Shown here piece by piece: positions 1-64,000 of a stretch of 64,000 nt of DNA. The DNA lies in IMG/VR virus record IMGVR_UViG_3300030419_008158, positions 220,430 through 284,429 of that record. The stretch is one strand, 5' to 3'. Position 1 is the stretch's first letter, and each line of letters begins with the position of its first letter. The notes beneath the pieces are model-generated. The model was not told the DNA's origin and did no database searches. It saw only the letters and a program-made list of their open reading frames with translations. A program made the position numbers and the translations under genes.

Positions 1-594
1 CAAGACGTCTGGGTTTGAGACACCAAGTCTGCGACCAGTTTTCTTCATTGAATCTCTAACATGTTCGGCTTCCATGGTTCCACCACCATGAGACAGCCAG
101 ACCAGTTCCATCATATACTCTTTTATAAGAGTTGTGAATGGGTCTTTAGCGCTGAATGATTTCGCATCACTATTCTCAAGCATGTGGTGTAGATCATGCG
201 CCAGATAGTGAGGGTTAACGTCAGCTATGAATGTATCTCCACCGGCAGGAACTTCAAAAGACTTAGGGTAGACGTAAAGAAGATTGATTCCGTCTGGATC
301 CATCTCCTTCTGTATTTTCGGGTATAGCTTTCCGATGTTTGAAATGTCAGTAAGGGCAACTTGTCCTCTACTCTTGAACCCTGATACTTTACCCTGTATT
401 TCATTTGGCAGTCTATGCGCCCAGCTGAGGTCGTCTGTGTGTGCGACATAGATGTTGACGCTCTGTGGGATTGCTTTGAAGTAGTCAGCAACCTCTTCGC
501 GGACCATTACATCGTCGTCATCCTGCTTGAGATATTCAAAGTCGTCTAGAGGGACTTCCATGAGAAGGTCTCTTATGTATTCGTGTAGTAACAT
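1..594 (-). CDS. Leader-bearing (class A) putative virion cargo protein, partial (runs off window); HDxxH zincin-like motif
   Basis: Not in ORF track. ATG at 594 translates MLLHEYIRDLLMEVPLDD...YLAHDLHHMLE..., open to position 1; starts 1 nt after the stop of 596..1753. Confidence 0.8.
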   Translation of the reverse strand, partial: MLLHEYIRDLLMEVPLDDFEYLKQDDDDVMVREEVADYFKAIPQSVNIYVAHTDDLSWAHRLPNEIQGKVSGFKSRGQVALTDISNIGKLYPKIQKEMDPDGINLLYVYPKSFEVPAGGDTFIADVNPHYLAHDLHHMLENSDAKSFSAKDPFTTLIKEYMMELVWLSHGGGTMEAEHVRDSMKKTGRRLGVSNPDVL

Positions 595-595
595 C

Positions 596-1753
596 TTATA
601 ATCCTATAAAGATAACGTCGCCTGACGAGTTGTACTCTCTTGCCAAGGACGCCCAGACTCGCTTAGCTTCTGGTGAAGTTCCTGACCCTATTGTGCAGTG
701 ATGTGCTCCAATAAACACACCACCCGATGATCTAGAGTATTCTACTGCCTTGTCAATAAAGGCTTTGTAGATTTGCTTACCGTATCCCTTGCCTCTGTTT
801 TCAGGGTTGTTGATCCAGGCATTGTCAACATCATAGAATTTTGGTCGGAATACCGCTTGTCCTATCTCTACTTCTTCGTACTGACCAGTTTCTTCGTTTT
901 TAACAATGTCGGTTCTTGGTTTTGCGTTCGCTACATACTTCTTTTCTGCATCGAGATATTCAGGTGTCTTCATTAGAGCGTCAACATCTGATTGGCACTC
1001 TTTGAATCCAAGGTTTGACCCTCCTTGAGCATATCCGATGTTAGGTAGATCAACACGAAAGTAGTAGCTGTCACCTCTGTGCTTGAACGTAGCAGCCTCT
1101 GTCAAGGTTGCTGTGTATCTACTGTCACCTTCATATATGAACTGATCTACGTGATTAAAGCTTAAACCTTGAGCTGCGCCAAGAATTTCAACTTCAGCCA
1201 TGCATTCGTTTCTGGCACCACCTGCAAGATCTGAACCACTCCAGCTGGGTAATTCATCTTCTAAATCAGGAATCCAAAACCCGTAATCCTCAAGATCGTC
1301 AATCAAAAGCTCACTTACACCAATTGATTCAATGTCTTCTTCTTCTAGATCTCGAATGTCTCTAATGTCGTTGTCGATCATGTGCTTGACAATCTTTACG
1401 ATTGACGCGCGGTCAAAACAAACACTCGAGTCCATAACGTCTCTGAAAAATCCGTATCCTTTGTCGAAGAAGGTCGACTTGGAAAGCAAATCATCGAACA
1501 GCTCTTCATCGTAGTCCAGCTTTTCGAAGTAGAAGTTCTTCAGTGCAGATTCTGAAACCATGCCGAGAGTATCTTCACCGTTGAACAAGAATAGTACCCT
1601 GGAATAATCTTCTGCTGCAGTTCTTAACATATCACCGATATCGAACGATGTGCCGCTTTCGTATTCTGGCTGGATGTCAACTACGACAAGACTACCCTTT
1701 GATCCTTGCTCTTGCTCGAGTAAAACCCTTATATATTCACGCAGCAGCTTCAT
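596..1753 (-). CDS. Leader-bearing two-domain protein: isochorismatase-like N-domain + GNAT-like C-domain
   Basis: MKLLREYIRVLLE leader; LVVVDIQ motif; linker TLTE|AA; GNAT motif A ENRGKGYGKQIY. Confidence 0.6.
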   Translation of the reverse strand: MKLLREYIRVLLEQEQGSKGSLVVVDIQPEYESGTSFDIGDMLRTAAEDYSRVLFLFNGEDTLGMVSESALKNFYFEKLDYDEELFDDLLSKSTFFDKGYGFFRDVMDSSVCFDRASIVKIVKHMIDNDIRDIRDLEEEDIESIGVSELLIDDLEDYGFWIPDLEDELPSWSGSDLAGGARNECMAEVEILGAAQGLSFNHVDQFIYEGDSRYTATLTEAATFKHRGDSYYFRVDLPNIGYAQGGSNLGFKECQSDVDALMKTPEYLDAEKKYVANAKPRTDIVKNEETGQYEEVEIGQAVFRPKFYDVDNAWINNPENRGKGYGKQIYKAFIDKAVEYSRSSGGVFIGAHHCTIGSGTSPEAKRVWASLAREYNSSGDVIFIGL

Positions 1754-2346
1754 GATATCACCAGCTTTCCTGCAGCCTCAAGCGCACTCATTGTTGTGGG
1801 TGGCTTTGTGTATCTCTTGCTAAGGGGTGATCCCTGAAAGTCAACGACCTTTGGCATACCTGCGCTGCTTCGTCCGACTGTGGATGCATGTTGCTCGCAG
1901 TTATCTTCTTCTTCCGGTGTAATGGTGTTTTGCAAGTCATCAAGCTGGACGCTTTGTACGTCACTACGGTTTGACAGATAATAATCCCAGACTTCTCTTG
2001 CGGACGGTGAGACGTGATCACGATCGGAGACTAAGCCCCCACCGTTTTGAGTCGCCCATTCCATCATTACATCATATAGCATAGGGCCCCAGCCCTGGGA
2101 GGCATGTGATATTACAACTTCCCAGGCACCGCCGCACGGATGAGCAGGCTTCCTGACAGCTATTTTTCCACCGATTGGAGCTGTCGAATGAATATAGGTT
2201 CCGTAGTCAGGGTTTTTCACAACATAGCGAACTACAGCATGATCACCCTTGTTTAGGACCTCTACAAACACGTCTTCTGGTAAATCAGCAGGCCCTTTAG
2301 CAGCCTCGGTCAGCAGTTCTCTTATGTACTCGCGGAGTAGGTTCAT
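1750..2346 (-). CDS. Leader-bearing GNAT-fold protein
   Basis: MNLLREYIRELLTE leader; SQGWGPMLYD...VSPSAREVW resembles the C-domain of 596..1753 (KGYGKQIY...TSPEAKRVW). Confidence 0.55.
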   Translation of the reverse strand: MNLLREYIRELLTEAAKGPADLPEDVFVEVLNKGDHAVVRYVVKNPDYGTYIHSTAPIGGKIAVRKPAHPCGGAWEVVISHASQGWGPMLYDVMMEWATQNGGGLVSDRDHVSPSAREVWDYYLSNRSDVQSVQLDDLQNTITPEEEDNCEQHASTVGRSSAGMPKVVDFQGSPLSKRYTKPPTTMSALEAAGKLVIS

Positions 2347-3128
2347 CGCCCTGTTATCTCCTTCGCCTGCTCAAGCGTTTTAATGTTCCAGCCTTCGGGA
2401 TTTAGATCATACTTTGGGTGCAGACCTTGCATCACTAAGTCCAGCCAATACTCCCACAGCTCACCAGATTTTTCCTGAAGCTGGTTGCGTGATATACGGA
2501 TTGGTATCATCTCATCCAGCAAAGTGGCAGCTTTAGCTCTGTGGTGACCGTCTGAAAACATGAGAGATCCATCAGCATAAACTCGGACATCCAGGGGTTC
2601 CCTTATCCCACCAGCAAAATGTTTTTCAGCCCAGGCGAGTTGCTCTTCCTTGGGCAGCTTGCGAAAGTTTTGCCAATACCACTCGGTCCGGTACTCACCT
2701 GTATCTGTGTCTAAAATCTTGGCGGGTACCATCAACTGTTGGCCGGCTGTTTCAAGAAGCACAGACTCTTGCATCGTCCATGGGCCAGCCTGACCGCTTT
2801 TCAAACAGTTGACCATTGTCTCTTCGGCTGTGTATTCGTTATGAATTTCTGGTTGGAATATGTCGTAATACGTTTCTCTGTCAATCCCACCTGGTTTTGT
2901 GTCGTGGGTCTGCCAGTCAAATATCATATCACCTTTTTCAACCCAGGCATGAAGATAACTCTCGCCGCTAAACTTATCAGTCACCCTACCATGAACAACC
3001 TTGAACCTGGTTAGGTCTGAGAATTCTTCTTGAGAAGAACCCTGAGCCATCTTGACAGCATGCGGATAGCACTGGCCTATCGCAGTCTCAATCAGCAGAC
3101 CTCTTATGTACTCGCGGAGCAGGTTCAT
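2343..3128 (-). CDS. Leader-bearing two-domain protein: papain/transglutaminase-like (Cys-His-Asp) + ParB/Srx-like domain
   Basis: MNLLREYIRGLLIE; GQCY...HAWV...IFDW triad; linker MQESVLLE; FSDGHHR ParB/Srx motif. Confidence 0.6.
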   Translation of the reverse strand: MNLLREYIRGLLIETAIGQCYPHAVKMAQGSSQEEFSDLTRFKVVHGRVTDKFSGESYLHAWVEKGDMIFDWQTHDTKPGGIDRETYYDIFQPEIHNEYTAEETMVNCLKSGQAGPWTMQESVLLETAGQQLMVPAKILDTDTGEYRTEWYWQNFRKLPKEEQLAWAEKHFAGGIREPLDVRVYADGSLMFSDGHHRAKAATLLDEMIPIRISRNQLQEKSGELWEYWLDLVMQGLHPKYDLNPEGWNIKTLEQAKEITGR

Positions 3129-4345
3129 TAGTCTTCGCCCTTTGATACTGTCGTGTCATTATATTTCTTTTTCATCCAATTTGACAACGCTTTTGTCACG
3201 TCTATCTGAGACAGTCTTGTGTCGTCCGGAAACGATTTTAGGTTGTTGAGATAATCTTTAAAAAATAAATTCTCAACAGCATCATCGAGAACTCTAGACA
3301 CATCATCATCAACGTCTAATGCTGCAAGAGCTCCTGTCTCAGCCTCGTCCGGAAGCTTGTACGCATTTTTCGCAGCCATGGCAAGATTTTTTGCTGTTGC
3401 GAAACCTGGAATCATACCCTGGATTTCATCAACGACGATATCGGTTACTGTAGCAGCCAGTCCCTTGGCACCCTCCTTACCCTGCTTCTTAAGCTGAGCG
3501 TATTTGATCACCGCTCTTAGGTCGCCAACTGTCTTAACATCGTTAATTGACGTCATCTTTTTCTTTTGTTTTTTCTCTACAAGAATTTTCTGTAACAGCG
3601 CTTCCCTTATGTAACTTCTTATGATTGATTCATTCATGTACTTCTTGAGAAGGTCAATAAGCTCCTTGTCTTTACCCCTTGGTTGTTTACCAAGGTAGGG
3701 GACGACTAGTCCTTTTCTATCCCGCGGACCCTTGACCACCTCTGCAGGGCCCTCCTGTGCGTACTCATCTTCAAATTTTGTTAGGGCTTTCTTGATCTCT
3801 TCTTGGGACATCATCTTGATCGCAGCTTCGGGATGATTGGTCGATCTAAGTCCTGAAATGCTAGATGCGCCGTCCTCATGTTTGTGCGCGCCACGAATAC
3901 CTTTTTTTTGTTTCGCGCTGTAATAAGAAGAGTCAACCGAGTCCCACAGCTCGTCTTTATCCATGGTCTTGCCCAAGAATTCTATCTCATCCCCAGCCTC
4001 TTCCCACACCTCTTGTGATATGAGAACTTCTGACCCTGTATCAAACCGGTTCACTCCTCCCGATTTTTCGATGACCCAGTGCGGAACTTTGTAGGCATAC
4101 ACGTTACCGCTAACACCATGATTCCAGGCGATATCTGTTGGGTTGGGTGTTAGAAACACACCGGATTTAACGGGACCCTCTATCCAGTCTCTGGACCAGC
4201 CTTCCTCTCCTTTTGCACCCCAGCGCTCGGCCGGTTTTGGTGAAGCGGGGCGTTTGCCGATATGATAAAGTGTACGCTTGTCCTTCTGGCCTCGAATCGA
4301 TTTTTCAGATAGAATATCTCTTATATGTTTTCGAATCAAATCCAC
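3128..4345 (-). CDS. Leader-bearing protein: ART-fold-like N-domain + internal leader + helical C-domain
   Basis: Start refined to GTG 4345 (AGGA upstream): VDLIRKHIRDILSE; LYHIG...GVFLT...SEVLI; internal MNE|SIIRSYIREALL; C-domain paralogous to 53121..53897. Confidence 0.55.
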   Translation of the reverse strand: MDLIRKHIRDILSEKSIRGQKDKRTLYHIGKRPASPKPAERWGAKGEEGWSRDWIEGPVKSGVFLTPNPTDIAWNHGVSGNVYAYKVPHWVIEKSGGVNRFDTGSEVLISQEVWEEAGDEIEFLGKTMDKDELWDSVDSSYYSAKQKKGIRGAHKHEDGASSISGLRSTNHPEAAIKMMSQEEIKKALTKFEDEYAQEGPAEVVKGPRDRKGLVVPYLGKQPRGKDKELIDLLKKYMNESIIRSYIREALLQKILVEKKQKKKMTSINDVKTVGDLRAVIKYAQLKKQGKEGAKGLAATVTDIVVDEIQGMIPGFATAKNLAMAAKNAYKLPDEAETGALAALDVDDDVSRVLDDAVENLFFKDYLNNLKSFPDDTRLSQIDVTKALSNWMKKKYNDTTVSKGED

Positions 4346-4355
4346 TTTAAAGTTC

Positions 4356-5612
4356 CTAAAAGCATATTTCACTACTCATAACATCTTCTAAATAACCAAA
4401 TGTATTTTCTGGTTTACCGTTCAAATCAAAAGTCATTCCGGAGGTCGCATCAGCAAGAGGCTCCCATCCGCCGGTTATGTCTTTGCTCATGTTGTCTATG
4501 AAAGCGTACAGCTTTATATCATCAATTGATTCGAGCATCATCAATAGCTTTTCCTGTGTTATCGTACTGTTAGTATTGTATGACTTACCGACTTTTGATG
4601 CAGGAATTAGAAAACTTTGTCCAGGCTCATCAGTAAAAACTATGACAATTTTTTTGCTATTCGCTCGCCAGTCCACATAAAACTCATCAAGAGGCGGATC
4701 GGACTCATCTATTACATTGCCCACCCATACAGGCCATAAAAGCTCTTCCCACTGGTATGGCAAAAAAGCAGATATATTTCTTAGAGATAAATAAAGTGCG
4801 TCATATAACATCTCATACTGCCCTATCATGTCATATGTTGTTACGTCACCTAGCACATCCTGAAATTCCCCTATTGCTTGCAGGTTACTAGCCAAGTACA
4901 GAAAATTATGTTTTCCTGGCGTGTCGCCGGCGTTTTTAGGGCCCACAATAAGTGCCCACTTTACATGACTTGATTCTTTATACTTTTCAGAGAAAGCACT
5001 TGCAAGTGCATAGACAGATTCAATTTCTGGTAACATAGATGCAGACAAATCAAGTATGATCAGTACGTCGACGTCTTCTTTTTCACACTCATCGTAAACG
5101 CTAATACTTGAGTCTTCTTCAGGGTCAGAAAGTGCGTCTTCAGGTTGCTCTGCTGCGATGTCTTTGACGTCTTTTTCTTCTCTTTCACCTTGTGTAAAGC
5201 TTCCCTTGCAGAGACCCTCTTCTAAGTACCCTTTAACGCAGTATGTTGTATAAAAACCTTCGTTTCCGTCTTCTGTGACGCAAGGCTTTTCGCCCAAATT
5301 ATAGTGGTGAGGATCACACTCTAGAAACTCTTTGCACTCACTCATACTCAACACTATCGGCGGGTCCACACAGACATCTTTTGTAATCTCAATTCTCATT
5401 AGAGGTCCACTAACACCAGGGCAAAAATAATATTCTGTTCTTATACATAGTTTCTCGTATTCTTCTTGAGAATCAACTATTATAATTTCGCTGGTGTCGT
5501 TGTCATAATTCACATGTGTATGGTAGACAGGGTTTTCCATAAACCATTCCGAACAACTTACGTTGGTAAAAGACAGCAATATCATCGCAAGAAGTATTAG
5601 TGTGTGTTTCAT
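4356..5612 (-). CDS. Secreted/lipoprotein with Cys-rich region and von Willebrand factor A domain
   Basis: Hydrophobic N-terminus ending VSC; MIDAS DLSAS; VFTDE. Confidence 0.75.
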   Translation of the reverse strand: MKHTLILLAMILLSFTNVSCSEWFMENPVYHTHVNYDNDTSEIIIVDSQEEYEKLCIRTEYYFCPGVSGPLMRIEITKDVCVDPPIVLSMSECKEFLECDPHHYNLGEKPCVTEDGNEGFYTTYCVKGYLEEGLCKGSFTQGEREEKDVKDIAAEQPEDALSDPEEDSSISVYDECEKEDVDVLIILDLSASMLPEIESVYALASAFSEKYKESSHVKWALIVGPKNAGDTPGKHNFLYLASNLQAIGEFQDVLGDVTTYDMIGQYEMLYDALYLSLRNISAFLPYQWEELLWPVWVGNVIDESDPPLDEFYVDWRANSKKIVIVFTDEPGQSFLIPASKVGKSYNTNSTITQEKLLMMLESIDDIKLYAFIDNMSKDITGGWEPLADATSGMTFDLNGKPENTFGYLEDVMSSEICF

Positions 5613-6142
5613 GCTTTCACCATCATGGGGCTTTCTTCGTCTTTCAAGAGGATGAGATCGAATTGTGATTCCTGAGATGCGAATTTATCTTTTCTCTTAA
5701 TGAAGAGGTATATCGCCGTGATTGGCATAGCGGCACCAGGTTCCATTCTTATTTCGTTTTCGTCCCAGAACAGCCGCGGTTCTTGGCCCGCAGTAATTGG
5801 ATCGTAGCCTTGTCCATCGTCGATAGTAGCCTGAAGGATTACATGAATTGTCTTGCCTCTATTCGAAGCATCCCACACATCAGCAAATCTAACAGCAGTA
5901 TGAAAAGTCTCAGACCACGAAACACCGGTGGATTCATTTTGTAGCTGACCGAGGATTAATCTTGCTCGCTCGTCGCCGCTGATTTTACCCCTACGGATTG
6001 CTGACGCTAATGATGCACTGGGCATTGTAAGCTTCATCCCTCTGTATACGTTTTTCTTGCCCTTTGTGAAGGATGGTTGTCCGTAAGCTGATGCAATCCT
6101 TTCGTTCAATAGAGACCTTATGTATTCGCGGAGAAGTTTCAT
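5609..6142 (-). CDS. Leader-bearing ADP-ribosyltransferase (R-S-E class)
   Basis: MKLLREYIRSLLNE; VYRG...VSWS...DENEI catalytic motifs. Confidence 0.7.
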   Translation of the reverse strand: MKLLREYIRSLLNERIASAYGQPSFTKGKKNVYRGMKLTMPSASLASAIRRGKISGDERARLILGQLQNESTGVSWSETFHTAVRFADVWDASNRGKTIHVILQATIDDGQGYDPITAGQEPRLFWDENEIRMEPGAAMPITAIYLFIKRKDKFASQESQFDLILLKDEESPMMVKA

Positions 6143-6489
6143 TATATCTTACTCAAACTATCCGGCCATTTTTTCCATGTTCGACTGTCACCGTCAGGCT
6201 GAACCATGACGAATTTTCCGCCGCGGCGCACAACAGTCCCCACCTTTAGAGAACCGTTCTTGAGCGTCCATTGGACCCGGTCGCCTTTTTTGAATCCGGC
6301 CTTTAATTCATTTCGCTTTCGCTTGACTGTGTCAGCCACAGCTGTCCATATGACTCGAAGATCAGCTATTGGCATCTCTTCCATTTGATCCAAGATAACT
6401 TGAACGTTTGGGTTCTGGGCAGGTGGTTCTACGGGAGCATCTGCCGTTTCCTGAATCAATTTTCTTAGTTGTCTCTTAGTAATTTTCAT
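6142..6489 (-). CDS. Leader-bearing (class B) small protein with SH3/KOW-like C-domain
   Basis: Start refined to ATG 6489 (ATGA overlap): MKITKRQLRKLIQE; FKKGDRVQW...GTVV. Confidence 0.7.
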   Translation of the reverse strand: MKITKRQLRKLIQETADAPVEPPAQNPNVQVILDQMEEMPIADLRVIWTAVADTVKRKRNELKAGFKKGDRVQWTLKNGSLKVGTVVRRGGKFVMVQPDGDSRTWKKWPDSLSKI

Positions 6490-7301
6490 ACCCAACCCCT
6501 CGATGTGAACTCTTTGTGAGTCATGACTTGAATGTCCAGGCCGGCTTCTTCCGCCAGATCCTCCCATTCTTCTGCTTCTGTTGTATCGGGAACTTTCGGT
6601 TCGGTTCGTTCGGAACCCGGGTGCCACTCCGGAGGCAATCTGGTAAGTGGACCATCAGGTACGATCAACGCCATAGGTGTCCAGTTATCAACCAGCGCCT
6701 CATTGTTCTGTGTGCTTCGAAATCCGCCAAAGCTTGGATCCCAGTCTTCTTCATCCAGGACTAGAATCTTGTACTCTTCATAAGCTTCTGGGTCGTATGT
6801 CGATTGAACGCCCTTGTTGATACCAGACTGCTTCTTCATATCCGGGAATACTTCTTCGTATGCCAGTGTTCCCCCTGTGTAAAGCTGGTCCATATCATTT
6901 GCCAAAAGCGTGATATGGCCTTTGATAAGAATGCCATAGTCTCCGAATTTACCTGCACCCTTGATCTCACCTGGTAGATAAGCTGAAGCTGATAATTCAT
7001 CCTTGGAGCTAAATGATCCGTCAAGAAAAGCTTTCATCGTCTGAGGGCTTCGAAACCAGTGAACAGTTACCAAGCTGTCAAGAAACCCGCGATCAGCACT
7101 TTTGGCAAACGCCTTCTTGAGATCTCGCCCCTGTGAACGTGCTTGCTTAACTAGTTCAACATGTTCTTCATCGGTAGCGTATACACTGGGGGTTGGATTG
7201 TTCTCTTTAGTACCTGCTGCGGCGAGATCTTTAGCTAACTGTTTGCGTTTAGCTGCGTCTTCAATCAGCAGACCTCTTATGTATTCTCGGAGGATGTTCA
7301 T
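6486..7301 (-). CDS. Leader-bearing protein, possible ART-like fold
   Basis: MNILREYIRGLLIE; VHWF...ELSAS...NNEALV pattern, loosely similar to 28741..29571. Confidence 0.4.
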   Translation of the reverse strand: MNILREYIRGLLIEDAAKRKQLAKDLAAAGTKENNPTPSVYATDEEHVELVKQARSQGRDLKKAFAKSADRGFLDSLVTVHWFRSPQTMKAFLDGSFSSKDELSASAYLPGEIKGAGKFGDYGILIKGHITLLANDMDQLYTGGTLAYEEVFPDMKKQSGINKGVQSTYDPEAYEEYKILVLDEEDWDPSFGGFRSTQNNEALVDNWTPMALIVPDGPLTRLPPEWHPGSERTEPKVPDTTEAEEWEDLAEEAGLDIQVMTHKEFTSRGWV

Positions 7302-7302
7302 T

Positions 7303-8616
7303 TTATGTCTTATCTCCGACTATAGTATCTATCAGCGCTTTTCTTCTGTCCTTATCAGCCCACGCTTTTTGCGCGTACGGGTCTAGCGAGTGAAGAGGGT
7401 CGAAATACAAAAACTTTTTTCCTGGCTTTACGCTGGGTGCTGTGTATACGCTTATCCCAAAATTCCTGTCGTATCTCTCAAAAGAATGTACGCAACGCTT
7501 TCCACCGCCGCCGGGAGCATCGACAACAAACGTGGGTGTGTTAAATCCAGCAGTAACTCCTCGCACACTCTTCTCAACATCTATCGCAGTCTGAACTGAC
7601 GTTCTCATATCCTCAGTACCAGCTGTTAGGTCATGAATGTAGACATAGTAAGGCTGGATGTTAATGTAGCTTAGCTTTTTCACCAATGATATCATGCTGT
7701 CGGCAGAGTCGTTCACGTGATTCTGAAATACAGACTGATTTCTGACTTTTACTCCCCTCGAAAATAAAACGTTCATGGCGTCTTGTGTGATACCCGTAAT
7801 TTCATTTGAGTGATTGAAATGCGTATGAATACATACCTCTTTGTACTGTTTTCTTGCCTTGCTAGTTATCCTACACACAGCATCTGTCCACGCTGCGTCT
7901 GTCAAGATCTTCATCGGCATAATCGCAAGACCCTTCGTAGCAAATCGGAACCGCCTAATGTGATCAATCTTTAGAAGCTCTTCACCTAAGTCTTTTACCT
8001 GAGAGGCTTTTAAGCGATAAGAATCTCCTCCGGATATCACTACATCCTGAATTTGCTTGTTTTCGCGGAGGTACTTGAACATATCATTCCACCGATCTCG
8101 AGAGGCTTTAATAGATACTTTCTCCGCTGTGTCTGTGTCTCCCCCGACGGCGTATGCCCGAGTGCAGTATCGACAGTATACAGGGCACGTGTCTAGCGCA
8201 AGAAATAGCACCTTATCTTCGTATCGATGAGTCAGACCTTTTACAGGAGAGTCTGCCTGTTCACCCAAGCTATCGAAACGTAACATAGGATGATCAGGTT
8301 GAAGATGTGAAGCAAGCGTCAGGAATTGTCTTCTGATGGGACAATTGTCAGGATTGTTCCAATTCATCAACGAAAGAAGATAAGGCGTAATACGTGTCGT
8401 CATCGGTGCTCTTCTAAAACCTTCTTTAGCGTCTTCTAGAAACTTTTTATCCACAAGATCCTGAATTGTATTTAGAAGCTTCCTGTGATTTGTAATTGCA
8501 TTCTTTTCTTGCCACTTATGATCAACAAAAGTGTCATAGTCGATATCCCGCCATGCAGGAATAGCTCTCCAAAACTCATCGCCTCTGAATTCTGTGCTGT
8601 CTGAAAAGACGTTCAT
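7303..8616 (-). CDS. kamA: KamA-family radical SAM enzyme (lysine 2,3-aminomutase-like)
   Basis: LTHRYEDK, CPVYCRYC, ISGGD, HFNH, NQSV, PGGGGK. Confidence 0.9.
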   Translation of the reverse strand: MNVFSDSTEFRGDEFWRAIPAWRDIDYDTFVDHKWQEKNAITNHRKLLNTIQDLVDKKFLEDAKEGFRRAPMTTRITPYLLSLMNWNNPDNCPIRRQFLTLASHLQPDHPMLRFDSLGEQADSPVKGLTHRYEDKVLFLALDTCPVYCRYCTRAYAVGGDTDTAEKVSIKASRDRWNDMFKYLRENKQIQDVVISGGDSYRLKASQVKDLGEELLKIDHIRRFRFATKGLAIMPMKILTDAAWTDAVCRITSKARKQYKEVCIHTHFNHSNEITGITQDAMNVLFSRGVKVRNQSVFQNHVNDSADSMISLVKKLSYINIQPYYVYIHDLTAGTEDMRTSVQTAIDVEKSVRGVTAGFNTPTFVVDAPGGGGKRCVHSFERYDRNFGISVYTAPSVKPGKKFLYFDPLHSLDPYAQKAWADKDRRKALIDTIVGDKT

Positions 8617-9341
8617 GCAAAACCTCCAGCGTTAGGATATCTTATCTTTGCATATTTTCTATACTCACTTCTTATTTTAAGCATAAAGGGATGTAGACTC
8701 TCTTCAGAATAACCGTTCGCTTTTCCCGTTTCAAAAATTCTGTACAGCTCATAATCTATCACATCACTCAAAGGCACCTTGTTGGATTTTGCTCTCTTCA
8801 TAAACCCAGCAATGTGTGCCTTTACTTCGGCGGGACAAAGATAGTATTCAGCAGCATTTGAAAGTGACTTCCAAATCACATCAGCTGTGGGTGTCTTTTC
8901 TTGACAATCCATAAGTTCCCACGTCTCTTGCCCTGAGTGCTCTAGTTCATGTCTAATAACATCAACTAGCTCGTCATTAATGTTACTAAGAACTTGATCC
9001 GGATAATCTCGAGGCAAAACAAGATTCACACGTAAATCTGACGTCGATCTTTGGGACTGTGATGCTCCTAAATCATACTCATAAGCAGCATCTGCGTTGA
9101 CAGATTGTCCCTCTGTTACATGGATAATCACATCCCTAAGATAATCTATTTCTGTAATTTCCGGTACATTCTGCAGCCTAAAATAGGCTTCTCCAGTTTG
9201 TCTAAAATGCTCTCGAACATCTTCATCTTTTAGAGCACTTAGAACATGGCGCTTTATTATTGTCGTATATCTATCAAGCTTGCGACCGGTAATCACAGCC
9301 TCAAACAGCAAAGAGCTTATATAGTCACGGAGAAGCTTCAT
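8613..9341 (-). CDS. Leader-bearing zinc metallopeptidase-like (HExxH...E) protein
   Basis: MKLLRDYISSLLFE (ATG 9341); IRHELEH...YY..PAEVKAH. Confidence 0.65.
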   Translation of the reverse strand: MKLLRDYISSLLFEAVITGRKLDRYTTIIKRHVLSALKDEDVREHFRQTGEAYFRLQNVPEITEIDYLRDVIIHVTEGQSVNADAAYEYDLGASQSQRSTSDLRVNLVLPRDYPDQVLSNINDELVDVIRHELEHSGQETWELMDCQEKTPTADVIWKSLSNAAEYYLCPAEVKAHIAGFMKRAKSNKVPLSDVIDYELYRIFETGKANGYSEESLHPFMLKIRSEYRKYAKIRYPNAGGFA

Positions 9342-9676
9342 GCACTGCCCCACTTTTTTGCAAGTCCTTCTGATATCAGGAATGCTCTTATATCAACATC
9401 GTCCATAACATATACAGTCGCCAACCAACGTCCGTACTTGCCCTTTCCGTGTGTCTCAATTGTTACTTCTTTACCTAGGCAGAGCTCTCTAACTCTGTCA
9501 CGGGCTTTTATCGCCAAAGCTTTTTCTTCGAGGTCTTTCGTTCGAATCTCAGGTGTATCAATTCCTATGAGCCTAAGTTTTATTTTTTTGGCCCACATCT
9601 TAAAGCCCAAGTCAACTTCAGCTGTAAGCGTATCACCATCATAAACCTTTGTTATGATTGCTCTATATACATACAT
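9338..9676 (-). CDS. Thermonuclease (SNase-like)
   Basis: VYDGDT, RLIGIDTPE, GKYGRWLA. Confidence 0.9.
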   Translation of the reverse strand: MYVYRAIITKVYDGDTLTAEVDLGFKMWAKKIKLRLIGIDTPEIRTKDLEEKALAIKARDRVRELCLGKEVTIETHGKGKYGRWLATVYVMDDVDIRAFLISEGLAKKWGSA

Positions 9677-9712
9677 CAGACTTCTCGCATAATGAAATTG
9701 ATTTCATAGTGC

Positions 9713-9720
9713 TAAATATC
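9713..9720 (-). promoter_or_regulatory. Putative late promoter (GATATTTA) heading the 9676->1 cargo operon
   Basis: Recurring ATAHTTA motif; lies just downstream of a terminator. Confidence 0.55.
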
Positions 9721-9731
9721 TTGCAAAAGAC

Positions 9732-9767
9732 AAAAAAAAGGGCAGGTTGAAAGTTTTCAACCTGCCC
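9732..9767 (-). terminator. Rho-independent terminator
   Basis: GGGCAGGTTGAAA/TTTCAACCTGCCC stem followed by a T8 run. Confidence 0.85.
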
Positions 9768-9787
9768 AAAACAAGAAATTTGTCTTG

Positions 9788-10033
9788 CTACTGCTCAGTT
9801 GCTTCTTCTGCTGTTTCAACAGCATCGCCAGCTTGAGCACCCCCGTCAGAAGAAGGGGAGGCATCGTCTTCTACAGTCTGTGTTGTATCTTCTGTAGATT
9901 GTGTATCCACAACATCTTCTACAACTTCAACAGCTGTGCTTGAAGACGCATCAGCATCAACCTTATCATCACAACCTGTGTTTACAAACAGAAATAAAAG
10001 CGCTACCAAGGAAACGGTAAGAATGTTCTTCAT
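9788..10033 (-). CDS. Small acidic lipoprotein
   Basis: Lipobox-like NTGC, low-complexity D/E/T tail, GGAG RBS. Confidence 0.7.
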   Translation of the reverse strand: MKNILTVSLVALLFLFVNTGCDDKVDADASSSTAVEVVEDVVDTQSTEDTTQTVEDDASPSSDGGAQAGDAVETAEEATEQ

Positions 10034-10096
10034 GATTTCTCCTTTTTTTACCGAGGCTATAGTTTAGGAAAATCATGAAGAATGTTCACTACTTTT

Positions 10097-11185
10097 TTAT
10101 TTTTTTAATCCACCTAAAACTGTAACTGCAATTAGGCCTGGCAGATTCTTTTGAACGTAGACACCTGAAAACAGTGTGTCTGCACGGCCACCCACGTAAG
10201 AGAAGGCTGACTCAAGTCTATTGCTTACACCGGGATCTTCTGCCATTTCGCTGGTTACGACGAGTAAAAGAACACCTGACTTGGCATTTCCTGACGGTCC
10301 TGGACACGGAGAAGATCGCAAACACCCTTGATATACTGTTGAACCCAAGTCTGCTCTAGTAACGTCTCTCACAACAGTACTTCCAAGCAAGATTCTCCCG
10401 TCTTGGTGAAGACATTTTTCCAAATCTTTTGAGTCAAAACTCTGGATTGGGGAGCTGTCATTTGCCATTTTTAGTACAACACCTAAAAGCTTGGCAAAAT
10501 TCTTGTTGGCAGCCGGATACATGTTGAGCATCCCAACTTTTCCTCGAAGAAGTTGCAACTGCTTCTCATTGTCAATTACAACATGTGGGTGATCAGAAAC
10601 ATCAGACAAAAGAAGCTTGTAGTTGTTACTAATTGTTGGGTTGAGCATTTCTTGAGCTGTCGGTTTGCTTATTACATAAATGACCTTTCCGACTGCTTCT
10701 ATGGAGCTTAGATAACGAGTTGCAGAATTATGAAGAACGTGACACGCTGAGCCGGTTCCACCACCGCCGCCTGCCAAGACGAAAATCCAGTCAACCTTTC
10801 CAATTCTCGTTCTAAGCGCGTCTTCGTAAAGGGCGCTATTTTCACCAAGCACCTTCTTGCCGACAACAACGTCTTTTCCGACACCATCGGCGCCTGGTAT
10901 TAAAAGAAAATGTGCAGGATCAACGCCGTCCGGCTGGTCTTTTACCGTGGTGTTGACAAGAAGTGTTTTGCTGAACCCTACATCTAAAAATGCTTTTGCC
11001 AGTTTTCCTCCACCCCCACCAACTCCAATAAATGCGCAGTTAATTGCACTGGGCGCTGTATTGTCAGGTAAAAGTCTTTCATCACCTTGGGCAGGTGCAT
11101 CATCATATGCTTCAACAAAACCAAAGTCAAAGTCTGTATTGTTGATGTAGTTTTCGTTAATTTCGTTCTCGTTTTCTGTACTCAT
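10097..11185 (-). CDS. Tubulin/FtsZ-superfamily GTPase (PhuZ/TubZ-like)
   Basis: IGVGGGGGK, VNT, GADGVGKD, GGGGGTGS, IDNE, T7-like FDSKD. Confidence 0.85.
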   Translation of the reverse strand: MSTENENEINENYINNTDFDFGFVEAYDDAPAQGDERLLPDNTAPSAINCAFIGVGGGGGKLAKAFLDVGFSKTLLVNTTVKDQPDGVDPAHFLLIPGADGVGKDVVVGKKVLGENSALYEDALRTRIGKVDWIFVLAGGGGGTGSACHVLHNSATRYLSSIEAVGKVIYVISKPTAQEMLNPTISNNYKLLLSDVSDHPHVVIDNEKQLQLLRGKVGMLNMYPAANKNFAKLLGVVLKMANDSSPIQSFDSKDLEKCLHQDGRILLGSTVVRDVTRADLGSTVYQGCLRSSPCPGPSGNAKSGVLLLVVTSEMAEDPGVSNRLESAFSYVGGRADTLFSGVYVQKNLPGLIAVTVLGGLKK

Positions 11186-11216
11186 GTCAACCTCTCTTTG
11201 TAGGACAAGTTAATTG

Positions 11217-11224
11217 TAAATATC
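11217..11224 (-). promoter_or_regulatory. Putative late promoter (GATATTTA) upstream of tubulin gene
   Basis: Same motif as at 9713, 45338, 56512 and 57910. Confidence 0.5.
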
Positions 11225-11249
11225 TAAGAGTTGAAGTTTTGCTTCGATA

Positions 11250-11453
11250 TCACTCTGTGCTTCTAACTCTGCTTGGGAAAAGTGTCACATTAATGGACAC
11301 ATCCAGCATATGTTTGTCTGCCTTCACACGAACTATTTTATGAGTGTGTGTCCCAATTGTACTGGTCATAATTTCAAGAACAGTGCCTGTATGCTCTCTT
11401 CCCATATAGTCAAAATTCACTCTATCACCGACTTTTACTGTTTTTTCAATCAT
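11250..11453 (-). CDS. Small hypothetical protein (SH3-like)
   Basis: Start refined to MIEK because the longer ORF overlaps the tmRNA; VKVGDRV...GTVLEI. Confidence 0.55.
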   Translation of the reverse strand: MIEKTVKVGDRVNFDYMGREHTGTVLEIMTSTIGTHTHKIVRVKADKHMLDVSINVTLFPSRVRSTE

Positions 11454-11465
11454 GCTCAAAAAATA

Positions 11466-11829
11466 TGGTGGAGGTGCCGGGAGTCGAACCCGGGTCCAGC
11501 ATGTCTCCTTCAGCAGGTCATTCACAAGTTTGTCTGATTTATTTCCAAACCAGCAAGGTATCTCGAAAACACCGCGTCCCTATCGAGAATCAGGATCTCA
11601 CCTGCTTGCGCCGGGAACCATTGTGGATCTTTTTTTACTCCGTGAGATCAACCACTTATCCGATCTTTGTTAACAAGGTTACCGGAAACCCCGCGACTAA
11701 GCAGCTAGTGCGTAATCGTACTCAACATTATCGTTGGCAATTAAAGTTCGTAACACTGTCACGCCATGTGTTACAGTTGGCTACTTGCACCTGAAAAATT
11801 CAACACCCTGTCGAAACCATTTCACCCCC
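11466..11829 (-). ncRNA. ssrA: tmRNA; tag (A)ANDNVEYDYALAA* at 11738->11697
   Basis: 5' GGGGGTGAAATGGTTTCGAC, 3' GGTTCGACTCCCGGCACCTCCACCA with G3.U70; internal tag ORF ending ALAA-TAG. Confidence 0.95.
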
Positions 11830-11842
11830 ATAACTTTTTTCT

Positions 11843-12310
11843 CTACTCAATTGTTAGTGTCCCTACACCCGTATAGACAACGACTCCTAGACCGGCGACT
11901 GTATGGGGCTCAGCTTCAACTGCCTTTTTTAGGAGCCCAAGCGTTGTAGGAAATCCAAACTTTACGCGATAAAATCCACGCTTGTAATCATACTGTTCAA
12001 GTGTTCCATCCACAAAATCAAAGTCCCACATATTGTCGCGAACTACTCCGGCGACATAATTCTCAAAATCATAATCTCCTCGATTATAATCATCAAGTAA
12101 GCCAGATTCTCGCAAAACCTGAATTATCAAATTATCCTTGAACACAGGGGACGTGACGAGCTGTGCAAAGCTTTGAAATATTCCTGTGTCTTCAAATACA
12201 CTCTCGTGATAGTTATCGTGACAGTGTATTACGTCACACCCACCATCAAATTTTAGTTCGACGGGTGTCACATCATCAAACTCAAGTGTTAAAACTCTAT
12301 AATCAGCCAT
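11843..12310 (-). CDS. Hypothetical protein
   Basis: ORF with GGAG RBS. Confidence 0.7.
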   Translation of the reverse strand: MADYRVLTLEFDDVTPVELKFDGGCDVIHCHDNYHESVFEDTGIFQSFAQLVTSPVFKDNLIIQVLRESGLLDDYNRGDYDFENYVAGVVRDNMWDFDFVDGTLEQYDYKRGFYRVKFGFPTTLGLLKKAVEAEPHTVAGLGVVVYTGVGTLTIE

Positions 12311-12332
12311 CTTATTCTCCTAGTGTAATTAT

Positions 12333-12420
12333 TGGCGGAAGGAGAGGGATTCGAACCCCCGGTAGCTCTCACTACGGCGGTTTTCAAGACCGCTGCCTTC
12401 AACCACTCGGCCATCCTTCC
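12333..12420 (-). tRNA. tRNA-Ser(UGA)
   Basis: Cloverleaf with long variable arm, loop CT-TGA-AA, encoded CCA. Confidence 0.95.
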
Positions 12421-12421
12421 T

Positions 12422-12793
12422 CTATTCTTCTTTTCCACCCTTTATAAGGGTGAATTTAGATCTCTTTTCATTGACTTTTCTTTCATTGTATTTTGATTTT
12501 TGTGTCTCTAGAGATAGACAAAATTCTTTCATCCAGTCCTCTCTTTCAAATGCGTAATGAACAAATTCCATCGCAATCATTGATGATATTGTATCATCCA
12601 TGTGTTCATTTTTCAATGGGGGAATCATAGAAGATAAAGTGCCATCTTTTTCAAAGAAAAGTATAGCTACAGGCAAATTTTCATGATCGCTGGGATCAAT
12701 TTCTAAAATTGCACTATGAAGAGCCTTATATAACGGACGGTCTGCTTCTCCATTACTTCCTGTGATGTTAGATTTCATTTTTCTTTTCTTCAA
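12422..12793 (-). CDS. Hypothetical protein
   Basis: ORF overlapping the pckA end. Confidence 0.6.
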
Positions 12794-14222
12794 AAAGTGT
12801 CATTAAGCGGGTACATGCATCTTCATACTGATCAAAAGTCTTCCATCGACGCTCAGGACACAAATACTGATCTACCTCGGAGTCAAAGCTGTTCGGTATG
12901 GAAAGCCCTGTCAACAAGTGTGTTATAAACCATTTTTTTGTAAGGCGTCCGGACACTATCTCTCTGATTATCTTTCGAGAGACGCTTATTGGCATTCTTG
13001 TACCCACTCCGTACCCACCTCCTGACCACCCTGTATTGACAAGCCAACAGTCTACGTTGTGATCAAGTATTTTCTTCTCTAAAAGGTTTGCATATGCATC
13101 TACATGCATAGGCATAAAAGGTGCACCAAAGCAGTGCGAAAATGTTGCCTGGGGTTCAACAATTCCGGATTCAGTTCCTGCAACTTTAGCTGTGTATCCC
13201 ATCTTAAAGTGCTGAACTGCTTGTTCTCTTGTTAACCTAGAAACCGGAGGAAGCACACCAAATGCATCACACGTTAGGAATATCACATTTTCAGGATGAG
13301 CACAGACACCTGTTTTAGATGCACCAGTAATTAGAGAAATATCGTATGAAGACCTTGTGTTTTCTGTAATTTGAGAATCTGAAAAATCTGGAACGCCATC
13401 TTTGACAATAACATTTTCTAAAATCGATCCTTCTTGCTGGCACGCATTCCAAATTTGTGGCTCAGCTTCTTTAGAAAGATTAATCACCTTAGCATAACAA
13501 CCGCCCTCAAAATTAAAAAGACCATCAGGAGACCAGCCATGCTCGTCGTCGCCGATTAGAAGTCTCTCCTCATCAGACGAAAGTGTCGTTTTTCCTGTGC
13601 CAGACAAGCCAAAAAATACTGCGGGTCGACTTCCATCTTTTGCTGTGTTGACAGAGCAGTGCATTGGAAGAACATTTTTTTGCGGCAACAAATAGTTCAA
13701 GACAGTAAACACAGACTTCTTAATTTCACCTGCGTAGTATGTTCCTGTGATGAGTATTTCTTGGCTATCCAAGTTGATAAGAACCCTAGGATCTTCCTGT
13801 GCACCGGGAGCACAGTAAAGAGTCCAGTCACAAGATTCATCTTTGTTTTCTTTGCATACAAACATGTTATTCGCAAAAAGTGCCTGCCATGAAAGCTCTG
13901 TGGTCACCTCTAGTGAAAGAGCATAGTTCGAATCCCACCCAGCTTGCAAAAATTGTGTGGTGACATTTTTATCGCTCAAATAACGAAGAATTCTTTCCTT
14001 AGTGTCAAGAAAATAAGCCTGTGTCACTCTTTGATTGTTTTCCCAATCAATTAGGGACGCCTTCTCATCGAGTGGATCGCATACAAAGAACTTAGCAGTT
14101 GGGCATCTGCCTGTATACTTTCCCGTAGTTACTACAAGCGCTCCAGTTTTTAATTGAGATGCGCCTTCGTGGGAAAGTGCCCTCTCAAGAAAAGATTTTT
14201 TAGCTCGGATCGAACTTTTCAT
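12768..14222 (-). CDS. pckA: Phosphoenolpyruvate carboxykinase (ATP)
   Basis: TGKYTGR, YAGEIKK, PMHCS, GLSGTGKTT, IGDDEH, EGGCYAK, TENTR. Confidence 0.95.
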   Translation of the reverse strand: MKSSIRAKKSFLERALSHEGASQLKTGALVVTTGKYTGRCPTAKFFVCDPLDEKASLIDWENNQRVTQAYFLDTKERILRYLSDKNVTTQFLQAGWDSNYALSLEVTTELSWQALFANNMFVCKENKDESCDWTLYCAPGAQEDPRVLINLDSQEILITGTYYAGEIKKSVFTVLNYLLPQKNVLPMHCSVNTAKDGSRPAVFFGLSGTGKTTLSSDEERLLIGDDEHGWSPDGLFNFEGGCYAKVINLSKEAEPQIWNACQQEGSILENVIVKDGVPDFSDSQITENTRSSYDISLITGASKTGVCAHPENVIFLTCDAFGVLPPVSRLTREQAVQHFKMGYTAKVAGTESGIVEPQATFSHCFGAPFMPMHVDAYANLLEKKILDHNVDCWLVNTGWSGGGYGVGTRMPISVSRKIIREIVSGRLTKKWFITHLLTGLSIPNSFDSEVDQYLCPERRWKTFDQYEDACTRLMTLFEEKKNEI

Positions 14223-14308
14223 AAAGAATCATGTCTCCTCTTACATTTCCTACATTGTAATACTCAAAAATTTTTCGTAATAAAGGAAATCTTAAGAGGC
14301 ACACACTT

Positions 14309-15148
14309 TTAGATGCGCAAAGAATCCAGTGTACCGCCTGCCATCCAATTTTTATCGCAGCGACCTTTAATGCCAGGGACTTCGCCGTGACTCGTCCACT
14401 GCCAGACATCCCAGGAGTTCCATATTTTTGTAGGCTTTCTTTTTGGGTCAACACCCTCGTTGTAACTAGCCCACCATACAGGATACTCAGCCAGCTCTTT
14501 TAGAGATGACTTTGATGCTTTCGCCAAATAAAGATTGACCGCCCATCTTGCTGTATAGATCATGGGCTTTGATCCAATTTCAGACTCAACATATTCAAGC
14601 CACGCTAAACTCCAGTCAACGTTATGCTGATCGTCTGTTTTCATTCCTGCTTCGACATCTAAGACAGGAATTAGATCTCCTGGCTGCAAAAGAGGTTCAA
14701 GCTTAGATAAAAAATGTTGTGCTTCTGCAATTGCATCTTTTCGAATACCGCTATCAATGCCCGTGTCAGGCCGTCCAAAATGATAGCCACCGACTGCGAT
14801 ATCATTGCTATGACACCCATCAATATTTCTTTTATGTGGCTTGTTTGTGTGGGTTCTTCCTTCAGTCACTTTAACCCATGCATACTCAACGCCTGCAGCC
14901 TTTACTCCTGCCCAGTCAATTTTTCCATTCCACGCTGATACATCAATTCCCATCAGAACAGGAATTCCCATTTTTCCTAATGTTTTTGGGCCTGCTATAC
15001 CATCGACGGCCAAAGAATTGTATGTTTGATACAGCTTTACAGCTGCTTCTGTTTTAGGGCCAAAATCACCATCAGGTGTGATTGATAATGAACGCTGAAG
15101 ACGTTGGATCTCTTGACCTTTGTCTCCCTTACGCATTACATAAGACAT
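14309..15148 (-). CDS. Endolysin: peptidoglycan-binding domain + GH25 muramidase
   Basis: DGDFGPKT...DGIAGPKT; GIDVS, KVTEG, GGYHF, LDVE; start refined to ATG 15148 with GGAGG RBS. Confidence 0.9.
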   Translation of the reverse strand: MSYVMRKGDKGQEIQRLQRSLSITPDGDFGPKTEAAVKLYQTYNSLAVDGIAGPKTLGKMGIPVLMGIDVSAWNGKIDWAGVKAAGVEYAWVKVTEGRTHTNKPHKRNIDGCHSNDIAVGGYHFGRPDTGIDSGIRKDAIAEAQHFLSKLEPLLQPGDLIPVLDVEAGMKTDDQHNVDWSLAWLEYVESEIGSKPMIYTARWAVNLYLAKASKSSLKELAEYPVWWASYNEGVDPKRKPTKIWNSWDVWQWTSHGEVPGIKGRCDKNWMAGGTLDSLRI

Positions 15149-15270
15149 TATTACCTCCGTGTCTAATCTGCACGGAACAGAGCATCCAAAGCATCCCGGG
15201 CAAAATCCCCGCTTTTCTCTCTGTTCACTTACAACAGAAATATCATGCACAAAAATAAGTATCTTATGCC

Positions 15271-16002
15271 CTAGGTCAGCTTCTTTATCCTGTCTAGAGA
15301 TTTTCTATGATAATTCTTGTCAAATTCACACCCTACAAATTTCCTTCCATTTCTAAGAGCAGCAACTGCTGTGCTACCTGATCCTGAAAAGAAATCTAGA
15401 ACTGTGTCACCGGGTGAAGTATTGGCTAAAACAATTCTCTCGAGAAGCTCAATAGGCTTTTGTGTGGAGTGCCAACCAGCATACTCCTTTGATGTGGTGT
15501 GATTATTTTTATACCAAACATCAGTAGGAATTTTTCCTAAAGGATTGTTTTGTGCGCCCTTTCGAACATTTGATTTCATCTTGTAGGGTATGCGCACTTC
15601 GTCTGCATTGAAGGGAAATTCCTTACCCTTAGAGTACATCAATAAATCTTCATGCTTTCTTGGAAATGTCTTTTTTGTTCGACCACCCCAGTCATAAGAC
15701 CATATAATCCAATTCTGGTAAAAGAGATCATCTTGATTGTTAAGGACGTCTAGTTTGAGACGTAAAAATGTATCAGATTTAGTTGTGCCCCACACGTAAA
15801 GACATCGCCCTGGTGCGAGAACACGAGCCGCTTCTTTGACCCATTTCTCGCACCAAGACAAATAATGCTTTTCAGACATCCACTGGTTGTCCCAGTAGTC
15901 TTTTATCGTACGATAATACGGTGGATCTGCGATAATAAGATCGACAGAATCATCTGGTAACGATGATAAAAAATTAAGACAGTCAGTGCAGTCTAATCGC
16001 AT
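15271..16002 (-). CDS. DNA methyltransferase (N6A/N4C, beta class)
   Basis: DPPY precedes HSTQKP and FSGSGST. Confidence 0.9.
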   Translation of the reverse strand: MRLDCTDCLNFLSSLPDDSVDLIIADPPYYRTIKDYWDNQWMSEKHYLSWCEKWVKEAARVLAPGRCLYVWGTTKSDTFLRLKLDVLNNQDDLFYQNWIIWSYDWGGRTKKTFPRKHEDLLMYSKGKEFPFNADEVRIPYKMKSNVRKGAQNNPLGKIPTDVWYKNNHTTSKEYAGWHSTQKPIELLERIVLANTSPGDTVLDFFSGSGSTAVAALRNGRKFVGCEFDKNYHRKSLDRIKKLT

Positions 16003-16005
16003 ATG

Positions 16006-16212
16006 CTACGCCCTTTTTTGAACAAAATCGTAGAGCTTTTCCGCAACAATCAAAACGTCTTCAGTTGCGTATGGATTGACAGGCATTCGCTGTCCTTCTG
16101 GCTTTAGACATTCATTGTCAAATTGGCGCGCGTTTCGAGATTCAAGAATCCCAATTGCCATTCCTAGCAAGTCACTTCTAAGCTCATATCCGCTCTTATT
16201 TGAATCACCCAT
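16006..16212 (-). CDS. Small hypothetical phage protein
   Basis: MGDSNKSGYELR...AEKLYDFV; AGGAGG RBS. Confidence 0.7.
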   Translation of the reverse strand: MGDSNKSGYELRSDLLGMAIGILESRNARQFDNECLKPEGQRMPVNPYATEDVLIVAEKLYDFVQKRA

Positions 16213-16330
16213 TTTTTCCTCCTTGTGTGTGTGTGTTGTAATGGGTTTCACAAAGCACTTTGCTTTGTAATTTTACTATAGTAAATCATGCATCGATGTT
16301 CACTAAGATATTTATGAACAAGGCTTGCTA

Positions 16331-16903
16331 ATGAAGACACTTGTAATATTTGATTTCGATGACACGCTATTTCGAAGCGGAGCGATGATAGGGGTTCATC
16401 GCCCAGGTAAACCAAAGCGTTATTTGAGCTCTCATGAATACGCGACATATGTGCCTAAAGAGGATGAAGAATTTGACTATGAGCAGTTTCATGTATATCC
16501 ACCAGATCCAGTACCTATTGAAAAATCCACTGAAAAGCTTCAAAGATCTGTGGGTAGTCAGGGCATTAGAAACGTAGTGATACTCACAGCTCGAACACAC
16601 CCAGAACCTGTCGAAGAAGTATTACAAAACTTTGGAATGCCGCCTGTCGAAGTCCTCGCCATAGGATCAGCTGACCCTGAAAGAAAAGCAGATGAAGTTG
16701 AAAGGCTGATCAGTGAAAGAGGATATGAAAGAGTCATTGTGTATGAAGATAGTAGTCCCAATATTGCAGCAATAAAAGCTCGTGTAAAGCCCATCCTAGG
16801 TGGAAATTTTACTGGTTTTAAAGTAAAAGCAACACCTCGAGGAGATGTCCTGCAAAAAGAATCAAAGGGTTACCGTTTCAGGCACATCCGAAACTTCACC
16901 TAG
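16331..16903 (+). CDS. HAD-superfamily phosphatase (RNA-repair/polynucleotide 3'-phosphatase-like)
   Basis: FDFDDT, LTAR, K, YED motifs; preceded by GATATTTA at 16307. Confidence 0.75.
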   Translation: MKTLVIFDFDDTLFRSGAMIGVHRPGKPKRYLSSHEYATYVPKEDEEFDYEQFHVYPPDPVPIEKSTEKLQRSVGSQGIRNVVILTARTHPEPVEEVLQNFGMPPVEVLAIGSADPERKADEVERLISERGYERVIVYEDSSPNIAAIKARVKPILGGNFTGFKVKATPRGDVLQKESKGYRFRHIRNFT

Positions 16904-17073
16904 GTCTCATTGACCTTTACCTAATACACTCATGTGCTAGCGGGCTGACAAAATCCAAGTTGTCTTCGCCATTACCGTCGTGCTCGGACACGTCTTTAGT
17001 GCGTTGCGGCACACTAAAGATTCACATAATACTCCGCAAAGCAAACACTGAAAATGATAGACTTTCAGTGAAT

Positions 17074-17490
17074 TTAATTATCATCCTTGACTCCTGAGCC
17101 GTACCATCTTGCATTCCACCCTCGTGTGTCATAGTGTGTAAAAGTTCTATAAAGCCCTATGCCACCCTTGGCCATTTTGCCCTCCTTTATTAGGCTGACA
17201 ATGACTTCCTTGACTTCTTTAGGTGTCATTCCCTTTATCTTAATGTCGGCAGCTTTTGCACGCATGTGCTGACTTTTTCTTGCGCCGCCTATTCTTCTGT
17301 TGTATTTTGGAGAGCGATACCCAGAAATAATTCGAATTGGCTTGCCAATATAATCTCTAAGAACCTGTAGATTTTTTGCCAAAAAACATACATTGTCCAT
17401 TAGCTCTTCTGGTACATTAGTCCCGTCTTTACACTTAAACTCAGATAATAAAAAATTTTTTTCTAATTTCATGTGATTAATCATATACAA
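17074..17490 (-). CDS. Peptidase M15A (Zn D-Ala-D-Ala peptidase-like)
   Basis: SGYRSP, SQH..AKAADI, FTHYD. Confidence 0.9.
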   Translation of the reverse strand: MYMINHMKLEKNFLLSEFKCKDGTNVPEELMDNVCFLAKNLQVLRDYIGKPIRIISGYRSPKYNRRIGGARKSQHMRAKAADIKIKGMTPKEVKEVIVSLIKEGKMAKGGIGLYRTFTHYDTRGWNARWYGSGVKDDN

Positions 17491-17509
17491 AAAACAAGAA
17501 CTTTACAAT

Positions 17510-18280
17510 TTAGACGCCAGAAACTCTTTTACGTAGCACAGCAATGTGTGTGCCGTTCCACCACTGGAGTGAAGGAGTTTCGAACGGAGTGGGCCGCTTT
17601 CCTGGAATAATTGCTCGTGATGAAACAATGTCAAACCCAAGATCTTCCCATGCACTTCGTGTCCCTCTTCGAACAGGCTCTTGCTCCCAATCATCAATAA
17701 CAGCAATAAATGTATCTGCAAACGCAGGATAAAAATGTACGAAAGCATTTCTTTGAGATTCTTCTGAGTGTTCTCCGTCATAAAAAAATACATCTATTTT
17801 TGGAAGCTTTCTGACATCAAACTGAAAACAGTCTTCTTCGTAAAATTGAATATCTGCATTTGGTAAAAATCTTTCTATGTTCTGCAAAAAACTGGCCCTA
17901 GGGTTGGTCGACTCCGAAAACTCGCTAAAATTATCAATTGCGTGAACAGAAGAAAGTGTGCCTTCGTTTCCTAAGACAGCTGACACCAAAGTAGACCCCA
18001 TATAAGTACCCACTTCCAAGTAATTTGCACTTGGAAGACTGCAAATATTATTCATCATATGACGAAATTGGTAGCCTGAAAATCCTATCAGCTTATTGGG
18101 TGTGTCGATATGTGCCTCCACTACTGAATCGTATGCAAGACTCTTGGGCAACTTAGAGTCATTGGCACACGCTTGCTGAATACTCTTATCAACATGAGCT
18201 GTTAAAGTAACGTCTCTATTGTTATAATCTGCCATCGAGGCGAATTCATTTTCAAAAAGATTTGGGCTGTCTAGTATCAT
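17510..18280 (-). CDS. Class I SAM-dependent methyltransferase (Methyltransf_24-like)
   Basis: LEVGTYMGST, IDNF, FYDGEH, IDDW. Confidence 0.8.
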   Translation of the reverse strand: MILDSPNLFENEFASMADYNNRDVTLTAHVDKSIQQACANDSKLPKSLAYDSVVEAHIDTPNKLIGFSGYQFRHMMNNICSLPSANYLEVGTYMGSTLVSAVLGNEGTLSSVHAIDNFSEFSESTNPRASFLQNIERFLPNADIQFYEEDCFQFDVRKLPKIDVFFYDGEHSEESQRNAFVHFYPAFADTFIAVIDDWEQEPVRRGTRSAWEDLGFDIVSSRAIIPGKRPTPFETPSLQWWNGTHIAVLRKRVSGV

Positions 18281-18312
18281 TTTGTCTATTTTCCTGTCAT
18301 TAAAACTTAGTT

Positions 18313-18388
18313 TGGAGCCACTGAGAGGACTCGAACCTCCGACCTGCTGATTACAAATCAGCTGCTCTACCAGCTGAGCTACAGTGGC
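18313..18388 (-). tRNA. tRNA-Thr(UGU)
   Basis: Cloverleaf, loop TT-TGT-AA, CCA. Confidence 0.95.
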
Positions 18389-18487
18389 ACTTTCACATTA
18401 CATCGTCTCCCAAAAAATGTGTCATAGTAAAATATGAGGTCACTACACACACGGCAAAAAATGCTGCTGTAAACTTTAAAGTTGTCT

Positions 18488-19300
18488 TTAGCATATGTCC
18501 CTTTTTATTTTTGGAATTATTTCGTGATGAATTATGTCAATTGTCGCTTCAGGGCATGAAGTTTGATATGCTCTGTCAAATTTTTTCAAAGCATCATAAA
18601 TTTTTTTGTCATTTCCGGAACCTGTACACTTATCCCCTACAAACCAACACTTTTTCCCTTCAAAGTATTTTAAAGCATAGGTTTTATCCCAGCCGCTAGG
18701 GTAGATATCAATTGATGTTTGCCCGCCCAGAGCACATGTTACATCTATTTTTTCTTTCTCACAAAATTCTCTAACCAGTTCTATGAATTGGTCTCTTATG
18801 TTTGCTGACTTGTCCAGATCTAAAAAAATACTTCGCTCTTTGTCGCCTGAATTTCTTCCGATGGGACACCAGTTTAGCAAAGATTTTCTATAGCTTATAA
18901 ACTCCCCCGTTAGAGGAACATCATGCTTTGCTAAAAGAGCGAGCTGAAGGTATAGCAGCTGTCTAATAAGAAGACGATACTTTTTCTTTCCAACTTTTTG
19001 AATCATAGACGCTGTCTGTACCTCTATGAAGTCACGCTCGTCGTCACACCACTTGTAAATTTGTGTACCGTTACAGGGCATTAGAACGATATCATCTAGG
19101 CTGTGAATGATCCCTGATTGCCACAAGAAGCTGCATTGCTTGGTTACGTAATCGATACCTGAGCCTGTAACTATCGCCACGCTAACATTGCGCAGATCAG
19201 TTAAATCTTTTAGCGCGTGTATCATCTCATCTGTGATGGCTTTTCTCACTGGCGTGAGAGTTCCGTCCATATCAAACAAAACTGTCTGGCAGCTTTTCAT
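18488..19300 (-). CDS. HAD-IIB phosphomannomutase (PMM2/Sec53 type)
   Basis: FDMDGTLT, NWCPIGR, GGQTSIDIYPSGWDKTYAL, GDK...GND. Confidence 0.85.
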   Translation of the reverse strand: MKSCQTVLFDMDGTLTPVRKAITDEMIHALKDLTDLRNVSVAIVTGSGIDYVTKQCSFLWQSGIIHSLDDIVLMPCNGTQIYKWCDDERDFIEVQTASMIQKVGKKKYRLLIRQLLYLQLALLAKHDVPLTGEFISYRKSLLNWCPIGRNSGDKERSIFLDLDKSANIRDQFIELVREFCEKEKIDVTCALGGQTSIDIYPSGWDKTYALKYFEGKKCWFVGDKCTGSGNDKKIYDALKKFDRAYQTSCPEATIDIIHHEIIPKIKRDIC

Positions 19301-19506
19301 TACCACTCTTCTTCAGACTTGATGGGTGCATTACACATATCAAAAGGATCTATTCGAACAGTTCCAGTGCTTTGATTGCGCGACAATAATTTTGAAGCAC
19401 GTTTGACAATATCTTCAAAGACACAAATTCCGGGATCTTTTTCGGTTCCCATAGTATTATAATAATCAATCAAATCCAAAAGTATGGACCTTGTTTCATC
19501 GTTCAT
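19300..19506 (-). CDS. Hypothetical protein
   Basis: Short ORF coupled to the PMM gene. Confidence 0.55.
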   Translation of the reverse strand: MNDETRSILLDLIDYYNTMGTEKDPGICVFEDIVKRASKLLSRNQSTGTVRIDPFDMCNAPIKSEEEW

Positions 19507-19517
19507 TTTTATCCGCC

Positions 19518-19646
19518 TCAAGGATGAATTGGTGGGGATAATGATAGGTCAGCTATCGCCGAAAATGTCCACCATACCGCTAGACCAATTGCAACTCCTA
19601 ATACTGCGCGAAGAAATAGTCGCACTGCAATCATATGTTTCTCCAT
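19518..19646 (-). CDS. Small single-TM membrane protein (42 aa)
   Basis: Below ORF-track cutoff: MEKHMIAVRLFLRAVLGVAIGLAVWWTFSA... Confidence 0.45.
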   Translation of the reverse strand: MEKHMIAVRLFLRAVLGVAIGLAVWWTFSAIADLSLSPPIHP

Positions 19647-19689
19647 CGTATTTGTTAGTATAGCACTTTAAACACAAAAATTCATTTGT

Positions 19690-19765
19690 TGGTGAGCCAC
19701 CTGGGACTTGAACCCAGAACCCACGGATTAAAAGACCGATACTCTTCCTGTTGAGCTAGAGGCCC
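19690..19765 (-). tRNA. tRNA-Lys(UUU), with several stem mismatches
   Basis: Cloverleaf, loop CT-TTT-AA, CCA; U-U mismatches in the acceptor and anticodon stems. Confidence 0.75.
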
Positions 19766-19793
19766 CAACAAACTTTATCTAATACTTAGACAT

Positions 19794-20417
19794 GTGAAAG
19801 CATATGTTAAATCACGCTTCTTCATTGTATTCTCTATCTTTATTTTTACAATTGCGGTATCATGTATTGGCAGTACTTGGTCGCCCAAAAAATCTTCTGT
19901 AAGACAAAATTCACAGCTAGGCGAATGTGATCCATGGAAATCAGGTCCACAAATGATAAAGCTTCCTGTGTTTTCAAATGCATGGCAAATAGTCAGTGAA
20001 TGTGATCGACACGAAAGAGAAGCAGTCACTATTGCAATGATTTTTTTCTACAAAGAATGGCAACACACATTTGGCGACTCTTCAAATAGCGTGTGGATGG
20101 CACTCAACACGCTTCTAATAGAGTGGTCTCAGCTGGACAAAAGAGCAACAGCACACGACATGTCAGGAAAACTTAGATATGAGGCAGCACTTGCAGGAGC
20201 TGCTCTCACTTCTGGTATGATTTGGGTTAGGCCTGGTCATAATGTTCCTGTATGTGAAACTGCATTTGTCCACGAACTAGTGCATATAGCAATTTGGAGT
20301 CAAAAAGGAACAGATGGTGACCCAGATCACTTGGGAGACAAGTATACTGGGTGGTCCGTTGATCACGCTGCGCTCATACAAAGAGTCAACGACCAGCTTT
20401 GCTCTTTGAGCATATAG
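19794..20417 (+). CDS. Secreted/lipoprotein zinc metallopeptidase-like
   Basis: Signal ending AVSC; FVHELVH...GDPDH. Confidence 0.65.
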   Translation: MKAYVKSRFFIVFSIFIFTIAVSCIGSTWSPKKSSVRQNSQLGECDPWKSGPQMIKLPVFSNAWQIVSECDRHEREAVTIAMIFFYKEWQHTFGDSSNSVWMALNTLLIEWSQLDKRATAHDMSGKLRYEAALAGAALTSGMIWVRPGHNVPVCETAFVHELVHIAIWSQKGTDGDPDHLGDKYTGWSVDHAALIQRVNDQLCSLSI

Positions 20418-20421
20418 AAGT

Positions 20422-21156
20422 CTATTTTTTGCTTTTGAAGACCTGATCGCAAAGCTGTGTCGTACTGGGTGTCCCTACATCAAATTCGCAGTACTTCATT
20501 CCATATGGCCTACCAACATTTTCGACCAGTCTGTGTACGTGAATTATCCCATGCATAAAATGTTTTTCTACATTGGCAAGGTCATCATAAAATTGTAGCT
20601 GACTTGTTGGTGTTATAAAGAACCAATCAGAACAGTGCCTATCTGCACCCGCAACATAACCATTTTGATTCAAAACTACAGATGTTTGGAGATTATTGAG
20701 ATCAAGCTTTGACTTAAAAACTAAGTCTGTTCGCATACGAACAAAATACTCATAGTCGCTAGGATTTTCAACCATTCTAGCACAATCTGCAATGCCCTGG
20801 TATTGTGACTTGACTCGGTAATAGATATCTCTCGACTTCTCTAGAGTTATAGGCATATCTCGCTCTATAGAAAGCTTGTTATAGTTTGAAACATCAAACA
20901 CAAGCGGATCATTTACTTCTAGTTTGACCAAGTTACAGGGCTTGTAAAGCTCAACAAAATCTTCTAGCTCATTTGTTTCAAATGTATCATTGTACTCATG
21001 GTGAACTTGTGTGTTTTTCCAGTCTTTGTCCCACTGTAAGTTAGCATAAATGTCATAACTTCCTAAACCATCTAAGAAGTTTTCTTTTATATTGTCAAAC
21101 ACTCTTCTGACAAATCTGGGATAACCCGAAAAACAAACGGCAAATTTTTTCTTCAT
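20422..21156 (-). CDS. Putative glycosyltransferase-like protein
   Basis: AVCFSGYPR...VRMRTDL...SDWFF; lies in the sugar cluster. Confidence 0.5.
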   Translation of the reverse strand: MKKKFAVCFSGYPRFVRRVFDNIKENFLDGLGSYDIYANLQWDKDWKNTQVHHEYNDTFETNELEDFVELYKPCNLVKLEVNDPLVFDVSNYNKLSIERDMPITLEKSRDIYYRVKSQYQGIADCARMVENPSDYEYFVRMRTDLVFKSKLDLNNLQTSVVLNQNGYVAGADRHCSDWFFITPTSQLQFYDDLANVEKHFMHGIIHVHRLVENVGRPYGMKYCEFDVGTPSTTQLCDQVFKSKK

Positions 21157-22115
21157 TCCCACGCTCCCCTTATCTCGTCAAATCTACTGAAGAGTTTTTT
21201 TGCAAGTGCTTCTCTAACAGACCCCAGCAGAGATCTAAAGGGCTCTTCGGTGAAGCAATAATGACCTGATACTTCTACAATCATTCTTTCAGGTGGCGAA
21301 CTTTTGTGCTCTTCAGGAATCCACTTGGAAAATTTATTGACTTTTTTGCATGTTCGAAGAGCATCATCAAATCTAATCCCATGCTCCAGAAGAAGTCGGG
21401 TTTGTGTGACACCAAACTCAGGCGCTATGTTAATAGAGTCTAAGCCTAGCGAGGCTCTTTTTTGTATTTGTGCCCTTGACAAGTAATCCCCGTTGTGCTC
21501 TTTGGAAAGAATGCCGTGCTTTTTTGTAATCTCCACCATGTCTTCAAGCCTGGCCGGATCAAAATTTCCAACGTTGGACGTGCCACTTATTTTTACGCCT
21601 GACTGTATTACGCCGAACTTTACACGGTCAAATTCTCTACCCATGCTTTTTTGAAGAGATGACAAAATAAAATCTAAGTCTTCAGCTGTATACGGAAAAA
21701 TTGACTCTTCGGTACCTACTTCAAATAGAATATTATCGTCTAGATTCATGCAGTAAGAAATTAACTCTTCAGTTTTTCGAACGCCCTCTTCAACAGTGCT
21801 GCACGTCTTCCATGGATCGATGTGAAGCATGTCAAATTTGCTTTCAATATCGTTTTTTAGGCTGTCTAGACCGTCATCATGCTCTGACCCTTGACCGGGC
21901 CCACCATGATCTCTAACTAAGCAAACAGCATCACTTTTCTCTTTAACATATTGAGAAAAATCACCTGTCGTCCAACTATTGACGTACCCACCGGTATTTT
22001 CAATTTGCCGCCTAGACGGAATCAAACCTAGCGAGCTTTTTTCTTTGGAGTATTCTATTACTATGTCAACTATCTCTTGAGACATGGGGCCCACAAACAA
22101 TCTTGGTATTTTCAT
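21153..22115 (-). CDS. GatZ/KbaZ-like (tagatose pathway) TIM-barrel protein
   Basis: SRRQIE, RDHGGP, LHIDP, FEVGTEE, KEHNGDY, NIAPEFG. Confidence 0.7.
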   Translation of the reverse strand: MKIPRLFVGPMSQEIVDIVIEYSKEKSSLGLIPSRRQIENTGGYVNSWTTGDFSQYVKEKSDAVCLVRDHGGPGQGSEHDDGLDSLKNDIESKFDMLHIDPWKTCSTVEEGVRKTEELISYCMNLDDNILFEVGTEESIFPYTAEDLDFILSSLQKSMGREFDRVKFGVIQSGVKISGTSNVGNFDPARLEDMVEITKKHGILSKEHNGDYLSRAQIQKRASLGLDSINIAPEFGVTQTRLLLEHGIRFDDALRTCKKVNKFSKWIPEEHKSSPPERMIVEVSGHYCFTEEPFRSLLGSVREALAKKLFSRFDEIRGAWE

Positions 22116-23692
22116 AGATCACCTCTTTTCTCCAGGCTTCGAAACAGATTGTACTTGCCGAAATTAAACAAAAACTTATCAAGTGGGTGCTCATGAAGTG
22201 GAGACATATTAATCCATATCAAAGATGTAAGCATCTTAACCTTGTCTAAATCATACCCGTGTGACGTTACGAAACTGTGTAAAACTTCTTGACAATCAAT
22301 TAGATTTTTTCTGCATAAAATGTCACACTCATAACCTACTTTTCGAGGTTGCAGTATGTAGTGACTTTGATTGACTAGCTCATGATTGAAGACAAGATTG
22401 TGATTTAGTTTTGCAAGATCATAGTACACATCACCCACATCTAATCTTCCTGCAAAATCTTGACGCCAGTCTATTAGAACAAAATCTGTTTCTGTTTCGA
22501 TGACGTTGTCAAGAATCAGATCGCCATGTATTGTAGTAGCTATGCCATTACAAAGCCATTCCCAATCTATTGAAGACAACATCTCTTGTACAGGCGGGAT
22601 TTTCTTTCCGTTGATAATTGATGCTTTATCAGACAGATCCCCTAAATGAAGCTGTATCCTCTTTTTAGTTTTTTCAAAATAAAACTTATGACAGTCTGCA
22701 GATATGTCTTCGTTACTCTTACCCGGGTTCCACATGTTTTGTGAAACCCAGTCTAAAAATAGTGACATTTTATCAGGTGTGACAGAATCAGCAAAGAGGT
22801 CTCCTGGGACGTATCTATATTTGAAAAAATGTCTAGAAGATGCAGCTATTCTAGGTACCAACCCAGACAAAGAAGTTGCCCTTTCTACACGTTTACTAAT
22901 AAGCGTCTCATCATGAAAAAACTTGACGACGTGATTATTTACAATATAAATGTTTTCCTGAATTTTGTCCAAGACTTCTATCGAAGAGGACATTTTCTCT
23001 CTGGTTTTTGACAAAGCGAAAGGCTCGCCGATATCATACCATTCGTCTACTAATACTGTGTCAAATTGAATATTTTCCTGGTCTGACATCATCTGCAAAA
23101 CATGGCAATCCGAAAGACTTTTAGCACTTGCCTTGTCCGACGTAGCTACTATTCTATCTAGACATCTCCAGAATATTTCGAAGTCTTTAATTCCAGCCAA
23201 GCCCGGATAGGCGTAATCGTAATTAATTTCTCCCTTTTCATTGATCTTGATAAGGTGTTGATCAGGTGAAACATTGATAGTTCTATACTGCTCAGAAGTT
23301 TCTGATTTTGCAGTACCGATCCAGTTATATGAAGGGTCAGGTATCTTGTCGAGTATGACTGAGTCGCAAACATGAAAAATAAAAGGGCACTGCAATTTCG
23401 GCCTGGCGACGTTCATTGAATGAAGAAGGCTAGAGTTTTCACCCTTATAATTTTCGACTTCTACAAATTCAAAACTAGCACCAGGATAAGTCAACTCCAA
23501 AAACTCTTTCACGTGATAACCATAATGTCCTATGGTTATCACAAATTTTGTACCAGAAGGATAATTCTCAATTATGTGTGATAGTGCAGGTTTGTCTCCC
23601 ACTCTTACAAGTGACTTGTTAGTAAAGTCTGTCAAGCTACCTAAGCGACTCCCTAAGCCGCTGGTCGTTATTAGTACTTTATGCTCTGCCAT
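22112..23692 (-). CDS. Sugar-phosphate nucleotidyltransferase fused to APH/choline-kinase-like domain
   Basis: SGLGSRL...NKSLV; WYDIG; HGDLILDN, LIDW. Confidence 0.8.
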   Translation of the reverse strand: MAEHKVLITTSGLGSRLGSLTDFTNKSLVRVGDKPALSHIIENYPSGTKFVITIGHYGYHVKEFLELTYPGASFEFVEVENYKGENSSLLHSMNVARPKLQCPFIFHVCDSVILDKIPDPSYNWIGTAKSETSEQYRTINVSPDQHLIKINEKGEINYDYAYPGLAGIKDFEIFWRCLDRIVATSDKASAKSLSDCHVLQMMSDQENIQFDTVLVDEWYDIGEPFALSKTREKMSSSIEVLDKIQENIYIVNNHVVKFFHDETLISKRVERATSLSGLVPRIAASSRHFFKYRYVPGDLFADSVTPDKMSLFLDWVSQNMWNPGKSNEDISADCHKFYFEKTKKRIQLHLGDLSDKASIINGKKIPPVQEMLSSIDWEWLCNGIATTIHGDLILDNVIETETDFVLIDWRQDFAGRLDVGDVYYDLAKLNHNLVFNHELVNQSHYILQPRKVGYECDILCRKNLIDCQEVLHSFVTSHGYDLDKVKMLTSLIWINMSPLHEHPLDKFLFNFGKYNLFRSLEKRGDL

Positions 23693-24020
23693 ATTTGTCT
23701 TTTAGGCGGACGATATCGTCCTCGCCAAAGTAAGATCCCGTTTGAACTTCAATGAACACCAAATCTTCACTACCACAATTTTTGATTGTGTGTTTAGACA
23801 TAACGGGAACGTGAACTCGATCACCTCCGGAAACTGTCAAAGGCTTGCCGTCTAAAAACACTTCGCCGGCGCCCGAAACTATTATCCAGTCCTCAGCTCG
23901 CTTGTGATGAAATTGATAGCTTGGGCTTTGCCCGGGCTTCACAGTAATTTTTTTTACTTTACAATTTTCATCGTCCAAAAGAACTTCATAGATACCCCAT
24001 GGCCTCTCTGTCTTTTCCAT
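23679..24020 (-). CDS. Mannose-6-phosphate isomerase type II cupin
   Basis: ERPWG, SYQFHHKRAEDW, EVQTGSYFGEDDIVR. Confidence 0.9.
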   Translation of the reverse strand: MEKTERPWGIYEVLLDDENCKVKKITVKPGQSPSYQFHHKRAEDWIIVSGAGEVFLDGKPLTVSGGDRVHVPVMSKHTIKNCGSEDLVFIEVQTGSYFGEDDIVRLKDKYGRA

Positions 24021-24362
24021 CTAGTTTCCCCTATATGCCACAATTGATGCTATCTTTAGATCTTCTTTTTCTCCAGAGAATGTAATAATGTCAACAACAG
24101 GCAAGACCGGGTCGTCATTTGCAAAAATAGAAAGTTCTGCTATTACTGTCATATCATTGACATGTAGATTGTCTACGTTGACCCGCAGAGAATTGACTGA
24201 CTTGAAGATTTCGTCGTTTGCTCCCAAAACATCCTGCTTTCCAGACACAGAAATGTTCCAATCTTTGAGAGAGACATTTTCATGAAACATATCCCCCAGC
24301 GTTTCTAGTTGCTTTTGTTCAAATGCAGTAAAATAAGATCTCGCAATATCTTCTAAATTCAT
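24021..24362 (-). CDS. SnoaL/NTF2-like protein
   Basis: YFTAF...MFHENVSLKDW...VVDIITF. Confidence 0.75.
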   Translation of the reverse strand: MNLEDIARSYFTAFEQKQLETLGDMFHENVSLKDWNISVSGKQDVLGANDEIFKSVNSLRVNVDNLHVNDMTVIAELSIFANDDPVLPVVDIITFSGEKEDLKIASIVAYRGN

Positions 24363-24388
24363 AGTTTTCCTTTTTATGAACCGAGATG

Positions 24389-26035
24389 CTATCCTGCGTA
24401 GGTTAGCATTCTTTCGGCTTCGCTTGTACCGTACTTGTCAATATAGTATTTTTCTGACAATTCTTCAAATATCTTATTTCCCACGTCGTCGAACTTTTCT
24501 GCTCTTTTAATGTCCTTATGGTATGACTTGGGCAGTGTGACGTAAAGAGGAAAGACCCGTTGAATTCCCAACATTTCATCAGGCTGAAGGTATGGTTTTG
24601 GCATTCTCAAAATAGACTTTTCTATGAAAGAAGTCGCTTGAAGATTCGGGTCTAACCATCCTTCTTCTATCGCTTTCTGTCGTAACACTGTTCCTCTATA
24701 GGGTGCAAATATATTGACTGCGATAGAATCAAAAGTTTCGATGTCCCTTACAAGATTGATGGTATCAAGAACCAACTCTCTTGTCTCGTAGGGCATTCCG
24801 ATAATTGTGTTAACTGAGTAGGGCAATTTGAAATTTCCTAAAATCTTAGCCTTTTCAATCATAGTTTCGTTTTTGATTCTACGATAAAGTCTTTTTCTTC
24901 GAAACTCTTCATTACCATGCTCCAGCCCAAAAGACATTCGATACAAACCTACTTCACGAAGCCATCCTATCTTATCTTCATCAATATCTTCAAACCGAGT
25001 CTGGCACCAGAAAGGAAGCCGAAAGTCTTTGTACATCTCAGCAAATTCTTTTAGTTCGCTTTTTGGGCGGGCCATAAAAGCATCATCATTAATATACAGA
25101 AAATTAGGATTGTACTTCTCAACCATCGATTCTAGCTCTCGTCGAACTGTATCGATACTTTTTCGTCTTGTGTATACGCCCTGCTTTTTTTCTTTTGCAA
25201 GGACACTCTGGATGGGAGAATTACAAAACGTGCACTGGTATGGGCAGCCTCTGTAAGTTTCAATTGGAATTGCCTTCCAAATCTTAGCACCGAGAGGCCT
25301 AAGAAAACGTCTTTCATCGAACAAAGAAAAATCTGGAATTATGTCATTGACATTTACCAGAGGTCTGGGTCCGTTGATTATGATTTTTCCATCTTTATCT
25401 TTTGCCCGGGTTCCTTTGATATCGAGCAGAGATGTAGAGTTTCGCACAGACTCACAAAATTCAGGTATAATGTGCTCTCCTTCACCCGATGCTATGCATT
25501 GCACGTTAGGATCAGAAATTACATCATTCGGTGCCATTGTTGGAAAAACCCCACCTATGATCGATTTAATGTTTGGATATTTTGAAACAACAGACATCAA
25601 GTCTTGCACTTGAGGCCATGTATCCTCGACCAGCGTAGAAACAATAACTACATGTGGGTCAAACTCTTCAAGCTTCTGGGTAAAATCTCCTAACAAGTCT
25701 GTCTTTGGATTGCCAAATAGCTTTATTGGATCAAACTTTCTGCTGGCCATGAGCTTGTTTGCACGCGTAGCACTAGCTGATTCGTCCATTGCTTCTTTTA
25801 CATTTTCATCGTCTGCTTTTCCGACAAACTCATAAGTTGGCATATAAGGTGTGCAGTCAAAAAGATCCACATTATATTTTTGTTCTTTGAGAATTGCTGT
25901 CCACAAGCCTATAGCATAAGAAGGTGTCAACATCATGCTCAAGTTGGGATAGACAATTAAAGTTCGAAAGTCTTCTCTATCAATGCTTTTTGCTGTTGAT
26001 GAAACTTCTTTCTTGATTTTTACTTCTCTAGACAT
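24389..26035 (-). CDS. Cobalamin-binding radical SAM enzyme (class B methyltransferase-like)
   Basis: IIGGVFPT, GEGE, RGCPYQCTFC, DDAF, GMPYET. Confidence 0.85.
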   Translation of the reverse strand: MSREVKIKKEVSSTAKSIDREDFRTLIVYPNLSMMLTPSYAIGLWTAILKEQKYNVDLFDCTPYMPTYEFVGKADDENVKEAMDESASATRANKLMASRKFDPIKLFGNPKTDLLGDFTQKLEEFDPHVVIVSTLVEDTWPQVQDLMSVVSKYPNIKSIIGGVFPTMAPNDVISDPNVQCIASGEGEHIIPEFCESVRNSTSLLDIKGTRAKDKDGKIIINGPRPLVNVNDIIPDFSLFDERRFLRPLGAKIWKAIPIETYRGCPYQCTFCNSPIQSVLAKEKKQGVYTRRKSIDTVRRELESMVEKYNPNFLYINDDAFMARPKSELKEFAEMYKDFRLPFWCQTRFEDIDEDKIGWLREVGLYRMSFGLEHGNEEFRRKRLYRRIKNETMIEKAKILGNFKLPYSVNTIIGMPYETRELVLDTINLVRDIETFDSIAVNIFAPYRGTVLRQKAIEEGWLDPNLQATSFIEKSILRMPKPYLQPDEMLGIQRVFPLYVTLPKSYHKDIKRAEKFDDVGNKIFEELSEKYYIDKYGTSEAERMLTYAG

Positions 26036-26387
26036 CTATTTCTTCTATTCCTTTATTTCTAGTAACACAGTAGGCATACGCCGTAGGAATATCAGAATCT
26101 TTTTTGAAATCATTGATGAGAATTCTGGATCCGCCGCCGATGCCCATGACAAGCTGATCGTATATTATGCCCGCATCAGACAATTGTTCAACTGTCTGCT
26201 TTCGCATACACTCCTTTCGGCCTGTCACCAGGATTATATTATACCCTTTGCGATCCCACTCATTCAGCTTTTCAATAGTTCCTTTTAGGAGCGTCATTTT
26301 GCTATGAGAAGATGCAGCTGTACTTGGTTTCATATGTGTTACAAGCGTGCCATCAATATCACAAAAAATAGTTTTAGGACGACTCAT
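26028..26387 (-). CDS. HAD phosphatase (capsule-biosynthesis phosphatase-like)
   Basis: DIDGTL, VTGR, YDQLVMG, IND; start refined to MSRPK. Confidence 0.75.
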   Translation of the reverse strand: MSRPKTIFCDIDGTLVTHMKPSTAASSHSKMTLLKGTIEKLNEWDRKGYNIILVTGRKECMRKQTVEQLSDAGIIYDQLVMGIGGGSRILINDFKKDSDIPTAYAYCVTRNKGIEEIDV

Positions 26388-26402
26388 CTCGCTGTCTCCG
26401 TG

Positions 26403-26478
26403 TGGAGCGGGTGATGGGTCTCGAACCCACAACATTCAGCTTGGAAGGCTGACACTCTACCAATTGAGTTACACCCGC
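26403..26478 (-). tRNA. tRNA-Gly(UCC)
   Basis: Cloverleaf, loop CT-TCC-AA, U73, CCA. Confidence 0.95.
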
Positions 26479-26585
26479 AAAAAAATGGTTACTAGATAAT
26501 ACTAAGATCATTTTTCACCTAGTCCGGTTATGGACTTATTATTGTTCATCATATAGACACCACTGTCTTATTCTACTGTCATAGT

Positions 26586-27203
26586 TTAATCCTTTTTGCC
26601 GCCATTGTTAACCCAGCTAAGTTTTTTCCTAAGCATTTTATGAATTCCTGGATTCACGATCAAAGATTTTGGTAGCAATTCGTGTCTAATAAAATTTCTC
26701 ATAAATCGAGTATCAGAGTTACTGGGATCTTCAACATAAGATACGTTCTTTCTTGCACACCAATCTTCAAAAATTGCTTTTCTGGTTTGCAAAAAAGGTC
26801 GAATATAACAATCTCTAGTCTCTGGGATCAAATACGAAGTACCGTGCAGTGAAGTAAAAATCCAAGTCTCAGCAACGTCATCCAAGTGATGACATGTAAT
26901 TACTGGCAGATTTTCTCGAGAATCTTCAAAAAAATCATATCTCTTCACTCTCCAAAAGTCTTCTAAAGAAACACCCTTTGGAGGTTCATCCCAGTTTTTT
27001 CCCACAGTAATTGGGATATCTTTTTCTATACAGTACTTTCGAACTAGAACCTCTGCCTTGTCAGAATAATCTGTCCCGTGATTATAGTGCAGAACACGCA
27101 CATCGTGTGACTTGCGTAAAAAATCTAAAGCTGCCATTGAATCACAACCACCGGACACAGCAATAGCAATTTGTCTCGGCAGCTTTCTTGAAAGTCGAAT
27201 CAC
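26586..27203 (-). CDS. tilS: tRNA(Ile)-lysidine synthase (catalytic domain only)
   Basis: AVSGGCDS, HYNHG, RY.FF, HHLDDVAET, IRPFL, EDPSN, RNFIRH. Confidence 0.9.
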   Translation of the reverse strand: MIRLSRKLPRQIAIAVSGGCDSMAALDFLRKSHDVRVLHYNHGTDYSDKAEVLVRKYCIEKDIPITVGKNWDEPPKGVSLEDFWRVKRYDFFEDSRENLPVITCHHLDDVAETWIFTSLHGTSYLIPETRDCYIRPFLQTRKAIFEDWCARKNVSYVEDPSNSDTRFMRNFIRHELLPKSLIVNPGIHKMLRKKLSWVNNGGKKD

Positions 27204-27221
27204 GACAATCTCCTTTTTGAA

Positions 27222-27298
27222 TGGTGGGCCTCCGGGGACTTGAACCCCGAACCTGCCGGTTATGAGCCGGATGCTCTAACCTATTGAGCTAGAGGCCC
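27222..27298 (-). tRNA. tRNA-Ile2(CAU, lysidine substrate); Met not excluded
   Basis: GGGCCTCTAGCTCA...CCGG CT-CAT-AA CCGG...ACCA; directly upstream of tilS. Confidence 0.85.
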
Positions 27299-27308
27299 TC
27301 AAATAACT

Positions 27309-27381
27309 TACCCCCTGTCCGGTTCGAACGGACGACCTAGCGGTTAAAAGCCGCGTGCTCTACCAACTGAGCTAAGGAGGT
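27309..27381 (-). tRNA. tRNA-Lys(UUU), no encoded CCA
   Basis: ACCTCCT/AGGGGGT acceptor, loop CT-TTT-AA, T-arm GTCCG-TTCGAAC-CGGAC. Confidence 0.9.
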
Positions 27382-27387
27382 ATAAAT

Positions 27388-27602
27388 GAAGCGGGTCACC
27401 CAACATCCCGCTTCTGACACGGCCTATCCCCCTCGGCCTAACTGCGGGTTATCGCAGGTCTGCATTCTGGGTTACGCTTACGCAATCACGAGCCTGGCTT
27501 CAACCGGCATGCCACTCGCTCCATCTCGTTTATAAGATGTTAACGCTCCAAACGCTAAGCTAAGTGCCCGGTGATCTATCCAGGTCCCTTGACCCGTGTC
27601 TC
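27388..27602 (-). ncRNA. Unassigned structured ncRNA candidate in the tRNA cluster
   Basis: Closing helix GACACGG/CCGTGTC, several internal hairpins, 3' hairpin GAAGCGGG/CCCGCTTC; no credible ORF. Confidence 0.45.
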
Positions 27603-27618
27603 CCACATAACTTTATCA

Positions 27619-27797
27619 AACCCGGGGCCGGATTTGAACCGGCTACCCCACCTCGTAACGTAGATCCACTTTGCATAAGTGTTTCCAACGCAGACCCCAT
27701 CGCCACTAGTTCCGGCAGGGGCGATCTTCCCTGTTTGCTCCGGTGTGTGGATCTTTGGTTTCCTACTGGGTGCGCTCTCCCAATGAGCTACCCGGGT
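27619..27797 (-). ncRNA. tRNA-like RNA with 114-nt structured insert replacing the anticodon loop
   Basis: Acceptor ACCCGGG/CCCGGGT, D-stem GCTC/GAGC, T-arm GCCGG-TTCAAAT-CCGGC, anticodon stem CACC/GGTG. Confidence 0.8.
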
Positions 27798-27803
27798 ACA
27801 TAA

Positions 27804-27880
27804 TGGCACCCCGAACAGGATTCGAACCTGTGACCCTCGGCTTAGAAGGCCGATGCTCTATCCAGCTGAGCTATCGGGGC
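27804..27880 (-). tRNA. tRNA-Arg(UCU)
   Basis: Cloverleaf, loop CT-TCT-AA, CCA. Confidence 0.95.
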
Positions 27881-27918
27881 ATTTTTTATTTAGATTTCAA
27901 TGAGCAATCTTACAAGAT

Positions 27919-27947
27919 ATTATAACATCTTCATTGATCATTTACAT
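27919..27947 (-). promoter_or_regulatory. Sigma70-like promoter ATGTAA-N17-TATAAT (extended -10 TG)
   Basis: Matches the window-wide GTGTAA-N17-TATAAT motif; upstream of tRNA-Arg. Confidence 0.65.
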
Positions 27948-27959
27948 CTATTATATGAT

Positions 27960-28045
27960 TGGTGCGGCTGGCGGGATTCGAACCCGCATAGCTCAAAGCC
28001 GACAGATTTTAAGTCTGTTGTGTATACCAGTTCCACCACAGCCGC
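27960..28045 (-). tRNA. tRNA-Leu(UAA)
   Basis: Long variable arm, loop CT-TAA-AA, CCA. Confidence 0.95.
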
Positions 28046-28093
28046 GAAATCTCTTTATATTTCAATGAGCGTGTCAACCTCTTGACAGAAAAT

Positions 28094-28122
28094 ATTATAA
28101 CACGCTGTGACTGTCTTTACAC
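28094..28122 (-). promoter_or_regulatory. Promoter GTGTAA-N17-TATAAT
   Basis: Exact motif upstream of tRNA-Leu. Confidence 0.7.
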
Positions 28123-28132
28123 GAAATAAGCC

Positions 28133-28531
28133 CTACAGAACAGTAGAGGCTACTATTTTTTTTGCCCACTTAATACATGGTTTTAGAAAAGCATATGTGT
28201 TTTCTTCCAGAACGTCCCAATCAACCCACTGTGAGTCAATGTGCTCAACGACGAGAGTGTGTGGGTGAGGAGTTATGACTGGATCTTGGGTTGTCTGTGC
28301 CACGTAGCATGTCATATCTCCACTGATTACACTCTTGTTGCCCCAGACAAAATTGAGATTTGTAATGCCAGCTTCTTCTTTGGTTTCACGTAAAGCTGCT
28401 TCTAAAGAAGACTCTCCGGGATCAATGATACCCTTGGGAATATCCATCACGCCGTCTCTTGCGATAAGTGCAAGAACTTTTGTCTTTTCGTGAATCTGTC
28501 TGACGATTATAATTCCAGCGCCGGGTTTCAT
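28133..28531 (-). CDS. NUDIX hydrolase
   Basis: PKG..DPGE...AALRETKEEAG Nudix box. Confidence 0.9.
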   Translation of the reverse strand: MKPGAGIIIVRQIHEKTKVLALIARDGVMDIPKGIIDPGESSLEAALRETKEEAGITNLNFVWGNKSVISGDMTCYVAQTTQDPVITPHPHTLVVEHIDSQWVDWDVLEENTYAFLKPCIKWAKKIVASTVL

Positions 28532-28716
28532 TTCTTTTTCTTTCTACGTGCTGAACGTCTGATGAACTTTTCCAACAAAAAAAGTCGCCGCTTTAGAAAC
28601 TTGTTCTCTAGTTCGAGGCGTTTGCGTGCTTCTTCGTCTTCTGGGCTCATGAATAGAAAGGAGACGAAAATTCCTGCTAAAAAGCAAAGAAAATGGGTTA
28701 CAAATGTATAGACCAT
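28528..28716 (-). CDS. Small membrane protein with basic C-terminus
   Basis: One TM helix, GGAG RBS. Confidence 0.6.
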   Translation of the reverse strand: MVYTFVTHFLCFLAGIFVSFLFMSPEDEEARKRLELENKFLKRRLFLLEKFIRRSARRKKKK

Positions 28717-28740
28717 GAATTTCTCTCCTGTTGTATATTA

Positions 28741-29571
28741 TCATATGCTTATTTCGACAATCCTCATTGGCGTCGCAATATATTCATTCCATAGACTGGT
28801 TCGAACTTCCCCGTCGCATGTATCAAGCTCATAGCAAATATTGTTCTTGTCTCGTCCCGGGTATTCTAGTCGAAGCAAATTACATGCTCGGCGCCCATTA
28901 TCAACTGCATACGACTTAATGTCAGATCTAAATCCAGCTCTAACATTACCGACTAGAGTTAGGATTATGTTTGACTCTTTTCTAAAGAAAGGCCTTTCAG
29001 CAGTCGTAAAGCAAGAAATGTCAAAAGTTTGCCCGGATGCTATTGACTTTTGAATTCTTTCCACACCCGAAAGTGTTGTATAGTGAAAAAGTTTTTTTGG
29101 ATTGTGTGTGCTTCCGTATAGCTGTGTTGTAAACTCATCATCAAGAAGGACATAAGGCTCCATGTCCCCCCTGGAATAAAAGTAAGCAAACTTTAAATTC
29201 TCGATATCTGGAAAATAGCTTCCAAAATCTCTCTCAAATGACCAGAACCTGTGATTGACAAAGTCTTCAATGAAGTCGTAAACATTCTTGACTGTAAGAA
29301 GATCGTATCTAGGCACTTCGACATTGAGCTGAAATGAAAAGTATTTTTCAATCAACGCTCTTGCTTCATGAATCTCTTGAGTTTCACACGAGTCAGGATG
29401 CTTGCAGCTAATCTCTCCACCCCTTGAATCTATTCCTACTTCTTGAAGCTTCAACATTTGCACAACAAAGTCTTCCCACTGAGCAAGCGTAAAAAAAGAT
29501 GAAGCTGGCTTAAAATAGCCTAACACTCTTTTTTCTTCTTTTATAGCTTCTTTGATAAATTCATGTAGCAT
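28741..29571 (-). CDS. Leader-bearing protein, possible ART-like C-domain
   Basis: MLHEFIKEAIKEE; LFHYT...DISCF...WNEYI; GATAATTA motif at 29578. Confidence 0.45.
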   Translation of the reverse strand: MLHEFIKEAIKEEKRVLGYFKPASSFFTLAQWEDFVVQMLKLQEVGIDSRGGEISCKHPDSCETQEIHEARALIEKYFSFQLNVEVPRYDLLTVKNVYDFIEDFVNHRFWSFERDFGSYFPDIENLKFAYFYSRGDMEPYVLLDDEFTTQLYGSTHNPKKLFHYTTLSGVERIQKSIASGQTFDISCFTTAERPFFRKESNIILTLVGNVRAGFRSDIKSYAVDNGRRACNLLRLEYPGRDKNNICYELDTCDGEVRTSLWNEYIATPMRIVEISI

Positions 29572-29590
29572 GTTTTCTAATTATCACCAT

Positions 29591-29622
29591 AAAAAAGCCC
29601 GCAACATATGTTGCGGGCTTTT
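29591..29622. terminator. Rho-independent terminator (bidirectional form)
   Basis: A6-GCCCGCAAC/GTTGCGGGC-T4. Confidence 0.85.
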
Positions 29623-29650
29623 CTCAATAAGAATTACCAGACTAAATTCT

Positions 29651-29923
29651 CTAGGTTGCTCTATTAGTCATCTTCACAAAACCATAATGTTGTATTATAT
29701 TTTTTTCAAAGATTTTTGCATGAACAATCTGGTATCGATTAGTCTCATTTGAAGACACTTTTATTTTTCCTGTCTTTGAGTCTCCAGCAATAAGCACACC
29801 CTTGCATACTTCGTACACATTACTATCCATTTCTAGCTTCCTGTGTGCTTCGCAGCCCTCTGACGACATCGTATAGACGTGGCGAAAAGGTGTGTCTGGT
29901 TTGTTTTTTGCAATCTTGTACAA
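29651..29923 (-). CDS. Hypothetical protein
   Basis: ORF with AGGAG RBS. Confidence 0.55.
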   Translation of the reverse strand: MYKIAKNKPDTPFRHVYTMSSEGCEAHRKLEMDSNVYEVCKGVLIAGDSKTGKIKVSSNETNRYQIVHAKIFEKNIIQHYGFVKMTNRAT

Positions 29924-29950
29924 TTTATACGGGCTCCTTTGTCTATTAAG

Positions 29951-30244
29951 TTAGTTGATATTATAACATTTTTCAGAGCCAGAAGTAACTGCTTGCCATC
30001 CGCCCGGTTTTCCCGTCCATGGATCACCCGGAACAAATTCAATTTTGCCTATCGCATAAAGACAGATCATTGAGTATGCTACAGTGCCCAAAAGCCCCGG
30101 AGTAGAAGAAGCCCATATCAATTCTTGTACATGTACAGGATTAGCATGAGGAATTTTAATGAGCGTATCAGCCATTTTTTCCATCTGCTCGTATTGACTT
30201 TTATCTAAGCTTCCGACAATCTTGGAGGGGTCAAAATTGTTCAC
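29951..30244 (-). CDS. Hypothetical protein
   Basis: ORF downstream of the promoter at 30285-30313. Confidence 0.6.
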   Translation of the reverse strand: MNNFDPSKIVGSLDKSQYEQMEKMADTLIKIPHANPVHVQELIWASSTPGLLGTVAYSMICLYAIGKIEFVPGDPWTGKPGGWQAVTSGSEKCYNIN

Positions 30245-30284
30245 ATTATTTCCTTGGTCTAAAAACTGCCATATTATTGTTTAA

Positions 30285-30313
30285 ATAATAACACAAACAC
30301 CAAGCGTTTACAC
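30285..30313 (-). promoter_or_regulatory. Promoter GTGTAA-N17-TATTAT
   Basis: Recurring motif. Confidence 0.6.
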
Positions 30314-30318
30314 GTGAA

Positions 30319-30729
30319 CTATGTGCCTTCACAAGACGACATACCTCTTTTCACTTTGACATGATCTCCGATCGGAACAGGCTCTCCGTCGCCATCAATT
30401 CGAACAAATGTCATCTCTGTTGTCAACACTACTCTCTGTGAGCCGTTATATGGGCTGTGTCGTCGAGCCTCTAAAGAAATCGTAGCAGAGCAATTACCAA
30501 TAGATTTTAACTCTCCGTAAATTTTGATAATTTGACCAGGGCGAACAGGTTTTCTAAAATGCACTTCAGCCAATTTTGCTGTGACCATTCTAGGCGTCTC
30601 ACAGGCTTGACATGCATATGCAACAGCAGCTTCATCTAGCCAGCAGAGCATGGTTCCGCCAAATAAGTTCCCATGATATCCACAATCACTCTCTTTACAC
30701 ATATGAGTTGAAATTAGTTCCATTGTCAT
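30319..30729 (-). CDS. Acyl-CoA thioesterase (hotdog fold)
   Basis: GNLFGGTMLCWLDEAA; F.KPV.PG; TFVRID. Confidence 0.9.
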   Translation of the reverse strand: MTMELISTHMCKESDCGYHGNLFGGTMLCWLDEAAVAYACQACETPRMVTAKLAEVHFRKPVRPGQIIKIYGELKSIGNCSATISLEARRHSPYNGSQRVVLTTEMTFVRIDGDGEPVPIGDHVKVKRGMSSCEGT

Positions 30730-30737
30730 TGTTCTTC

Positions 30738-31052
30738 CTACGCGTTAGGCCACTCATAAATAGCACTTATCCCAAACACTAGATTCGATTTTTGTATGTT
30801 CTTGAAGCACGGAGGTAGAGATAGTGGGTGACGAATAGACCACACACCTAGTGCCAAACCTAGACTATTTACACCTAATTGATTACCAAGTGTTGCAGAG
30901 TCAGAAAAAAGTGCCGCTTCAATCAAGTCATTTAGCATAAAATCGTCAAGCAATGAAAGCTCTTCTTCTATGGGGCTTATGTCGACATTGTCAAAAAAGT
31001 CTTTGGGCAATCTAGATATTTCCTTTGCAAGCATCACAAAACATTTCGACAC
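30738..31052 (-). CDS. Hypothetical protein
   Basis: ORF in operon. Confidence 0.5.
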   Translation of the reverse strand: MSKCFVMLAKEISRLPKDFFDNVDISPIEEELSLLDDFMLNDLIEAALFSDSATLGNQLGVNSLGLALGVWSIRHPLSLPPCFKNIQKSNLVFGISAIYEWPNA

Positions 31053-31239
31053 CCTGTTCTGATGCTTTTATCATCCAGTTGTCCAAATGAAAGTTATTTT
31101 TGACATCAAAAAGAGCATTACAGACACTGCATTTACCAGGAGAAGATTTAATCTTTGAAATTGTATGCTCTATCTTCTTTTTAGCTTTCTTCTTTTCTTT
31201 TTTTTCTAGATTTCTTCTAATTTTTCGCTTTATTGACAT
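31012..31239 (-). CDS. Small basic zinc-ribbon protein
   Basis: CSVC...CDAC. Confidence 0.6.
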   Translation of the reverse strand: MSIKRKIRRNLEKKEKKKAKKKIEHTISKIKSSPGKCSVCNALFDVKNNFHLDNWMIKASEQGVEMFCDACKGNI

Positions 31240-31242
31240 TTG

Positions 31243-31932
31243 CTAGCATCCATCAATTTCACTTGAAGCGATGCTGCGCTTAATTTTCTGGATTTTCAAA
31301 AATCTTCTCCAGTGCTTTACAGTTTCGTTGCATCGACCGCCCCTCTTAGGAGCTCTCACAGCCGTCACCCATGCTTGTTTCCAAGCTCTCTTTTTTGTAC
31401 GAGGCTTACAGAGACGCTTTGTCTTTCTTAGCTGTCTTTTTATATGTGTAAGCCAAAAAGTCGCAGAAGATTCTAGGTTTCTTCGGTCGACTCCGTACTT
31501 TTCAACCCATGGCCAAAGCTGTAATATTCCTATCGCTTTTGGCTTTCCGTTTCTACTAAACTTATGATCACCCTTTGCCTTGTCATTAAAACAAGATTCA
31601 GAACAAGCTGCAGCCAAAGTCATGCCAATCATAAACTCTGGAATTTTTTCTTTTCTTTCAACCAGAAGAAGCCTTCTGGCATTTTCCAACGCACGATCTT
31701 CCCTTTTCACAGTGGATATAGCACATCGACAAGAATAAACAGCCTGAATTGCCAACATTTCATCTTGCTGGCTCAGACCATTCGACGTATAAGTCGAATA
31801 TAGCGCATTACTAGCGTAATAAGGACTTTCTGCGTTTGCTGCCATTGGCATCGATAAAAACAACAGAACTAATCCCAGCACTCCGCATAGCTTTTTCACA
31901 CATTTTACACGGTTTTGAACAACGTATTTCAC
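31243..31932 (-). CDS. Secreted lytic-transglycosylase/lysozyme-like protein (true start probably downstream)
   Basis: Signal-like N-terminus; ES.FN..AKGD...GILQL. Confidence 0.55.
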   Translation of the reverse strand: MKYVVQNRVKCVKKLCGVLGLVLLFLSMPMAANAESPYYASNALYSTYTSNGLSQQDEMLAIQAVYSCRCAISTVKREDRALENARRLLLVERKEKIPEFMIGMTLAAACSESCFNDKAKGDHKFSRNGKPKAIGILQLWPWVEKYGVDRRNLESSATFWLTHIKRQLRKTKRLCKPRTKKRAWKQAWVTAVRAPKRGGRCNETVKHWRRFLKIQKIKRSIASSEIDGC

Positions 31933-32170
31933 CAGATTTTCCCCACCTTATAACTTCAATTTCGTCTCCTGGCTTCGCAAATCGAAGAGCACTCATTTCG
32001 GCGTGCATTGAACTTGTCTCTGAACCGCCGCTTAAAGTTCTCAAACAATCTGGATGCCCTTTTGGAGAATTTGATCGTATGACTATTGGCTTCTTTTTTC
32101 TCCACACAATTGCCGCGAGATGATATCTCATCCCGTTGGACATCGCCTTTTTCTTAGCCTTGTAGTACAC
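31811..32170 (-). CDS. Zinc-dependent deaminase (cytidine/dCMP deaminase fold)
   Basis: HAE...KPCKMC. Confidence 0.8.
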   Translation of the reverse strand: MYYKAKKKAMSNGMRYHLAAIVWRKKKPIVIRSNSPKGHPDCLRTLSGGSETSSMHAEMSALRFAKPGDEIEVIRWGKSGEIRCSKPCKMCEKAMRSAGISSVVFIDANGSKRRKSLLR

Positions 32171-32200
32171 TTTTCATTTTTCCCTCAACTTATTTAGCAT

Positions 32201-33082
32201 CTAAGAAGTGCTAAAGTATCTTTCACCCCTATCACACAGGAGCGTTACTACGTTCCGATGCAAATTTTTCTGTAAGTATGCCCTTGCGGCAACTAAATTC
32301 GCTCCTGATGAAATTCCAACCAAAAATCCGTGTGTTTTTGCAAAATCTTGCGCTGCTTGAATCGCATCAGAAGTGCTTACTAGTATTTGATCTGGCAACT
32401 TATTTCTATCAAGCAAAAAATCCTCACCGTCATTTATTCCTTGGATTCCGTGAGATTTTGCATCCTCTTTGGGTGCCACTTGAACTACTTTGTGTATCAA
32501 GGGTGACATTATAGACTGTGATGTTACAAACTCGCTGACACCCATCAAAGTCCCTCCTGTGCCGGCACCAGAAATAAAGTCCCACTGTTCGATTTTGAGC
32601 GCTTTCATGTCAGAATCTATTTCAGGTGCTGTATAATGTCGATGAATTTCTACATTAAGATTGTTTTCAAATTGCATCGGACTCCAGTAATTTTCATTTT
32701 CGTCCACCAGCTTGTTTCTCATTTCTATTGCAGACGAAAAATCACTAGGACCCACTTCAATAACTTTGGCACCGAAACGACGCATCATCTGCTTGCGCTC
32801 TTCACTCATATTCTCAGGCATAATAATTTCTACTGGCACGCCTAACATTGCGCCGGCCGCGCTCAAAGAAATTCCTGTATTTCCGGATGTAGCTTCTACG
32901 AGGACTGATTTTTCATTAATTTCGCCGCAAGTCACTGCCCGCTTCACAGCTAAAAAAACAAACCTGTCTTTAACACTTCCTGTTTTTTGACAGAATTCTG
33001 CTTTTGCATAGAGACCCGGCTCTATCTTTAAGAGCGGTGTTTTGACGGGCTCCAAAAGGTTTTCGTATATGTCGATGCTCAA
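32201..33082 (-). CDS. cysK: Cysteine synthase (PLP)
   Basis: KAE..TGSVKDR, EATSGNTG, GAGTGGT, GISSGAN, DRGERY. Confidence 0.9.
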   Translation of the reverse strand: MSIDIYENLLEPVKTPLLKIEPGLYAKAEFCQKTGSVKDRFVFLAVKRAVTCGEINEKSVLVEATSGNTGISLSAAGAMLGVPVEIIMPENMSEERKQMMRRFGAKVIEVGPSDFSSAIEMRNKLVDENENYWSPMQFENNLNVEIHRHYTAPEIDSDMKALKIEQWDFISGAGTGGTLMGVSEFVTSQSIMSPLIHKVVQVAPKEDAKSHGIQGINDGEDFLLDRNKLPDQILVSTSDAIQAAQDFAKTHGFLVGISSGANLVAARAYLQKNLHRNVVTLLCDRGERYFSTS

Positions 33083-33087
33083 ATATT

Positions 33088-34152
33088 CTACCTAAAAATT
33101 GCGCCAGGGCCGTGGGGCATATTTTCCTTAGATGATCTAGATGACACTTTAATAAATTCTGAATTAGCGTAAAAGTCAGATAGTTTTTCACATCCAGAAT
33201 ACGACAAACCAGATCTAATCCCTGCTTTGATAGACTCGATCGTGTCGTTCAAGTTACCTGACACAGGGCGCCAACTATCAACTCCCTCAGCTACCGAAAC
33301 TTTTCCTCTCCAGTCTTTTTGAGCTGAAACTGACGCCATGCCTCGATAATTTTTATATTTCACACCATCTACGACTTTTTCTTCACCCGGACTTTCATCT
33401 TTGCAGGACAGCATTGAGCCCAGCATAACAAAATCAGCACCTGCCGCAAAAGACTTGACCATATCACCCGTATTTCTTATTCCTCCATCTGCAACTAAAA
33501 TCGCATCAGTTTCAGACTCTGCACAATCAATAACACTCTGTAAAGTTGGTACTCCGTGCCCTGTGACTATTCTTGTAGAACAAACAGATCCACCTCCAAT
33601 TCCCACCCTTACAGCGTTTGCTCCTGCGTTTGCCAGTGCATCGAATGCTTCTAGAGTTGCAACATTGCCCGCCATAATAAAGCACTCAGGATACAGATGT
33701 CTAATTGTACGTACAGCAAGAAGTGACATTTTATGATGGCCGTGTGCTACATCAATACAGAAAAATCTGCACCCCGCCTCATAAAGATTGATCATTCTGT
33801 TGAGAGAAAACTCTCCTGCACCAATAGCAGCACCCACAGGAGCAGAATCACAATCAAGACGCCTCACGACATTCTTGTACATCTCAACTTGTTGCTCCTC
33901 TGTACAGTATCTGTGAAGTATTGGAGACACGCCTGAGTTTGCAAAAATTACAGCGGTTTTCTCATCTACGACTGTGTCCATAGGCGATGCAAATATCGGT
34001 AATGAAAATGTTTTCCCATTACAGTCAAATGATCTTCCCATGACATCTGTGGCAGACAAACTAATGTTATGTCTGCTGTCAATTTCGCTGTACTTGGGAA
34101 CTAGAAGTACATCGTCAAAGCATAAGCATGTTCGCGTCTCATAAAAAGCCAT
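33088..34152 (-). CDS. IMP dehydrogenase / GMP reductase family (no CBS domains)
   Basis: FDDVLLVP, SPMDTV, DVAHGH, GIGGGSVCSTR, ADGGIR, YRGMAS. Confidence 0.9.
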   Translation of the reverse strand: MAFYETRTCLCFDDVLLVPKYSEIDSRHNISLSATDVMGRSFDCNGKTFSLPIFASPMDTVVDEKTAVIFANSGVSPILHRYCTEEQQVEMYKNVVRRLDCDSAPVGAAIGAGEFSLNRMINLYEAGCRFFCIDVAHGHHKMSLLAVRTIRHLYPECFIMAGNVATLEAFDALANAGANAVRVGIGGGSVCSTRIVTGHGVPTLQSVIDCAESETDAILVADGGIRNTGDMVKSFAAGADFVMLGSMLSCKDESPGEEKVVDGVKYKNYRGMASVSAQKDWRGKVSVAEGVDSWRPVSGNLNDTIESIKAGIRSGLSYSGCEKLSDFYANSEFIKVSSRSSKENMPHGPGAIFR

Positions 34153-34185
34153 TAGATCTCCGTTTCAGTCCAGCCACGCAATTAT

Positions 34186-34214
34186 ATTCTAACAATAATG
34201 AGTTCTAATTTCAC
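34186..34214 (-). promoter_or_regulatory. Promoter variant GTGAAA-N17-TAGAAT
   Basis: Same spacing and extended -10 as the recurring motif. Confidence 0.45.
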
Positions 34215-34215
34215 A

Positions 34216-35148
34216 CTAGAACCAATTTTTTCCAAAAATACAATTTTTGGAAACATTCCAATATATAAACTTTTTAGCTTGTGACAAAGTATAAACTTTC
34301 AAAAGCTCGTTTCCGAAAGTTGATATTTTCGGTACTAAGGCAGCTTCATACTGAAAGTGCCACCATTCTGCCCCTCCATATGCACCGCCTCGATAAAATG
34401 ATCTTCTTCCTCTTATTCTTTCCCACCCATGCTTTTTGAACAAAGCAGTCAAATCAAATGCGCGACAAGTGATCTCTTTGAATCTTATTACTGACTTTCC
34501 GCCTTTTCGAGTCACGTAAGCAGACTTTATTGTCACTTCGGGCACATCCTCGCTGTCTGTTTTGCACCATATGCGCCAGTATCGATCTTTTTCCATCTCA
34601 ATAAGATATGGGTCTTTTTCTGGGTTATTCATCCCTGTTGGTAGTGCGAGGTCGAGTGCCAAGCCAACATAGTGCATTGATTTTTTACTTCGAGCAGGGC
34701 CTGCCTTGGACGTAAGCCCTCTCCGGCCACCAGCAGAAGTTAGAACTCCTCCCAGTTTTATGACGTCTTCTCGGAGCCTATTATAGCTTTCTGCAGCATC
34801 ACTGCGAAGCGTTACTCTTTCGTAGCCTCCGCGGCCTTTTATTTTATCTGCAGCACACGCAACCCAACCCATTAGTGTATCTTGTTCTTCAAGCTCCTGA
34901 CAGTTTGAGTGCGGTACATTTAATTTTTTGAGATTTGCATTTATCAGCGCAGCATTCAACGCCTCGAATGTCGACGTTCCGCAAAGCCCGTCAACAGATA
35001 TTTTTTTAGATTTTTGAAACTTTTCTAATGCCTCTTCCGTTAGTCTTCCAAAATGACCGTCAATTGGGCCAGGGTGATGACCCAAGGAAAAGAGCGCATT
35101 TTGAAGCTCTAAAACCCTTTCGCCTTTATTTCCTCTACGTAACAACAT
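34216..35148 (-). CDS. Endolysin: PG-binding domain + M15-type Zn peptidase
   Basis: DGHFGRLT...VDGLCG; SMHYVGLALD...EWWHFQ; AATACTTA motif at 35167. Confidence 0.85.
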   Translation of the reverse strand: MLLRRGNKGERVLELQNALFSLGHHPGPIDGHFGRLTEEALEKFQKSKKISVDGLCGTSTFEALNAALINANLKKLNVPHSNCQELEEQDTLMGWVACAADKIKGRGGYERVTLRSDAAESYNRLREDVIKLGGVLTSAGGRRGLTSKAGPARSKKSMHYVGLALDLALPTGMNNPEKDPYLIEMEKDRYWRIWCKTDSEDVPEVTIKSAYVTRKGGKSVIRFKEITCRAFDLTALFKKHGWERIRGRRSFYRGGAYGGAEWWHFQYEAALVPKISTFGNELLKVYTLSQAKKFIYWNVSKNCIFGKNWF

Positions 35149-35310
35149 TGCTTCTCCTACTTGCAATAAGTATTACCTACATGATGCACGAGGCATGAAT
35201 GTTATAGTTCATCTGAGTGGTCTCTAGTCATTTTCTCTTGATCACCTATGGTTTACCTAGGATTTAACTACAAAGTGTCACAGAAAGCAAGGCAGACACC
35301 CACATGTTTA

Positions 35311-35517
35311 TCACGAAACTACTCTTAGCATCTTTACGGGAGTTGAGGGTAACAATGTGGAACCGCCTAGAAGATCGACTGTTAGGATTTCTGAGGATTC
35401 CCATACTTCCATTTTAGGTTCAGATACTACAAGAAAAACCCCTGAGGCGACAACATCATTGGGGTTCCCATTAAATTCTACCAACCTTCCCTTTCTTACG
35501 CGTTTTTCGTACTTCAT
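35311..35517 (-). CDS. Hypothetical protein
   Basis: Short ORF after def. Confidence 0.5.
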   Translation of the reverse strand: MKYEKRVRKGRLVEFNGNPNDVVASGVFLVVSEPKMEVWESSEILTVDLLGGSTLLPSTPVKMLRVVS

Positions 35518-35531
35518 TATTGGATCTGGCC

Positions 35532-36017
35532 TTACTTTTTCATTCTATCTAAATAAACAATTCCGTCTAAATGATCACATTCATGCTGAATAGCACCCGA
35601 CAGCGGCCAACGTACTATAAGTCCGTTTTGTGTGCCTGTTTCAAAATTATTTGTCTTTATTTCAACTTCAGCTGCTCTTACCACTTCTCCTTTCATCCCA
35701 GGGACAGAAAGACATGCTTCTACCCACTTTTCCTTTCTTGAGGTAGTCGGATGAATTTCTGGATTTACCAAAACCCATATTTTTCTGTCTCTTCGCCAAG
35801 GATATGGAGAAAACGTTCCAAAGCAGCTGCAGTCTATCAGTACAATTCGTTCAGCAATTCCGATTTGCGGAGCTGCAATTCCAGCGCCGTTCTCTGCCCT
35901 AAGAGTGTCATACATGTCATTTATTTTTTCAGCAAGCTCAGCATCAAATTTAGAGACTTTGCTAGAAACTTTTCGTAAACTAGGGTCTGGCCACTTAAGA
36001 ACTTTGCGCTGTGTCAT
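35532..36017 (-). CDS. def: Peptide deformylase
   Basis: GAGIAAPQIG, EACLSVPG, QHECDHLDG. Confidence 0.95.
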   Translation of the reverse strand: MTQRKVLKWPDPSLRKVSSKVSKFDAELAEKINDMYDTLRAENGAGIAAPQIGIAERIVLIDCSCFGTFSPYPWRRDRKIWVLVNPEIHPTTSRKEKWVEACLSVPGMKGEVVRAAEVEIKTNNFETGTQNGLIVRWPLSGAIQHECDHLDGIVYLDRMKK

Positions 36018-36034
36018 AATAGTTTTCTTTCATT

Positions 36035-36077
36035 AAAAAACGACGGGGTGCGGGACATTAAATCCCGCACCCCGCCG
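36035..36077 (-). terminator. GC-rich hairpin/terminator
   Basis: CGGGGTGCGGGA/TCCCGCACCCCG followed by a T6 run on the minus strand. Confidence 0.75.
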
Positions 36078-36078
36078 G

Positions 36079-36088
36079 NNNNNNNNNN
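36079..36088. other. Assembly gap (10 N)
   Basis: N run flanked on both sides by ccccgccgg. Confidence 0.95.
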
Positions 36089-36130
36089 CCCCGCCGGAGG
36101 CACGCAACTTATATCTGGCGTCGCCTCTAT

Positions 36131-36535
36131 CTAAATATCACTTTTCTCTTCTTCACTTGTTACATATGCCCCTTCCTGCCAATTTTTAATAAATTGTGTC
36201 AAATCAAGCAATGCAGCTACTTCGTCCATGGAGATTCTAGTTCCCTCTTGCAGGAACTTGAGCTCAAGTTCTTTGACGTTAACCTCTATCTGCTCTCCAT
36301 CCGGACTGATCGTTGTAAGGCTTTTGACAACCCACGGTGCATAAAGAATAGCTTCTGACGCAGTTTGGTTCCCACTCAACACGTGTGTTCTATGATCAAC
36401 TGCTAGCTTTGCATGTCGCAAAGACGCGCCTGTCAGTTGTCTTGCATGTTTAATCGCGTGTATTTTCTTTCTTGCGACAATAAAGTCATCGATTACCTGC
36501 AAATCTTTTCTTTTGACACGTAGACGCTTTGTCAT
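36131..36535 (-). CDS. Protein with ribosomal L7/L12 C-terminal-like domain
   Basis: KKIHAIKHARQLTGASLRHAKLAVD matches K-I-x-x-I-K-x-x-R-x-x-T-G-x-x-L-x-x-A-K-x-x-V-D. Confidence 0.7.
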   Translation of the reverse strand: MTKRLRVKRKDLQVIDDFIVARKKIHAIKHARQLTGASLRHAKLAVDHRTHVLSGNQTASEAILYAPWVVKSLTTISPDGEQIEVNVKELELKFLQEGTRISMDEVAALLDLTQFIKNWQEGAYVTSEEEKSDI

Positions 36536-36538
36536 AAG

Positions 36539-36823
36539 CTACCCATTTATTTTTTTGTGACCTTCTAAAAGAAGGTCAGAGACTGCGGCTGACCATACAG
36601 CCTTCTTGAAACGACTTTTTCTCATTTTTTGACGTGATGGATGAGATTCAATTTTCTTTTTTGCTCTTCTAAGCAGCTTTCTCCATTTGCGCTTTGCCTT
36701 TCTAGCCTCAGATGGAGACATTTTTCGAAGCTGCTTATCAATATCACACCCAGGTATGATGACGCCCTTTTCAAGGGCGCCCATTGCAATCAAAACATCA
36801 CGATCGAACACGCATAACTCCAA
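36539..36823 (-). CDS. Basic hypothetical protein
   Basis: Lys/Arg-rich ORF. Confidence 0.55.
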   Translation of the reverse strand: MELCVFDRDVLIAMGALEKGVIIPGCDIDKQLRKMSPSEARKAKRKWRKLLRRAKKKIESHPSRQKMRKSRFKKAVWSAAVSDLLLEGHKKING

Positions 36824-36850
36824 GCGTATCTATTGTAACAAAAAACTAGT

Positions 36851-38080
36851 CTACTGCAAGGAAAAGGGAAGGTTTTCACCCTTGTTTCCGCCGGCGGCAA
36901 CCACATCCTTGTAATAACTCCGACAAACTGTTCGGAAATAATCCACACCACCCTCATTTGGGCTGTAGAGTGAATAGAGAGTCTTATAACCTAGGTTACT
37001 ATTGGCTCCGGCATTCGTTGCTTCTACGACCTCACTAACCATATCATATGCCACTGCACGAATCTCTTCTGGCAGCGTAATGAGCATCTTATCCAGCCGA
37101 TCATTCTTGATACAGTTCATCAAGTACTTGTAGCTTAGCTTAGATTTTACCATTTCTCCAATATAAGCGATGTACTTGAACTTGATGCGTCGATCTTTGC
37201 CATCGGCGTCTGGAATAAACGCAACCCAGCCCTCACGATTATGAACATCACGGTCGTTGATCTCTGCTACAAGCTCAGTCAGAGTCATTTCTCGAAACTC
37301 TGGCAATACAAAATACTCGTACAATTCATCGGAGATTGCCTCGAGAACCGGGCGGCCAACCATTTCGCCGCTAGTGTCGTATGCTTCAAGCAAGAACAGC
37401 TTTTTAGCATCACCATAGTCCACATGAACTCGAGTAATGGGATGAACAAACTCACAAACTAAGCTCATCAGATCCTTGCCAAACCGCTTTGAAATGATTT
37501 GTGCCTTCATGAATGTGCTTCGTGCAATCATGTCAAGCGCAGCTTCAGCTGAAGGCGTGCCTAAGCGGCCTCGAGTAGTTGCGCATAGCTTGCGATCATG
37601 CATAAAATACTCGATCATGTGACCGTCTTCTTTAGCAGTGCATGATAACAGCTTCTTACCTGCAGCAGCAGCAAGAACATCCATGCCCGTCTCAGGGATT
37701 TCTGATTGGTTGAAGAACTTCTCAAAACCGCGAGAGACGAGCCTTACGCCTTCTACATTTCCTGGATTTTCCCAGGCGTAAATAAGACCTCGCATTTGTC
37801 GCAAGACAGGAGACCATCCGCCTTCAATCTCGTGCAGCAAGTTGTGTGCTGAAGCTGAATAGTTCAGCAAAATAAGCTTTCGCTCTTCGTCGATGTCAAA
37901 TCCGATAAGAGATCCCGCCTGCAACCCCCATTCCGGATTGACGCCAAGAATCTCACACAACTCGCGATCATAACTCTTTTTGAAAGAAGCCCAATTAGCC
38001 TTCTTATCATCACGGTTAGTCATCTCACGAGTGATGAGTGCAACAAGTTGAGGGATTTGATTGTCCAAGATCTGATTCAT
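36851..38080 (-). CDS. ATP-dependent RNA ligase (T4 Rnl1-like)
   Basis: MRGLI, SRGFEKFFN, KEDG, ATTRG, CEFV, EGWV, IKFK; start MNQIL with GGAG RBS. Confidence 0.8.
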   Translation of the reverse strand: MNQILDNQIPQLVALITREMTNRDDKKANWASFKKSYDRELCEILGVNPEWGLQAGSLIGFDIDEERKLILLNYSASAHNLLHEIEGGWSPVLRQMRGLIYAWENPGNVEGVRLVSRGFEKFFNQSEIPETGMDVLAAAAGKKLLSCTAKEDGHMIEYFMHDRKLCATTRGRLGTPSAEAALDMIARSTFMKAQIISKRFGKDLMSLVCEFVHPITRVHVDYGDAKKLFLLEAYDTSGEMVGRPVLEAISDELYEYFVLPEFREMTLTELVAEINDRDVHNREGWVAFIPDADGKDRRIKFKYIAYIGEMVKSKLSYKYLMNCIKNDRLDKMLITLPEEIRAVAYDMVSEVVEATNAGANSNLGYKTLYSLYSPNEGGVDYFRTVCRSYYKDVVAAGGNKGENLPFSLQ

Positions 38081-38088
38081 GCTTTCTC

Positions 38089-38229
38089 CTAAACGCCCAT
38101 GGCGCACATGCAAACAACTAAAACATACATCATCGGTATGCTGATGATTCCAAAAATAATATCGTTACGAAGCTCACGCTTTCGAATAGTTTCCCACTTT
38201 TCGTTTCGGGGTAGTTTTCGAAAAACCAT
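38089..38229 (-). CDS. Small single-TM protein (46 aa)
   Basis: Below cutoff; AGGAGG RBS; MVFRKLPRNEKW...IIFGIISIPMMYVLVVCMCAMGV. Confidence 0.6.
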   Translation of the reverse strand: MVFRKLPRNEKWETIRKRELRNDIIFGIISIPMMYVLVVCMCAMGV

Positions 38230-38254
38230 AAGTCCTCCTACGTGATATGGTTAT

Positions 38255-38283
38255 ATTATAACACACGGAAAAACTCATTACAC
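38255..38283 (-). promoter_or_regulatory. Promoter GTGTAA-N17-TATAAT
   Basis: Exact motif upstream of the RNA-ligase operon. Confidence 0.7.
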
Positions 38284-38303
38284 GTAAATTGTGTAGATTT
38301 ATT

Positions 38304-38993
38304 CTAGGGTTTTCTAAATACTAGCCTGACTATGTGTATACCGCCAGCGACATAGTATGTTTCATCTTCAGCGTTCGGATCTTCAGAAAGGCAGTGATTG
38401 AATGGGTAAGAAATGTCATCCTCTAAGGAAACTAGCCCACTTTCCTCTATCAAGTTTTTCATGATATCGGGCATTACAAACTCCCCTTCTTCCACATGAT
38501 TGTGAGCATCGCTTGCGCAAATAAAATATCCACCAGGCTTAAGGACTCTATTGATCTCTTTGGCTGCACGAGACAATCCATCGTTTGCTGTGATTTCTGT
38601 CTTGATATCAAAGTGTGTCACTGCACATGCATCAAAAACAAAATCAACAGAATTATCATCAACAGACTTTATAGCACTAAAAAAATCGTCTACAATGCCA
38701 GTTACGCTCTCTTCTCTTTCCATGCACAAAGATGGCAGTTGATTCATGTCGATCAGAATTGCATGCATTCCCTTTTCGATAAAAAATAGTGACAAATGTC
38801 CCGGCCCGCAACCCGCATCAAGCACAACTCCGTCTTCTATCTCCAAATGCTCGGCAGCTTCTAAAATTGTCGACCACTTTAACAAAGCATCTTCTTTTTG
38901 GCCGTGCTCTGTGTTGTTGTAATCTAAGATTCTCTCAAAAAAACTTTCATAAGCTTCAGGATCATCCTTTCTAAGGACTCTATTCATTTTCAT
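38304..38993 (-). CDS. Class I SAM-dependent methyltransferase
   Basis: VLDAGCGPG, RVLKPGG. Confidence 0.85.
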   Translation of the reverse strand: MKMNRVLRKDDPEAYESFFERILDYNNTEHGQKEDALLKWSTILEAAEHLEIEDGVVLDAGCGPGHLSLFFIEKGMHAILIDMNQLPSLCMEREESVTGIVDDFFSAIKSVDDNSVDFVFDACAVTHFDIKTEITANDGLSRAAKEINRVLKPGGYFICASDAHNHVEEGEFVMPDIMKNLIEESGLVSLEDDISYPFNHCLSEDPNAEDETYYVAGGIHIVRLVFRKP

Positions 38994-39043
38994 AAAATTT
39001 TCATCGCTCCAGAATTTTTCATCTTATAAGTATAGCACAAAAC

Positions 39044-39076
39044 AAAAACGGCGCGTGGGTAAAAGCCCACGCGCCG
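39044..39076 (-). terminator. Rho-independent terminator after hsp20
   Basis: CGGCGCGTGGG/CCCACGCGCCG + T5. Confidence 0.85.
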
Positions 39077-39097
39077 CAAGAAAGAACGATTAGGAAA

Positions 39098-39562
39098 CTA
39101 CAAGATCTCAATATTCACCGGTTGTGTCTCGACTTTGCGAGGAACTGTAATTGTGAGCAACCCGTTCTCAAAGGCAGCTGAAGAAGCTGATAGATCGAGG
39201 TTGTTGTCGTAGTTTACATAAGTTTTGGTAAACGCTCTGCGAGCGATTCGACGATTATTGTCCTCAGTGCTTTCAACATTAGAAGACACTGTGATCGAAT
39301 GCTTTTCTGGTTGCACGTCAACTTTTAGATCATCCTTACTGAAGCCTGCAAGGGCAAATTCCATCACGGTCGAGCCGTCTTTGTCAGTAAAGATATCGGC
39401 AACAGGATAACCTGAAACAGTCTTACGCTGAAGCGCGCCTACATCTTGAAAGAAATCGTTGAAAAAGTCGTCAAAAATATTGCCCCCAAGAAGGCTTGGC
39501 AAGCGATTGTAAGCAGCAACGTTGACTGGTTTACGACGAATTACGGAAAGTGTGTTACTCAT
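39098..39562 (-). CDS. Small heat-shock protein Hsp20
   Basis: YPVADI, EFALAGFSKDDL, IARRAF, AFENGLLTI. Confidence 0.9.
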   Translation of the reverse strand: MSNTLSVIRRKPVNVAAYNRLPSLLGGNIFDDFFNDFFQDVGALQRKTVSGYPVADIFTDKDGSTVMEFALAGFSKDDLKVDVQPEKHSITVSSNVESTEDNNRRIARRAFTKTYVNYDNNLDLSASSAAFENGLLTITVPRKVETQPVNIEIL

Positions 39563-39630
39563 GATTTTTCTCCTTTTATAAAGCAAGTTGTAACAATGTG
39601 GGTCGATCCTACACAGCAATCGCCCCACCT
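39563..39630 (-). promoter_or_regulatory. ROSE-like RNA thermometer in the hsp20 5'UTR
   Basis: 5' hairpin GTGGG...CCCAC, then CTTGCT-TTATAAA-AGGAG pairing with the SD. Confidence 0.55.
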
Positions 39631-39634
39631 TCTT

Positions 39635-39663
39635 AATATAATCACAATCTAGTGAATTTACAC
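39635..39663 (-). promoter_or_regulatory. Promoter GTGTAA-N17-TATATT
   Basis: Recurring motif upstream of hsp20. Confidence 0.6.
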
Positions 39664-39678
39664 CCCTAAATTGTTTTT

Positions 39679-39963
39679 TTATCGCTCAACGTAAAAACAG
39701 TCGCGATACTCTTTTTCATCTTCAGAAATTATTATATCTGTGTCGCTATTCAAAATCGGATCTCTAAATCGAACTTTTACCAACGAGTCCCATTCGGAGT
39801 CTATGCCTACAGACAGTATAGATCCTTTGCACAAAATTGAACCTTCTGGGTGTGGAAGGCACTTCTCAATCTTATCGCAAATTGTGGGCATAGTCTTGAT
39901 ATACACATCGTCTCCTGACTTTATTCTGTGTGCGTACCAAATAGGGGTCATCTTCTTGAACAT
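39679..39963 (-). CDS. Hypothetical protein
   Basis: ORF in operon. Confidence 0.55.
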   Translation of the reverse strand: MFKKMTPIWYAHRIKSGDDVYIKTMPTICDKIEKCLPHPEGSILCKGSILSVGIDSEWDSLVKVRFRDPILNSDTDIIISEDEKEYRDCFYVER

Positions 39964-40179
39964 TTATCCTGCCTCGTTTTTTGCTTTTTCAATTTCAATT
40001 AATCGTCTTAGATACCACGAAGCTTTTTCCAAATCTTGTAATCGGCACCCTTTGTAATTGCTTCGAGCGACATACTTTACAATGTTCCCCTCATAAAAGC
40101 CTAGCGACCAATCATCAATTACATCGATCACTTCAATTCTACCAGTATTGTAATGTGTCGGATGATTAACACTTGACAT
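39964..40179 (-). CDS. DUF3310 (SaV-like) phage protein
   Basis: VNHPTHY, GNIVKYVAR, QDLEKASWYL. Confidence 0.9.
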   Translation of the reverse strand: MSSVNHPTHYNTGRIEVIDVIDDWSLGFYEGNIVKYVARSNYKGCRLQDLEKASWYLRRLIEIEKAKNEAG

Positions 40180-40196
40180 TACAAACCCTCCAATTT

Positions 40197-40541
40197 TTAT
40201 CTAGTGAAATCTTTGACTATTACAGACGTGGGAATTCTAGATGCCCTAGACATTCTAGACAGAACATGCTCTGAGTCGGCTGTTGTCAAACAGAAAAAGT
40301 ACGCAGAATCAATATCCTCGTCGGAAATGATTTGTGTAAATTTTTGCCTAAAAGAATTGTCATCTACTTCAACAATTTCAACCCTTAGAGCCATTTCTTC
40401 TTCTGCTATTTTTGCAACTATTTTGTCTCCGCCGCGGCGATTGCTAACTACAATAGTTGACGAAATCGGCAACTCAACGAGATGTTGCCTCACAGTCTCT
40501 GCATCAAGCCAGTGTTGCGATGCCGCAACAAGTGCTCTCAT
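40197..40541 (-). CDS. Possible SLOG/YspA-like protein
   Basis: MRALVAASQHW...RGGDKIVAKIAEE. Confidence 0.45.
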   Translation of the reverse strand: MRALVAASQHWLDAETVRQHLVELPISSTIVVSNRRGGDKIVAKIAEEEMALRVEIVEVDDNSFRQKFTQIISDEDIDSAYFFCLTTADSEHVLSRMSRASRIPTSVIVKDFTR

Positions 40542-40543
40542 TT

Positions 40544-41257
40544 TTACTTCTCCTCTCTTGTATCTTTGTAAGATCTTACAGTTATTGGATAAATTTCTGA
40601 CACTATTTTTAGGATTGCCAGCGCTACTTTTTGTATTTCCCACTGCGCACCAGAGTGAACTCTAAGATCAATGAACTTCAAAATATTGTTTAAGTTTGCA
40701 GATGCATAATATTCAGTGTACATATTTTGCGGCAACACGCCTCTAGCTTGTTCACGACACACACCTCCATCCAGAAGCTTGTTGTAAAGTCGAACACACG
40801 AAGCGTGGTGGCGCTTGACAAGATAGTCAGCTTGATTTCCGCCTGATGCGCTTTTTACGTCTATTAGCGGATTGATGTTTTCACTCGAATTGCTGGCTTG
40901 GCGATTCGACTTATGCTGAGTTCTGAATGACGTGGGCTCATAAAACTCTAGATCAACAGAAGTATATCTTCTACTAATTTCGTTATAAGACCATGTTCGA
41001 TGTCTGTGATGCTGTGACCTTACAAAAAGAGGAACCTTTATGCGAAAAGTTACAATGCAGTGTTCCAGTGTGCTAGTATGCTTGTGATCGACGAGGTATT
41101 TGATTAATTTTTCGTCTTTTTTGTCAATGCTTTCTTTGTGACTACCAAAAGAAACACGAGCACTATTGACCACGGAAAGATCGCTCCCAAGGTAATCAAC
41201 AAGCTCCACAAATCCAATTCCATCATCATAGAGATCGATCTTTCTATTAGCGTTCAT
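40544..41257 (-). CDS. thyX: FAD-dependent thymidylate synthase
   Basis: NSARVS, HTSTLEH, RSQHHRHRTWSYNEISRRY, REQARGVLP, AQWEI. Confidence 0.95.
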   Translation of the reverse strand: MNANRKIDLYDDGIGFVELVDYLGSDLSVVNSARVSFGSHKESIDKKDEKLIKYLVDHKHTSTLEHCIVTFRIKVPLFVRSQHHRHRTWSYNEISRRYTSVDLEFYEPTSFRTQHKSNRQASNSSENINPLIDVKSASGGNQADYLVKRHHASCVRLYNKLLDGGVCREQARGVLPQNMYTEYYASANLNNILKFIDLRVHSGAQWEIQKVALAILKIVSEIYPITVRSYKDTREEK

Positions 41258-41696
41258 CACTAACTTCTCCCACATGTTTTTCTGTCCAGCCAACGACATA
41301 AGAAACAACAGGTGCCAGCCGCGGCGGCATAATATCGTCGAGCTGGTTTACTTCGACCCATCTATACTCGTCATTTTCAGGCTTGCCAAGCTCAGGACTT
41401 ACAGGTAAAAACGGGTCTTTCCTGGATATTCTGTCAGCAAGATAATATGTGGCAGTTTTTTGTTTGGCGCCGGCGCCATATGTGACTGAGGGTGCTTTTA
41501 CGCCTACTAGTGACACATCTGATCCCACTGATAGAGTTGTTTCTTCTCTTAGTTCTCGCGCGGCAGCATCAACAAGTGTCTCTCCCGAATCGAGCTTTCC
41601 CTTTGGAAAATCCCAGTTACTATACGCACGAACACACAATGCTCTGGGGACGTTTCCTGCCCAATCAATGACAACTACTCCTGCACTCTGTATCAT
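41247..41696 (-). CDS. NUDIX hydrolase (Ap4A hydrolase-like)
   Basis: WDFPKGKLDSGE...AARELREET. Confidence 0.9.
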   Translation of the reverse strand: MIQSAGVVVIDWAGNVPRALCVRAYSNWDFPKGKLDSGETLVDAAARELREETTLSVGSDVSLVGVKAPSVTYGAGAKQKTATYYLADRISRKDPFLPVSPELGKPENDEYRWVEVNQLDDIMPPRLAPVVSYVVGWTEKHVGEVSDER

Positions 41697-41716
41697 AAAA
41701 TCCTCCCTGTGACCTT

Positions 41717-41745
41717 ATTATAACACAAGGCGTCATTTAGTACAC
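41717..41745 (-). promoter_or_regulatory. Promoter GTGTAC-N17-TATAAT
   Basis: Recurring motif upstream of the NUDIX-thyX operon. Confidence 0.65.
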
Positions 41746-41751
41746 GAGCTG

Positions 41752-41949
41752 TTATTTTCCTAAAAACTGCCCGGATTTCCATGCAACTGCTAAGTCGACT
41801 AGTGCCTGTGAACCAATGTACACTAATGTGACAGCAACCCAGTCTTCACTGGTGACTACGCCGTACAGTGCCAAGCTTGTTGCTGTGCCCCACGCCAAAA
41901 ATTTTCGACTTATAAATCTTTCTACATGCTTATCTAAAAAAGCTTTCAT
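41752..41949 (-). CDS. Small 2-TM protein, holin-like
   Basis: SRKFLAW followed by two hydrophobic segments. Confidence 0.5.
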   Translation of the reverse strand: MKAFLDKHVERFISRKFLAWGTATSLALYGVVTSEDWVAVTLVYIGSQALVDLAVAWKSGQFLGK

Positions 41950-41969
41950 TATTCTCTCCGTTGTTTGTT

Positions 41970-44900
41970 CTAAATAGACTCGTCTACATCAATTTTTATC
42001 ATTTCATCAGACGCTACAGGCCTTATCATTACAGCGCCCCTTATTGTTTTTGCCTCTGTTTCTTGGTCTTGAGACCTGTTCAATAAACCGCCAAAAGGCT
42101 TGAATCGATCTACGTTTGTCTGTATGTTTGTCGTAGTAGGAGGTCGATACGTAGGGAGAATTGATATTTCAAATGAATCAATGTGACCCGATCCTTTTAG
42201 TCCGGACAGATATTGATGAACTCTACGCCTAAATACTTCTATGACCGCTGAGTTGTTTTTTGCAAAAAGAATCCCTCTAGCAATGTTTCTCACATTTCGT
42301 CTAACTGTTATTAGAAGCCTTCTTATGTTGACTCTGCCAAGAGAGCTTTCTTGATCTAGCATTGTTGACTGCGAAATTACACAAACTCCGCTTAGATTTT
42401 CATCTTCGCCCGCCAACCCTTCTACGTTTGTCATGTCATCAATAATTGGATTAATATTAGCATCGATCAAAAACTGCTTATCGCTGTTGGAAAAAGTAAT
42501 GTCTGCAGAGTTTCCTCCCAACACACGACCTCGTGTATATCCCATGGGAGCTGCGTGAGGGCTAGCTAGATCGTCAGATCTAGCAATAACACCGAGGGCT
42601 GCCACTGTGGGAGGAACTGATTTTATCACTGGCGTCGTGAGATCAAAACCTATTTTTACATCTGGGAAATAGGCAGCCCCAAATGAATTATCAACAGTTC
42701 TATTGACAAACTTTGTGACAGTTTGACTTAAGTCAACAGAGTCGCTCGAGCCTGTGGTCACATATTCAATACCTGAATCATATTGTTCAATGTCAGAAAT
42801 AAACAAACAGTCAAATTTACTTTGAGCTGCTTCGAGGGCTGTGTCTATGACTGCTCTATGCCTAATTCCCGGAACTGCAAACACAGACATATCAGCTTCA
42901 GATTTTTCCTTCAAAATATTGATTGCTGCATTATACGCTGCTGTAGAAGAAGCTGATTTTCCGGAAATATTTGTATCGTATCTCTCTCTATAGATAGAGG
43001 TGTCTGACATTTTTTTGCCTTCTTCATCGAACAAATTTAAACCGTCAAACCCACCCAACATAGGCACACAAAATTTCAAAAACTTTCTACACAAATCGTC
43101 TTTGAGATCCTCAGCTGGATCAATAAACCGAACTTTGTCTGTTGTGTCAGGTGGGTTTGTTCTATAGAGAGAGCTTGGCAGTTTTCCATTTCTTATGTAG
43201 ACAGCAGCAGGCCACTCAGCATAGTCTGGAAGAAGAGCATTTGGGTCTTTTGGAATTGGGTTGCTCGATCCTGTTATTACAGCAATCCTCTCAAGCGTAA
43301 ACATATTGTTGTTGTAGCGGTCAGCGTCTAAAACAGTCCCACCCACATCTGCAGTCCCATGATTGTCACCGACCCATGGATTCTGAAAGGTTGTATGAAA
43401 ACTAGGAAAAAATTCAAGCAAATTCAAAGATGTGTGGTCGCTTTGTTGTGTAAGGACCGGGCCTGCGCTGGGTGTGCCTATCCTTTCATATCTGGTGCCC
43501 CACGGAATATTGTCAGAATTTGTTAAAGATAGAGAACTTACTCCCGGAGCGCCTGTAGAAAGACGATTTCTCATAGGTAGCGGAGGTTGAACAGTGCGAC
43601 GAAGGTCATCTACGCTCGGCATCAGCCCTTCGTAAGTTGCTGCATTTGTCACACCTAGAGATGCCTGCCTACCAAAACTCCCGGTCAGAATGCTTGTGCT
43701 GCTTCCAGAAGTCACCAGATGATGAATTCCTCTGAATCCGGAAGGAACTGCATCTTTCGGAACTCTATCATTAAGGACATCTTTAGAAACTTCAACCCTA
43801 ACCAGCTGTGTCTGCAGCAAAGAATTTCCTACTACAACAGTTTTTCTTCCGCGCACATCTGCATCAAAGTCATAAAAAGAATGTCTATCTCCTACAACAT
43901 TAGAGATAAAATTCAAAGAGCTTGGATTTAGACTACAATTTGCAAACGTATGCAGTGCTGTCTGTGTGTATAGCGGATCAGTGCTCGAGTAAACTTCTAT
44001 GTCAAAAGACGCATATCCGTCCTCGGTTTGTGACCCAGGAACTATATTAGAAACAATAAATTTATAATTTCTTGATCCTTCACCATCAGAAAAGGATCTG
44101 AGCCTGAACAAGTCAAATCTTCGTGACCCTATTTTTTGTGACATTACAAAGGGTGAAAAAGCTCCAGAAAATCTATCTTCAAAATTTTCAAAATTTGGCA
44201 CACCGATGGTATTTTCTGCAGTATTAGTTGCACTTCCTGCATTTCTAGATAGAGAAGAAGTAAGTAACAGCCCTATGGGCTCAGTGCCGTCCCATGTTGA
44301 GCTGCCTAGCGCTAAGGTATCTGTAATAACACCCGATCCCGTGACCACAGCAAACGTATCCGGTATGTCATAGTATGTGTAAAGATAGTGACCAGCTTCT
44401 TGAATTTTGTAAGGATCTCTATTGAAAACGTTGGGAAAATACATACTGTCTGCTTCGCTTTTTCCATTAGGAAGTGAAGCATCAGAAAGACCGGAAACAG
44501 CAAGGTCGTTATAAGACCCTTGCATAGAAAAGGATGCCGTTATAGCACTTGGGTTCTCTGTTGTTGATGTATGGCCATTCAAGACCAAAACAAATGTTGA
44601 TGTTTGCTGTTTCAAACCGTAAACAGACCCAACACCGCTACCACCGTCTAGAGCTGAACCGTCCGCAGCAACACCGTACTCTCCAAATGAGGTCTCTGAC
44701 GGCTCGTTGTAATTAGACAGATGAAGATTTAGAGACAAATTGACCCCAGAAGGTGAAAATAATACTCCTCTTACAATAGGAACAGATTTATTTTCTCCGA
44801 CTGTCTGGAGCCCTGCATCGCTAAAAAATGTTGATCCATTAGATTCTGACATCATTGCGGCTAAAAAATATGCTCTTCCGGGTGGCCCTAACGATCCTGC

Positions 44901-45314
44901 GTATGGATTGGTTCCGACAAGGTTAGTAGCTGTATTTATCAACTCTTGGCCGGCCACAAAACCTGCATTATTTACTCTGCCCTGATTTTCTCCTGACTCT
45001 AGACGGCTTTTACAGTCTCCGGCGCCCAAAGTTCGAAAATAGACAACAGATGTTCCGTTGTTCTTGAAATATCTATCAGCTGCCAGCATGCCATAGTGAT
45101 CATTAGTAAGAGCTTCCGCTGTTGACCCGAAAACCTTTTCAAAATCACCAATAGACGCGATATCAAAAGGAACAAAAGCAGGCCCTTGTACTGCTGTACC
45201 AACTATTGCAGCAGGTGGGGGATTATTTCCAGGTTGGGCCAGCACTGTAGTCGCATTAACTGCCACAGTATTTGAAACGACATCAGGAAATTTTGGTGTT
45301 TTGTTTTTCGACAT
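41970..45314 (-). CDS. Contractile tail sheath protein
   Basis: IVGTAVQGPAFVP...FEKVFG; AAYFPD; APMGYTRG; INPI; RVNIRRLL. Confidence 0.85.
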   Translation of the reverse strand: MSKNKTPKFPDVVSNTVAVNATTVLAQPGNNPPPAAIVGTAVQGPAFVPFDIASIGDFEKVFGSTAEALTNDHYGMLAADRYFKNNGTSVVYFRTLGAGDCKSRLESGENQGRVNNAGFVAGQELINTATNLVGTNPYAGSLGPPGRAYFLAAMMSESNGSTFFSDAGLQTVGENKSVPIVRGVLFSPSGVNLSLNLHLSNYNEPSETSFGEYGVAADGSALDGGSGVGSVYGLKQQTSTFVLVLNGHTSTTENPSAITASFSMQGSYNDLAVSGLSDASLPNGKSEADSMYFPNVFNRDPYKIQEAGHYLYTYYDIPDTFAVVTGSGVITDTLALGSSTWDGTEPIGLLLTSSLSRNAGSATNTAENTIGVPNFENFEDRFSGAFSPFVMSQKIGSRRFDLFRLRSFSDGEGSRNYKFIVSNIVPGSQTEDGYASFDIEVYSSTDPLYTQTALHTFANCSLNPSSLNFISNVVGDRHSFYDFDADVRGRKTVVVGNSLLQTQLVRVEVSKDVLNDRVPKDAVPSGFRGIHHLVTSGSSTSILTGSFGRQASLGVTNAATYEGLMPSVDDLRRTVQPPLPMRNRLSTGAPGVSSLSLTNSDNIPWGTRYERIGTPSAGPVLTQQSDHTSLNLLEFFPSFHTTFQNPWVGDNHGTADVGGTVLDADRYNNNMFTLERIAVITGSSNPIPKDPNALLPDYAEWPAAVYIRNGKLPSSLYRTNPPDTTDKVRFIDPAEDLKDDLCRKFLKFCVPMLGGFDGLNLFDEEGKKMSDTSIYRERYDTNISGKSASSTAAYNAAINILKEKSEADMSVFAVPGIRHRAVIDTALEAAQSKFDCLFISDIEQYDSGIEYVTTGSSDSVDLSQTVTKFVNRTVDNSFGAAYFPDVKIGFDLTTPVIKSVPPTVAALGVIARSDDLASPHAAPMGYTRGRVLGGNSADITFSNSDKQFLIDANINPIIDDMTNVEGLAGEDENLSGVCVISQSTMLDQESSLGRVNIRRLLITVRRNVRNIARGILFAKNNSAVIEVFRRRVHQYLSGLKGSGHIDSFEISILPTYRPPTTTNIQTNVDRFKPFGGLLNRSQDQETEAKTIRGAVMIRPVASDEMIKIDVDESI

Positions 45315-45337
45315 AAGCGAGCACCCTCAATCTAGAT

Positions 45338-45345
45338 TAAATATC
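45338..45345 (-). promoter_or_regulatory. Putative late promoter (GATATTTA) upstream of the sheath gene
   Basis: Recurring motif 23 nt upstream of the ATG. Confidence 0.6.
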
Positions 45346-45368
45346 TTAATGCTTCGCTACCTCCAGCT

Positions 45369-45773
45369 CTACTGACATGCGACTGTCAACATTTCATAAA
45401 CAGCCTTCCTTAGCACGTTGTCACTGTCGGTGTCAAGTACATCGCCCACCTCGAGCGCCAGTTCATCACACGTACCTAATGGGAGCTCCAGCACACTATG
45501 GACGTCATTGTCACATTGACTGTGTCCCGTGTGTGGATGCATCCGATCCTTTTTAAGTATGACTCCACCGGCGTCGAGGTAGAGGATATCAAGCGGAATA
45601 TGTGTGTTCCGCATATGAAATCTTGCAGGCCCTCCGGGCATCTTGAAAAGCATTCCAGTTCCGTCTGGCATATACTTTCGCCCACTAAGTCCCACAGCTC
45701 TTTCTTTAGGAGTTTCTGCTATCTCAACAGTAAATGGATAACCATGTATTTCGATTTGCTCGGTGTTCAACAT
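45369..45773 (-). CDS. DUF192 family protein
   Basis: VEIAETP.ER..GLSGR, GMLF, MRNTHIPLD, VLELP.G. Confidence 0.85.
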   Translation of the reverse strand: MLNTEQIEIHGYPFTVEIAETPKERAVGLSGRKYMPDGTGMLFKMPGGPARFHMRNTHIPLDILYLDAGGVILKKDRMHPHTGHSQCDNDVHSVLELPLGTCDELALEVGDVLDTDSDNVLRKAVYEMLTVACQ

Positions 45774-45774
45774 A

Positions 45775-46395
45775 TCAATAATACACGGCGCCGCTGATGT
45801 TAGCATCTGGATATTTCTTAGCCATTTTGTCTTTAAGGTGACCAATTTGAGGCTGCATCATCTTACCAAAGTGCACATAACCTCCATCCGGATCGACATA
45901 TCTTTGAAAAAACTCATCGACTAATTTACTGGCAATTTGTTCACCTCGGTGATCTTGACGTACATTCAAATAGTCTATATGCCACCTCGGGTTGCCGTCG
46001 GCTGCCTCGCCTTCTTGGTGGTAATCCAAAAATCCTATGATGCATGGATCTGACACGCCTGGATGATACTGACCTTTTCTCGGTTTTTTCAACCTTCGGC
46101 CGGATTTTCCGTACCTCTCCATTTCTTGATAGCCGGTAAAATATGCATCTTCATAATCAGGTAACTCTGTCACATCGGTTTCACAGTATGCCAAGCGTTT
46201 GCGATTTTTACTACCCCAGTATGCCAGAGGAGAATCTAGTTCCCGAAATACAATAGATTCGGCGAGAAGCTCTCTAATCAATGGTCTTAAAACTGTTTCC
46301 TGCATCACCTGGCCTTCAAGATCTTCCAGCACACTACGATTTATTGGTACATCTTGACGCTGCAGGCTGGTGAAGATTTGTGGCTCTTTTTGCAT
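45775..46395 (-). CDS. GNAT-fold protein with leader-like segment
   Basis: MQE|TVLRPLIRELLAE; IDYLNVRQDHRGEQIASKLV. Confidence 0.6.
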   Translation of the reverse strand: MQKEPQIFTSLQRQDVPINRSVLEDLEGQVMQETVLRPLIRELLAESIVFRELDSPLAYWGSKNRKRLAYCETDVTELPDYEDAYFTGYQEMERYGKSGRRLKKPRKGQYHPGVSDPCIIGFLDYHQEGEAADGNPRWHIDYLNVRQDHRGEQIASKLVDEFFQRYVDPDGGYVHFGKMMQPQIGHLKDKMAKKYPDANISGAVYY

Positions 46396-46396
46396 T

Positions 46397-46738
46397 TTAT
46401 AGTCCTGTACTCGTCTCTAGATCCCATGGACCGTAATGTTCGTATTCGACCATTTTTCGACGGACTTCTTTCCATTCATATTCTCGAAAATTACCAATCT
46501 CGTTGATTTTCCCCAGGTCTTCGTAGGCATCTCTTGGCATCGTGACATTTCGCCCATTTGATCTATCAATCACAAGATTGCTGCGCGTATCAATAACATA
46601 GGCGTGACCAAAGTTTACACCCTCAAGTGGGCCTTGCCCAGCAACCTCAGCGTGAACTATTGTGTAGTGACAGGGCCCAAACAGGCACCTGTCCATAACA
46701 AAATTCGCGGCTGCCTCGTAACAATCACCTAGTTTCAT
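46397..46738 (-). CDS. Stand-alone papain/transglutaminase-like domain
   Basis: GDCY...IVH...GHAYV...VID...GPW, paralogous to the N-domain of 2343..3128. Confidence 0.6.
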   Translation of the reverse strand: MKLGDCYEAAANFVMDRCLFGPCHYTIVHAEVAGQGPLEGVNFGHAYVIDTRSNLVIDRSNGRNVTMPRDAYEDLGKINEIGNFREYEWKEVRRKMVEYEHYGPWDLETSTGL

Positions 46739-46934
46739 CTTTTAGAGCCTCTTTAGTTGGTAATAGATCATTTATATTTTCGTTTCTAGTAATTCCAGAC
46801 TGATAGATTACTTTTGCAAATTTTTTATCGTCTAAACTAAATATCTCAACAATTATCCCTAGTGTCCCTATTCTATTGTGTGTAACAAGATCTCCCTTTT
46901 GAAAACCTTTCTCATGTAATGTATAAGCTTGCAT
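46725..46934 (-). CDS. Small SH3-like hypothetical protein
   Basis: FQKGDLV...LGIIVEI. Confidence 0.5.
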   Translation of the reverse strand: MQAYTLHEKGFQKGDLVTHNRIGTLGIIVEIFSLDDKKFAKVIYQSGITRNENINDLLPTKEALKDETR

Positions 46935-47451
46935 GTGTACACCACCCACAAATAACAAAAATATGCCATACAAAATGTAGCCAATTTGTATAGCTAGCAA
47001 AATAGAACGGCAGCCCGGCTGCGTAAATCAACGTTCCAATAGCAACAATCTCCCACTGACTGCTAAAAAGACACCCTATCGCAGTGCATGCAACTGCAAT
47101 TGTAATCAAAGTTACGTCTGTAAAAATAGTAGCAGTCTCAGATTTAATGACAGGAAAAGACATTGTTGCTGTTAGCACAAGAAAAGAAACACCAAGATGT
47201 ACTGGTAAGAGATGAAAAACAGAAGCTGGTATTAACCAAAAAATCGATGCAACATCCCATCTTCTGGCAATTCTCTTCCCTGAACTTTCAGGGAAGAGGT
47301 GGTAAATAGCTGAGAATAAAAATGTCAGAGAAGAAATTGCAAAAAAGACAAAATTTGAATTGCCTTCTAAAATTTTAGACAACGAATATACTACTACAGG
47401 AAGGTGCACACACGCATTTGCGAATTCTTCAGATTTTGATCGACCATACAA
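46912..47451 (-). CDS. Hemolysin III / PAQR family membrane protein
   Basis: EEFANACVH, SAIYH, RWDVASIF, HFVWHIFV. Confidence 0.85.
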   Translation of the reverse strand: MYGRSKSEEFANACVHLPVVVYSLSKILEGNSNFVFFAISSLTFLFSAIYHLFPESSGKRIARRWDVASIFWLIPASVFHLLPVHLGVSFLVLTATMSFPVIKSETATIFTDVTLITIAVACTAIGCLFSSQWEIVAIGTLIYAAGLPFYFASYTNWLHFVWHIFVICGWCTHASLYIT

Positions 47452-47487
47452 AATCCACCTTGCCCCGTGAAGTTGAACTAGAAAATA

Positions 47488-47634
47488 TTACCACTCTGCG
47501 TCGTAGCCGCCCTCAGACGCATCAATAATTTTATTTAGCAGCTTAAAAAACAAGGAAGTACAAAGCATGGAGGTCAAAATAAGAGAAGTGCCTAAGACAA
47601 ATACCCCTATCAAAACGCTACCAAAGACGCTCAT
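47488..47634 (-). CDS. Small single-TM protein (48 aa)
   Basis: Below cutoff; AGGAG RBS; MSVFGSVLIGVFVLG... Confidence 0.55.
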   Translation of the reverse strand: MSVFGSVLIGVFVLGTSLILTSMLCTSLFFKLLNKIIDASEGGYDAEW

Positions 47635-47664
47635 TTTTACTCCTTGTCTATAACTATAGAACCT

Positions 47665-48312
47665 CTAGTCAGATTTTCCAGCATAAGCTGATAAAATTTT
47701 GCGGCTGTCTTTAATTTTTTTGTCAAGCCTGCCTCGTTTTATAAGATTTCTATTGTTTTCAATCTCTTCGTGCAAACTTTTTGTAAAGGGCCACATAAAA
47801 TAATAGCTTGATCCTGTAAATTGCTTTTCTAAAAATTCAAGATCAGAAAACTGTCTGTATTGTGAAAATAATACAGCATCAGTCATTGCATATCCTCTAA
47901 TCTCCCAAAAAGTCCGAAACGGTGCTGGCAAAGGAGCAAGAAATAAAAGAAAAAGAAGAGCCCAAGGCCCCACAATAAGCGCTGTTAGCGCGAACAAAGA
48001 AAGCCATTGTGGAAACAAATAACTCAGCCTAAACGCTATTGAACCTACATTTTTCTCATCGCTGATGTGTACTAGCTCATGACACAATGTCCTTGCTGCT
48101 GTATCGCGATTTGTCTTGAGCCACTCTCTCGAAGGAAAGTATACGGTGTTACCTACAACAGTAGTGTAGCTTGTCATAAAGCCCTTGTTAAAAAACAACA
48201 GCACTGACAACAATTTCATCAATTTGCTCTCATTTTTGAAAGCAACTTTAGCACCAAAAAGTCGTCTACCAAGTACTACCAGTCTGTCGTATGAATCCAA
48301 AGTTGTATTCAT
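47665..48312 (-). CDS. Membrane HExxH metallopeptidase-like protein
   Basis: LCHELVH...WEIRGY; GATAATTA motif at 48333. Confidence 0.6.
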   Translation of the reverse strand: MNTTLDSYDRLVVLGRRLFGAKVAFKNESKLMKLLSVLLFFNKGFMTSYTTVVGNTVYFPSREWLKTNRDTAARTLCHELVHISDEKNVGSIAFRLSYLFPQWLSLFALTALIVGPWALLFLLFLAPLPAPFRTFWEIRGYAMTDAVLFSQYRQFSDLEFLEKQFTGSSYYFMWPFTKSLHEEIENNRNLIKRGRLDKKIKDSRKILSAYAGKSD

Positions 48313-48339
48313 TTGACCACCTCCATGAGAACTAATTAT

Positions 48340-48816
48340 CTAGCGGATCTCTTTTGGTGCTCTTAGCAAAGACATGTTCGCTTCTTTGGGTGTTTTGCTA
48401 CCTTTCCTGGTGTTACATGGTGAACAACATAGAACAAGATTTGTCCACGTATCTCTTCCACCCCTAGACTTTGGTAAAACATGATCTACAGTTGATTTTG
48501 CAAATGACACAGGCTTGCAGCAATACTGGCATATTCCGTTGTCACGCTCAAAAATATTTTTACGATTTGGCTTTCTGGTTTTTGGAGGAACTTTTATTGC
48601 CCCTAAAAAAACTCCTTTTCGAAATCTAACAATGGATGGCATTGGCAAAAATCCACTCACTGTCCCAATTACCAGTTTGGGATGATTTTCGATCACTTCA
48701 AAACGACCAGTATGTACATCTTTTATAGCATCTTGCCATGTTGTTGTATACATTGGTTCGTACCCAGTGCTCAAGACCTCAACTGATTGCTTCGTATTAA
48801 GCAAATCACCTTCCAT
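48340..48816 (-). CDS. HNH endonuclease
   Basis: IFERD..CQYC, TVDHVLPKSRGG, W.NLV.CC..CN.RK. Confidence 0.9.
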   Translation of the reverse strand: MEGDLLNTKQSVEVLSTGYEPMYTTTWQDAIKDVHTGRFEVIENHPKLVIGTVSGFLPMPSIVRFRKGVFLGAIKVPPKTRKPNRKNIFERDNGICQYCCKPVSFAKSTVDHVLPKSRGGRDTWTNLVLCCSPCNTRKGSKTPKEANMSLLRAPKEIR

Positions 48817-48885
48817 ATAACTAAGTAACATTAGGTTCAAAACTAATATAATCAATTTGGATCGATTTTTCATCCGGAGAAAAAA

Positions 48886-49233
48886 TTGCAACTATTTTTT
48901 TTGATAGCAATCTTTGCTATTATGCACACCATTATATGGTACAGTACAAACTGGCAGCTAGTCAAAGGTGTTGACAAAAATAGCGCTCTTATGTTTGCTG
49001 TAGTTTTAGCAATTCCCATATCTTTGCTAGCTTTTTACGGAACTAAAATTGCTTATGAAGCATTTAGCAGCGCTTGGTCTGTAAGGCTTTTTGCGTTCGG
49101 GATGTCATATATTACTTTTCCAATTTTAACTTGGGTTATGCTAGACGAATCACCCTTCAATACAAAAACGATGATCTGCATATCGCTGTCTTTTATTATT
49201 ATTGCAGTGCAGCTGTTTTGGAGAAATACTTAG
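48886..49233 (+). CDS. Small 4-TM membrane protein (DMT-like)
   Basis: Four hydrophobic helices. Confidence 0.6.
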   Translation: MQLFFLIAIFAIMHTIIWYSTNWQLVKGVDKNSALMFAVVLAIPISLLAFYGTKIAYEAFSSAWSVRLFAFGMSYITFPILTWVMLDESPFNTKTMICISLSFIIIAVQLFWRNT

Positions 49234-49237
49234 ATGT

Positions 49238-49537
49238 GTGGTCCAAAGAGCCAAAAATCTCACACTAATACTTTATATAGTAATTGCAAACTTAGTAGAT
49301 GCGATTCTTACGTACACTGCTGTTAGCGATGGGAAAGCAAGCGAACTAAACCCGCTGATGGCATTTCTTCTCGAAGCCAATGCAGCCTATTTCTTTCTAG
49401 TAAAGCTTTTACTAGTAACGCTAGGTCTAGCCCTGCTTTTTCTTAGCAAGAATCAAAAGCTTGCTTATTATGCACTTTGGGTGTGTGCTATTGTCTACAC
49501 AGCTATCTTGATCATTCACGCAAATATTCCTTACTAA
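49238..49537 (+). CDS. DUF5658-like membrane protein
   Basis: NLVDAILT...ELNPLM...F.LVK. Confidence 0.65.
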   Translation: MVQRAKNLTLILYIVIANLVDAILTYTAVSDGKASELNPLMAFLLEANAAYFFLVKLLLVTLGLALLFLSKNQKLAYYALWVCAIVYTAILIIHANIPY

Positions 49538-49790
49538 AATTTGCAAGGCCGCTATTGAGTATTTCAATTTTCTGCTTTTTGCGGAGGCGCTTAAAAGCAT
49601 ACTCTACTTTGAGAGCGTCAGATTTGAATACTGAGACTTTACAAAAATCATCGAGGACAACTGGTAGACGAGAGCGTGTGTACTTAGAACCCTTTCCCTT
49701 GTTGTGGACCTCTACTCTGGCTTGGACATTTTTTGTAATCCCACAATACAGAGAATTATCGCTACACTTTACGACGTAAAGATACCACAT
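49512..49790 (-). CDS. GIY-YIG nuclease (UPF0213)
   Basis: YLYVVKC.D.SLYCGIT..V..R...HN.GKG.KYT. Confidence 0.9.
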   Translation of the reverse strand: MWYLYVVKCSDNSLYCGITKNVQARVEVHNKGKGSKYTRSRLPVVLDDFCKVSVFKSDALKVEYAFKRLRKKQKIEILNSGLANFSKEYLRE

Positions 49791-49996
49791 TAGACATTGT
49801 GAACAGAAAGCTCAGTTGTTTTGACGATAGCAAAGCTTTCATTATCAAGCTTTATTTTTGCGTATGCTTCAAAAGGAGGCACGCCACCGACCATTAGCAT
49901 CGTCGTAGAAGGCTTATGAAATATTTCAACAACTTCTCCAACAATGTTAGCATCTAAAAATGCCCTTACTCTGTCCCCTACACGAACCTGTTTCAT
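49790..49996 (-). CDS. Hypothetical protein
   Basis: Coupled ORF. Confidence 0.6.
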   Translation of the reverse strand: MKQVRVGDRVRAFLDANIVGEVVEIFHKPSTTMLMVGGVPPFEAYAKIKLDNESFAIVKTTELSVHNV

Positions 49997-50256
49997 GCTT
50001 TCCCAACTTTTGTCATCATCAAGAGTTTAACTCTATCAACTGCGTTATCGATTGTTGTTTTTTGTAAATCTAGATGATTTTTCATGTCTGATGCTTTCAT
50101 TTCATCAAGCATACACCAAACAGACTCTCTTTCATCTTCAATTTCTTCAAGAAGATCTAGTGCCATGACCAGTGCTTTTTCTATTCTAGCAGGGTCATTT
50201 GATTGACTTTCTTCTCTAAGATCTTCAATCTTTTTTCTATTGTCACTCATAGTCAT
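49993..50256 (-). CDS. Hypothetical coiled-coil protein
   Basis: Coupled ORF. Confidence 0.6.
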   Translation of the reverse strand: MTMSDNRKKIEDLREESQSNDPARIEKALVMALDLLEEIEDERESVWCMLDEMKASDMKNHLDLQKTTIDNAVDRVKLLMMTKVGKA

Positions 50257-50289
50257 TAATGTAAAAAAAGCACGCTGTTGGTAAACTGT

Positions 50290-50607
50290 CTAAAACGTGT
50301 TGTACTTAGCATGCCCAAATACTTCGCCAGTATCCGGATCTTGATAAATTGTAACACCGCCCGGAAAACTTCCGCCAGACCACTGTTGAAATCTTTCAAC
50401 TGTCTCTTCGGGAGACTCGCCCGGCTTTGACGACCAAATTTCATGCGTATCGGCGTAATATTTTCCGGCAAGTCTTTTTTTAAGATCGCTTACTTTGGCT
50501 TGAATGTCTGCTTTGAGAGCATAATTTACCTTGCTGCCTCTGATCGTTTGCTCTTTGTCGATCTGTTCCCTTATGAGGTCTCGGATCTGCTTCCTGGTTA
50601 TCTTCAT
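50290..50607 (-). CDS. Class B leader cargo protein
   Basis: MKITRKQIRDLIREQ. Confidence 0.75.
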   Translation of the reverse strand: MKITRKQIRDLIREQIDKEQTIRGSKVNYALKADIQAKVSDLKKRLAGKYYADTHEIWSSKPGESPEETVERFQQWSGGSFPGGVTIYQDPDTGEVFGHAKYNTF

Positions 50608-51173
50608 CCTCTCATCTCCCTTGCAGTTGATAATTGTTCTCCGGACTCTTCTGCCCCTTCAACATCTCCCTTATCAAGAGCTTTTTGACGTTGTGCTGAC
50701 AAGGACTTGACATTTTGGGCAGTCGCTTGCTGTGTCGCTGGTGTAGAATCACCCATATCGACATCTAGGCCCATGGTTCCCACTGTCTCGTAACCGCTTT
50801 CGTCGTCGGTGTCATCTTTTTTTTCTGGTGGAGTGTATCCAACAACCTGCTCTTTCAAAGACTCCCTAATAATTCTTCTAAGCTGCTTTCTTGTAATTTT
50901 CACTTTAGATATTTCCTCTATTTCGACAACTAAGTTTTTCTGGCCCTTTATGATTCTGTGATAAGTATTTTTTGGAATAAAGTAAGTTTCGCCAGGAATC
51001 ATTCTCCGCGGAATGTTGTTTTCTAGCTGCAGCTGCCAACCATCTCCATGGCAGACTTTAACATTTCGGTCCGATCGGTCCCTATGCCAGACCAACTCGT
51101 CAGAGTCGACATCGGCACTAAACTCTCTCACTAGAAGACCTCTTTCTTTTTTTTGTTGAAAAGGATGCTTCAC
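50604..51173 (-). CDS. Cupin-like domain + internal class B leader + acidic domain
   Basis: VWHRD...IPKNTYHRIIKG; IEE|ISKVKITRKQLRRIIRESLKE. Confidence 0.7.
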   Translation of the reverse strand: MKHPFQQKKERGLLVREFSADVDSDELVWHRDRSDRNVKVCHGDGWQLQLENNIPRRMIPGETYFIPKNTYHRIIKGQKNLVVEIEEISKVKITRKQLRRIIRESLKEQVVGYTPPEKKDDTDDESGYETVGTMGLDVDMGDSTPATQQATAQNVKSLSAQRQKALDKGDVEGAEESGEQLSTAREMRG

Positions 51174-51907
51174 TACCACCACCCTGCAATATCTCTTCCA
51201 AAAAACTTTGTAGCGCGACATGACCAGTACCCTGGTTTTGTTTTATCTTTTTTATCAGAACAGTTGTGACGATCACCAAAGCTTTTCCTGCGCTTTTTGT
51301 GTGCAGGGCTATCGCCCATGGCATCAGGCATTGAAGAACCGAATGGGACTTTTTTCACTCTTATGGTGCCGTCCTTGTTCTTTTTTCCGGAATTTACATA
51401 GACATACGCTTTGCCGCCCTCGCCTCCGCGCTTTGGCTTGTTGAGCTCAACCTTCTTACCTTTGTACTCTGCTTCGTTTATGTGCTCTTCGTTTCCTTCC
51501 ATGATTGGATAGTCTAAAGGGACAAGTTGGCCTTCGTATATTGCAAACTCACCGATGTCTAAATCTTCGAGAAGTTCGTACTCTTCTAAAGATTTCGGAT
51601 CATATGTCCCCTCATAAAAACGTTGGCGTGCCTCTCTAAACAGAGCAAAGAACTTTGTAGATCCAGGACGAAATATGTTTTGATCCACGCCCACACCTGC
51701 ATCTAGGTGATAAAGGATTGCTTCTTCTAGCGTTTCTTTATCATCCTCGTTAATCTTTTCGCAGTTAGGGACCCTCTTTCCGCCTTTGCCTTTTTTGGTT
51801 TTCTTTCCAGACTGTGCTCCCGGACTATAGCCAGCCCAACAGGTGTTCTCCACTTCTTCCAGGGTCTCCCGAATTAAAATTCGAAGCTGTGTTTCTGAAA
51901 TTTGCAT
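51173..51907 (-). CDS. Leader-bearing multi-module basic protein
   Basis: MQISETQLRILIRE; modules bounded by INE|; CWAGY..VPNC; RHNC..GYWSC. Confidence 0.75.
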   Translation of the reverse strand: MQISETQLRILIRETLEEVENTCWAGYSPGAQSGKKTKKGKGGKRVPNCEKINEDDKETLEEAILYHLDAGVGVDQNIFRPGSTKFFALFREARQRFYEGTYDPKSLEEYELLEDLDIGEFAIYEGQLVPLDYPIMEGNEEHINEAEYKGKKVELNKPKRGGEGGKAYVYVNSGKKNKDGTIRVKKVPFGSSMPDAMGDSPAHKKRRKSFGDRHNCSDKKDKTKPGYWSCRATKFFGRDIAGWW

Positions 51908-51926
51908 TACTTCTTCTTTTTAGCTT

Positions 51927-52388
51927 TTAGTTATTTTCATTTGGGAGCTCTTTAACAACTTTTTTCAATTCATAAAATGACATACTGAGATTGATGCCAT
52001 CAGAGCTTGTTTTGTCTGTCTTTAAAAGAGAGCCCTCTATTTCAAAACCATCAGAGCTTTGATATTCAACATACATTAACATAAGCAGACGTGCTGCTGT
52101 TAAGTTTTTTTCAGAGGCGTCTCCGGGCCAAATAACGACAAGCAAATCAGGGACATTCATGCAGTTTTTGTGCCGCATTACTTGTGCCGGAATTGGAAAT
52201 CTAAAAGGTGGTACTGTGTAAAACTCTTCAGGCTCGCTACACTTCTCTGCTAAGTTTTGTGCAGAAACATGGTCATGTTGTTGCTTCTTGATAACTTTAG
52301 TGGCTCCGCCGCATCCTGAACAGCTTGCAGCAAACATGAGAAGCACTCCCAAGAATATAAGTACAGTATTTTTTGCCTTTTTTATCAC
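51927..52388 (-). CDS. Lipoprotein-like protein
   Basis: Hydrophobic N-terminus ending AASC. Confidence 0.65.
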   Translation of the reverse strand: MIKKAKNTVLIFLGVLLMFAASCSGCGGATKVIKKQQHDHVSAQNLAEKCSEPEEFYTVPPFRFPIPAQVMRHKNCMNVPDLLVVIWPGDASEKNLTAARLLMLMYVEYQSSDGFEIEGSLLKTDKTSSDGINLSMSFYELKKVVKELPNENN

Positions 52389-53119
52389 GTGTAGTCTCCA
52401 TTTATAAGCTTGTCAGTAAACTCTTCCATGGTTTTGTAAGCTAGTTGTCGAACTCGACGAGTCAACTCATTCTCTAAATCAATAGCTGCATCATCGACCT
52501 GTGCTTTCCATACAGACTTTGCCTCAGCGGCTGTCTCGCCCATGGCCATCATGGAGGGATCGCCCTTGTCAAAAGCTTTGACTTCTGCATCGTGCCACTT
52601 GTCAACTAGTTCACCCACATCAGACCAGTCAACCCTAGGCCAGTGATGCCCATTTCTTCCAAGGCCAGCAGCTTCATCCTGCTCTGCAAGATTTTCTTTC
52701 TCTTCTCTAATGATTCGCCTAAGTTGACGTTTTGTAATTTTCATTGTACTTCCTTTGTATTTTCTTTCGTTTACAGGTGTTTTCTTGTCTTGAACGCCGT
52801 GACCTGCTGTGATTGGGTGTTCTCCTTCTCGGACGGATTCAAGTAGACCCACTGGGATGTTTGTCTCAACTGACCCATCTGACCACTTGATATCGTACAC
52901 CTCAATCTTTCCGTTTTTGTCCAACGAGTGCCACATTACCTTACCAATCTCTTCTAGAGCGGAATCCTTCCGCTTAACGTGAGTCAGTCACGTATGACCA
53001 ATGATGTCCTTTTCATCACTATCTAAATCTTTAACAGGCTCGAGCCCTGAACCGAAAGGCACAGACTTTTCTGCCTCTTCTCTAATCAGTCTTGCAAGTT
53101 GTTTCTTTGTAATTTTCAT
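52385..53119 (-). CDS. Candidate selenoprotein: class B leader, in-frame TGA (codon 44), His-rich domain, second leader, third module
   Basis: ATG 53119 MKITKKQLARLIREE...IIGHT-TGA(52990-52988)-LTHVK... in frame with the track ORF 52385..52936. Confidence 0.7.
52954..52977 (-). promoter_or_regulatory. Bacterial SECIS-like hairpin
   Basis: TTA-AGCGGAA-GGA-TTCCGCT-C-TAG; loop 20 nt 3' of UGA, starting with G. Confidence 0.65.
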
Positions 53120-53120
53120 C

Positions 53121-53897
53121 TTAATATCTTCCTCCGCGGTCAGCTGGGTGTACCCAGCTAGGATCTACTTCACCGTTTCCGAATAGTTTCGGACGATGAG
53201 CATCTATAGCAATAGAGTATTCGTCATTGCCCCAATCACGCAGAGTTTTGTCTTTGCGTGGGTCGTATCCATCGTCTCCCGGATACTGCCAATTTCCACT
53301 TTCAGGATCTTTGTGTCCCGGACGGCTTTCGGCGAGCAAAGCTTCACGGATCACTCGTCTTAGTTGCTTCTTGGAAACTTTTACTCTTTTGCCTTCTTGA
53401 AATCCGTCGACTGTTCTGGCATCATACTTTGACTTTAACCAGCTAGCTAGCTTTTCATTAATGTCTGGAATGTCATCCTCATCTGACAATCCTTCTAGAG
53501 AATCGAGAGCGACGTTAAGAAAGTTATCCTCGACCGTGTCATCCACAATAGCAGCGACTTCGTCATCGACGTTTAGTTTGTCAAGCATCGTATCAGTCTT
53601 CTTATCATCAGGAGCAGAATACATACTCTTTAACGTCTGTGCTAGAGACAAAGCAGTGCCAGCGCCTGGAACGATATCAGCCAAAGCCCCTATTCCGAGA
53701 TCCTTTAACCCTTCGATACCCAACTTCGCTCTTTTTTCGCTCTGTAGCGTCTTAATTATTTTTCGAAGATCCCCGACCTTTCTGATCTGAGGGTCTACAT
53801 CCATCTCGTCAGCTAAGCGCTCCCAGTTGATTTCGTTGAGGAAACGTGCCTTCTCTTCTCTGATGATTCGTCTTAGTTGTCTTTTTGTTACTTTCAC
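53121..53897 (-). CDS. Class B leader cargo polyprotein (two leaders)
   Basis: VKVTKRQLRRIIREE...FLNE; FQE|GKRVKVSKKQLRRVIRE; middle domain paralogous to the C-domain of 3128..4345. Confidence 0.75.
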   Translation of the reverse strand: MKVTKRQLRRIIREEKARFLNEINWERLADEMDVDPQIRKVGDLRKIIKTLQSEKRAKLGIEGLKDLGIGALADIVPGAGTALSLAQTLKSMYSAPDDKKTDTMLDKLNVDDEVAAIVDDTVEDNFLNVALDSLEGLSDEDDIPDINEKLASWLKSKYDARTVDGFQEGKRVKVSKKQLRRVIREALLAESRPGHKDPESGNWQYPGDDGYDPRKDKTLRDWGNDEYSIAIDAHRPKLFGNGEVDPSWVHPADRGGRY

Positions 53898-54601
53898 TAC
53901 CAGCTTCCTCCCTCGGATTTCGCATGATTGAAGCCCATAGACCACCACTCGTAATTTTCGTCCTCTGGCATTGTATCATAGCCAGCGCCTCCATGGCTGC
54001 CAGCCTCATAGCCCACATCAAACCAGGCTTGTTGGTTTTTGGTCAAGCCTCTCTTGGGATTATCACCATAATAAGATCCATACTCTTTGAGTGCATTACC
54101 CATAATTGCCATGGCAAATTTACGCGTTGCCAGCGACTCAAAGGGCACTATAGATTCAAGTAGCCTTGACTTTTCTTCTTTGATGATTCTTCTTAGCTGC
54201 TTCTTGGTAATCTTTATTTTTGATTCTCCCATCATAACAGCTCTTTCTGCTTGTTGCACTTTGATTTCATGGCTAATATCTGAAACCCTCAGACCAAATG
54301 CGTCAGCTATCATAACCTTGTATGCTTCTCGCTTTGGGTCCTCTACGATATAAGATGCCACAACGGAGGAAGCTGATGGCGTTATGTGTCCGTTCTCTTC
54401 TGCCCACGCTACATAGTCATCGACGGGATCAAACCCACCGTCGTCCTGAACTCCCCCTATAGGCGCGTCGCCGGTTGGGTTATCACGATATCGCTCGTAG
54501 TCTCCAGGAACAGTTGGGTCGTAAGGTCGTCCACCATACTCCTCGAGCCTGGCTTTCTCTTCTCTAATGATTCTTCTTAGCTGCTTCTTAGTAATCTTCA
54601 T
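53897..54601 (-). CDS. Class B leader cargo polyprotein (two leaders)
   Basis: MKITKKQLRRIIREE; MGE|SKIKITKKQLRRIIKEE. Confidence 0.75.
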   Translation of the reverse strand: MKITKKQLRRIIREEKARLEEYGGRPYDPTVPGDYERYRDNPTGDAPIGGVQDDGGFDPVDDYVAWAEENGHITPSASSVVASYIVEDPKREAYKVMIADAFGLRVSDISHEIKVQQAERAVMMGESKIKITKKQLRRIIKEEKSRLLESIVPFESLATRKFAMAIMGNALKEYGSYYGDNPKRGLTKNQQAWFDVGYEAGSHGGAGYDTMPEDENYEWWSMGFNHAKSEGGSW

Positions 54602-54974
54602 TTTCACCTCTTATCCAGGCACCTATCTCATAGGGAATCTGTTCACGAACCAGTGTGTCTAGACGTTGATATTTGTCTATTAGTTTGCGACTTGGCTTGC
54701 CCACAGCAGACATGTCATGAAGTGCTGCACTGAAAACCGCCTCTAAATCTCTAGCATCGGCCTCGTACCCATCATCAAGGAACATCTCAATCGCATATTG
54801 CATCTCATCAATGGCTGACTCACTGAATTCGCCATCATCTTCTACGCTGCTCAACCTAGCATCGGTATCTGGAAAGTATGTCTGCTTTATCTTGCCAGGT
54901 GCGCGTAACATCGGTGCTTCGCGGAGAAGTTCTTCTTTGATGATTCTTCTAAGCTGTCTCTTTGTGACTTTCAT
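54588..54974 (-). CDS. Class B leader cargo protein
   Basis: MKVTKRQLRRIIKEELLRE. Confidence 0.75.
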   Translation of the reverse strand: MKVTKRQLRRIIKEELLREAPMLRAPGKIKQTYFPDTDARLSSVEDDGEFSESAIDEMQYAIEMFLDDGYEADARDLEAVFSAALHDMSAVGKPSRKLIDKYQRLDTLVREQIPYEIGAWIRGENEDY

Positions 54975-55303
54975 GATCTGTCCTTGTGATTTGGGTTGAT
55001 GACGCCCGTGTAGATTATAAGGGCGCCCATGCCCGCTTTGTGGATTTCGGCGCCCATCATGCGCTCAGCTTCCGCAGCGATATCCGGATCGTTTGTAAAG
55101 AAAATTAGTTCGCCACTGGGTTCATACTCACCATGTAGATGATTGTGTTCAGCCCAATCCATCCATTGTTGTTCTGAAGTGGCTTGGCGTGAAGAAGGAG
55201 ACGCACCTAGTTTGTGACCGCCTACCGATGCTGCTCCATGGCCGGTGTAGCCCTTAACGATCTCAGATATAATGCCCCTAAGTTGTCGCTTCGTGATTTT
55301 CAT
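54971..55303 (-). CDS. Class B leader cargo protein
   Basis: MKITKRQLRGIISE. Confidence 0.75.
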   Translation of the reverse strand: MKITKRQLRGIISEIVKGYTGHGAASVGGHKLGASPSSRQATSEQQWMDWAEHNHLHGEYEPSGELIFFTNDPDIAAEAERMMGAEIHKAGMGALIIYTGVINPNHKDRS

Positions 55304-55569
55304 TCTGTATATTCCGGATGCTCTAAGGCTTCGATCGCTGCTATCACTGCGTTCATAGATTCCTTATTGCCTGTGTTTCTCGCTAAAATAGAAAGCGCTT
55401 TCTTTAGGTGCGGAAGCGCCTCCGCCGGGTCGTGCCCACCAAAAAAACCCTCGGTGTCCAGCCTGGCTAGCCGCCTAGCTTCATCACGCTCGGCAGGTGT
55501 TACTTCAGAAAGCAACCTGGACCTCTCTTCTTTGATGATTCTTCTAAGACGACTTTTTGAAATTTTCAT
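55300..55569 (-). CDS. Class B leader cargo protein
   Basis: MKISKSRLRRIIKEERSRLLSE. Confidence 0.75.
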   Translation of the reverse strand: MKISKSRLRRIIKEERSRLLSEVTPAERDEARRLARLDTEGFFGGHDPAEALPHLKKALSILARNTGNKESMNAVIAAIEALEHPEYTE

Positions 55570-55580
55570 TTTAGATGTCC

Positions 55581-55871
55581 CTAGTCCAAATCAGCTAACA
55601 TGTATCGATACCCTATACTGTCCAAGAATTCACCAAAAACTTCAGTAACAGCGGCTACAGCCATTTCTTCAGCCTCTTCTTCCATAAGACCTTCTTCAGC
55701 TATGAAGTCATTAACAGCGTTTGTGTATAGATGCGTCATTAATGTTTTAGATCTTTCAGCCATGTTGTTGTCTATAAGCCCTCGTCCTCTCTCGCCGAGC
55801 GTCATCTCACTAAGGAGGCTGGCCTTCTCTTCTTTGATGATTCTTCGCAGTTGTCGTTTGGTAATTTTCAT
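55581..55871 (-). CDS. Class B leader cargo protein
   Basis: MKITKRQLRRIIKEEKASLLSE. Confidence 0.75.
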   Translation of the reverse strand: MKITKRQLRRIIKEEKASLLSEMTLGERGRGLIDNNMAERSKTLMTHLYTNAVNDFIAEEGLMEEEAEEMAVAAVTEVFGEFLDSIGYRYMLADLD

Positions 55872-56071
55872 TTTTCTAGCCTCTTGACACGTTTCAAAAG
55901 TTTCTGGATCCTAATCTCAAGTCCCTTATTTCTCTTCTCCACGGATTCAACTTGCTGCTCAAGAGCGTTGAGCCTGTACTCAGTTCCGTAGTAGAAGCCA
56001 CCGAAAGTGACTGCCAACCCACCGAGAAGGACCAACATCTTAAGATCAAGTTTCATCATGGACATACCCAC
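55868..56071 (-). CDS. Small TM + coiled-coil protein
   Basis: TM helix then heptad repeat; no leader. Confidence 0.6.
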   Translation of the reverse strand: MGMSMMKLDLKMLVLLGGLAVTFGGFYYGTEYRLNALEQQVESVEKRNKGLEIRIQKLLKRVKRLEK

Positions 56072-56484
56072 TTAGCCATCCTTTGTTGCCAGTATGGCTC
56101 AACAGTCTTTCCTGTTCTTCGATCTTTGCAACCCATTTCCTCGCCGGTAGGCTTTTTGTCTGCCCTGCTGGTGTCTACCCGACCTGAAGTGTCTATACCG
56201 GGCGTCCAGTACTCCTCGAGATCATCTTCTTTAAGCAGCGGCGCTGTATGAGCTAGATCATCAATTAGGCCTTCGTAGTCTTGAACGACAGCAAAATGGC
56301 CTAGGTCATCCATAAAGTCATCGTACAGTAGATTTTTAATCGCGCCGGCGTCGCCCATGGAGGCCAGAGCGGGATCAGAATGATAAGAAGCTGCTCTATC
56401 TGTTAGATATCTTACAACTTCTTCATGAGAAGCTGTAGCAGCTTCGCGAATGATTCTTCTAAGCTGTCTCTTTGTAATTCTCAT
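56056..56484 (-). CDS. Class B leader cargo protein
   Basis: MRITKRQLRRIIRE at ATG 56484; GATATTTA motif at 56512. Confidence 0.75.
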   Translation of the reverse strand: MRITKRQLRRIIREAATASHEEVVRYLTDRAASYHSDPALASMGDAGAIKNLLYDDFMDDLGHFAVVQDYEGLIDDLAHTAPLLKEDDLEEYWTPGIDTSGRVDTSRADKKPTGEEMGCKDRRTGKTVEPYWQQRMAKWVCP

Positions 56485-56510
56485 ATACACTCCTTTGGGC
56501 ACACTCAACA

Positions 56511-57548
56511 CTAAATATCATCATGTCTGGCATTATGATTGGTCATTCTTTCTAAAACATTTTCTACGATTCGTGCCTCATAAATCTTCTCTCTCTTGAA
56601 CTGTTTTAGATTTTTTCTAATTTTTCTCTGGAGCTTTTTTGTAAACTTTTCTTCTGGGTACTCTTCGTAATACTCTTTAAAATTGTCAGCGACCCCTACG
56701 GACTTCGCTATTTTCTGCATTTTATCAATATCTTGAGATTCTACTGCTTCTAGAGCGCTATCTATGCCGTATGTCTGTGCCAACCGCTCAGCAAACTCAT
56801 GCCCAAAAGCATCAATTTCAATATGTGATCCCAAATAATCTCTTCTGGGTGCTCCTTCGAGTGGAATAAGGCCCCAATCTTCAAGTTTCTTTTTTGCTTC
56901 CCCGCGGGAAACTCCCATGTCCCTGGAGATTGATGTGTACTGTCGATCATGCATAAGCTCATGTCGGATAGTTGCTGATATATCTTGGGCTATTTTGACA
57001 GGTTCAATTAGATTCTTGTCAAAGCTTTCATCAGCTGTTACTGCAAATAAAAGAAGAACGCCTCTGTCGCGGCCATCTAGGGCCATTTGTGCGCCGACAA
57101 CAAAGCGATTTGGGTTTGAATTATTTTGCAGCTTATTAGACCCACCTTTAATTCCTGTCTGGTCGATGCTTACGACATTAACTTCAATGGGAAGCCCTAT
57201 TTCTTTAAAGAATAAATCTAACGTGTCATCAAGTGACTCTGCTGCGTCTGTTTGCTCGACGGCGCCTAGAAATTTAGAGCTGTGAATCTCTGTGTATTCA
57301 TTATCCTCTAGATAAAACTTAGACGTCAACAGTGCATTTTCAATTCCACCATAAACATCGCGGCGGAGCGGAAGAGATTGTTCTCCTATTAAATGCATCT
57401 TCTTGTAATAGTCAGAAATTTTACGCAAAAACTTAGAGTCGTACTCATTTTCATTCCCTTCTCTGTCCAAAAACAGAGAGGTGGAACTTGCCTGGTCATA
57501 AGGCTGGTTCGAACGCATTTTATATTTTCTGCGATTGCTCTTTTTCAT
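56511..57548 (-). CDS. HExxH metallopeptidase-like protein
   Basis: IRHELMHDRQ...YL..HIEIDA, similar to 8613..9341. Confidence 0.6.
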   Translation of the reverse strand: MKKSNRRKYKMRSNQPYDQASSTSLFLDREGNENEYDSKFLRKISDYYKKMHLIGEQSLPLRRDVYGGIENALLTSKFYLEDNEYTEIHSSKFLGAVEQTDAAESLDDTLDLFFKEIGLPIEVNVVSIDQTGIKGGSNKLQNNSNPNRFVVGAQMALDGRDRGVLLLFAVTADESFDKNLIEPVKIAQDISATIRHELMHDRQYTSISRDMGVSRGEAKKKLEDWGLIPLEGAPRRDYLGSHIEIDAFGHEFAERLAQTYGIDSALEAVESQDIDKMQKIAKSVGVADNFKEYYEEYPEEKFTKKLQRKIRKNLKQFKREKIYEARIVENVLERMTNHNARHDDI

Positions 57549-57578
57549 AGATAGCTTTTAGAAGGTTCTTGGGTATTT

Positions 57579-57884
57579 CTAAGAAGTACCGCTGACTTCT
57601 GCTGCTGCCTTCTTGAGCAAGGGAATTACTTTGATAATTTCATCTCCTTGATCTAGCAAGCCAAGAAAAAGATCTGCAATTACTTTGTTTTGCTTTGCAT
57701 TTCTACCGGGTCCTGCTTTCATAGCAGCTGAAAGTACTGACTTGTTTACGTCTTTTCCCAACCCAAGCTTTGTAATAATTTTTTGCAACTCATCGGTTGC
57801 TTCTTCATCTTGCTCTATCAGATTATTTTCTACAAGATATTTTCTGACAGAGTCACGTAATTTTTCTTCTGTAATAGCAGGCAT
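57579..57884 (-). CDS. Protein with degenerate leader
   Basis: MPAITEEKLRDSVRKYLVE; GGAGG RBS; GATATTTA motif at 57910. Confidence 0.65.
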   Translation of the reverse strand: MPAITEEKLRDSVRKYLVENNLIEQDEEATDELQKIITKLGLGKDVNKSVLSAAMKAGPGRNAKQNKVIADLFLGLLDQGDEIIKVIPLLKKAAAEVSGTS

Positions 57885-57915
57885 TTGTCCCCTCCGTGCA
57901 TTGTGATTGTAAATA

Positions 57916-58854
57916 TCATGCTGCGGCTTGAAAATTCTTCTTTTCAAAGTCGAACAAGTACTTAAATACAGCTTTCTCTTTTGCTTTGGCTTCCATGGCA
58001 ACATCTACTGACTTGCCGCAAGAATTAAAGGGTTTATAATAGTAATCAGAATGTGCTGCTACAGACCTACACGTAGGATCTTCATACTTTTTCTTGCTGT
58101 TTGAGTGATGACACATTGGCCTTATACCAGCAGGCCATGTATCGTAAGCCATCAGAAATGCCTCTTCGTAAGATGTATCCTGGGGCCCGCATTCAAAATG
58201 ATGCGAATCAAAAACAATCGGCACACCCAGGCGTTTGTATACTGAGTCGTATAGCATTTTAGTTGAGTACAAATTTGGCCTGTCGTCATTTTCGACAGTA
58301 AGTCGACTGCGAACATTTTCAGGAAGTTTTTCAAAATTTCGACACCATGTGTCTAAAGCTTTTTCTCTATCACCATACGAAGCACCAATGTGAATGTTAA
58401 TCTTGGCATTGTGATTCATGGGCATGCCCATCATGTCCATCTGATCGCCGTGAATGCTTAGATCTTTTACACAATTTGAAACTACATACTCTTTGGGAGA
58501 TGCCAGGCAATTGAAAGGTCCCGGATGAAAAGAAAGACGCTGGCCTGTTTTATGAGCAAAGTCTCCGACCTTTCTTAAATTTTCTCTAATTTGCTCAATA
58601 TTGGGAAGCTGGTGCCACTCATATTCGCTAGCCCAAGGAAATAAATTAGATGTAATTCGAAAAACTTCAAAGCCGTTTGCAGAATTCCACTCTAAGATAC
58701 GCAGAAGGTCTTCTGTGTTATCAAGAGCAAGTTTTGAGGTGTAACCTAAGCCCTTAGCTTTAAATGTCTTCTGCCTCATTGTACGACTTGTAAAGACACC
58801 TTCATTTTTTTGAAGCTCAAGATTAATACAACAGTATCCAAATCGATTCGACAT
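57916..58854 (-). CDS. uvsE: UV damage endonuclease UvsE/UVDE
   Basis: FGYCCIN, FRITS.LFPW, SFHPG, NIHIG, VENDD, VFDSHH, AHSDY, MEAKAKE. Confidence 0.9.
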   Translation of the reverse strand: MSNRFGYCCINLELQKNEGVFTSRTMRQKTFKAKGLGYTSKLALDNTEDLLRILEWNSANGFEVFRITSNLFPWASEYEWHQLPNIEQIRENLRKVGDFAHKTGQRLSFHPGPFNCLASPKEYVVSNCVKDLSIHGDQMDMMGMPMNHNAKINIHIGASYGDREKALDTWCRNFEKLPENVRSRLTVENDDRPNLYSTKMLYDSVYKRLGVPIVFDSHHFECGPQDTSYEEAFLMAYDTWPAGIRPMCHHSNSKKKYEDPTCRSVAAHSDYYYKPFNSCGKSVDVAMEAKAKEKAVFKYLFDFEKKNFQAAA

Positions 58855-58935
58855 GTCCTTGCTCCTTGTAGGTACTTCAGAATTATATCATACTTAGTCT
58901 AAACAATACACAAAACTGGCAAAACAGACGAAGAA

Positions 58936-59205
58936 ATGAAAACAAAAATCAAAATTTTACTGTCGACTTTATTTATATTTTTTCTTAGTATTACAGTCAC
59001 TTCAAGTACTCATGCAAAACCGCCAAGAGCAACAAAATCAAAATTTTATGATTTCAGTGAACAACTAATTGATGGGCAAATAAAAAAACCCACCAACCTC
59101 TATATTGACACTAGGTCCAAAGTTAAATTTGAGAGGCTACTTCGACTCAAGAAATCTTTCTTGCCTAAACTATTTGACACTGCAAGAGAAAAGGTGTTCA
59201 AGTAG
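58936..59205 (+). CDS. Secreted protein resembling myxobacterial gliding protein CglF/GltF
   Basis: Signal peptide, then YDFSEQLIDGQIKKP...Y...R.K.KF..L..L..SFLPKL. Confidence 0.55.
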   Translation: MKTKIKILLSTLFIFFLSITVTSSTHAKPPRATKSKFYDFSEQLIDGQIKKPTNLYIDTRSKVKFERLLRLKKSFLPKLFDTAREKVFK

Positions 59206-59323
59206 GCTATTTTCTGCGTTTTTTGATCAAATTTGAAATAGCACAATAACACACAAAGTCAATGACAACTCCGAGCACTACACACCCAGCTAACACAGCT
59301 AATAATGACATATAATATTTTCT

Positions 59324-59944
59324 CTAGTCGTAGTACGAAGTTGTTCTCTTGACTGACTTGCGGCGCTTTCTCAAAGTTGCGCCGCCCTTCTCTAACACCT
59401 TGATAACCTTGTCGATAGTTGTTCCGGCCGCTTTTGCGCCCCTTTCGTCTACTACGAAGGTTGAATGACCTAAAGGCATTGTGCCCCACGGGGTTTCACT
59501 ATCTTCAATTTGGAAAGCTACAATCTTGCCACCCCTGCGAATAGGCTGGTAGGTCAAGTACGCTACCTCACGATCCTCGAGGCCGTCATCTATTGCTTTG
59601 AGTTCTTTTATGTTGGGCGACTTAGAAATGTTTGCTTTTCGCTCGGTGTCTTGTGCATCGGTGATCGCATAGCTGATAAGTTCAAGATCCGGGTATGGTG
59701 TAACCCCTAAGTCTGCAAGTGTGCCCCTGTCGTCTTCGTAAAAAGCATCTGCCTGATCTAAACCGTACTCGTCAATAAAAACCTGCGCAACTTTTTTGTG
59801 GTCAGCATTGCTCATTTTTGAAGGGTCTTTCGGGAGCGCAGCAACAAGCTTTTTCTCCCATGCATCCATCTCAGCCTGGCGTTCTTTCCAGGATTTTACT
59901 TGTTCTTTGATGATTCTTCTTAGATGGTTCTTAGTAACTCTCAT
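59324..59944 (-). CDS. Class B leader cargo protein
   Basis: MRVTKNHLRRIIKEQ. Confidence 0.75.
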   Translation of the reverse strand: MRVTKNHLRRIIKEQVKSWKERQAEMDAWEKKLVAALPKDPSKMSNADHKKVAQVFIDEYGLDQADAFYEDDRGTLADLGVTPYPDLELISYAITDAQDTERKANISKSPNIKELKAIDDGLEDREVAYLTYQPIRRGGKIVAFQIEDSETPWGTMPLGHSTFVVDERGAKAAGTTIDKVIKVLEKGGATLRKRRKSVKRTTSYYD

Positions 59945-60215
59945 AATCTAACACCCTCAAAACTTCTCGATGATCATCGTCAGTAATGTCATTTTTAGAC
60001 AGCTCTTCGATTATTGCTCTAATAACTGATCTTGCACCCAGCTTTCTAATTGCACTAACATACGCATCCTCAACGTCGATCTGCTTGAATTCTTCTCTTG
60101 GTTGGAATTTACCTCCACCTATAGCACCCATGATATCAGGTATGTCGGGCTGTTCCATAAGCTTAGCCTTCTCTTCTTTGATGATTCTTCTTAGTTGTCT
60201 TTTTGTGATTTTCAT
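59931..60215 (-). CDS. Class B leader cargo protein
   Basis: MKITKRQLRRIIKEEKAKLME. Confidence 0.75.
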   Translation of the reverse strand: MKITKRQLRRIIKEEKAKLMEQPDIPDIMGAIGGGKFQPREEFKQIDVEDAYVSAIRKLGARSVIRAIIEELSKNDITDDDHREVLRVLDYESY

Positions 60216-60589
60216 TAGAATCTCCACCCTGCGTCTGGTGACCATGATACTGGTATCTCAACATAGCCACTCGCCATTTGCTTTTCTATCTTGTCAATCA
60301 TAGCGTCACCAAGAGCACCAGGAACCCTTTGGCCGGATGCGATGTAAAGTGCGCTAGGCACAAAGTCAAGCTCTGTCTCGCCTCCACTCACTAGAAGGGA
60401 ATCGCCAGTGGGGCTCAATGTTATCGTGGTCTTGTAGCCCCGCTTCGAAGTTTGCTGGCTCCTTCCGAGGTACTTGTTTCCTGCCGCGGCAGGTTGTGCT
60501 TCAAACGAATCACCAGGTATCATACGGATGGGCTCATCATCCATGGCTTCTATAATGATTCTTCTAAGTTGTCTTTTTGTGATTTTCAT
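60215..60589 (-). CDS. Class B leader cargo protein
   Basis: MKITKRQLRRIIIE. Confidence 0.75.
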   Translation of the reverse strand: MKITKRQLRRIIIEAMDDEPIRMIPGDSFEAQPAAAGNKYLGRSQQTSKRGYKTTITLSPTGDSLLVSGGETELDFVPSALYIASGQRVPGALGDAMIDKIEKQMASGYVEIPVSWSPDAGWRF

Positions 60590-60915
60590 TAGTATCTCCC
60601 CGGGGCTCTGTAGCTTGACTTCTGCTTAGAATACAGGTCGTGAATCTGTTGATATACGTCAAGAGGCCAGTTGATTGCCTGACCGCTGTCATCTCGGTAT
60701 CCACCGCTGTGAATCTCGACCTCTTCTTTCATGTCAGCAGCATCACCTTCGAATTCGTAGAACGCTGTAGACAAAGCATCTGTGACACCGCCGTAAGATC
60801 TGGTTACGCCGAGCTTCTTAAGCATTGTCTTGAGACCACGTGGGTCGACACCTTCGTTCAACAGACTGATTTCTTCCTTGATGATTCTTCTTAGTTGTCT
60901 TTCTGTGATTTTCAT
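60589..60915 (-). CDS. Class B leader cargo protein
   Basis: MKITERQLRRIIKEEISLLNE. Confidence 0.75.
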   Translation of the reverse strand: MKITERQLRRIIKEEISLLNEGVDPRGLKTMLKKLGVTRSYGGVTDALSTAFYEFEGDAADMKEEVEIHSGGYRDDSGQAINWPLDVYQQIHDLYSKQKSSYRAPGRY

Positions 60916-60920
60916 AGTTT

Positions 60921-61142
60921 TTACCTTTTCGTGCCTTCTATTTCATCAGCAATATCTCGAAGTGCACTAGCTTTTTCATTCGAACGTCTAAGTCCGTAGT
61001 GTGCTAATAAAATAAAAATAGCCTTAGTAAGACCAAGCGTCAGCAATGAAGACAAATCTTCTTTCAGCAGTGTATCTGGCATTTGTTTGTCTTTGACACT
61101 TTCTGCAATAATTTTTCTCAGCTGTGATCTAGTAATCTTCAC
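60921..61142 (-). CDS. Class B leader cargo protein
   Basis: GTG 61142 VKITRSQLRKIIAE. Confidence 0.7.
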   Translation of the reverse strand: MKITRSQLRKIIAESVKDKQMPDTLLKEDLSSLLTLGLTKAIFILLAHYGLRRSNEKASALRDIADEIEGTKR

Positions 61143-61350
61143 CGACACCCCTTTTATTTTCAGCAAACGGAACAAACTCTCCTTTGCAATTGTAAATTCC
61201 CCACTTCTTGCTGTAGACTTTCTTGATAATTCTATTCAGCTTTTTCGCTGACAAGCTGTTCTTTTTAGATGCTTTTTGTTTGGGATCAATTCCTGCCCAC
61301 TTGTAATGTTCCGCTGGAATATTGATCGGAGATATCTTTTCAACTTTCAC
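61129..61350 (-). CDS. Small basic protein with degenerate internal leader
   Basis: LSAKKLNRIIKK. Confidence 0.55.
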   Translation of the reverse strand: MKVEKISPINIPAEHYKWAGIDPKQKASKKNSLSAKKLNRIIKKVYSKKWGIYNCKGEFVPFAENKRGVGEDY

Positions 61351-61589
61351 TTAGCAGCCTCATCTTTAGATTTTTTACTCCATTCCTCCTCAGGTAGAAA
61401 CTTCTCTATCTTAAACTTGAGAATGGACTTTCCGTTGATTGTAGGATGACCATCATCGTCTTCTCCTATTTTATTCACGATTGTTCGCTTGTTTTTGAAC
61501 TTACCTGTCAAAATGACATCTCCCTTCTCGATATTGAGAATGATGGCTTCTCTGATGATTCTCCTTAGATGTCGTTTTGTGATTTTCAA
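61347..61589 (-). CDS. Class B leader cargo protein
   Basis: MKITKRHLRRIIRE. Confidence 0.75.
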   Translation of the reverse strand: MKITKRHLRRIIREAIILNIEKGDVILTGKFKNKRTIVNKIGEDDDGHPTINGKSILKFKIEKFLPEEEWSKKSKDEAAK

Positions 61590-61590
61590 T

Positions 61591-61743
61591 TTACTCTTCT
61601 TTGTTCCAAGATGCTTCGGGATCTTCCATCATGTCAATCATGCTCTTTTCGAATCCTCTGGCAGCTATCCATGCACCCAGAATCATTCCAGTACCAATAC
61701 ACCCTATGAACAACAAGCCGACAAAAATTGAATCCCACGTCAT
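61591..61743 (-). CDS. Small single-TM protein (50 aa)
   Basis: Below cutoff: MTWDSIFVGLLFIGCIGTGMILGAWIAARG... Confidence 0.55.
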   Translation of the reverse strand: MTWDSIFVGLLFIGCIGTGMILGAWIAARGFEKSMIDMMEDPEASWNKEE

Positions 61744-61810
61744 TTTTTATTGCCTTTTTTGCCCGGAAAGGGTGACAAACCCTTGAGAAGTGCCTGCCAA
61801 AACGTAATCA

Positions 61811-62152
61811 TCAATCCAAGCTCCACAACATTAAAGTGCCCGGGTCGTTCCACTCTGGAGCAAACCCATAATTGTCAATAACGAACGCCTCAAAATCAGG
61901 GTGTACACCAAATATATAGGGATCCGAGTTTATATAGTAATCAAAGAGAGGCAAGCCGTCCTCAGCCTCAGGAACATTGCTTTCAGCATCGAGCCACACT
62001 CCTCCGGGAGTACCGTCAAATTCTTCAGTGGTTCTCACCCTGAGTCCGTATTTAGACTCAAGGGCGTCCATGAGCTCGTCTCTTTTGTCAACAGACATGG
62101 ATTCCAGCTCTTCTTTAATAATTCGTCTAAGTTGTCGTTGTGTGATTTTCAT
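61811..62152 (-). CDS. Class B leader cargo protein
   Basis: MKITQRQLRRIIKEELE. Confidence 0.75.
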   Translation of the reverse strand: MKITQRQLRRIIKEELESMSVDKRDELMDALESKYGLRVRTTEEFDGTPGGVWLDAESNVPEAEDGLPLFDYYINSDPYIFGVHPDFEAFVIDNYGFAPEWNDPGTLMLWSLD

Positions 62153-62466
62153 CAAACACCTCGCTTCTTCATATCATGTGCCAAGTCTGACATTTCTTCA
62201 GCGGCATCCATCAAAAGCTCTTCTAGTTTATCATATCTGGAAGTGCCGAATTTGTTACCGTCATCAAGCCACTCCGGAGGTATAGATTTTATTTTTCGAT
62301 ATTCAAAGAACATTTTGTCCAGCGCTGATCTCATGGCTTCAACCCTGTCGACCTCACCCTGATTGAGAGTCTGCTGTCTAACATCTTCTCCAGCCCGAAT
62401 CTCATTTACAAGCTTACCCTTCTCTTCTTTAACAATTCTTCTAAGTTGTTTCTTTGTGATTTTCAT
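62152..62466 (-). CDS. Class B leader cargo protein
   Basis: MKITKKQLRRIVKEEKGKLVNE. Confidence 0.75.
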   Translation of the reverse strand: MKITKKQLRRIVKEEKGKLVNEIRAGEDVRQQTLNQGEVDRVEAMRSALDKMFFEYRKIKSIPPEWLDDGNKFGTSRYDKLEELLMDAAEEMSDLAHDMKKRGV

Positions 62467-62469
62467 AAA

Positions 62470-62733
62470 CTACCGGCCTTTCATAATATTATGCTTAGTT
62501 ATAAAGTCATTAGCCCAAGCAGCCAGGCTATCGCTATCAGAGAAGAAGTCTTCGCCCAGAGCTTCTACTTCAGCAGCTAAATTGAATAACTTGCCGGCGA
62601 TGCTTTGAGGAGTGATCACTTTGCCTTGGTGGGTGCGTTCGAGCGGCCCGGGATCTGATCCTTCCAGCGCTTCGTTAAGCTTCGCCTTCTCTTCTCTAAT
62701 GATTTGTCTAAGTTGTTTGTCTGTGATTCTCAC
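62470..62733 (-). CDS. Class B leader cargo protein
   Basis: VRITDKQLRQIIREEKAKLNE. Confidence 0.75.
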   Translation of the reverse strand: MRITDKQLRQIIREEKAKLNEALEGSDPGPLERTHQGKVITPQSIAGKLFNLAAEVEALGEDFFSDSDSLAAWANDFITKHNIMKGR

Positions 62734-63413
62734 TTCTTTTTACCCTTCTTTTTCTTTTTCTTGGACTTTTTCACAACTGCCCAAGGCTTTGAAGGCGTCG
62801 CAGAATTAACTCTTGCATGTGCCCATTGGTGCTGTGACATACCTTTCCTGGAGCCAGATGAAGCCCAGGCTGCTAGACCTTTCTTGAACTCTGCATAGAC
62901 AGAACTTGGGGTGAGACCTCTCTTTTCTGCCTTCTTCTTTAGCGTCGCCTTGGTCTTTGCACTGAGCTCCTCGGAAAGAAGATTTCGAATCACTTCTCGG
63001 AGATCGGCCTCGGTCATTCTCATGTGGTGAGACTCTTTTTTAGTGTCTTTGCGAGGCTTGTTCTTAAATCCCTTTTTGGATCTTTCCTTCTTTTCCATTC
63101 TTTCTCGACGTCGATAAGCTCGAGCAATTCTCTCAGGATCTCCGCTTGCTAGGTCCTCTTTTGTTTTGTCTAGACCTTTGTCTCTTGGGCTGCCTTGTGG
63201 CGCACCGTACTGCTTTGGGTGTGGAGTATCAGATTCTTCCATACCGTGGTGAGCTTCTTTCTTACTCTTTTTGGATTTATTAATAATCCCTTTCTGAAGA
63301 TGGTCAGGTAGCTTATCTTGATCACCCTTTAGGGCTGGATCGTCGTCGTATTTTTCAGTAGACTTAGCTTCCTCTCTGATTATTCTTCTTAGTTTCTGCT
63401 TAGTCATTTTCAT
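62730..63413 (-). CDS. Class B leader polyprotein, very basic; C-module KGLAAW..SG.R......WA.ARVNS
   Basis: MKMTKQKLRRIIREE; KKE|SHHMRMTEADLREVIRNLLSEE. Confidence 0.75.
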   Translation of the reverse strand: MKMTKQKLRRIIREEAKSTEKYDDDPALKGDQDKLPDHLQKGIINKSKKSKKEAHHGMEESDTPHPKQYGAPQGSPRDKGLDKTKEDLASGDPERIARAYRRRERMEKKERSKKGFKNKPRKDTKKESHHMRMTEADLREVIRNLLSEELSAKTKATLKKKAEKRGLTPSSVYAEFKKGLAAWASSGSRKGMSQHQWAHARVNSATPSKPWAVVKKSKKKKKKGKKK

Positions 63414-63414
63414 C

Positions 63415-63690
63415 TTATTTTCCTTGCCTATACGCTTTATCTGCCTGGGAACCGACAGGAGCCATAAGTTTCTTTAATTGGTTAGAAAAAGAAAAGAAAG
63501 GATGACCGAACTCCTCGTATGCTGGATCACGTTCAGAGTACTTTACAATTTCTTCTGCAATCATTTGCGCTTTTTGAAGGTGATCAAGCATCAAATACAT
63601 CTCATCGAGAGGATTATATTCATATGCTTCTTGTAGCTTCGCCTTCTCTTCTTTGATGATTCTTTTTAGTTGTCTTTTGGTGATTCTCAT
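63415..63690 (-). CDS. Class B leader cargo protein
   Basis: MRITKRQLKRIIKEEKAKLQE. Confidence 0.75.
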   Translation of the reverse strand: MRITKRQLKRIIKEEKAKLQEAYEYNPLDEMYLMLDHLQKAQMIAEEIVKYSERDPAYEEFGHPFFSFSNQLKKLMAPVGSQADKAYRQGK

Positions 63691-63691
63691 C

Positions 63692-63946
63692 TTAGTAATC
63701 CTTTAGCGCCTTTATTTGTTTTTCTAGATCTTCTGCCGCACGAATAACCTCTGGCTTTTGATTTTGCTTGGCTTCAGTCCATATGTCCCACAGCGCAGAA
63801 GTAGCTTCAGAAATGGAATCAATTGCCCTTTGTAAGTGCTCCGAGCGATAAGCTGCACGTGCAAACATATGATCAGCCTGCTCATTGAGAAGCCTGGCCT
63901 TCTCTTCTTTGATGATTCTTCTTAATTGCCTTTTAGTAATCTTCAC
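63692..63946 (-). CDS. Class B leader cargo protein
   Basis: VKITKRQLRRIIKEEKARLLNE; GGAGG RBS. Confidence 0.75.
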   Translation of the reverse strand: MKITKRQLRRIIKEEKARLLNEQADHMFARAAYRSEHLQRAIDSISEATSALWDIWTEAKQNQKPEVIRAAEDLEKQIKALKDY

Positions 63947-64000
63947 TGTTATCCTCCAAGCCGGCTATTCAAAATCTGAACTGCCTGAGCTAGTGTCTTG

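What the first reader, a model, noticed from the sequence alone, without database searches (positions are those of the whole stretch)
50290..63946. Large leader-peptide cargo system: about 23 unrelated proteins share MKITKRQLRRIIKEE...L-x-E
Seen: 22 ORFs here plus 6142..6489 start with M-K/R-I/V-T/S-K-R/K-Q-L-R-R-I-I-K/R-E-(E). A second acidic site often follows (LLNE, LLSE, KLQE, KLME, LVNE), after which the sequences are unrelated. The genes are chained by ATGA/TAATG overlaps, and GATATTTA motifs (56512, 57910) lie upstream of two of them. Established: T4 internal proteins carry a short N-terminal capsid-targeting sequence that the gp21 prohead protease removes after Glu in (I/L)-x-E. Inference: this is a much larger analogous system, a portable packaging tag that loads dozens of diverse proteins into the head for maturation and ejection into the host. 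It could also serve as a tool for capsid loading.
Basis: partly seen in the sequence, partly recalled or inferred. Interest (0 to 1): 0.92.

Follow-up and report, generated by a model that had tools for sequence, protein, structure and literature searches.

The report
Shared leader tag on phage proteins
A marine giant phage puts the same 14-22-residue N-terminal tag (MKITKRQLRRIIKEE...) on at least 37 otherwise unrelated small proteins, most likely an address label that loads them into the virus particle and is then cut off, but loading and cutting are inferred, not shown.

Summary
A profile of the motif finds 26 strong copies in the window, all on the minus strand: 25 at 50290-63946 and one at 6489. 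One degenerate copy lies at 51907. The window is the last 64 kb of a 284-kb marine myovirus contig. That genome holds a second array of nine, so at least 37 leader genes.

Selection acts on the peptide: codon positions 1+2 are 80% identical, position 3 is 52%, upstream DNA 30%. Glu14 is invariant. [LI]-x-E ends at residue 14 in 97% of copies and again at 21/22 in 48%. Conservation is gone by residue 23.

Cargoes are unrelated (401 fall into 173 BLAST families). One cargo is cleanly swapped between two leaders in population variants. About 5,000 protein clusters in public metagenomes carry the tag.

In relatives with T4-type head genes, leader-like genes sit in the structural region. These relatives are the 484-kb phage LR756508 and the cultured Flavobacterium phage immuto.

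The best reading is a T4-like capsid-targeting sequence on a much larger scale (confidence 0.5). Not shown: virion presence, cleavage, or a gp21-type protease in this genome, whose head module I did not reach. I rate it a new variant of a known kind.

The parts
59324..63946 (-). Upstream half of leader array 1. Twelve leader genes: 63692-63946 (GTG start), 63415-63690, 62730-63413 (227 aa, very basic, DUF5824), 62470-62733 (GTG), 62152-62466, 61811-62152, 61347-61589 (TTG), 60921-61142 (GTG), 60589-60915, 60215-60589, 59931-60215, 59324-59944. Two small non-leader ORFs are interspersed: 61591-61743 and 61129-61350.
   Evidence: HMM hits E 7e-5 to 2.5e-12; codon view; junctions; Pfam DUF5824
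50290..56484 (-). Downstream half of leader array 1. Leader genes: 56056-56484, 55581-55871, 55300-55569, 54971-55303, 54588-54974, 53897-54601 (second, internal leader at 54217, ATA codon), 53121-53897 (second, internal leader at 53384, GTA codon), 52988-53119, 52385-52744 (open frame continues upstream to 52936), 51173-51907 (degenerate leader MQISETQLRILIRE), 50604-50903 (leader internal to 50604-51221, after a WHRD cupin-like N-domain), 50290-50607. Non-leader genes: 55868-56071 (membrane-like) and 51927-52388 (lipoprotein-like).
6142..6489 (-). Isolated leader gene (115 aa, basic cargo). It lies inside an operon of unannotated 177-437-aa proteins that includes a radical SAM/LAM-like gene (7303-8616).
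   Evidence: HMM E 1.6e-7; Pfam; no PHROG hits for neighbours; syntenic homologue at 88% nucleotide identity in L056
56511..57548 (-). 345-aa protein embedded in the array, with invariant RHExxHxxQY and GHEF motifs. Function unknown. It recurs near leader arrays in three related contigs.
   Evidence: AF2 pLDDT 79; no significant Foldseek match in PDB, only uncharacterised viral proteins in BFVD
57916..58854 (-). UV damage endonuclease UvdE, a non-leader gene inside the array
   Evidence: Pfam PF03851 E 2.4e-53
56512..56519 (-). GATATTTA promoter-like motif, 28-35 nt upstream of the ATG of leader gene 56484. The same motif lies at 57910-57917, 45338-45345 (tail sheath), 11217-11224, 9713-9720, 36132-36139 and 46838-46845.
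41970..45314 (-). Tail sheath (1114 aa; C-terminal third is T4 gp18-like). It is the only recognisable virion gene in the window, lies 5 kb downstream of the array on the same strand, and is preceded by the GATATTTA motif.

Best explanation
The motif is a portable N-terminal address tag. It is a basic amphipathic helix, M-K-I-T-K-R-Q-L-R-R-I-I-K-E, often extended by E-K-A-R-L-L-x-E. Gene cassettes acquire it by recombination within the leader-coding DNA.

The most likely destination is the assembling virion, specifically the prohead core, as with the capsid-targeting sequence of T4 internal proteins. The tag would dock the cargo to a scaffold or core component during head assembly. The head maturation protease would then cut after the invariant Glu14 (I-x-E) and, in about half of the proteins, again after Glu21/22 (L-x-E). 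The mature, mostly acidic cargo of 60-200 aa would stay in the head and enter the host with the DNA, plausibly as a fast-evolving set of counter-defence or host-takeover proteins.

Shown:
- the tag, its peptide-level conservation and its sharp boundary;
- the unrelated cargoes and the cassette exchange;
- its spread in a clade of marine giant myoviruses;
- its association with virion gene regions in relatives.

Inferred: docking to the prohead, cleavage, packaging, ejection, and what the cargoes do.
For: 1. Peptide-level selection. 32% of pairwise codon comparisons in the leader are synonymous differences. Identity is 0.80 at codon positions 1+2, 0.52 at position 3 and 0.30 in the 30 nt upstream.

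2. Sharp boundary. Positions 1-14 carry 2.8-4.4 bits each and Glu14 is 100% conserved. [LI]-x-E ends at residue 14 in 97% and at 21/22 in 48%. Information is about zero from residue 23.

3. Same end pattern as T4 propeptides read from NC_000866. ipII and ipIII share MKTYQEFIAE|A. gp22 starts MLKEQLIAE, gp24 starts MAKINELLRE, and gp23 has LTE65|A. T4 cleavage after Glu and CTS propeptides of 10-20 residues are described in PMC5694885.

4. Tag-like modularity.
- 401 cargoes fall into 173 families.
- The phrog_7595 domain occurs with the leader in window 51173, L030 and L119, and without it in L101, L149, L091 and immuto gp099.
- Two population variants are identical through one leader, unalignable over the cargo (84 aa versus 76 aa), and identical again from the next leader.
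- PMC3012670 describes the same situation for T-even internal proteins: diverse proteins that share only a conserved CTS.

5. Virion-region association in relatives.
- In LR756508, 12 of 13 leader-like N-termini lie between 143.6 and 219.9 kb. That span holds terminase, portal, a gp21-type protease (phrog_207, E 1.8e-49), the Gp23-like capsid protein and the sheaths. Three of the copies lie between protease and capsid protein. Its capsid protein has L-K-E|A aligned to the T4 gp23 cleavage site.
- In cultured phage immuto, gp072 (MKKSQIVKAVQEVLEE, 73 aa) lies between portal gp074 and prohead protease gp070, where T4 has core proteins gp67/gp68.
- In the L009-type lineage the array lies between tail tube and baseplate hub.

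6. Likely co-regulation with a virion gene. The same GATATTTA motif precedes the sheath gene, leader gene 56484 and the operon that opens array 1. It is nearly absent from the replication module.

7. Internal copies in fusion proteins stay fully conserved. A docking and cleavage site tolerates an internal position; a signal that needs a free N-terminus would not.
Against: - There is no proteomic or expression evidence of any kind.
- No gp21-type protease, portal, scaffold or capsid gene was found in the roughly 140 kb of this genome that I could read (contig 1-57 kb, about 165-187 kb and 200-284 kb). The proteases seen are two ClpP-family genes and one trypsin-like gene. One ClpP-family gene hits PHROG head maturation protease families, and the cleavage specificity of that kind need not be I-x-E.
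- No sequence homology to the T4 CTS or to T4 core proteins: the best HMM hit in the T4 head region has E 1.8.
- In about 480 kb around leader arrays from about 45 contigs, no T4 head gene lies within reach; only sheath and tube do.
- 85% of cargoes are acidic (median pI 4.7), whereas classical DNA-associated internal proteins are basic.
- AlphaFold places the leader as a confident helix (residues 5-22, pLDDT about 91) in an all-helical model of one cargo family. I could not check whether it packs against the cargo.
- The leader-like motifs of LR756508 and immuto are divergent, and each has a weak E-value on its own.
Confidence: 0.5

Rival explanations
1. Uncleaved docking or oligomerisation helix. 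The conserved amphipathic helix stays on the protein and attaches many different small domains to one common hub. The hub could be a virion surface or tail component, a phage assembly factor, or a host machine such as RNA polymerase or the ribosome. No proteolysis or packaging inside the head is involved.
For: - High-confidence helix at residues 5-22 in the AF2 model.
- Invariant polar residues Thr4 and Gln7 suggest a specific partner.
- Arrays lie next to tail genes (sheath, tube, baseplate hub), not head genes, in this genome and in the L009 lineage.
- Internal copies are tolerated.
Against: - The invariant Glu14 preceded by Ile12, plus a second L-x-E in half of the copies, is more specific than a docking helix needs and matches propeptide ends in T4.
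- In LR756508 and immuto, leader-like genes sit among prohead genes.
- No candidate hub was identified.
Confidence: 0.2
2. Sorting or turnover signal for intracellular host-takeover proteins. The arrays would be hyperplastic regions of small host-takeover or counter-defence genes. The tag would then be an N-terminal degron or chaperone-recognition signal, for example for the phage's ClpP-family proteases or its Cpn60, that sets their lifetime or folding.
For: - The genes are small, tightly chained, fast-turning-over and without known domains.
- The genome encodes two ClpP homologues, a trypsin-like protease, Cpn60, Hsp20 and peptide deformylase.
- A sigma-70-family gene and Cpn60 lie just upstream of array 1.
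Against: - Internal copies keep full conservation, which a signal needing a free N-terminus would not.
- The arrays share a promoter-like motif with the tail sheath gene and lie outside the replication module.
- Leader-like genes in relatives sit in virion modules.
- There is no direct link between the tag and ClpP or Cpn60.
Confidence: 0.1
3. Ordinary paralogous family. The N-terminal helix would be the conserved part of one ancestral small protein, for example a nucleic-acid-binding helix, and the C-terminal parts have diverged beyond recognition.
For: - Tandem arrays are typical of duplication.
- The helix is basic (net charge about +4).
- One weak cargo similarity exists, 6489 with 59944.
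Against: - The phrog_7595 and DUF5824 domains, and the WHRD cupin-like domain that precedes an internal leader in 50604-51221, occur independently of the leader in other phages.
- Cargo lengths run from 20 to 350 aa with different predicted compositions.
- A cassette swap has its breakpoints inside the leaders.
- The conservation boundary is a step, not a gradient.
Confidence: 0.1
4. RiPP-type precursor peptides. A conserved leader would be recognised by a modifying enzyme (radical SAM genes are present in the window) and removed by a leader peptidase, as in multi-precursor lanthipeptide systems of marine cyanobacteria.
For: - Many precursors share one leader.
- Two radical SAM genes are present (24389-26035 and 7303-8616). 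The second is two genes from the isolated leader gene 6142-6489.
- An HExxH protein is embedded in the array.
Against: - The geometry is the reverse of RiPPs: the leader is 14-22 aa and the 'core' is 60-350 aa of predicted folded protein.
- No Cys/Ser/Thr-rich cores are seen.
- The arrays are not adjacent to the radical SAM genes.
- The HExxH protein has no detectable peptidase fold.
Confidence: 0.03

Closest known systems
Capsid-targeting sequence (CTS) of phage T4 internal proteins IPI/IPII/IPIII and Alt, removed by the gp21 prohead protease
   Same: - A short N-terminal leader shared by otherwise unrelated proteins.
- It starts M-K and ends I-x-E.
- The genes lie in hypervariable loci outside the head module.
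- The cargo is exchanged behind a constant leader.
- T-even internal proteins are described as diverse defence proteins that share only the CTS (PMC3012670; T4 sequences).
   Different: - 14-22 residues and strongly basic, against 10 residues and acidic.
- No detectable sequence homology.
- At least 37 genes per genome in two arrays, where T4 has only a few such proteins (IPs and Alt).
- Frequent multi-leader fusion proteins.
- Cargoes are mostly acidic.
- Packaging and cleavage are untested here, and the protease of this genome is unidentified.
Propeptides of inner-body and ejection proteins of giant phages phiKZ, 201phi2-1 and SPN3US
   Same: A giant myovirus with many head-internal proteins that are processed after Glu by a gp21-related protease. 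Paralogues can share identical N-termini, as SPN3US gp53 and gp54 do (PMC5694885).
   Different: In those phages most propeptides are longer than 100 residues, are not one shared sequence, and the cleavage motif is A/S/G-x-E. Here there is a single short leader with I-x-E. This phage has a bacterial-type Pol III alpha and a sigma factor; no phiKZ-type virion RNA polymerase was found in the parts of the genome read.
N-terminal packing signals of cargo proteins of extracellular contractile injection systems (PVC-type)
   Same: An N-terminal tag that loads diverse payloads into a contractile-tail particle. In one lineage here the arrays lie inside the tail gene block, between tube and baseplate hub.
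   Different: From my own knowledge, those signals are about 50 residues long, disordered, and load the tube lumen of a headless particle. No sequence comparison was made here. A phage tube lumen is normally occupied by the tape-measure protein.
Multi-precursor RiPP systems with one conserved leader (prochlorosin type)
   Same: Dozens of genes share a leader with hypervariable remainders, in marine microbes.
   Different: The size relation is reversed (short leader, long folded cargo). No modifying enzyme is adjacent to the arrays. The context is a phage virion-region.

Membership tests
T4-type capsid-targeting sequence / internal proteins | Short (10-20 aa) N-terminal leader shared by otherwise unrelated proteins | tested here: met
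   26 copies in the window and at least 37 in the genome. 383 further copies in the fetched IMG/VR loci: of 382 with a readable first residue, 346 start with M and 24 (6%) have more than 60 aa of open frame upstream. Cargoes are unrelated.
T4-type capsid-targeting sequence / internal proteins | Leader ends in the prohead-protease site (L/I)-x-Glu | tested here: met
   I-x-E ends at residue 14 in 97% of copies and Glu14 is 100% conserved. A second L-x-E ends at 21/22 in 48%, against a background of 1.2% per position. This tests the sequence pattern only, not cleavage.
T4-type capsid-targeting sequence / internal proteins | Sequence homology to the T4 CTS or T4 core proteins | tested here: not met
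   The leader HMM against the T4 head region gives a best hit of E 1.8 (gp67 TIDLIKEEK). ipII and ipIII share only M-K and I-x-E with the leader.
T4-type capsid-targeting sequence / internal proteins | gp21-type prohead protease and scaffold core encoded by the same genome | tested here: inconclusive
   Not found in the roughly 140 kb read; about 57-165 kb of the contig was not reached. A ClpP/NfeD-like gene hits PHROG head maturation protease families. gp21-type proteases are present in relatives LR756508 and immuto gp070.
T4-type capsid-targeting sequence / internal proteins | Cargo present in mature heads with the leader removed, and ejected with the DNA | not testable with these tools
   The phage is uncultured, and I found no virion proteome for any carrier.
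T4-type capsid-targeting sequence / internal proteins | Hypervariable locus with cargo exchange behind a constant leader | tested here: met
   Alignment A1 shows an 84-aa versus a 76-aa cargo between identical leaders. Only the closest 6 of 79 tube-family loci carry an array.
phiKZ/SPN3US-type inner-body propeptides | Long (over 100 aa) propeptides cleaved at A/S/G-x-E | tested here: not met
   The leader is 14-22 aa and P3 is Ile in 97% of copies. Family features taken from PMC5694885.
Sec/Tat/lipoprotein signal peptides | Hydrophobic core of 10 or more residues after a basic N-region | tested here: not met
   The leader is charged throughout (K2, K5, R6, R9, R10, K13, E14, E15) with no hydrophobic run. 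True lipoprotein-like and membrane-like ORFs in the array (51927-52388, 55868-56071) lack the leader.
RiPP precursor peptides | Long leader, short modified core, adjacent modifying enzyme | tested here: not met
   Cargo is 60-350 aa and folds with pLDDT 93 in the one family modelled. The radical SAM genes are not adjacent to the arrays.
DNA-level repeat (recombination or regulatory element) | Conservation at the nucleotide level irrespective of codon position | tested here: not met
   Identity is 0.52 at third codon positions, 0.80 at positions 1+2 and 0.30 upstream.

The most novel reading that the evidence does not exclude
The tag is a general protein-sorting signal of a globally distributed clade of marine giant phages. 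It would deliver dozens of different, rapidly exchanged effector proteins per genome, about 5,000 cargo clusters in all, to a destination that is not the T4-type prohead core. Candidates are the tail or baseplate interior, or an unknown phage-built structure in the infected cell. That would be a new kind of viral cargo-loading system, not an enlarged T4 CTS.
Probability: 0.15. Interest if true: 0.9.

Novelty: new variant of a known kind. Interest (0 to 1): 0.7.

Why it matters
If the tag is a packaging signal, these phages carry into each infection a set of several dozen pre-made proteins. That is many times the T4 set, and the proteins are exchanged as cassettes between strains. This would change how counter-defence in abundant ocean phages is viewed. 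It would also give a direct handle for finding injected effectors in metagenomes: search for the tag, which is already seen on about 5,000 protein clusters. The tag is short, sequence-defined and position-tolerant, so it could also serve as a loading tag for phage capsids. A cultured carrier of a related motif, Flavobacterium phage immuto, makes the idea testable with ordinary virion mass spectrometry.

Tried and rejected
- DNA-level repeat: rejected from codon-position statistics.
- T4 late promoter TATAAATA: 1 match against 2.1 expected. Generic sigma-70 promoter and terminator scans gave background counts.
- Known families: Pfam and PHROGs give nothing for the leader and almost nothing for cargoes.
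- The INPHARED phage collection has no DNA or protein match, except weak leader-like hits in LR756508.
- No paper contains the motif strings searched.
- HExxH protein as a dedicated leader peptidase: there are 36 homologues, all metagenomic and unannotated. The AF2 model has pLDDT 79. There is no PDB sequence match and no significant Foldseek match. It is left unresolved and is not used as evidence.
- Fold of one cargo family (AF2 pLDDT 93): no significant PDB match.
- Head module of this genome: I walked the contig with 11 of 12 look-ups. This gave the replication module, the second array and the start of a baseplate region (phrog_7145), but no portal, protease or capsid protein.
- A scan with the LR756508 capsid protein returned 80 loci, none from a leader-rich contig.
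- Bacterial genomes: 5 hits only, all on MAG contigs that look like misbinned phage, so no host clue.
- Phage-nucleus import signal: considered and set aside. The tubulin hit is weak (E 8e-5, below Pfam's cut-off), and the genome has a sigma factor and bacterial-type Pol III alpha, not the hallmarks of nucleus-forming phages. I ran no chimallin search.

Full report
**What is there**

The window is almost entirely coded on the minus strand. ORF listing and a loose pattern show 22 ORF-initial copies of M-K-I-T-K-R-Q-L-R-R-I-I-K-E-E. An HMM built from them finds 26 copies at E between 7e-5 and 1e-12. These are 25 between 50607 and 63946 plus 6489, with a degenerate copy at 51907 and nothing comparable in the other five frames.

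Two ORFs hold two copies each. Four copies are internal to longer open frames, and two of those begin with GTA or ATA, so they are not translation starts. Genes are chained: 22 of 31 junctions are overlaps or gaps of 5 nt or less. Non-leader genes interrupt the array:
- UvdE, 57916-58854;
- a 345-aa protein with an invariant HExxH, 56511-57548;
- a lipoprotein-like ORF and two small membrane-like ORFs.

**Genome context**

The window is the last 64,000 bases of JGI contig Ga0183741_1000001, which is IMGVR_UViG_3300030419_008158 (284,429 bp). Contig coordinate equals window coordinate plus 220,429.

The phage is a marine giant myovirus:
- Its tail sheath is distantly T4-like.
- The window also carries PEPCK, two radical SAM genes, a weak tubulin/FtsZ hit, RNA ligase, Hsp20, peptide deformylase, thymidylate synthase, NUDIX and endolysin-like genes.
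- The rest of the genome that I could reach holds a sigma-70-family gene, Cpn60, Pol III alpha, Pol A, DnaB, RecA, topoisomerase II, ligase, RNR and two ClpP homologues.

The array continues one gene beyond the window end and then stops. A second array of nine consecutive leader genes lies about 85-100 kb away in the same genome. That gives at least 37 leader genes.

No leader copy occurs in the replication module. In the stretch at about 200-232 kb the only copy is the isolated gene at window 6489.

**Selection acts on the peptide**

Codon positions 1+2 are 80% identical among copies, position 3 is 52%, and the 30 nt upstream are 30%. A third of pairwise codon comparisons are synonymous differences.

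In 348 non-redundant copies, positions 1-14 are nearly invariant and Glu14 is 100% conserved. [LI]-x-E ends at residue 14 in 97% and again at 21/22 in 48% (background 1.2% per position). Information is about zero from residue 23. This set was collected with the motif itself, so the degree of conservation is inflated. The step-like boundary is not.

**The motif behaves as a portable tag**

- The 26 window cargoes show no mutual BLASTP similarity except one weak pair.
- 401 cargoes from about 45 contigs fall into 173 families, 107 of them singletons.
- The ten longest cargo representatives have no Pfam domain.
- One orthologous cargo family keeps the leader far better conserved than the cargo.
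- The phrog_7595 domain of 51173-51907 occurs with a leader in L030 and L119, and without one in L101, L149, L091 and the cultured phage immuto.

Most telling is the four-way DNA alignment. It compares the window and a Tara contig with the JGI contig start and an ENA 227-kb contig. The two variants are identical through the leader of gene 63946. They cannot be aligned over the cargo (84 aa versus 76 aa). They are identical again from the leader of the next gene. The two ends of the JGI contig overlap at this polymorphic cassette. That implies a circular or permuted genome whose assembly broke there. The ENA contig likewise starts and ends at leader copies.

**Spread**

- The exact pattern K-R-Q-L-R-R-I-I-K-E-E occurs in 71 stretches of about 45 IMG/VR contigs, many of them 170-293 kb.
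- The HMM finds 383 copies there. Of the 382 with a readable first residue, 346 begin with Met, and 6% have more than 60 aa of open frame upstream.
- A 30-column profile finds 4,979 cluster representatives at E of 1e-3 or better among 1.84 billion.
- The best-scoring hits hold 2-4 leaders in one ORF. Before internal copies, an in-frame reading of a Shine-Dalgarno-like sequence (E-G-K) is seen.
- Bacterial genomes give only five hits, on MAG contigs that look like misbinned phage.
- No cultured phage carries the exact motif, and no paper contains it.

**Link to virions**

This link is circumstantial.

(a) LR756508, a 484-kb uncultured phage, has 13 leader-like N-termini (for example MKIQEQKLRGIIKEE). 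Twelve lie between 143.6 and 219.9 kb. That span, 16% of the genome, holds terminase, portal, a gp21-type maturation protease (phrog_207), a Gp23-like capsid protein and the sheaths. One copy lies just before the protease and three lie between protease and capsid protein. Its capsid protein has L-K-E|A aligned to the T4 gp23 cleavage site L-T-E65|A.

(b) The cultured Flavobacterium phage immuto has a T4-type portal, prohead core serine protease and Gp23. Leader-like N-termini (MKKSQL..II.E) occur in gp080, gp094, gp095 and gp072. gp072 is a 73-aa protein between portal and protease, where T4 has core proteins gp67/gp68. Its gp099 and gp098 are homologues of window 51173-51907 and of the N-domain of 50604-51221, so the neighbourhood is syntenic.

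(c) In the L009-type lineage the array lies between the gp19-like tail tube and a gp26-like baseplate hub. It is present only in the closest 6 of 79 fetched members of a very abundant tube family, so it is accessory.

(d) In this genome a GATATTTA motif on the coding strand lies 23-35 nt upstream of the start codons of the sheath gene, of leader gene 56484 and of the 197-aa gene that opens the operon containing array 1. It is enriched in the window (8 against 2.7 expected) and nearly absent from about 37 kb of replication genes.

**Comparison with T4**

From NC_000866, ipII and ipIII share MKTYQEFIAE|A. gp22, gp24 and gp23 have I-A-E, L-R-E and L-T-E at their N-terminal sites. The literature describes CTS propeptides of 10-20 residues that bring internal proteins to the scaffolding core and are removed by gp21 after Glu. 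It also describes T-even internal proteins as diverse defence proteins that share only the CTS (PMC3012670; PMC5694885).

The present leader has the same logic and the same end pattern. It differs in four ways:
- it has no detectable homology to the T4 CTS;
- it is longer and basic;
- it is present on many times more genes than in T4;
- it is often found inside fusion proteins.

**What is missing**

I could not reach the head module of this genome; about 57-165 kb was not read. The proteases seen are two ClpP-family genes and a trypsin-like gene. One ClpP-family gene matches PHROG head-maturation-protease families (phrog_94, E 2e-38). A baseplate-wedge-like gene next to 1042-aa and 2313-aa ORFs suggests that the virion module begins just beyond the part I read.

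Cargoes are mostly acidic (median pI 4.7). AlphaFold gives one cargo family a confident all-helical model in which the leader is helix 5-22. I could not inspect whether it packs on the cargo. Foldseek finds no relative. The HExxH protein recurs near arrays in three relatives but has no recognisable fold.

**Verdict**

The portable-tag reading is well supported. Capsid targeting with cleavage after Glu14 and Glu21/22 is the best explanation (0.5), and it rests on pattern and neighbourhood, not on any direct evidence.

The rivals are:
- an uncleaved docking helix (0.2);
- an intracellular sorting or turnover signal (0.1);
- an ordinary diverged paralogue family (0.1);
- RiPP-type precursors (0.03).

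I file it as a new variant of a known kind. It works like the T4 CTS system. It is not a demonstrable member of that system by sequence.

Noticed in passing
window 45338-45345, 11217-11224, 9713-9720, 36132-36139, 46838-46845, 56512-56519, 57910-57917 (minus strand); L159 1050, 5253, 7097, 15875; L177 7172, 9964: GATATTTA on the coding strand lies 23-35 nt upstream of start codons. These include the tail sheath gene, the tubulin-like gene and the operon that opens leader array 1. It is enriched (8 against 2.7 expected) and nearly absent from the replication module. It is a candidate phage promoter class.
   Followed up: partly
window 63580-64000 versus L159 17000-17642 (contig start) and L158 (ENA 227-kb contig end): The two ends of the 284-kb contig overlap at 91-96% identity around a swapped cargo cassette. 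A second assembly of the same genome starts and ends at leader copies. The leader repeats and cassette polymorphism break assemblies and could create chimeric joins (for example L040).
   Followed up: partly
L177/L178 191-3593 (ENA contig about 39.7-43.1 kb; about 184-187 kb of the JGI contig): A second array of nine leader genes in the same genome. Several have an extended leader (…EEKAKVLAEQK[VI]RRIVRR…). Large unannotated proteins follow, one of which starts with a degenerate leader (MKKSDLRRIVRHVINED).
   Followed up: partly
L177 13503-14123, L177 12246-13034 (opposite strand), L173 9389-9991: Three protease genes. A ClpP/NfeD-like protein matches PHROG head maturation protease families (phrog_94, E 2e-38). 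There is also a Trypsin_2 protein and a second ClpP in the replication module. Which one, if any, matures the head is unknown.
   Followed up: no
window 56511-57548: A 345-aa protein with invariant RHExxHxxQY and GHEF motifs is embedded in the array and recurs near arrays in L011, L030 and L063. Two homologues are fused to DUF5824. It has no recognisable fold.
   Followed up: yes
window 50604-51221 and 51173-51907; immuto gp098/gp099 (L266 1270-2086); Melnitz genes 18/19 (L265 2573-4788): A conserved gene pair (phrog_7595-domain protein plus WHRD cupin-like protein) is found in cultured Flavobacterium, OM43 and SAR11 myophages. Here the cupin-like domain is fused in frame to an internal leader and an acidic tail. 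The fusion is also seen in L065.
   Followed up: partly
window 12768-14222, 24389-26035, 7303-8616, 10097-11185; L172-L178: A rich auxiliary gene set. It includes ATP-dependent PEP carboxykinase, a B12-binding radical SAM, a LAM-like radical SAM with Fe-S assembly genes (HesB/IscA, NifU), a weak tubulin/FtsZ-like gene, Fe-SOD, the PrkA-DUF444-SpoVR triad, MgtC, Cpn60, Hsp20, peptide deformylase and bacterial-type Pol III alpha.
   Followed up: no
L073 26480-29944 (LR756508 156.5-160 kb): The gp21-type protease gene of LR756508 is split by an insertion of more than 1 kb, is 574 aa long, and is followed by a large homing/HNH endonuclease gene. This suggests an intein or mobile insertion in the protease.
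   Followed up: no
L263 (T4 65.4-67.5 kb) versus window 57916-58854: In T4, ipII and ipIII lie next to denV (UV repair), e (lysozyme) and nudE. Here a UV endonuclease sits inside the leader array, and NUDIX and endolysin-like genes lie in the same 64 kb. This may be coincidence.
   Followed up: no
window about 36,060-36,075: A run of N (masked or unresolved bases) lies downstream of the GATATTTA site at 36132.
   Followed up: no
L258 (NHDW01000006.1, 305,838 bp, 'Methylococcaceae bacterium TMED69'), L259, L260, L262: MAG contigs labelled as bacteria carry the leader motif. They are probably misbinned giant-phage contigs. One has the same length (101,404 bp) as an IMG/VR viral contig.
   Followed up: no

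What the first reader, a model, noticed from the sequence alone, without database searches (positions are those of the whole stretch)
52385..53119. Candidate phage-encoded selenoprotein (in-frame UGA + SECIS) hidden from the ORF caller
Seen: a normal class B leader with a GGAGG RBS starts at 53119 and reaches TGA at codon 44 (52990-52988) in G-H-T-[TGA]-L-T-H. The frame then stays open for 200 more codons. A hairpin AGCGGAA-GGA-TTCCGCT follows, extendable by TTA/TAG, with its loop 20 nt after the UGA and starting with G. Established: bacterial SECIS elements lie immediately 3' of UGA with an apical-loop G at about this distance. TGA is a normal stop elsewhere in this window, so this is not genome-wide recoding. 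From memory (unverified), related phage proteins have H-x-C-x-x-H here, which would make a Cys/Sec pair. Inference: a His/Sec metal- or redox-active virion module that depends on host SelAB/tRNA-Sec. It could also be a selenium-dependent switch for making the downstream second-leader module.
Basis: partly seen in the sequence, partly recalled or inferred. Interest (0 to 1): 0.9.

Follow-up and report, generated by a model that had tools for sequence, protein, structure and literature searches.

The report
Phage-encoded selenoprotein candidate with SECIS hairpin
A gene of an uncultured 284-kb marine phage carries one in-frame UGA followed by a conserved RNA hairpin, a pattern kept in more than 100 related phage sequences while distant relatives have cysteine there, so it is very probably a selenocysteine-containing protein, a kind I found no published example of in phages.

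Summary
An ORF on the minus strand starts at 53119 and meets TGA at 52990-52988. The frame then stays open for 200 codons, and a 7-bp hairpin with loop GGA begins 13 nt after the TGA.

Comparative data turn this into a strong case for recoding.
- All 105 related viral and metagenomic loci have TGA at this codon, never TAA or TAG. The real terminal stop of the same ORFs varies freely.
- Amino acids on both sides are under strong purifying selection in one frame (pN/pS 0.06-0.08).
- Half of the relatives have no start codon downstream of the TGA.
- Synonymous sites inside the hairpin are frozen, and three stem pairs show compensatory changes.
- Four divergent subfamilies have unrelated hairpin sequences at the same distance, each with G in the first two loop bases.
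- Distant homologues, including cultured cyanophage proteins, have Cys at exactly this position and, in the three examined, no hairpin.
- TGA is an ordinary stop elsewhere in the window.

The best reading is a new selenoprotein family with an H-x-U-x-x-H motif on a small beta-barrel domain, read by a bacterial-type SECIS.

Not shown: the host, the Sec machinery, actual selenium insertion, or the function. The "virion module" and "selenium switch" ideas are not supported.

The parts
53131..53135 (-). Shine-Dalgarno-like GGAGG, 11 nt upstream of the start codon
   Evidence: Read directly from the sequence.
52991..53119 (-). N-terminal piece of 43 codons. It holds the leader MKITKKQLARLIREE, then ...DEKDIIGHT, and ends just before the UGA.
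   Evidence: Gene callers report it as a separate 43-aa ORF, also in relatives. Codons -6..-1 have pN/pS 0.08.
52988..52990 (-). In-frame TGA, the proposed selenocysteine codon, followed by C
   Evidence: TGA in 105 of 105 homologous loci and in 86 of 86 distinct contexts. It aligns with Cys in P0209 and other Cys forms. The next base is C in 74 of 76 sequences, against 0 of 24 ordinary TGA stops in the window.
52958..52974 (-). SECIS-like hairpin: 5' arm AGCGGAA (52974-52968), loop GGA (52967-52965), 3' arm TTCCGCT (52964-52958)
   Evidence: 96.8% of cells are paired, 3 pairs show compensatory change, and 0 of 500 shuffles reach the score. RNAalifold finds the same stem. Synonymous sites are frozen. 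Analogous hairpins occur in other subfamilies. The three Cys forms examined have none.
52745..52987 (-). Sec-domain body of 81 codons after the UGA: LTHVKRKDSALEEIGKVMWHSLD...NERKYKGST, a small beta-barrel with invariant His residues
   Evidence: Alignments A1 and A3. HMM search. AF2 model of the Cys homologue. Codons +1..+4 have pN/pS 0.064.
52749..52755 (-). AAGGAAG, a possible internal Shine-Dalgarno, 4 nt before the second module's ATG
   Evidence: Read from the sequence. Its function is inferred only.
52388..52744 (-). Second leader module of 119 codons (MKITKRQLRRIIREE...HHWPRVDW...INGDYT), fused in frame. In most relatives it is a free-standing gene.
   Evidence: P0002 is this module called alone, and about 100 homologues are 111-135 aa long. 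One search shows the fusion only in the window's clade.
52385..52387 (-). Terminal stop TGA, immediately followed by TAA. It overlaps the GTG start of the next ORF.

Best explanation
**What it is.** The region encodes one protein, not two. Ribosomes start at 53119. At the UGA (52990-52988) a fraction of them insert selenocysteine. The 7-bp hairpin that starts 13 nt downstream acts as a bacterial-type SECIS and recruits SelB.GTP.Sec-tRNA(Sec) of the infected cell, or an unseen phage copy.

**Product in this phage.** It is 244 residues long: leader, ...IIGH-T-U-L-T-H..., a small Tudor/SH3-like beta-barrel, then a second leader module fused in frame. In most relatives the product is a free-standing protein of about 135 aa.

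**The Sec site.** Sec sits in an H-x-U-x-x-H strand. Further His residues are invariant or nearly so in the Sec-type members: the H of WHSL and a C-terminal H-x-H or H-G. The most likely role is a His/Sec metal-binding or redox centre.

**What is shown:**
- translation through the UGA in frame;
- an RNA-level constraint on the hairpin;
- the Sec/Cys pairing.

**What is inferred:**
- that the inserted residue is Sec;
- that SelB is used;
- the metal or redox function.
For: 1. TGA occurs at the same codon in 105 of 105 loci from viral and metagenome collections. It also occurs in the divergent members L112, L113, L120-L122 and L249. The ORF's true terminal stop varies: TAA 42, TGA 21, TAG 17.
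2. Both sides are coding in the same frame. pN/pS is 0.08 just upstream and 0.064 just downstream, with abundant synonymous change.
3. 36 of 76 distinct sequences have no ATG, GTG or TTG between the TGA and the conserved W19.
4. In hairpin codons +5..+10, synonymous change is suppressed. AAG occurs 71/71 and 77/77 and GAT 67/67, although nearby Lys codons are mostly AAA. pS drops to 0.2.
5. The stem covaries: C-G to A-U in 11 sequences, A-U to G-C in 5, and 96.8% of cells are paired. No shuffle of 500 reaches the score and the slid controls collapse. RNAalifold agrees.
6. Four other subfamilies carry unrelated hairpins whose loops start 18-20 nt after the UGA, each with G in the first two loop bases: GUU, AGUU, GUC, CGUGA.
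7. The yardstick, the SECIS of E. coli fdhF, has UGA-C, 18 nt to the loop, and loop GGUC.
8. Cys aligns exactly with the UGA in 9 metagenomic homologues. H-x-C is present in the four cultured cyanophage homologues read, out of 105 phage records that match. The three Cys genes examined lack the hairpin. The cyanophages' hosts, cyanobacteria, lack Sec use according to PMC9312934.
9. TGA is an ordinary stop in the window (24 of 84 ORFs) and in relatives (58 of 221).
Against: - No Sec machinery was seen. There is no tRNA-Sec among the 8 tRNAs of the window or in the flanks of relatives.
- 220 kb of the contig could not be read, and the host is unknown.
- No Rfam SECIS model matches, though those models represent bacterial SECIS poorly.
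- The family spans phages of 30-50% G+C yet mostly keeps one hairpin sequence. That is odd if many different host SelB proteins must recognise it.
- The triloop closed by A-U pairs is smaller than the fdhF loop.
- Neither selenium incorporation nor the protein product was observed.
- No structure match supports the functional guess.
Confidence: 0.77

Rival explanations
1. Programmed stop-codon read-through without selenium. A near-cognate tRNA such as tRNA-Trp, or a phage suppressor tRNA, reads the weak UGA-C context. The hairpin stimulates this, as in the Qbeta A1 protein. The result is a short and a long product in a fixed ratio.
For: UGA-C is used at the site in 74 of 76 sequences and never at the 24 ordinary TGA stops in the window. 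No Sec machinery was found. Translation through the UGA is shown, but the identity of the inserted residue is not.
Against: Homologues without the UGA have Cys there, never Trp. Every 'W' in public protein calls that was checked at the DNA level is a TGA translated with another code. The place and loop composition of the hairpin match the SECIS of fdhF and are kept across unrelated hairpin sequences. No suppressor tRNA lies in the window.
Confidence: 0.12
2. An ordinary stop. A 43-aa leader peptide gene is followed by a separate gene that starts at ATG 52936, and the hairpin is a regulatory or processing element between them.
For: This is how gene callers annotate it. In the window's clade an ATG (the M of VMWHSL) with a nearby AAGG motif exists.
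Against: Most relatives have Leu or Val in place of that Met, and 36 of 76 have no start codon at all before W19. The 18 codons between the TGA and W19 are conserved as amino acids with synonymous variation. The stop is always TGA, although terminal stops of the same ORFs vary. No terminator-like or promoter-like site is found.
Confidence: 0.03
3. Alternative genetic code or stage-specific stop-codon reassignment of TGA in these phages.
For: Some public gene callers translated these contigs with TGA as Trp.
Against: TGA ends 24 of 84 ORFs in the window and 58 of 221 in relatives, mostly in ATGA overlaps with the next start. Only one site per genome region shows the in-frame pattern.
Confidence: 0.03
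4. A pseudogene, nonsense mutation or sequencing error in this contig.
For: None beyond the bare presence of a stop in an ORF.
Against: The same TGA occurs in more than 100 independent assemblies from many samples, with purifying selection on both sides.
Confidence: 0.01

Closest known systems
Bacterial selenoprotein genes with an intragenic SECIS, for example E. coli fdhF
   Same: An in-frame UGA followed by C. A hairpin lies directly downstream inside the coding sequence. The loop starts 18-20 nt after the UGA and begins with G (fdhF: 18 nt, GGUC). Cys-containing homologues exist.
   Different: It is encoded by a phage. The protein family and its H-x-U-x-x-H context do not appear in the published family table or in the supplements searched. 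The loop is a triloop, GGN. No selABCD genes were seen.
Marine metagenomic selenoprotein families (Zhang and Gladyshev, Sargasso Sea and GOS; PMC1088965, PMC2398784)
   Same: The source environment is the same. So are the criteria: a TGA/Cys pair plus a SECIS-like hairpin with G in a small apical loop.
   Different: This family's motifs are absent from those papers' supplementary sequence files as held. Here Sec forms outnumber Cys forms, whereas those screens required Cys homologues to make up the majority. Those surveys treat the families as bacterial. This one is viral and was not found in 185,579 bacterial and archaeal genomes.
Cys-containing homologues in cultured T4-like cyanophages (Kyanoviridae): P-SSM7 PSSM7_192, S-CAM3 T040910_181, S-SSM2 CPLG_00127, S-PRM1 AXN58486
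   Same: The domain is homologous (tblastn 5e-8; hhalign 96%). H-x-C lies at the position of H-x-U, and the H(T/D)L...YDV...HEH features are shared.
   Different: They have Cys (TGT or TGC) and no UGA. The +3 His is Lys. An extra Cys lies before the second His. The domain is often the C-terminal part of 400-690 aa proteins. The hosts (cyanobacteria) are reported not to use Sec. All are annotated only as hypothetical or 'possible cytitidyltransferase'.
Selenoproteins of eukaryotic viruses, such as the glutathione peroxidase homologues of poxviruses (from my own knowledge; 'viral selenoproteins' are reviewed in PMC6769590)
   Same: A virus encodes a selenoprotein and depends on the host's Sec machinery.
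   Different: Those use a eukaryotic 3'-UTR SECIS and are captured host enzymes. This one uses a bacterial-type intragenic hairpin and has no cellular homologue that I could find.
Tudor/Agenet/SH3-like small beta-barrels
   Same: The family profile hits repeat proteins whose repeats are Pfam Tudor_5 or Agenet. The AF2 model has a five-stranded core. The weak Foldseek hits are SAWADEE/Tudor, SH3 and CAP-Gly domains.
   Different: No structural match is significant (best E = 0.46). The His/Sec strand at the N-terminus has no counterpart in those families.
Qbeta A1-type UGA read-through and T4 gene 60 bypass (from my own knowledge)
   Same: A phage stop codon with a nearby hairpin that does not end translation.
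   Different: The codons directly after the UGA are translated in frame, so there is no bypass. The Cys/UGA pairing points to Sec rather than Trp.

Membership tests
Bacterial-type selenoprotein gene (UGA + SECIS) | An in-frame UGA conserved among homologues and never exchanged for TAA or TAG | tested here: met
   TGA in 105 of 105 loci and in 86 of 86 distinct contexts. Terminal stops of the same ORFs vary: TAA 42, TGA 21, TAG 17.
Bacterial-type selenoprotein gene (UGA + SECIS) | Protein-coding constraint in one frame on both sides of the UGA | tested here: met
   pN/pS is 0.08 upstream and 0.064 downstream. 36 of 76 sequences lack any downstream start codon.
Bacterial-type selenoprotein gene (UGA + SECIS) | A stem-loop immediately 3' of the UGA, with a small apical loop containing G at a fixed distance. 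The bSECIS model range of about 16-37 nt is from my memory of Zhang and Gladyshev 2005. [quoted passage not shown] | tested here: met
   20 nt to loop GGA in the window. 18-20 nt in four other subfamilies, each with G in the first two loop bases. fdhF control: 18 nt, GGUC.
Bacterial-type selenoprotein gene (UGA + SECIS) | The hairpin is maintained by selection on the RNA (covariation, suppressed synonymous change) | tested here: met
   3 pairs with compensatory change, 96.8% of cells paired, 0 of 500 shuffles reach the score. Codons +5..+10 are frozen.
Bacterial-type selenoprotein gene (UGA + SECIS) | Cys-containing homologues align with the UGA | tested here: met
   P0186, P0197, P0198, P0209, P0215, P0228 and P0231-233, plus cyanophage proteins. 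The three Cys genes examined have no hairpin.
Bacterial-type selenoprotein gene (UGA + SECIS) | selA, selB, selC and selD available in the host or the phage | not testable with these tools
   The host is unknown and only 64 of 284 kb are visible. No tRNA-Sec in the window or flanks.
Bacterial-type selenoprotein gene (UGA + SECIS) | Selenium is actually incorporated at the UGA | not testable with these tools
   This needs 75Se labelling or mass spectrometry.
Rfam SECIS families | A match to a curated SECIS covariance model | tested here: not met
   No match up to E = 10 in 52800-53150. According to the preprint read, these models represent bacterial SECIS elements poorly, so this does not weigh much against the SECIS reading.
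Tudor/SH3-like beta-barrel fold | A five-stranded small barrel with significant sequence or structure similarity to known members | tested here: inconclusive
   AF2 core has pLDDT 82-97 and five strands. The profile hits Tudor_5/Agenet repeat proteins. Foldseek's best E is 0.46. Pfam gives no hit for the domain itself.
Genome-wide TGA reassignment (code 4 or 25, recoded phages) | TGA is frequent inside genes and not used as a terminator | tested here: not met
   24 of 84 ORFs in the window and 58 of 221 in relatives end in TGA, mostly in ATGA overlaps.

The most novel reading that the evidence does not exclude
This would be the first family of selenoproteins encoded by bacteriophages.

- It is widespread in uncultured marine myophages, on contigs of up to 382 kb.
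- Sec replaces the Cys found in cyanophage relatives, within a His-rich putative metal or redox site.
- Phages would therefore tap the host's selenocysteine machinery.
- The Sec/Cys state of this gene could report whether the host uses selenium.
Probability: 0.7. Interest if true: 0.85.

Novelty: new variant of a known kind. Interest (0 to 1): 0.82.

Why it matters
- **No published precedent found.** The searchable literature holds no description of a phage selenoprotein. Reviews of prokaryotic selenoproteomes do not mention phages. Surveys of marine trace-element use found few or no viral sequences among the known selenoprotein families.
- **Recoding in phages.** If confirmed, the family would show that phages exploit the host's UGA-recoding machinery.
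- **A host marker.** The gene would be Sec in phages of selenium-using hosts and Cys in cyanophages.
- **A new Sec context.** H-x-U-x-x-H on a small barrel could be a compact new metal or redox site.
- **An annotation artefact.** Gene callers split these genes or translate them with TGA = Trp. Public protein sets therefore hold dozens of wrong 'W' versions and truncated halves.

Tried and rejected
- **Phage isolates.** blastn and tblastn of the region against 50,697 phage records found nothing for the Sec form.
- **Protein families.** Pfam and PHROGs gave no family for either piece. A PDB sequence search gave nothing. Foldseek against the PDB gave no significant hit.
- **Rfam.** No SECIS or other family matches at the site.
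- **Cellular genomes.** The scan of bacterial and archaeal genomes with the family profile returned no locus.
- **tRNA-Sec.** ARAGORN on the window and 21 loci found none.
- **Longer lower helix.** A helix that would pair the bases right after the UGA is only 83% paired with little covariation, so I do not claim it.
- **Explanations rejected.** Sequencing error, an ordinary stop plus re-initiation, translational bypass and genome-wide recoding are all rejected; the reasons are in the full report.
- Structure was modelled on a natural Cys homologue instead.

Full report
**1. What is in the sequence.**

All features lie on the minus strand.
- GGAGG is at 53135-53131 and the ATG at 53119.
- The ORF begins with the leader MKITKKQLARLIREE and reaches ...DIIGHT.
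- TGA follows at 52990-52988 (codon 44).
- The same frame continues LTHVKRKDSALEEIGKVMWHSLD... for 200 codons, to TGA-TAA at 52387-52382.
- After 81 of these codons a second leader (MKITKRQLRRIIREE, ATG at 52744) begins in frame.
- Thirteen nt after the TGA lies AGCGGAA-GGA-TTCCGCT (52974-52958).

The ORF list shows the region split into a 43-aa ORF and a 183-aa ORF.

The window is the last 64 kb of a 284-kb IMG/VR contig. It has 42% G+C, a tail-sheath gene, a tmRNA and 8 tRNAs, none of them tRNA-Sec.

**2. TGA is a normal stop here.**

Of 84 non-overlapping ORFs on the coding strand, 24 end in TGA. Most sit in ATGA overlaps with the next start, and reading through them gives short extensions of at most 46 codons. 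None of those 24 is followed by C.

On the coding strand only three TGAs have open frames on both sides. Only 52990 also has a stable hairpin. The same holds in the flanks of relatives, where 58 of 221 ORFs end in TGA, 43 of them in ATGA overlaps.

**3. The UGA is conserved and is translated through.**

I searched only with the pieces on either side of the stop. Together, 17 viral loci and 80 metagenome loci plus the loci fetched earlier give 105 loci that encode the downstream domain. Every one has TGA at the same codon. There are 77 distinct 120-nt versions and 86 distinct protein contexts.
- The ORF's real terminal stop varies: TAA 42, TGA 21, TAG 17.
- The upstream part is 42-359 residues long and begins with the leader.
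- In most relatives the Met of VMWHSL is Leu or Val.
- 36 of 76 distinct sequences have no ATG, GTG or TTG anywhere between the TGA and the invariant Trp 19 codons later.
- Those codons are nevertheless conserved as amino acids while their third positions vary freely.
- pN/pS is 0.08 for codons -6..-1 and 0.064 for +1..+4.

This excludes a sequencing error, a pseudogene, an ordinary stop with re-initiation, and a bypass of the codons after the stop.

**4. The hairpin is an RNA element.**

In an alignment of 75 distinct sequences the stem is paired in 96.8% of cells. Three pairs show compensatory double changes:
- C-G to A-U in 11 sequences;
- A-U to G-C in 5;
- one further outer pair.

No shuffle of 500 reaches the covariation score, and sliding the partner by 1-3 columns collapses the pairing to 37-60%. 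RNAalifold predicts the same 7-bp stem.

One compensatory change forces an amino-acid change: CGG to AGG is silent, and its partner turns Ala into Ser.

The six codons that form the hairpin (K-R-K-D-S-A) have almost no synonymous variation. AAG occurs 71/71 and 77/77 and GAT 67/67, while nearby Lys codons are mostly AAA. pS falls from 0.5-0.95 to 0.2. The third loop base varies (A, G or C) and changes the amino acid (D, G or A), while the two G's are invariant.

A longer lower helix is not supported. The hairpin has no T-run, and no terminator-like or promoter-like site is found. On its own its stability is unremarkable (z = -2.05).

**5. Independent hairpins in divergent subfamilies.**

An exhaustive profile search of 1.84 billion proteins found 117 relatives. 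Five divergent ones were read at the DNA level. All have TGA at the aligned position.

Four of them carry a hairpin of unrelated sequence at the same place:
- AGUGGAA-GUU-UUCCGCU;
- AAAGCUG-AGUU-CAGCUUU;
- AAGUUGAA-GUC-UUCAACUU;
- GUACAC-CGUGA-GUGUAC.

The loops start 18-20 nt after the UGA, and each has G in the first two loop bases. With the same script, the validated SECIS of E. coli fdhF gives UGA-C, 18 nt and loop GGUC.

**6. The Sec/Cys pair.**

In public protein sets the aligned residue falls into three classes:
- 'W' in 47 proteins;
- 'C' in 9 proteins;
- absent in 83 proteins, because the call starts downstream.

Every 'W' that I checked is a TGA translated with another code.

The nine Cys proteins read H-S-C-A-S-H, H-N-C-A-T-H, H-D-C-P-K-H and similar. 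BLASTP and MAFFT place the Cys exactly at the UGA. Their codons are TGT or TGC, and the three genes examined have no hairpin downstream.

The Cys form P0209 also matches 105 records of cultured T4-like cyanophages. The four read (P-SSM7, S-CAM3, S-SSM2, S-PRM1) have H-x-C at the site and the same downstream features. A review states that cyanobacteria lack Sec use (PMC9312934). That fits Cys in their phages, although the correlation rests on few data.

**7. What the protein is.**

No Pfam, PHROG or PDB sequence match exists.

An AlphaFold model of the natural Cys homologue, built on an alignment of Cys forms and post-UGA pieces, has a confident core (residues 22-84, pLDDT 82-97). The core has five beta-strands, and the first strand carries H-x-C-x-x-H.

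Foldseek gives no significant match. The best weak hits are SAWADEE/Tudor, SH3 and CAP-Gly barrels. The family profile also hits long proteins made of Tudor_5/Agenet repeats.

In the alignment of Cys forms and post-UGA pieces, the His at +3, the His of W-H-S-L and a C-terminal His are invariant. The His at -2 is present in every Sec-type and Cys-type member read. The +3 His is Lys in the cyanophage forms.

I infer a His/Sec metal-binding or redox site. This is an inference from the residue pattern only.

**8. The second module, and the 'switch' and 'virion' ideas.**

The module after the second leader is a free-standing gene of about 120 aa in roughly 100 relatives. Only the window's own clade, about 5 of 86 contexts, has a module fused behind the Sec domain, and the fused modules differ. 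The module has its own ATG, preceded by AAGGAAG. A selenium-dependent switch is therefore not a general property and is not needed to make that module.

Neighbours in the window are DUF192, GNAT, HNH, UvdE and methyltransferase genes. One relative lies next to gp13- and gp15-like neck genes. A virion location is possible but not shown.

**9. What is missing.**
- The host is unknown.
- No phage isolate carries the Sec form, and no bacterial or archaeal genome carries the family.
- The nearest isolates for neighbouring structural genes are Microcystis phage Mel-JY01 and Flavobacterium phage immuto, at 25-35% identity.
- No Sec machinery was seen, but 220 kb of the contig could not be read.
- A preprint reports that Pelagibacter lacks selC while Actinomarina has the full machinery. 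Host identity therefore matters.
- The family spans 30-50% G+C yet mostly keeps one hairpin sequence, which I cannot explain.

**10. Novelty.**
- Full-text searches found no description of a phage selenoprotein and no trace of this motif.
- The supplementary sequence files of the Sargasso and GOS selenoproteome papers do not contain it.
- The published table of prokaryotic selenoprotein families lists no H-x-U family.
- One paper notes predicted tRNA-Sec genes in huge phages but no selenoprotein.

The mechanism is the known bacterial one. The new elements are the carrier (phages), the protein family and the Sec context.

**Verdict.**

I put the selenoprotein reading at about 0.77, its main rival (selenium-independent read-through) at about 0.12, and interest at 0.82.

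Noticed in passing
window 50290-63943 and 6486, minus strand: At least 19 copies of a basic N-terminal leader (consensus MKITKRQLRRIIKEE) head a large family of small genes. Five copies are internal to longer ORFs (leader motif at 54214, 53381, 52741 and 50900, plus 53894 near an ORF start). This gives 'double-leader' ORFs with no stop between modules. I found no Pfam or PHROG family and no literature trace. Cys-homologue loci carry leader proteins too.
   Followed up: partly
window 11466-11829, minus strand: A phage-encoded one-piece tmRNA (Rfam 103.9 bits) with tag peptide ANDNVEYDYALAA. Eight tRNA genes lie at 12333-28045: Ser, Thr, Lys x2, Gly, Met, Arg, Leu. None is tRNA-Sec or a suppressor.
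   Followed up: no
window 41970-45314, minus strand: A 1114-aa protein whose last ~350 residues match tail sheath (PHROG 23). The long N-terminal part has no match. The nearest isolates are only 24-27% identical (Rhodothermus phage RM378, Microcystis phage Mel-JY01, a 484-kb uncultured phage).
   Followed up: partly
window, all 24 TGA-terminated ORFs on the minus strand: Ordinary TGA stops are followed by A, T or G and never by C (0 of 24). The recoded TGA is followed by C in 74 of 76 family members.
   Followed up: partly
public protein sets: P0109-P0121, P0127, P0135 and others: Dozens of database proteins of this family show 'W' at the Sec site, and sometimes a run-on past a terminal TGA (P0114 ends ...KKWK). 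The contigs were translated with TGA = Trp. Other calls are truncated halves. These are annotation artefacts.
   Followed up: yes
L246 1345-1746 (Prochlorococcus phage P-SSM7, PSSM7_192): The cyanophage Cys homologue is annotated 'possible cytitidyltransferase'. This is apparently only because it follows a cytidylyltransferase gene. In S-CAM3, S-SSM2 and S-PRM1 the domain is the C-terminal part of 405-690 aa hypothetical proteins at the same genomic position.
   Followed up: partly
L019 and L021 (3001 onward), P0119-P0121: Some family members carry a C-terminal tail made of a poly-Lys run, then an aromatic and Gly/Asp-rich low-complexity stretch (...YPYVFGYGYH...GGDFGDFGGG...). Its meaning is unknown.
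   Followed up: no
window 57916-58854, 48340-48891, 45369-46395, 36851-38113: A UvdE UV-damage endonuclease (Pfam 181.6 bits), an HNH endonuclease, DUF192 and GNAT genes, and an RNA ligase-like gene are interspersed with the leader gene family.
   Followed up: no
P0138 (2515 aa), P0148, P0161 (5112 aa), P0214: The profile of the Sec domain also hits very long proteins built of many Tudor_5/Agenet-like repeats. This suggests a distant link between this phage domain and Tudor-like barrels.
   Followed up: partly

Follow-up and report, generated by a model that had tools for sequence, protein, structure and literature searches.

A phage-borne GltF-like envelope adaptor gene in an uncultured marine jumbo phage and its Myxococcota relatives

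Introduction

GltF, also called CglF (MXAN_4868), is a periplasmic component of the Agl-Glt gliding focal-adhesion machine of Myxococcus xanthus. It is an 89-aa protein with a signal peptide, fractionates with the envelope, localises to focal-adhesion clusters, and is needed for the correct clustering of GltD (PMC3169522). A published AlphaFold model makes GltF a bridge, in which its C-terminal helix lies in a crevice of the TPR protein GltC, a beta-strand pairs with the TonB-like C-terminal domain of GltG, and GltD is also touched (PMC11761067). GltF is a periplasmic adaptor and not an outer-membrane surface protein (PMC3169522, PMC11761067). Luciano et al. describe three further Glt-derived clusters in M. 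xanthus. G3 is nfs (nfsA-H), which serves sporulation and lacks GltI, J and K homologues, while G4 and G5 have no known function, and mutants in their gltD homologues glide normally. The Glt core is evolutionarily related to Tol/Exb systems (PMC3169522).

Phages also carry single host-derived subunits of large host machines, such as the cyanophage psbA/D1, but phage auxiliary genes are mostly metabolic. Here we analysed a window of 64,000 nucleotides (the whole stretch of DNA under study), which is the last 64 kb of the 284,429-bp IMG/VR virus record IMGVR_UViG_3300030419_008158 (G000). The original prediction, made from the sequence alone, was that a small secreted protein encoded on the plus strand is a phage copy of CglF/GltF, which may modulate host gliding or predation, or mask an outer-membrane Glt receptor to exclude superinfection. 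We find that the predicted gene and its family assignment hold. The interpretation placed on it is only partly supported, as detailed below.

Results

The gltF-like ORF encodes a small protein with a Sec-type signal peptide

The ORF translates to 89 aa without stops. It is one of only 32 plus-strand ORFs among about 350 in the 284-kb genome (318 are on the minus strand), and it stands alone between minus-strand genes. The N-terminus has a basic n-region, a hydrophobic h-region modelled by AlphaFold2 as a helix over residues 2-23, and a small-residue c-region ending T-H-A at residue 27. This is the layout of a Sec signal peptide, and we infer cleavage after residue 27, leaving a mature peptide of about 62 aa. 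There is no cysteine, so the protein is not a lipoprotein. The length, the signal peptide and the absence of a lipobox agree with what is expected for the CglF/GltF family (about 85-110 aa). The residue pattern given in the original prediction does not match the protein literally, but with two spacers shifted by one position it matches residues 39-79.

Table 1. Positions of the gltF-like gene, its parts and other features mentioned in the text. Window positions count from the first letter of the 64,000-nt stretch; G000 is the full virus record; L numbers are the loci analysed.
Sequence	Position	Strand	Feature
Window	58936..59205	+	gltF-like ORF, 89 aa plus stop; phage-borne member of the CglF/GltF family
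Window	58936..59016	+	Sec-type signal peptide, residues 1-27, with predicted cleavage after T-H-A
Window	59041..59085	+	N-terminal conserved motif of the mature peptide, residues 36-50 (KFYDF...IDG block)
Window	59110..59202	+	C-terminal helical segment, residues 59-89 (RLLRLKKSF block plus tail); predicted GltC-docking helix
Window	58855..58935		81-bp divergent intergenic region between the UvdE gene (minus strand) and the gltF-like gene (plus strand); presumed own promoter and ribosome-binding site
Window	57916..58854	-	UvdE UV-damage endonuclease (Pfam PF03851, E 2.4e-53)
Window	11466..11829 and 12333..28045	-	tmRNA with a 13-residue tag, and eight tRNAs (Ser, Thr, Lys x2, Gly, Met, Arg, Leu)
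Window	32201..33082	-	PLP-dependent enzyme (PALP family, E 6.5e-52)
Window	41970..45314	-	Very large proteins with a phage sheath C-terminal domain (three in the genome, with the next row)
G000	65131..68996		Very large proteins with a phage sheath C-terminal domain (as above)
Window	53121..63946		Small ORFs sharing an N-terminal motif (with the next row)
G000	183969..189226		Small ORFs sharing an N-terminal motif (as above)
Window	56056..56511; 59324..59944; 60589..60915		Three of these small ORFs, scanned with Pfam
L105 (viral contig)	3..167 and 6001..6264		Two gltF-like copies about 6 kb apart
L043 (cellular locus)	7210..7359 and 8001..8207		Tandem F-like duplicates, second copy much more divergent
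L046 (cellular locus)	7818..8012 and 8469..8720		Tandem F-like duplicates, second copy much more divergent
L160 (Myxococcota genome G101)	903..3770		Flagellar basal-body genes (FliF, FliE, FlgB/C-like)

The protein belongs to the CglF/GltF family

The original prediction would have failed without significant similarity to the CglF family. Performing a profile search, we find that NCBIfam NF033764 (adventurous gliding motility protein CglF) matches the protein at E 5.7e-9, with protein residues 28-83 aligned colinearly to profile positions 30-85 of 88. However, the score of 35.9 bits is well below the 90-bit equivalog cutoff, so the protein does not qualify as the M. xanthus-type gliding GltF itself. 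NF033764 gave no hit at E<=1e-3 in 14 control genomes but hit 151 of 201 Myxococcota genomes, usually at 1-3 loci each. The scores ran continuously from 100 down to 40 bits, only three genomes exceeded the cutoff, and the phage type sits at the low end. We also compared the phage-family alignment with an alignment of 12 high-scoring Myxococcota CglF sequences by hhalign, which gave a probability of 96% and E 4e-9 over 52 colinear columns, at only about 25% identity. Searches of the protein against Pfam and PHROGs found nothing; the family has only an NCBIfam model. In summary, the similarity to CglF is far beyond chance, and the protein is a true homologue of CglF/GltF.

The gene lies alone in a contractile-tailed jumbo phage genome

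G000 is rated complete by CheckV, although it is linear with no terminal repeats. The genome encodes GroEL-, UvsX-like and PhoH-like genes, a DnaE-type polymerase, and three very large proteins (open frames of 1054-1181 aa) that each carry a phage sheath C-terminal domain, which is unusual in both size and number for a tail sheath. Eight tRNAs and a tmRNA lie in the window. A search with Terminase_6C found no match in G000, and the large terminase is probably too divergent. Searching INPHARED phages with the window DNA and with the GltF-like protein gave no match, and PolIII-alpha and the sheath-like protein found only relatives below 30% identity, so the host cannot be inferred from cultured kin.

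The gltF-like gene stands between UvdE, from which it diverges, and unknown genes, and it is the only ORF in the phage that matches anything in myxobacterial glt-type clusters. Thus, unlike its closest cellular relatives, it is not embedded in a glt-type operon after gltD and gltE and before a gltG/J-type gene. Scans for a sigma-70-like promoter and an intrinsic terminator, and folding of the 3' region, showed nothing above shuffled expectation. In another phage of the group, the gltF-like gene lies next to Fpg and HhH-GPD glycosylase genes. So it often sits among DNA-repair genes, but its position is not conserved. The PALP-family enzyme of the phage is 31% identical to the product of a gene about 4.5 kb from the gltF-like gene on the Myxococcales contig L035.

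We noticed that at least 17 otherwise unrelated small ORFs (66-275 aa) of the phage begin with the same N-terminal motif, of the form M-K-I-T-K-R-Q-L-R-R-I-I-K-E. At least 11 of them lie in the last 11 kb of the window, flanking the gltF-like gene, and none of the three scanned with Pfam had a match. A shared leader on diverse proteins suggests a targeting or packaging tag, or a recombination-prone module.

Homologues are widespread in marine phages and concentrated in Myxococcota among cells

A word-based protein search returned 891 clusters at E<=0.01. The best 120 of these are 67-107 aa long, 56-82% identical, and mostly from Tara, ENA and JGI marine data; one is named as a Global Ocean Virome protein. 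The contexts looked up for two of them are phage contigs of more than 200 kb that carry ThyX, ClpP, PolIII-alpha, sheath, GroEL and sigma-factor genes. Scanning IMG/VR, we found the gene on at least 102 viral contigs, many of 150-200 kb, with GC of 0.31-0.51. One viral contig (L105) carries two gltF-like copies.

A scan of one genome per GTDB species found 46 cellular loci, nearly all labelled Myxococcota (Myxococcales, Anaeromyxobacteraceae, Bradymonadales and Microvenator), with GC of 0.54-0.72. Identity to the phage protein is 36-75% overall and 55-75% for the closest copies over the mature part; these closest proteins come almost entirely from Myxococcota MAGs. A few GTDB bins labelled Woesearchaeota, Acidobacteriota and Enterobacteriaceae also carry the gene (L049, L021 and L033). 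The Woesearchaeota contig L049 (GC 0.32) holds only a C-terminal fragment-like match and looks like a misbinned phage contig. L033 carries a paralogous cluster of the c2 type described below, and L021 is a 1.1-kb contig holding only the F gene (identical to those of L020 and L022) and the end of a GltE-like gene; both look like misbinned Myxococcota contigs. Two cellular loci, L043 and L046, carry tandem F-like duplicates.

With the phage-family profile, Myxococcota genomes score up to 121 bits, and 57 of 201 sampled pass E<=1e-15. The phylum of the one Oligoflexia hit (probably Bdellovibrionota) reaches only 47.5 bits, in 29 of 151 genomes.

The cellular orthologues belong to a paralogous Glt-like cluster

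The above observations raised a question of which cellular gene the phage copy corresponds to. In at least 22 cellular loci with enough flank, the homologue sits directly after a GltC-like gene (172-185 bits on NF033756), a GltD-like TPR protein of about 1150 aa and a GltE-like gene (76-100 bits on NF033758), and an OMP_myx_plus beta-barrel gene lies upstream. The F gene is not always in the full cluster. A subgroup (L016, L019, L036, L040 and L042) has no GltC-, D- or E-like genes within 8 kb upstream, and two of these are followed by a GltJ-like gene.

The large Myxococcota genomes G066, G101 and G111 contain two distinct clusters. The canonical glt cluster (c1; loci L159 and L162) has GltC at 408 bits, GltE at 123, CglF at 79-91 and GltG at 424. 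The paralogous cluster (c2; loci L158, L160 and L161) has the barrel, a GltC-like protein at 182 bits, a D-like protein, an E-like protein at 76, an F-like protein at 38 on NF033764 but 84-89 on the phage profile, and then a GltJ-like protein with Zn ribbon, GYF and AgmX/PglI C-terminal domains. In genomes that hold both clusters, the canonical GltF scores 78-91 bits on NF033764, while the phage-type paralogue scores about 40 bits there. Over the c2 F proteins as a whole, the phage-family profile gives 84-121 bits, and NF033764 gives about 38-45 bits at the same loci. Every MAG locus that carries a phage-like F is of the c2 type, and its C, D and E neighbours match c2 about 1.5-3 times better than c1; for example, the D protein scores about 575 bits against c2 and about 200 against c1. 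The 10-Mb genome G101, which carries both clusters, also encodes flagellar basal-body genes a few kb from its c2 cluster, next to a sigma-54 activator.

Thus, the cellular orthologues of the phage gene are the F subunit of the paralogous cluster and not of the canonical gliding operon, and in this point the original prediction needs correction. We considered whether c2 could be the sporulation cluster nfs and rejected this identity, because c2 carries a GltJ-like gene, which nfs lacks. On the same ground we infer that c2 corresponds to G4 or G5. In the lineages closest to the phage copies, NF033764 finds no higher-scoring F protein, and there c2 may be the only Glt-like machine.

The mature peptide is conserved and under purifying selection in phages

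Aligning 40 homologues, we found a variable but always hydrophobic N-terminus followed by small residues and then an almost frozen mature peptide, in which 26 of about 56 positions are invariant. The invariant columns include K36, F37, Y38, D39, F40, Q43, I45, D46 and G47 of the N-terminal motif. This motif aligns with the M. xanthus GltF segment that the published model pairs with the GltG TonB-like C-terminal domain (PMC11761067), the numbering offset between the two proteins being our inference.

We next compared the core codons of 74 distinct viral and 32 distinct cellular copies. GC3 is 0.34 in viral and 0.88 in cellular copies, and it is 0.36 for the gene of the window. Median pS is 0.87 (saturated) in viral and 0.579 in cellular copies, median pN is 0.21 and 0.188, and dN/dS of unsaturated pairs is about 0.12 and about 0.19, respectively. 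The gene has therefore been in phage genomes for a long time and is kept by selection. Being host-derived, on a viral genome, of viral composition and under selection, it fits the description of a phage auxiliary or moron gene. The phage and cell consensus sequences differ mainly at residues 77-80 and 86, in the C-terminal helix, although the closest cellular copies (L006, L007, L008 and L017) share part of this phage-type tail.

A tree of the 58-column core nests the viral copies inside Myxococcota diversity, with a few cellular copies among them (L006, L007, L014, L035 and L046). The free tree needs 4 virus/cell changes, and cellular L035 nests in a starred viral subclade. However, the resolution is poor and the AU test does not reject a single viral clade (p-AU 0.67), so we make no claim about single versus multiple acquisition or about the direction of transfer.

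Models of the phage protein alone and with a GltC-like protein

On its own, the mature part is modelled with low-to-moderate confidence (mean pLDDT 71), with a short hairpin at 44-49 and helices at 59-75 and 77-81. This is consistent with a peptide that is largely unstructured alone and folds on its partner. We then modelled phage residues 28-89 with the c2-type GltC-like protein of L007, a Myxococcota MAG locus. This MAG was chosen because its F protein is the most similar to that of the window (75%) and because its tmRNA tag resembles that of the phage. The complex, folded without alignments, gave ipSAE 0.85 in each of three runs, against 0.00 for the best of three controls. The runs agreed in at least 85% of contacts, and the partner pLDDT was 64. 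In the calibration of the method, this mark was reached by 51 of 78 solved complexes and 2 of 108 mismatched pairs. The result shows likeness to a binder and not binding.

The modelled interface uses phage residues 36-41, 43-50, 67-68, 71-76 and 78-89, with the lowest expected errors at 75-88, and TPR residues 237-564. Twenty of the 26 invariant residues fall inside it, and six (P52, T53, L55, Y56, R60 and F65) lie outside. The pose agrees with the published model in which the GltF C-terminal helix sits in a GltC crevice (PMC11761067). No GltC-GltF structure is known to us to have been solved, so recall from a known structure is unlikely.

Indirect evidence on the host

The evidence for Myxococcota as hosts is indirect. 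The F subunit reaches high scores only in Myxococcota, as compared with the other phylum sampled. In addition, the phage tmRNA tag has the same length as the tag of the L007 MAG and shares its first six and last four residues, while four other Myxococcota tags are shorter variants. Against this, the GC gap is large, about 0.42 for the phage against 0.54-0.72 for the cellular loci. We looked for low-GC hosts among the best-scoring small Myxococcota genomes, but these were loci already in our set, with GC of 0.54-0.66. Such gaps occur in jumbo phages with their own replication and transcription genes, for example phiKZ against Pseudomonas aeruginosa. The gap therefore weakens the assignment but does not exclude it.

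Discussion

Our analysis establishes the homology to the CglF/GltF family, the location on a phage genome, strong purifying selection, orthology to the F subunit of the c2 cluster, and a complex model that passes its controls. That the protein is exported to the host periplasm, that it binds there, whether it supports or disturbs the host machine, and what the c2 machine does, gliding or something else, are inferences. A role in gliding or predation, as originally proposed, is therefore also an inference. Since GltF is periplasmic, the proposed masking of an outer-membrane receptor is not directly supported and could only work indirectly, as a form of the interference reading below.

We assume that the gene encodes a phage-made, Sec-exported copy of the small periplasmic F adaptor of a Glt-type trans-envelope machine of Myxococcota. 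In this view, the mature peptide would dock its C-terminal helix and its KFYDF/IDG motif onto the GltC-like TPR protein of the host and, by analogy with M. xanthus GltF, would also bind the TonB-like C-terminal domain of the GltG/GltJ-like inner-membrane protein. As the phage copy keeps both motifs at full length, we think it most likely works as a functional subunit, replacing or topping up a limiting and probably short-lived host component so that the machine keeps running after host gene expression declines. This is the logic of cyanophage psbA, a phage auxiliary gene that replaces a labile host subunit. The carriage of this one cheap Glt-like gene alone is as expected if a single bottleneck subunit is supplied. 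We hold this reading at roughly even confidence, as it rests on sequence and models, and the lability of the F subunit is an analogy.

The main rival, less likely but possible, is interference. An adaptor made in excess can uncouple the two partners that it normally bridges, so full-length conservation fits interference as well as support. The phage protein might saturate the GltC-like and GltG/J-like partners separately, or bind GltC with altered affinity, and so uncouple or freeze the machine. The consequence could be immobilisation, envelope remodelling, or superinfection exclusion if related phages need the working machine or its outer-membrane platform for entry. The isolated, oppositely oriented, moron-like gene with its own intergenic region is consistent with this, and so are the systematic phage-versus-cell differences at residues 77-80 and 86 inside the modelled GltC-binding helix, which could mean altered rather than equivalent binding. 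The need of GltF for GltD clustering suggests that its stoichiometry probably matters (PMC3169522). However, a pure competitor would need only one of the two constrained motifs, the tail substitutions are not exclusive to phages, and there is no evidence that these phages use Glt components as receptors.

It is unlikely that the peptide was recruited to a different periplasmic target or role, such as lysis, envelope integrity or DNA entry through TonB/Tol-like energy transduction, with its resemblance to GltF reflecting ancestry only. The six invariant residues outside the modelled interface could serve another partner, and the Glt core is related to Tol/Exb systems (PMC3169522). But these six residues are equally conserved in the cellular copies, and 55-75% identity to cellular F subunits with the same invariant positions is hard to reconcile with a change of partner. 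Cellular contamination, a chimeric assembly or a chance match is effectively refuted, despite the linear record without terminal repeats and the oddly labelled GTDB bins. The GC3 of the gene matches the phage and not the cells, the flanking genes are shared with other large viral contigs, the same gene is embedded in more than 100 viral contigs, next to ThyX, ClpP, PolIII-alpha, sheath, GroEL and similar genes, and the E-values and control genomes exclude chance.

If these readings are right, a large, uncultured clade of marine jumbo phages (roughly 150-290 kb) infects Myxococcota and manipulates a Glt-type focal-adhesion or trans-envelope machine with a phage-encoded F adaptor. We put this forward tentatively, at slightly less than even likelihood. 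It would be the first viral gene known to plug into this class of bacterial motor complexes, and the first functional handle on a Glt-like machine whose role has been unknown since 2011, so that a small, portable phage protein could be used to probe it. A conserved viral copy of a structural adaptor of a motility-type envelope machine would extend host takeover to bacterial mechanical machines. The gene also gives a testable host assignment for more than 100 uncultured marine jumbo-phage contigs that have no cultured relatives. The extreme conservation of a peptide of about 56 aa in both phages and cells pinpoints residues that probably form the GltC and GltG/J contacts, which are so far only modelled in M. 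xanthus. In the literature that we searched, no phage-encoded gliding, Glt or Cgl component was reported, and the 2026 myxophage CRISPR preprint does not mention GltF. The protein family and phage copies of host subunits are already known. What is new is their combination, a viral subfamily of a motility-machine adaptor that is widespread in marine jumbo phages and is predicted to act on a Glt paralogue of unknown function.

Compared with cyanophage psbA/D1, the gltF-like gene is likewise a single host-derived subunit of a large host machine, widespread in marine phages, with ameliorated codon usage and strong purifying selection, and no other part of the machine is carried. The putative target, however, is an envelope-spanning mechanical machine and not a metabolic complex, and rapid turnover of the F subunit is an assumption here. 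NfsF of the M. xanthus spore-coat machine belongs to the same set of Glt-derived machines, and the contiguous A-to-H order of nfs resembles the contiguous c2 order (PMC3169522). But nfs genes are the closest homologues of glt, whereas the c2 F is the most divergent paralogue on NF033764.

M. xanthus GltF and the phage protein have the same size, colinear conserved motifs (YDF, G, P, R, L..[IL][RK]..F), a mostly disordered chain with a C-terminal helix, and a predicted docking of that helix into a GltC-type TPR protein. They differ in their low profile-level identity, and the phage gene stands alone instead of in a gltD-E-F-G-H operon. The nearest cellular kin is the F-like subunit of the c2 cluster of Myxococcota, from which the phage copies differ by their AT-rich codons, the loss of all neighbouring Glt genes and the tail positions 77-80 and 86, while they share 55-75% identity over the mature peptide and the same invariant residues.
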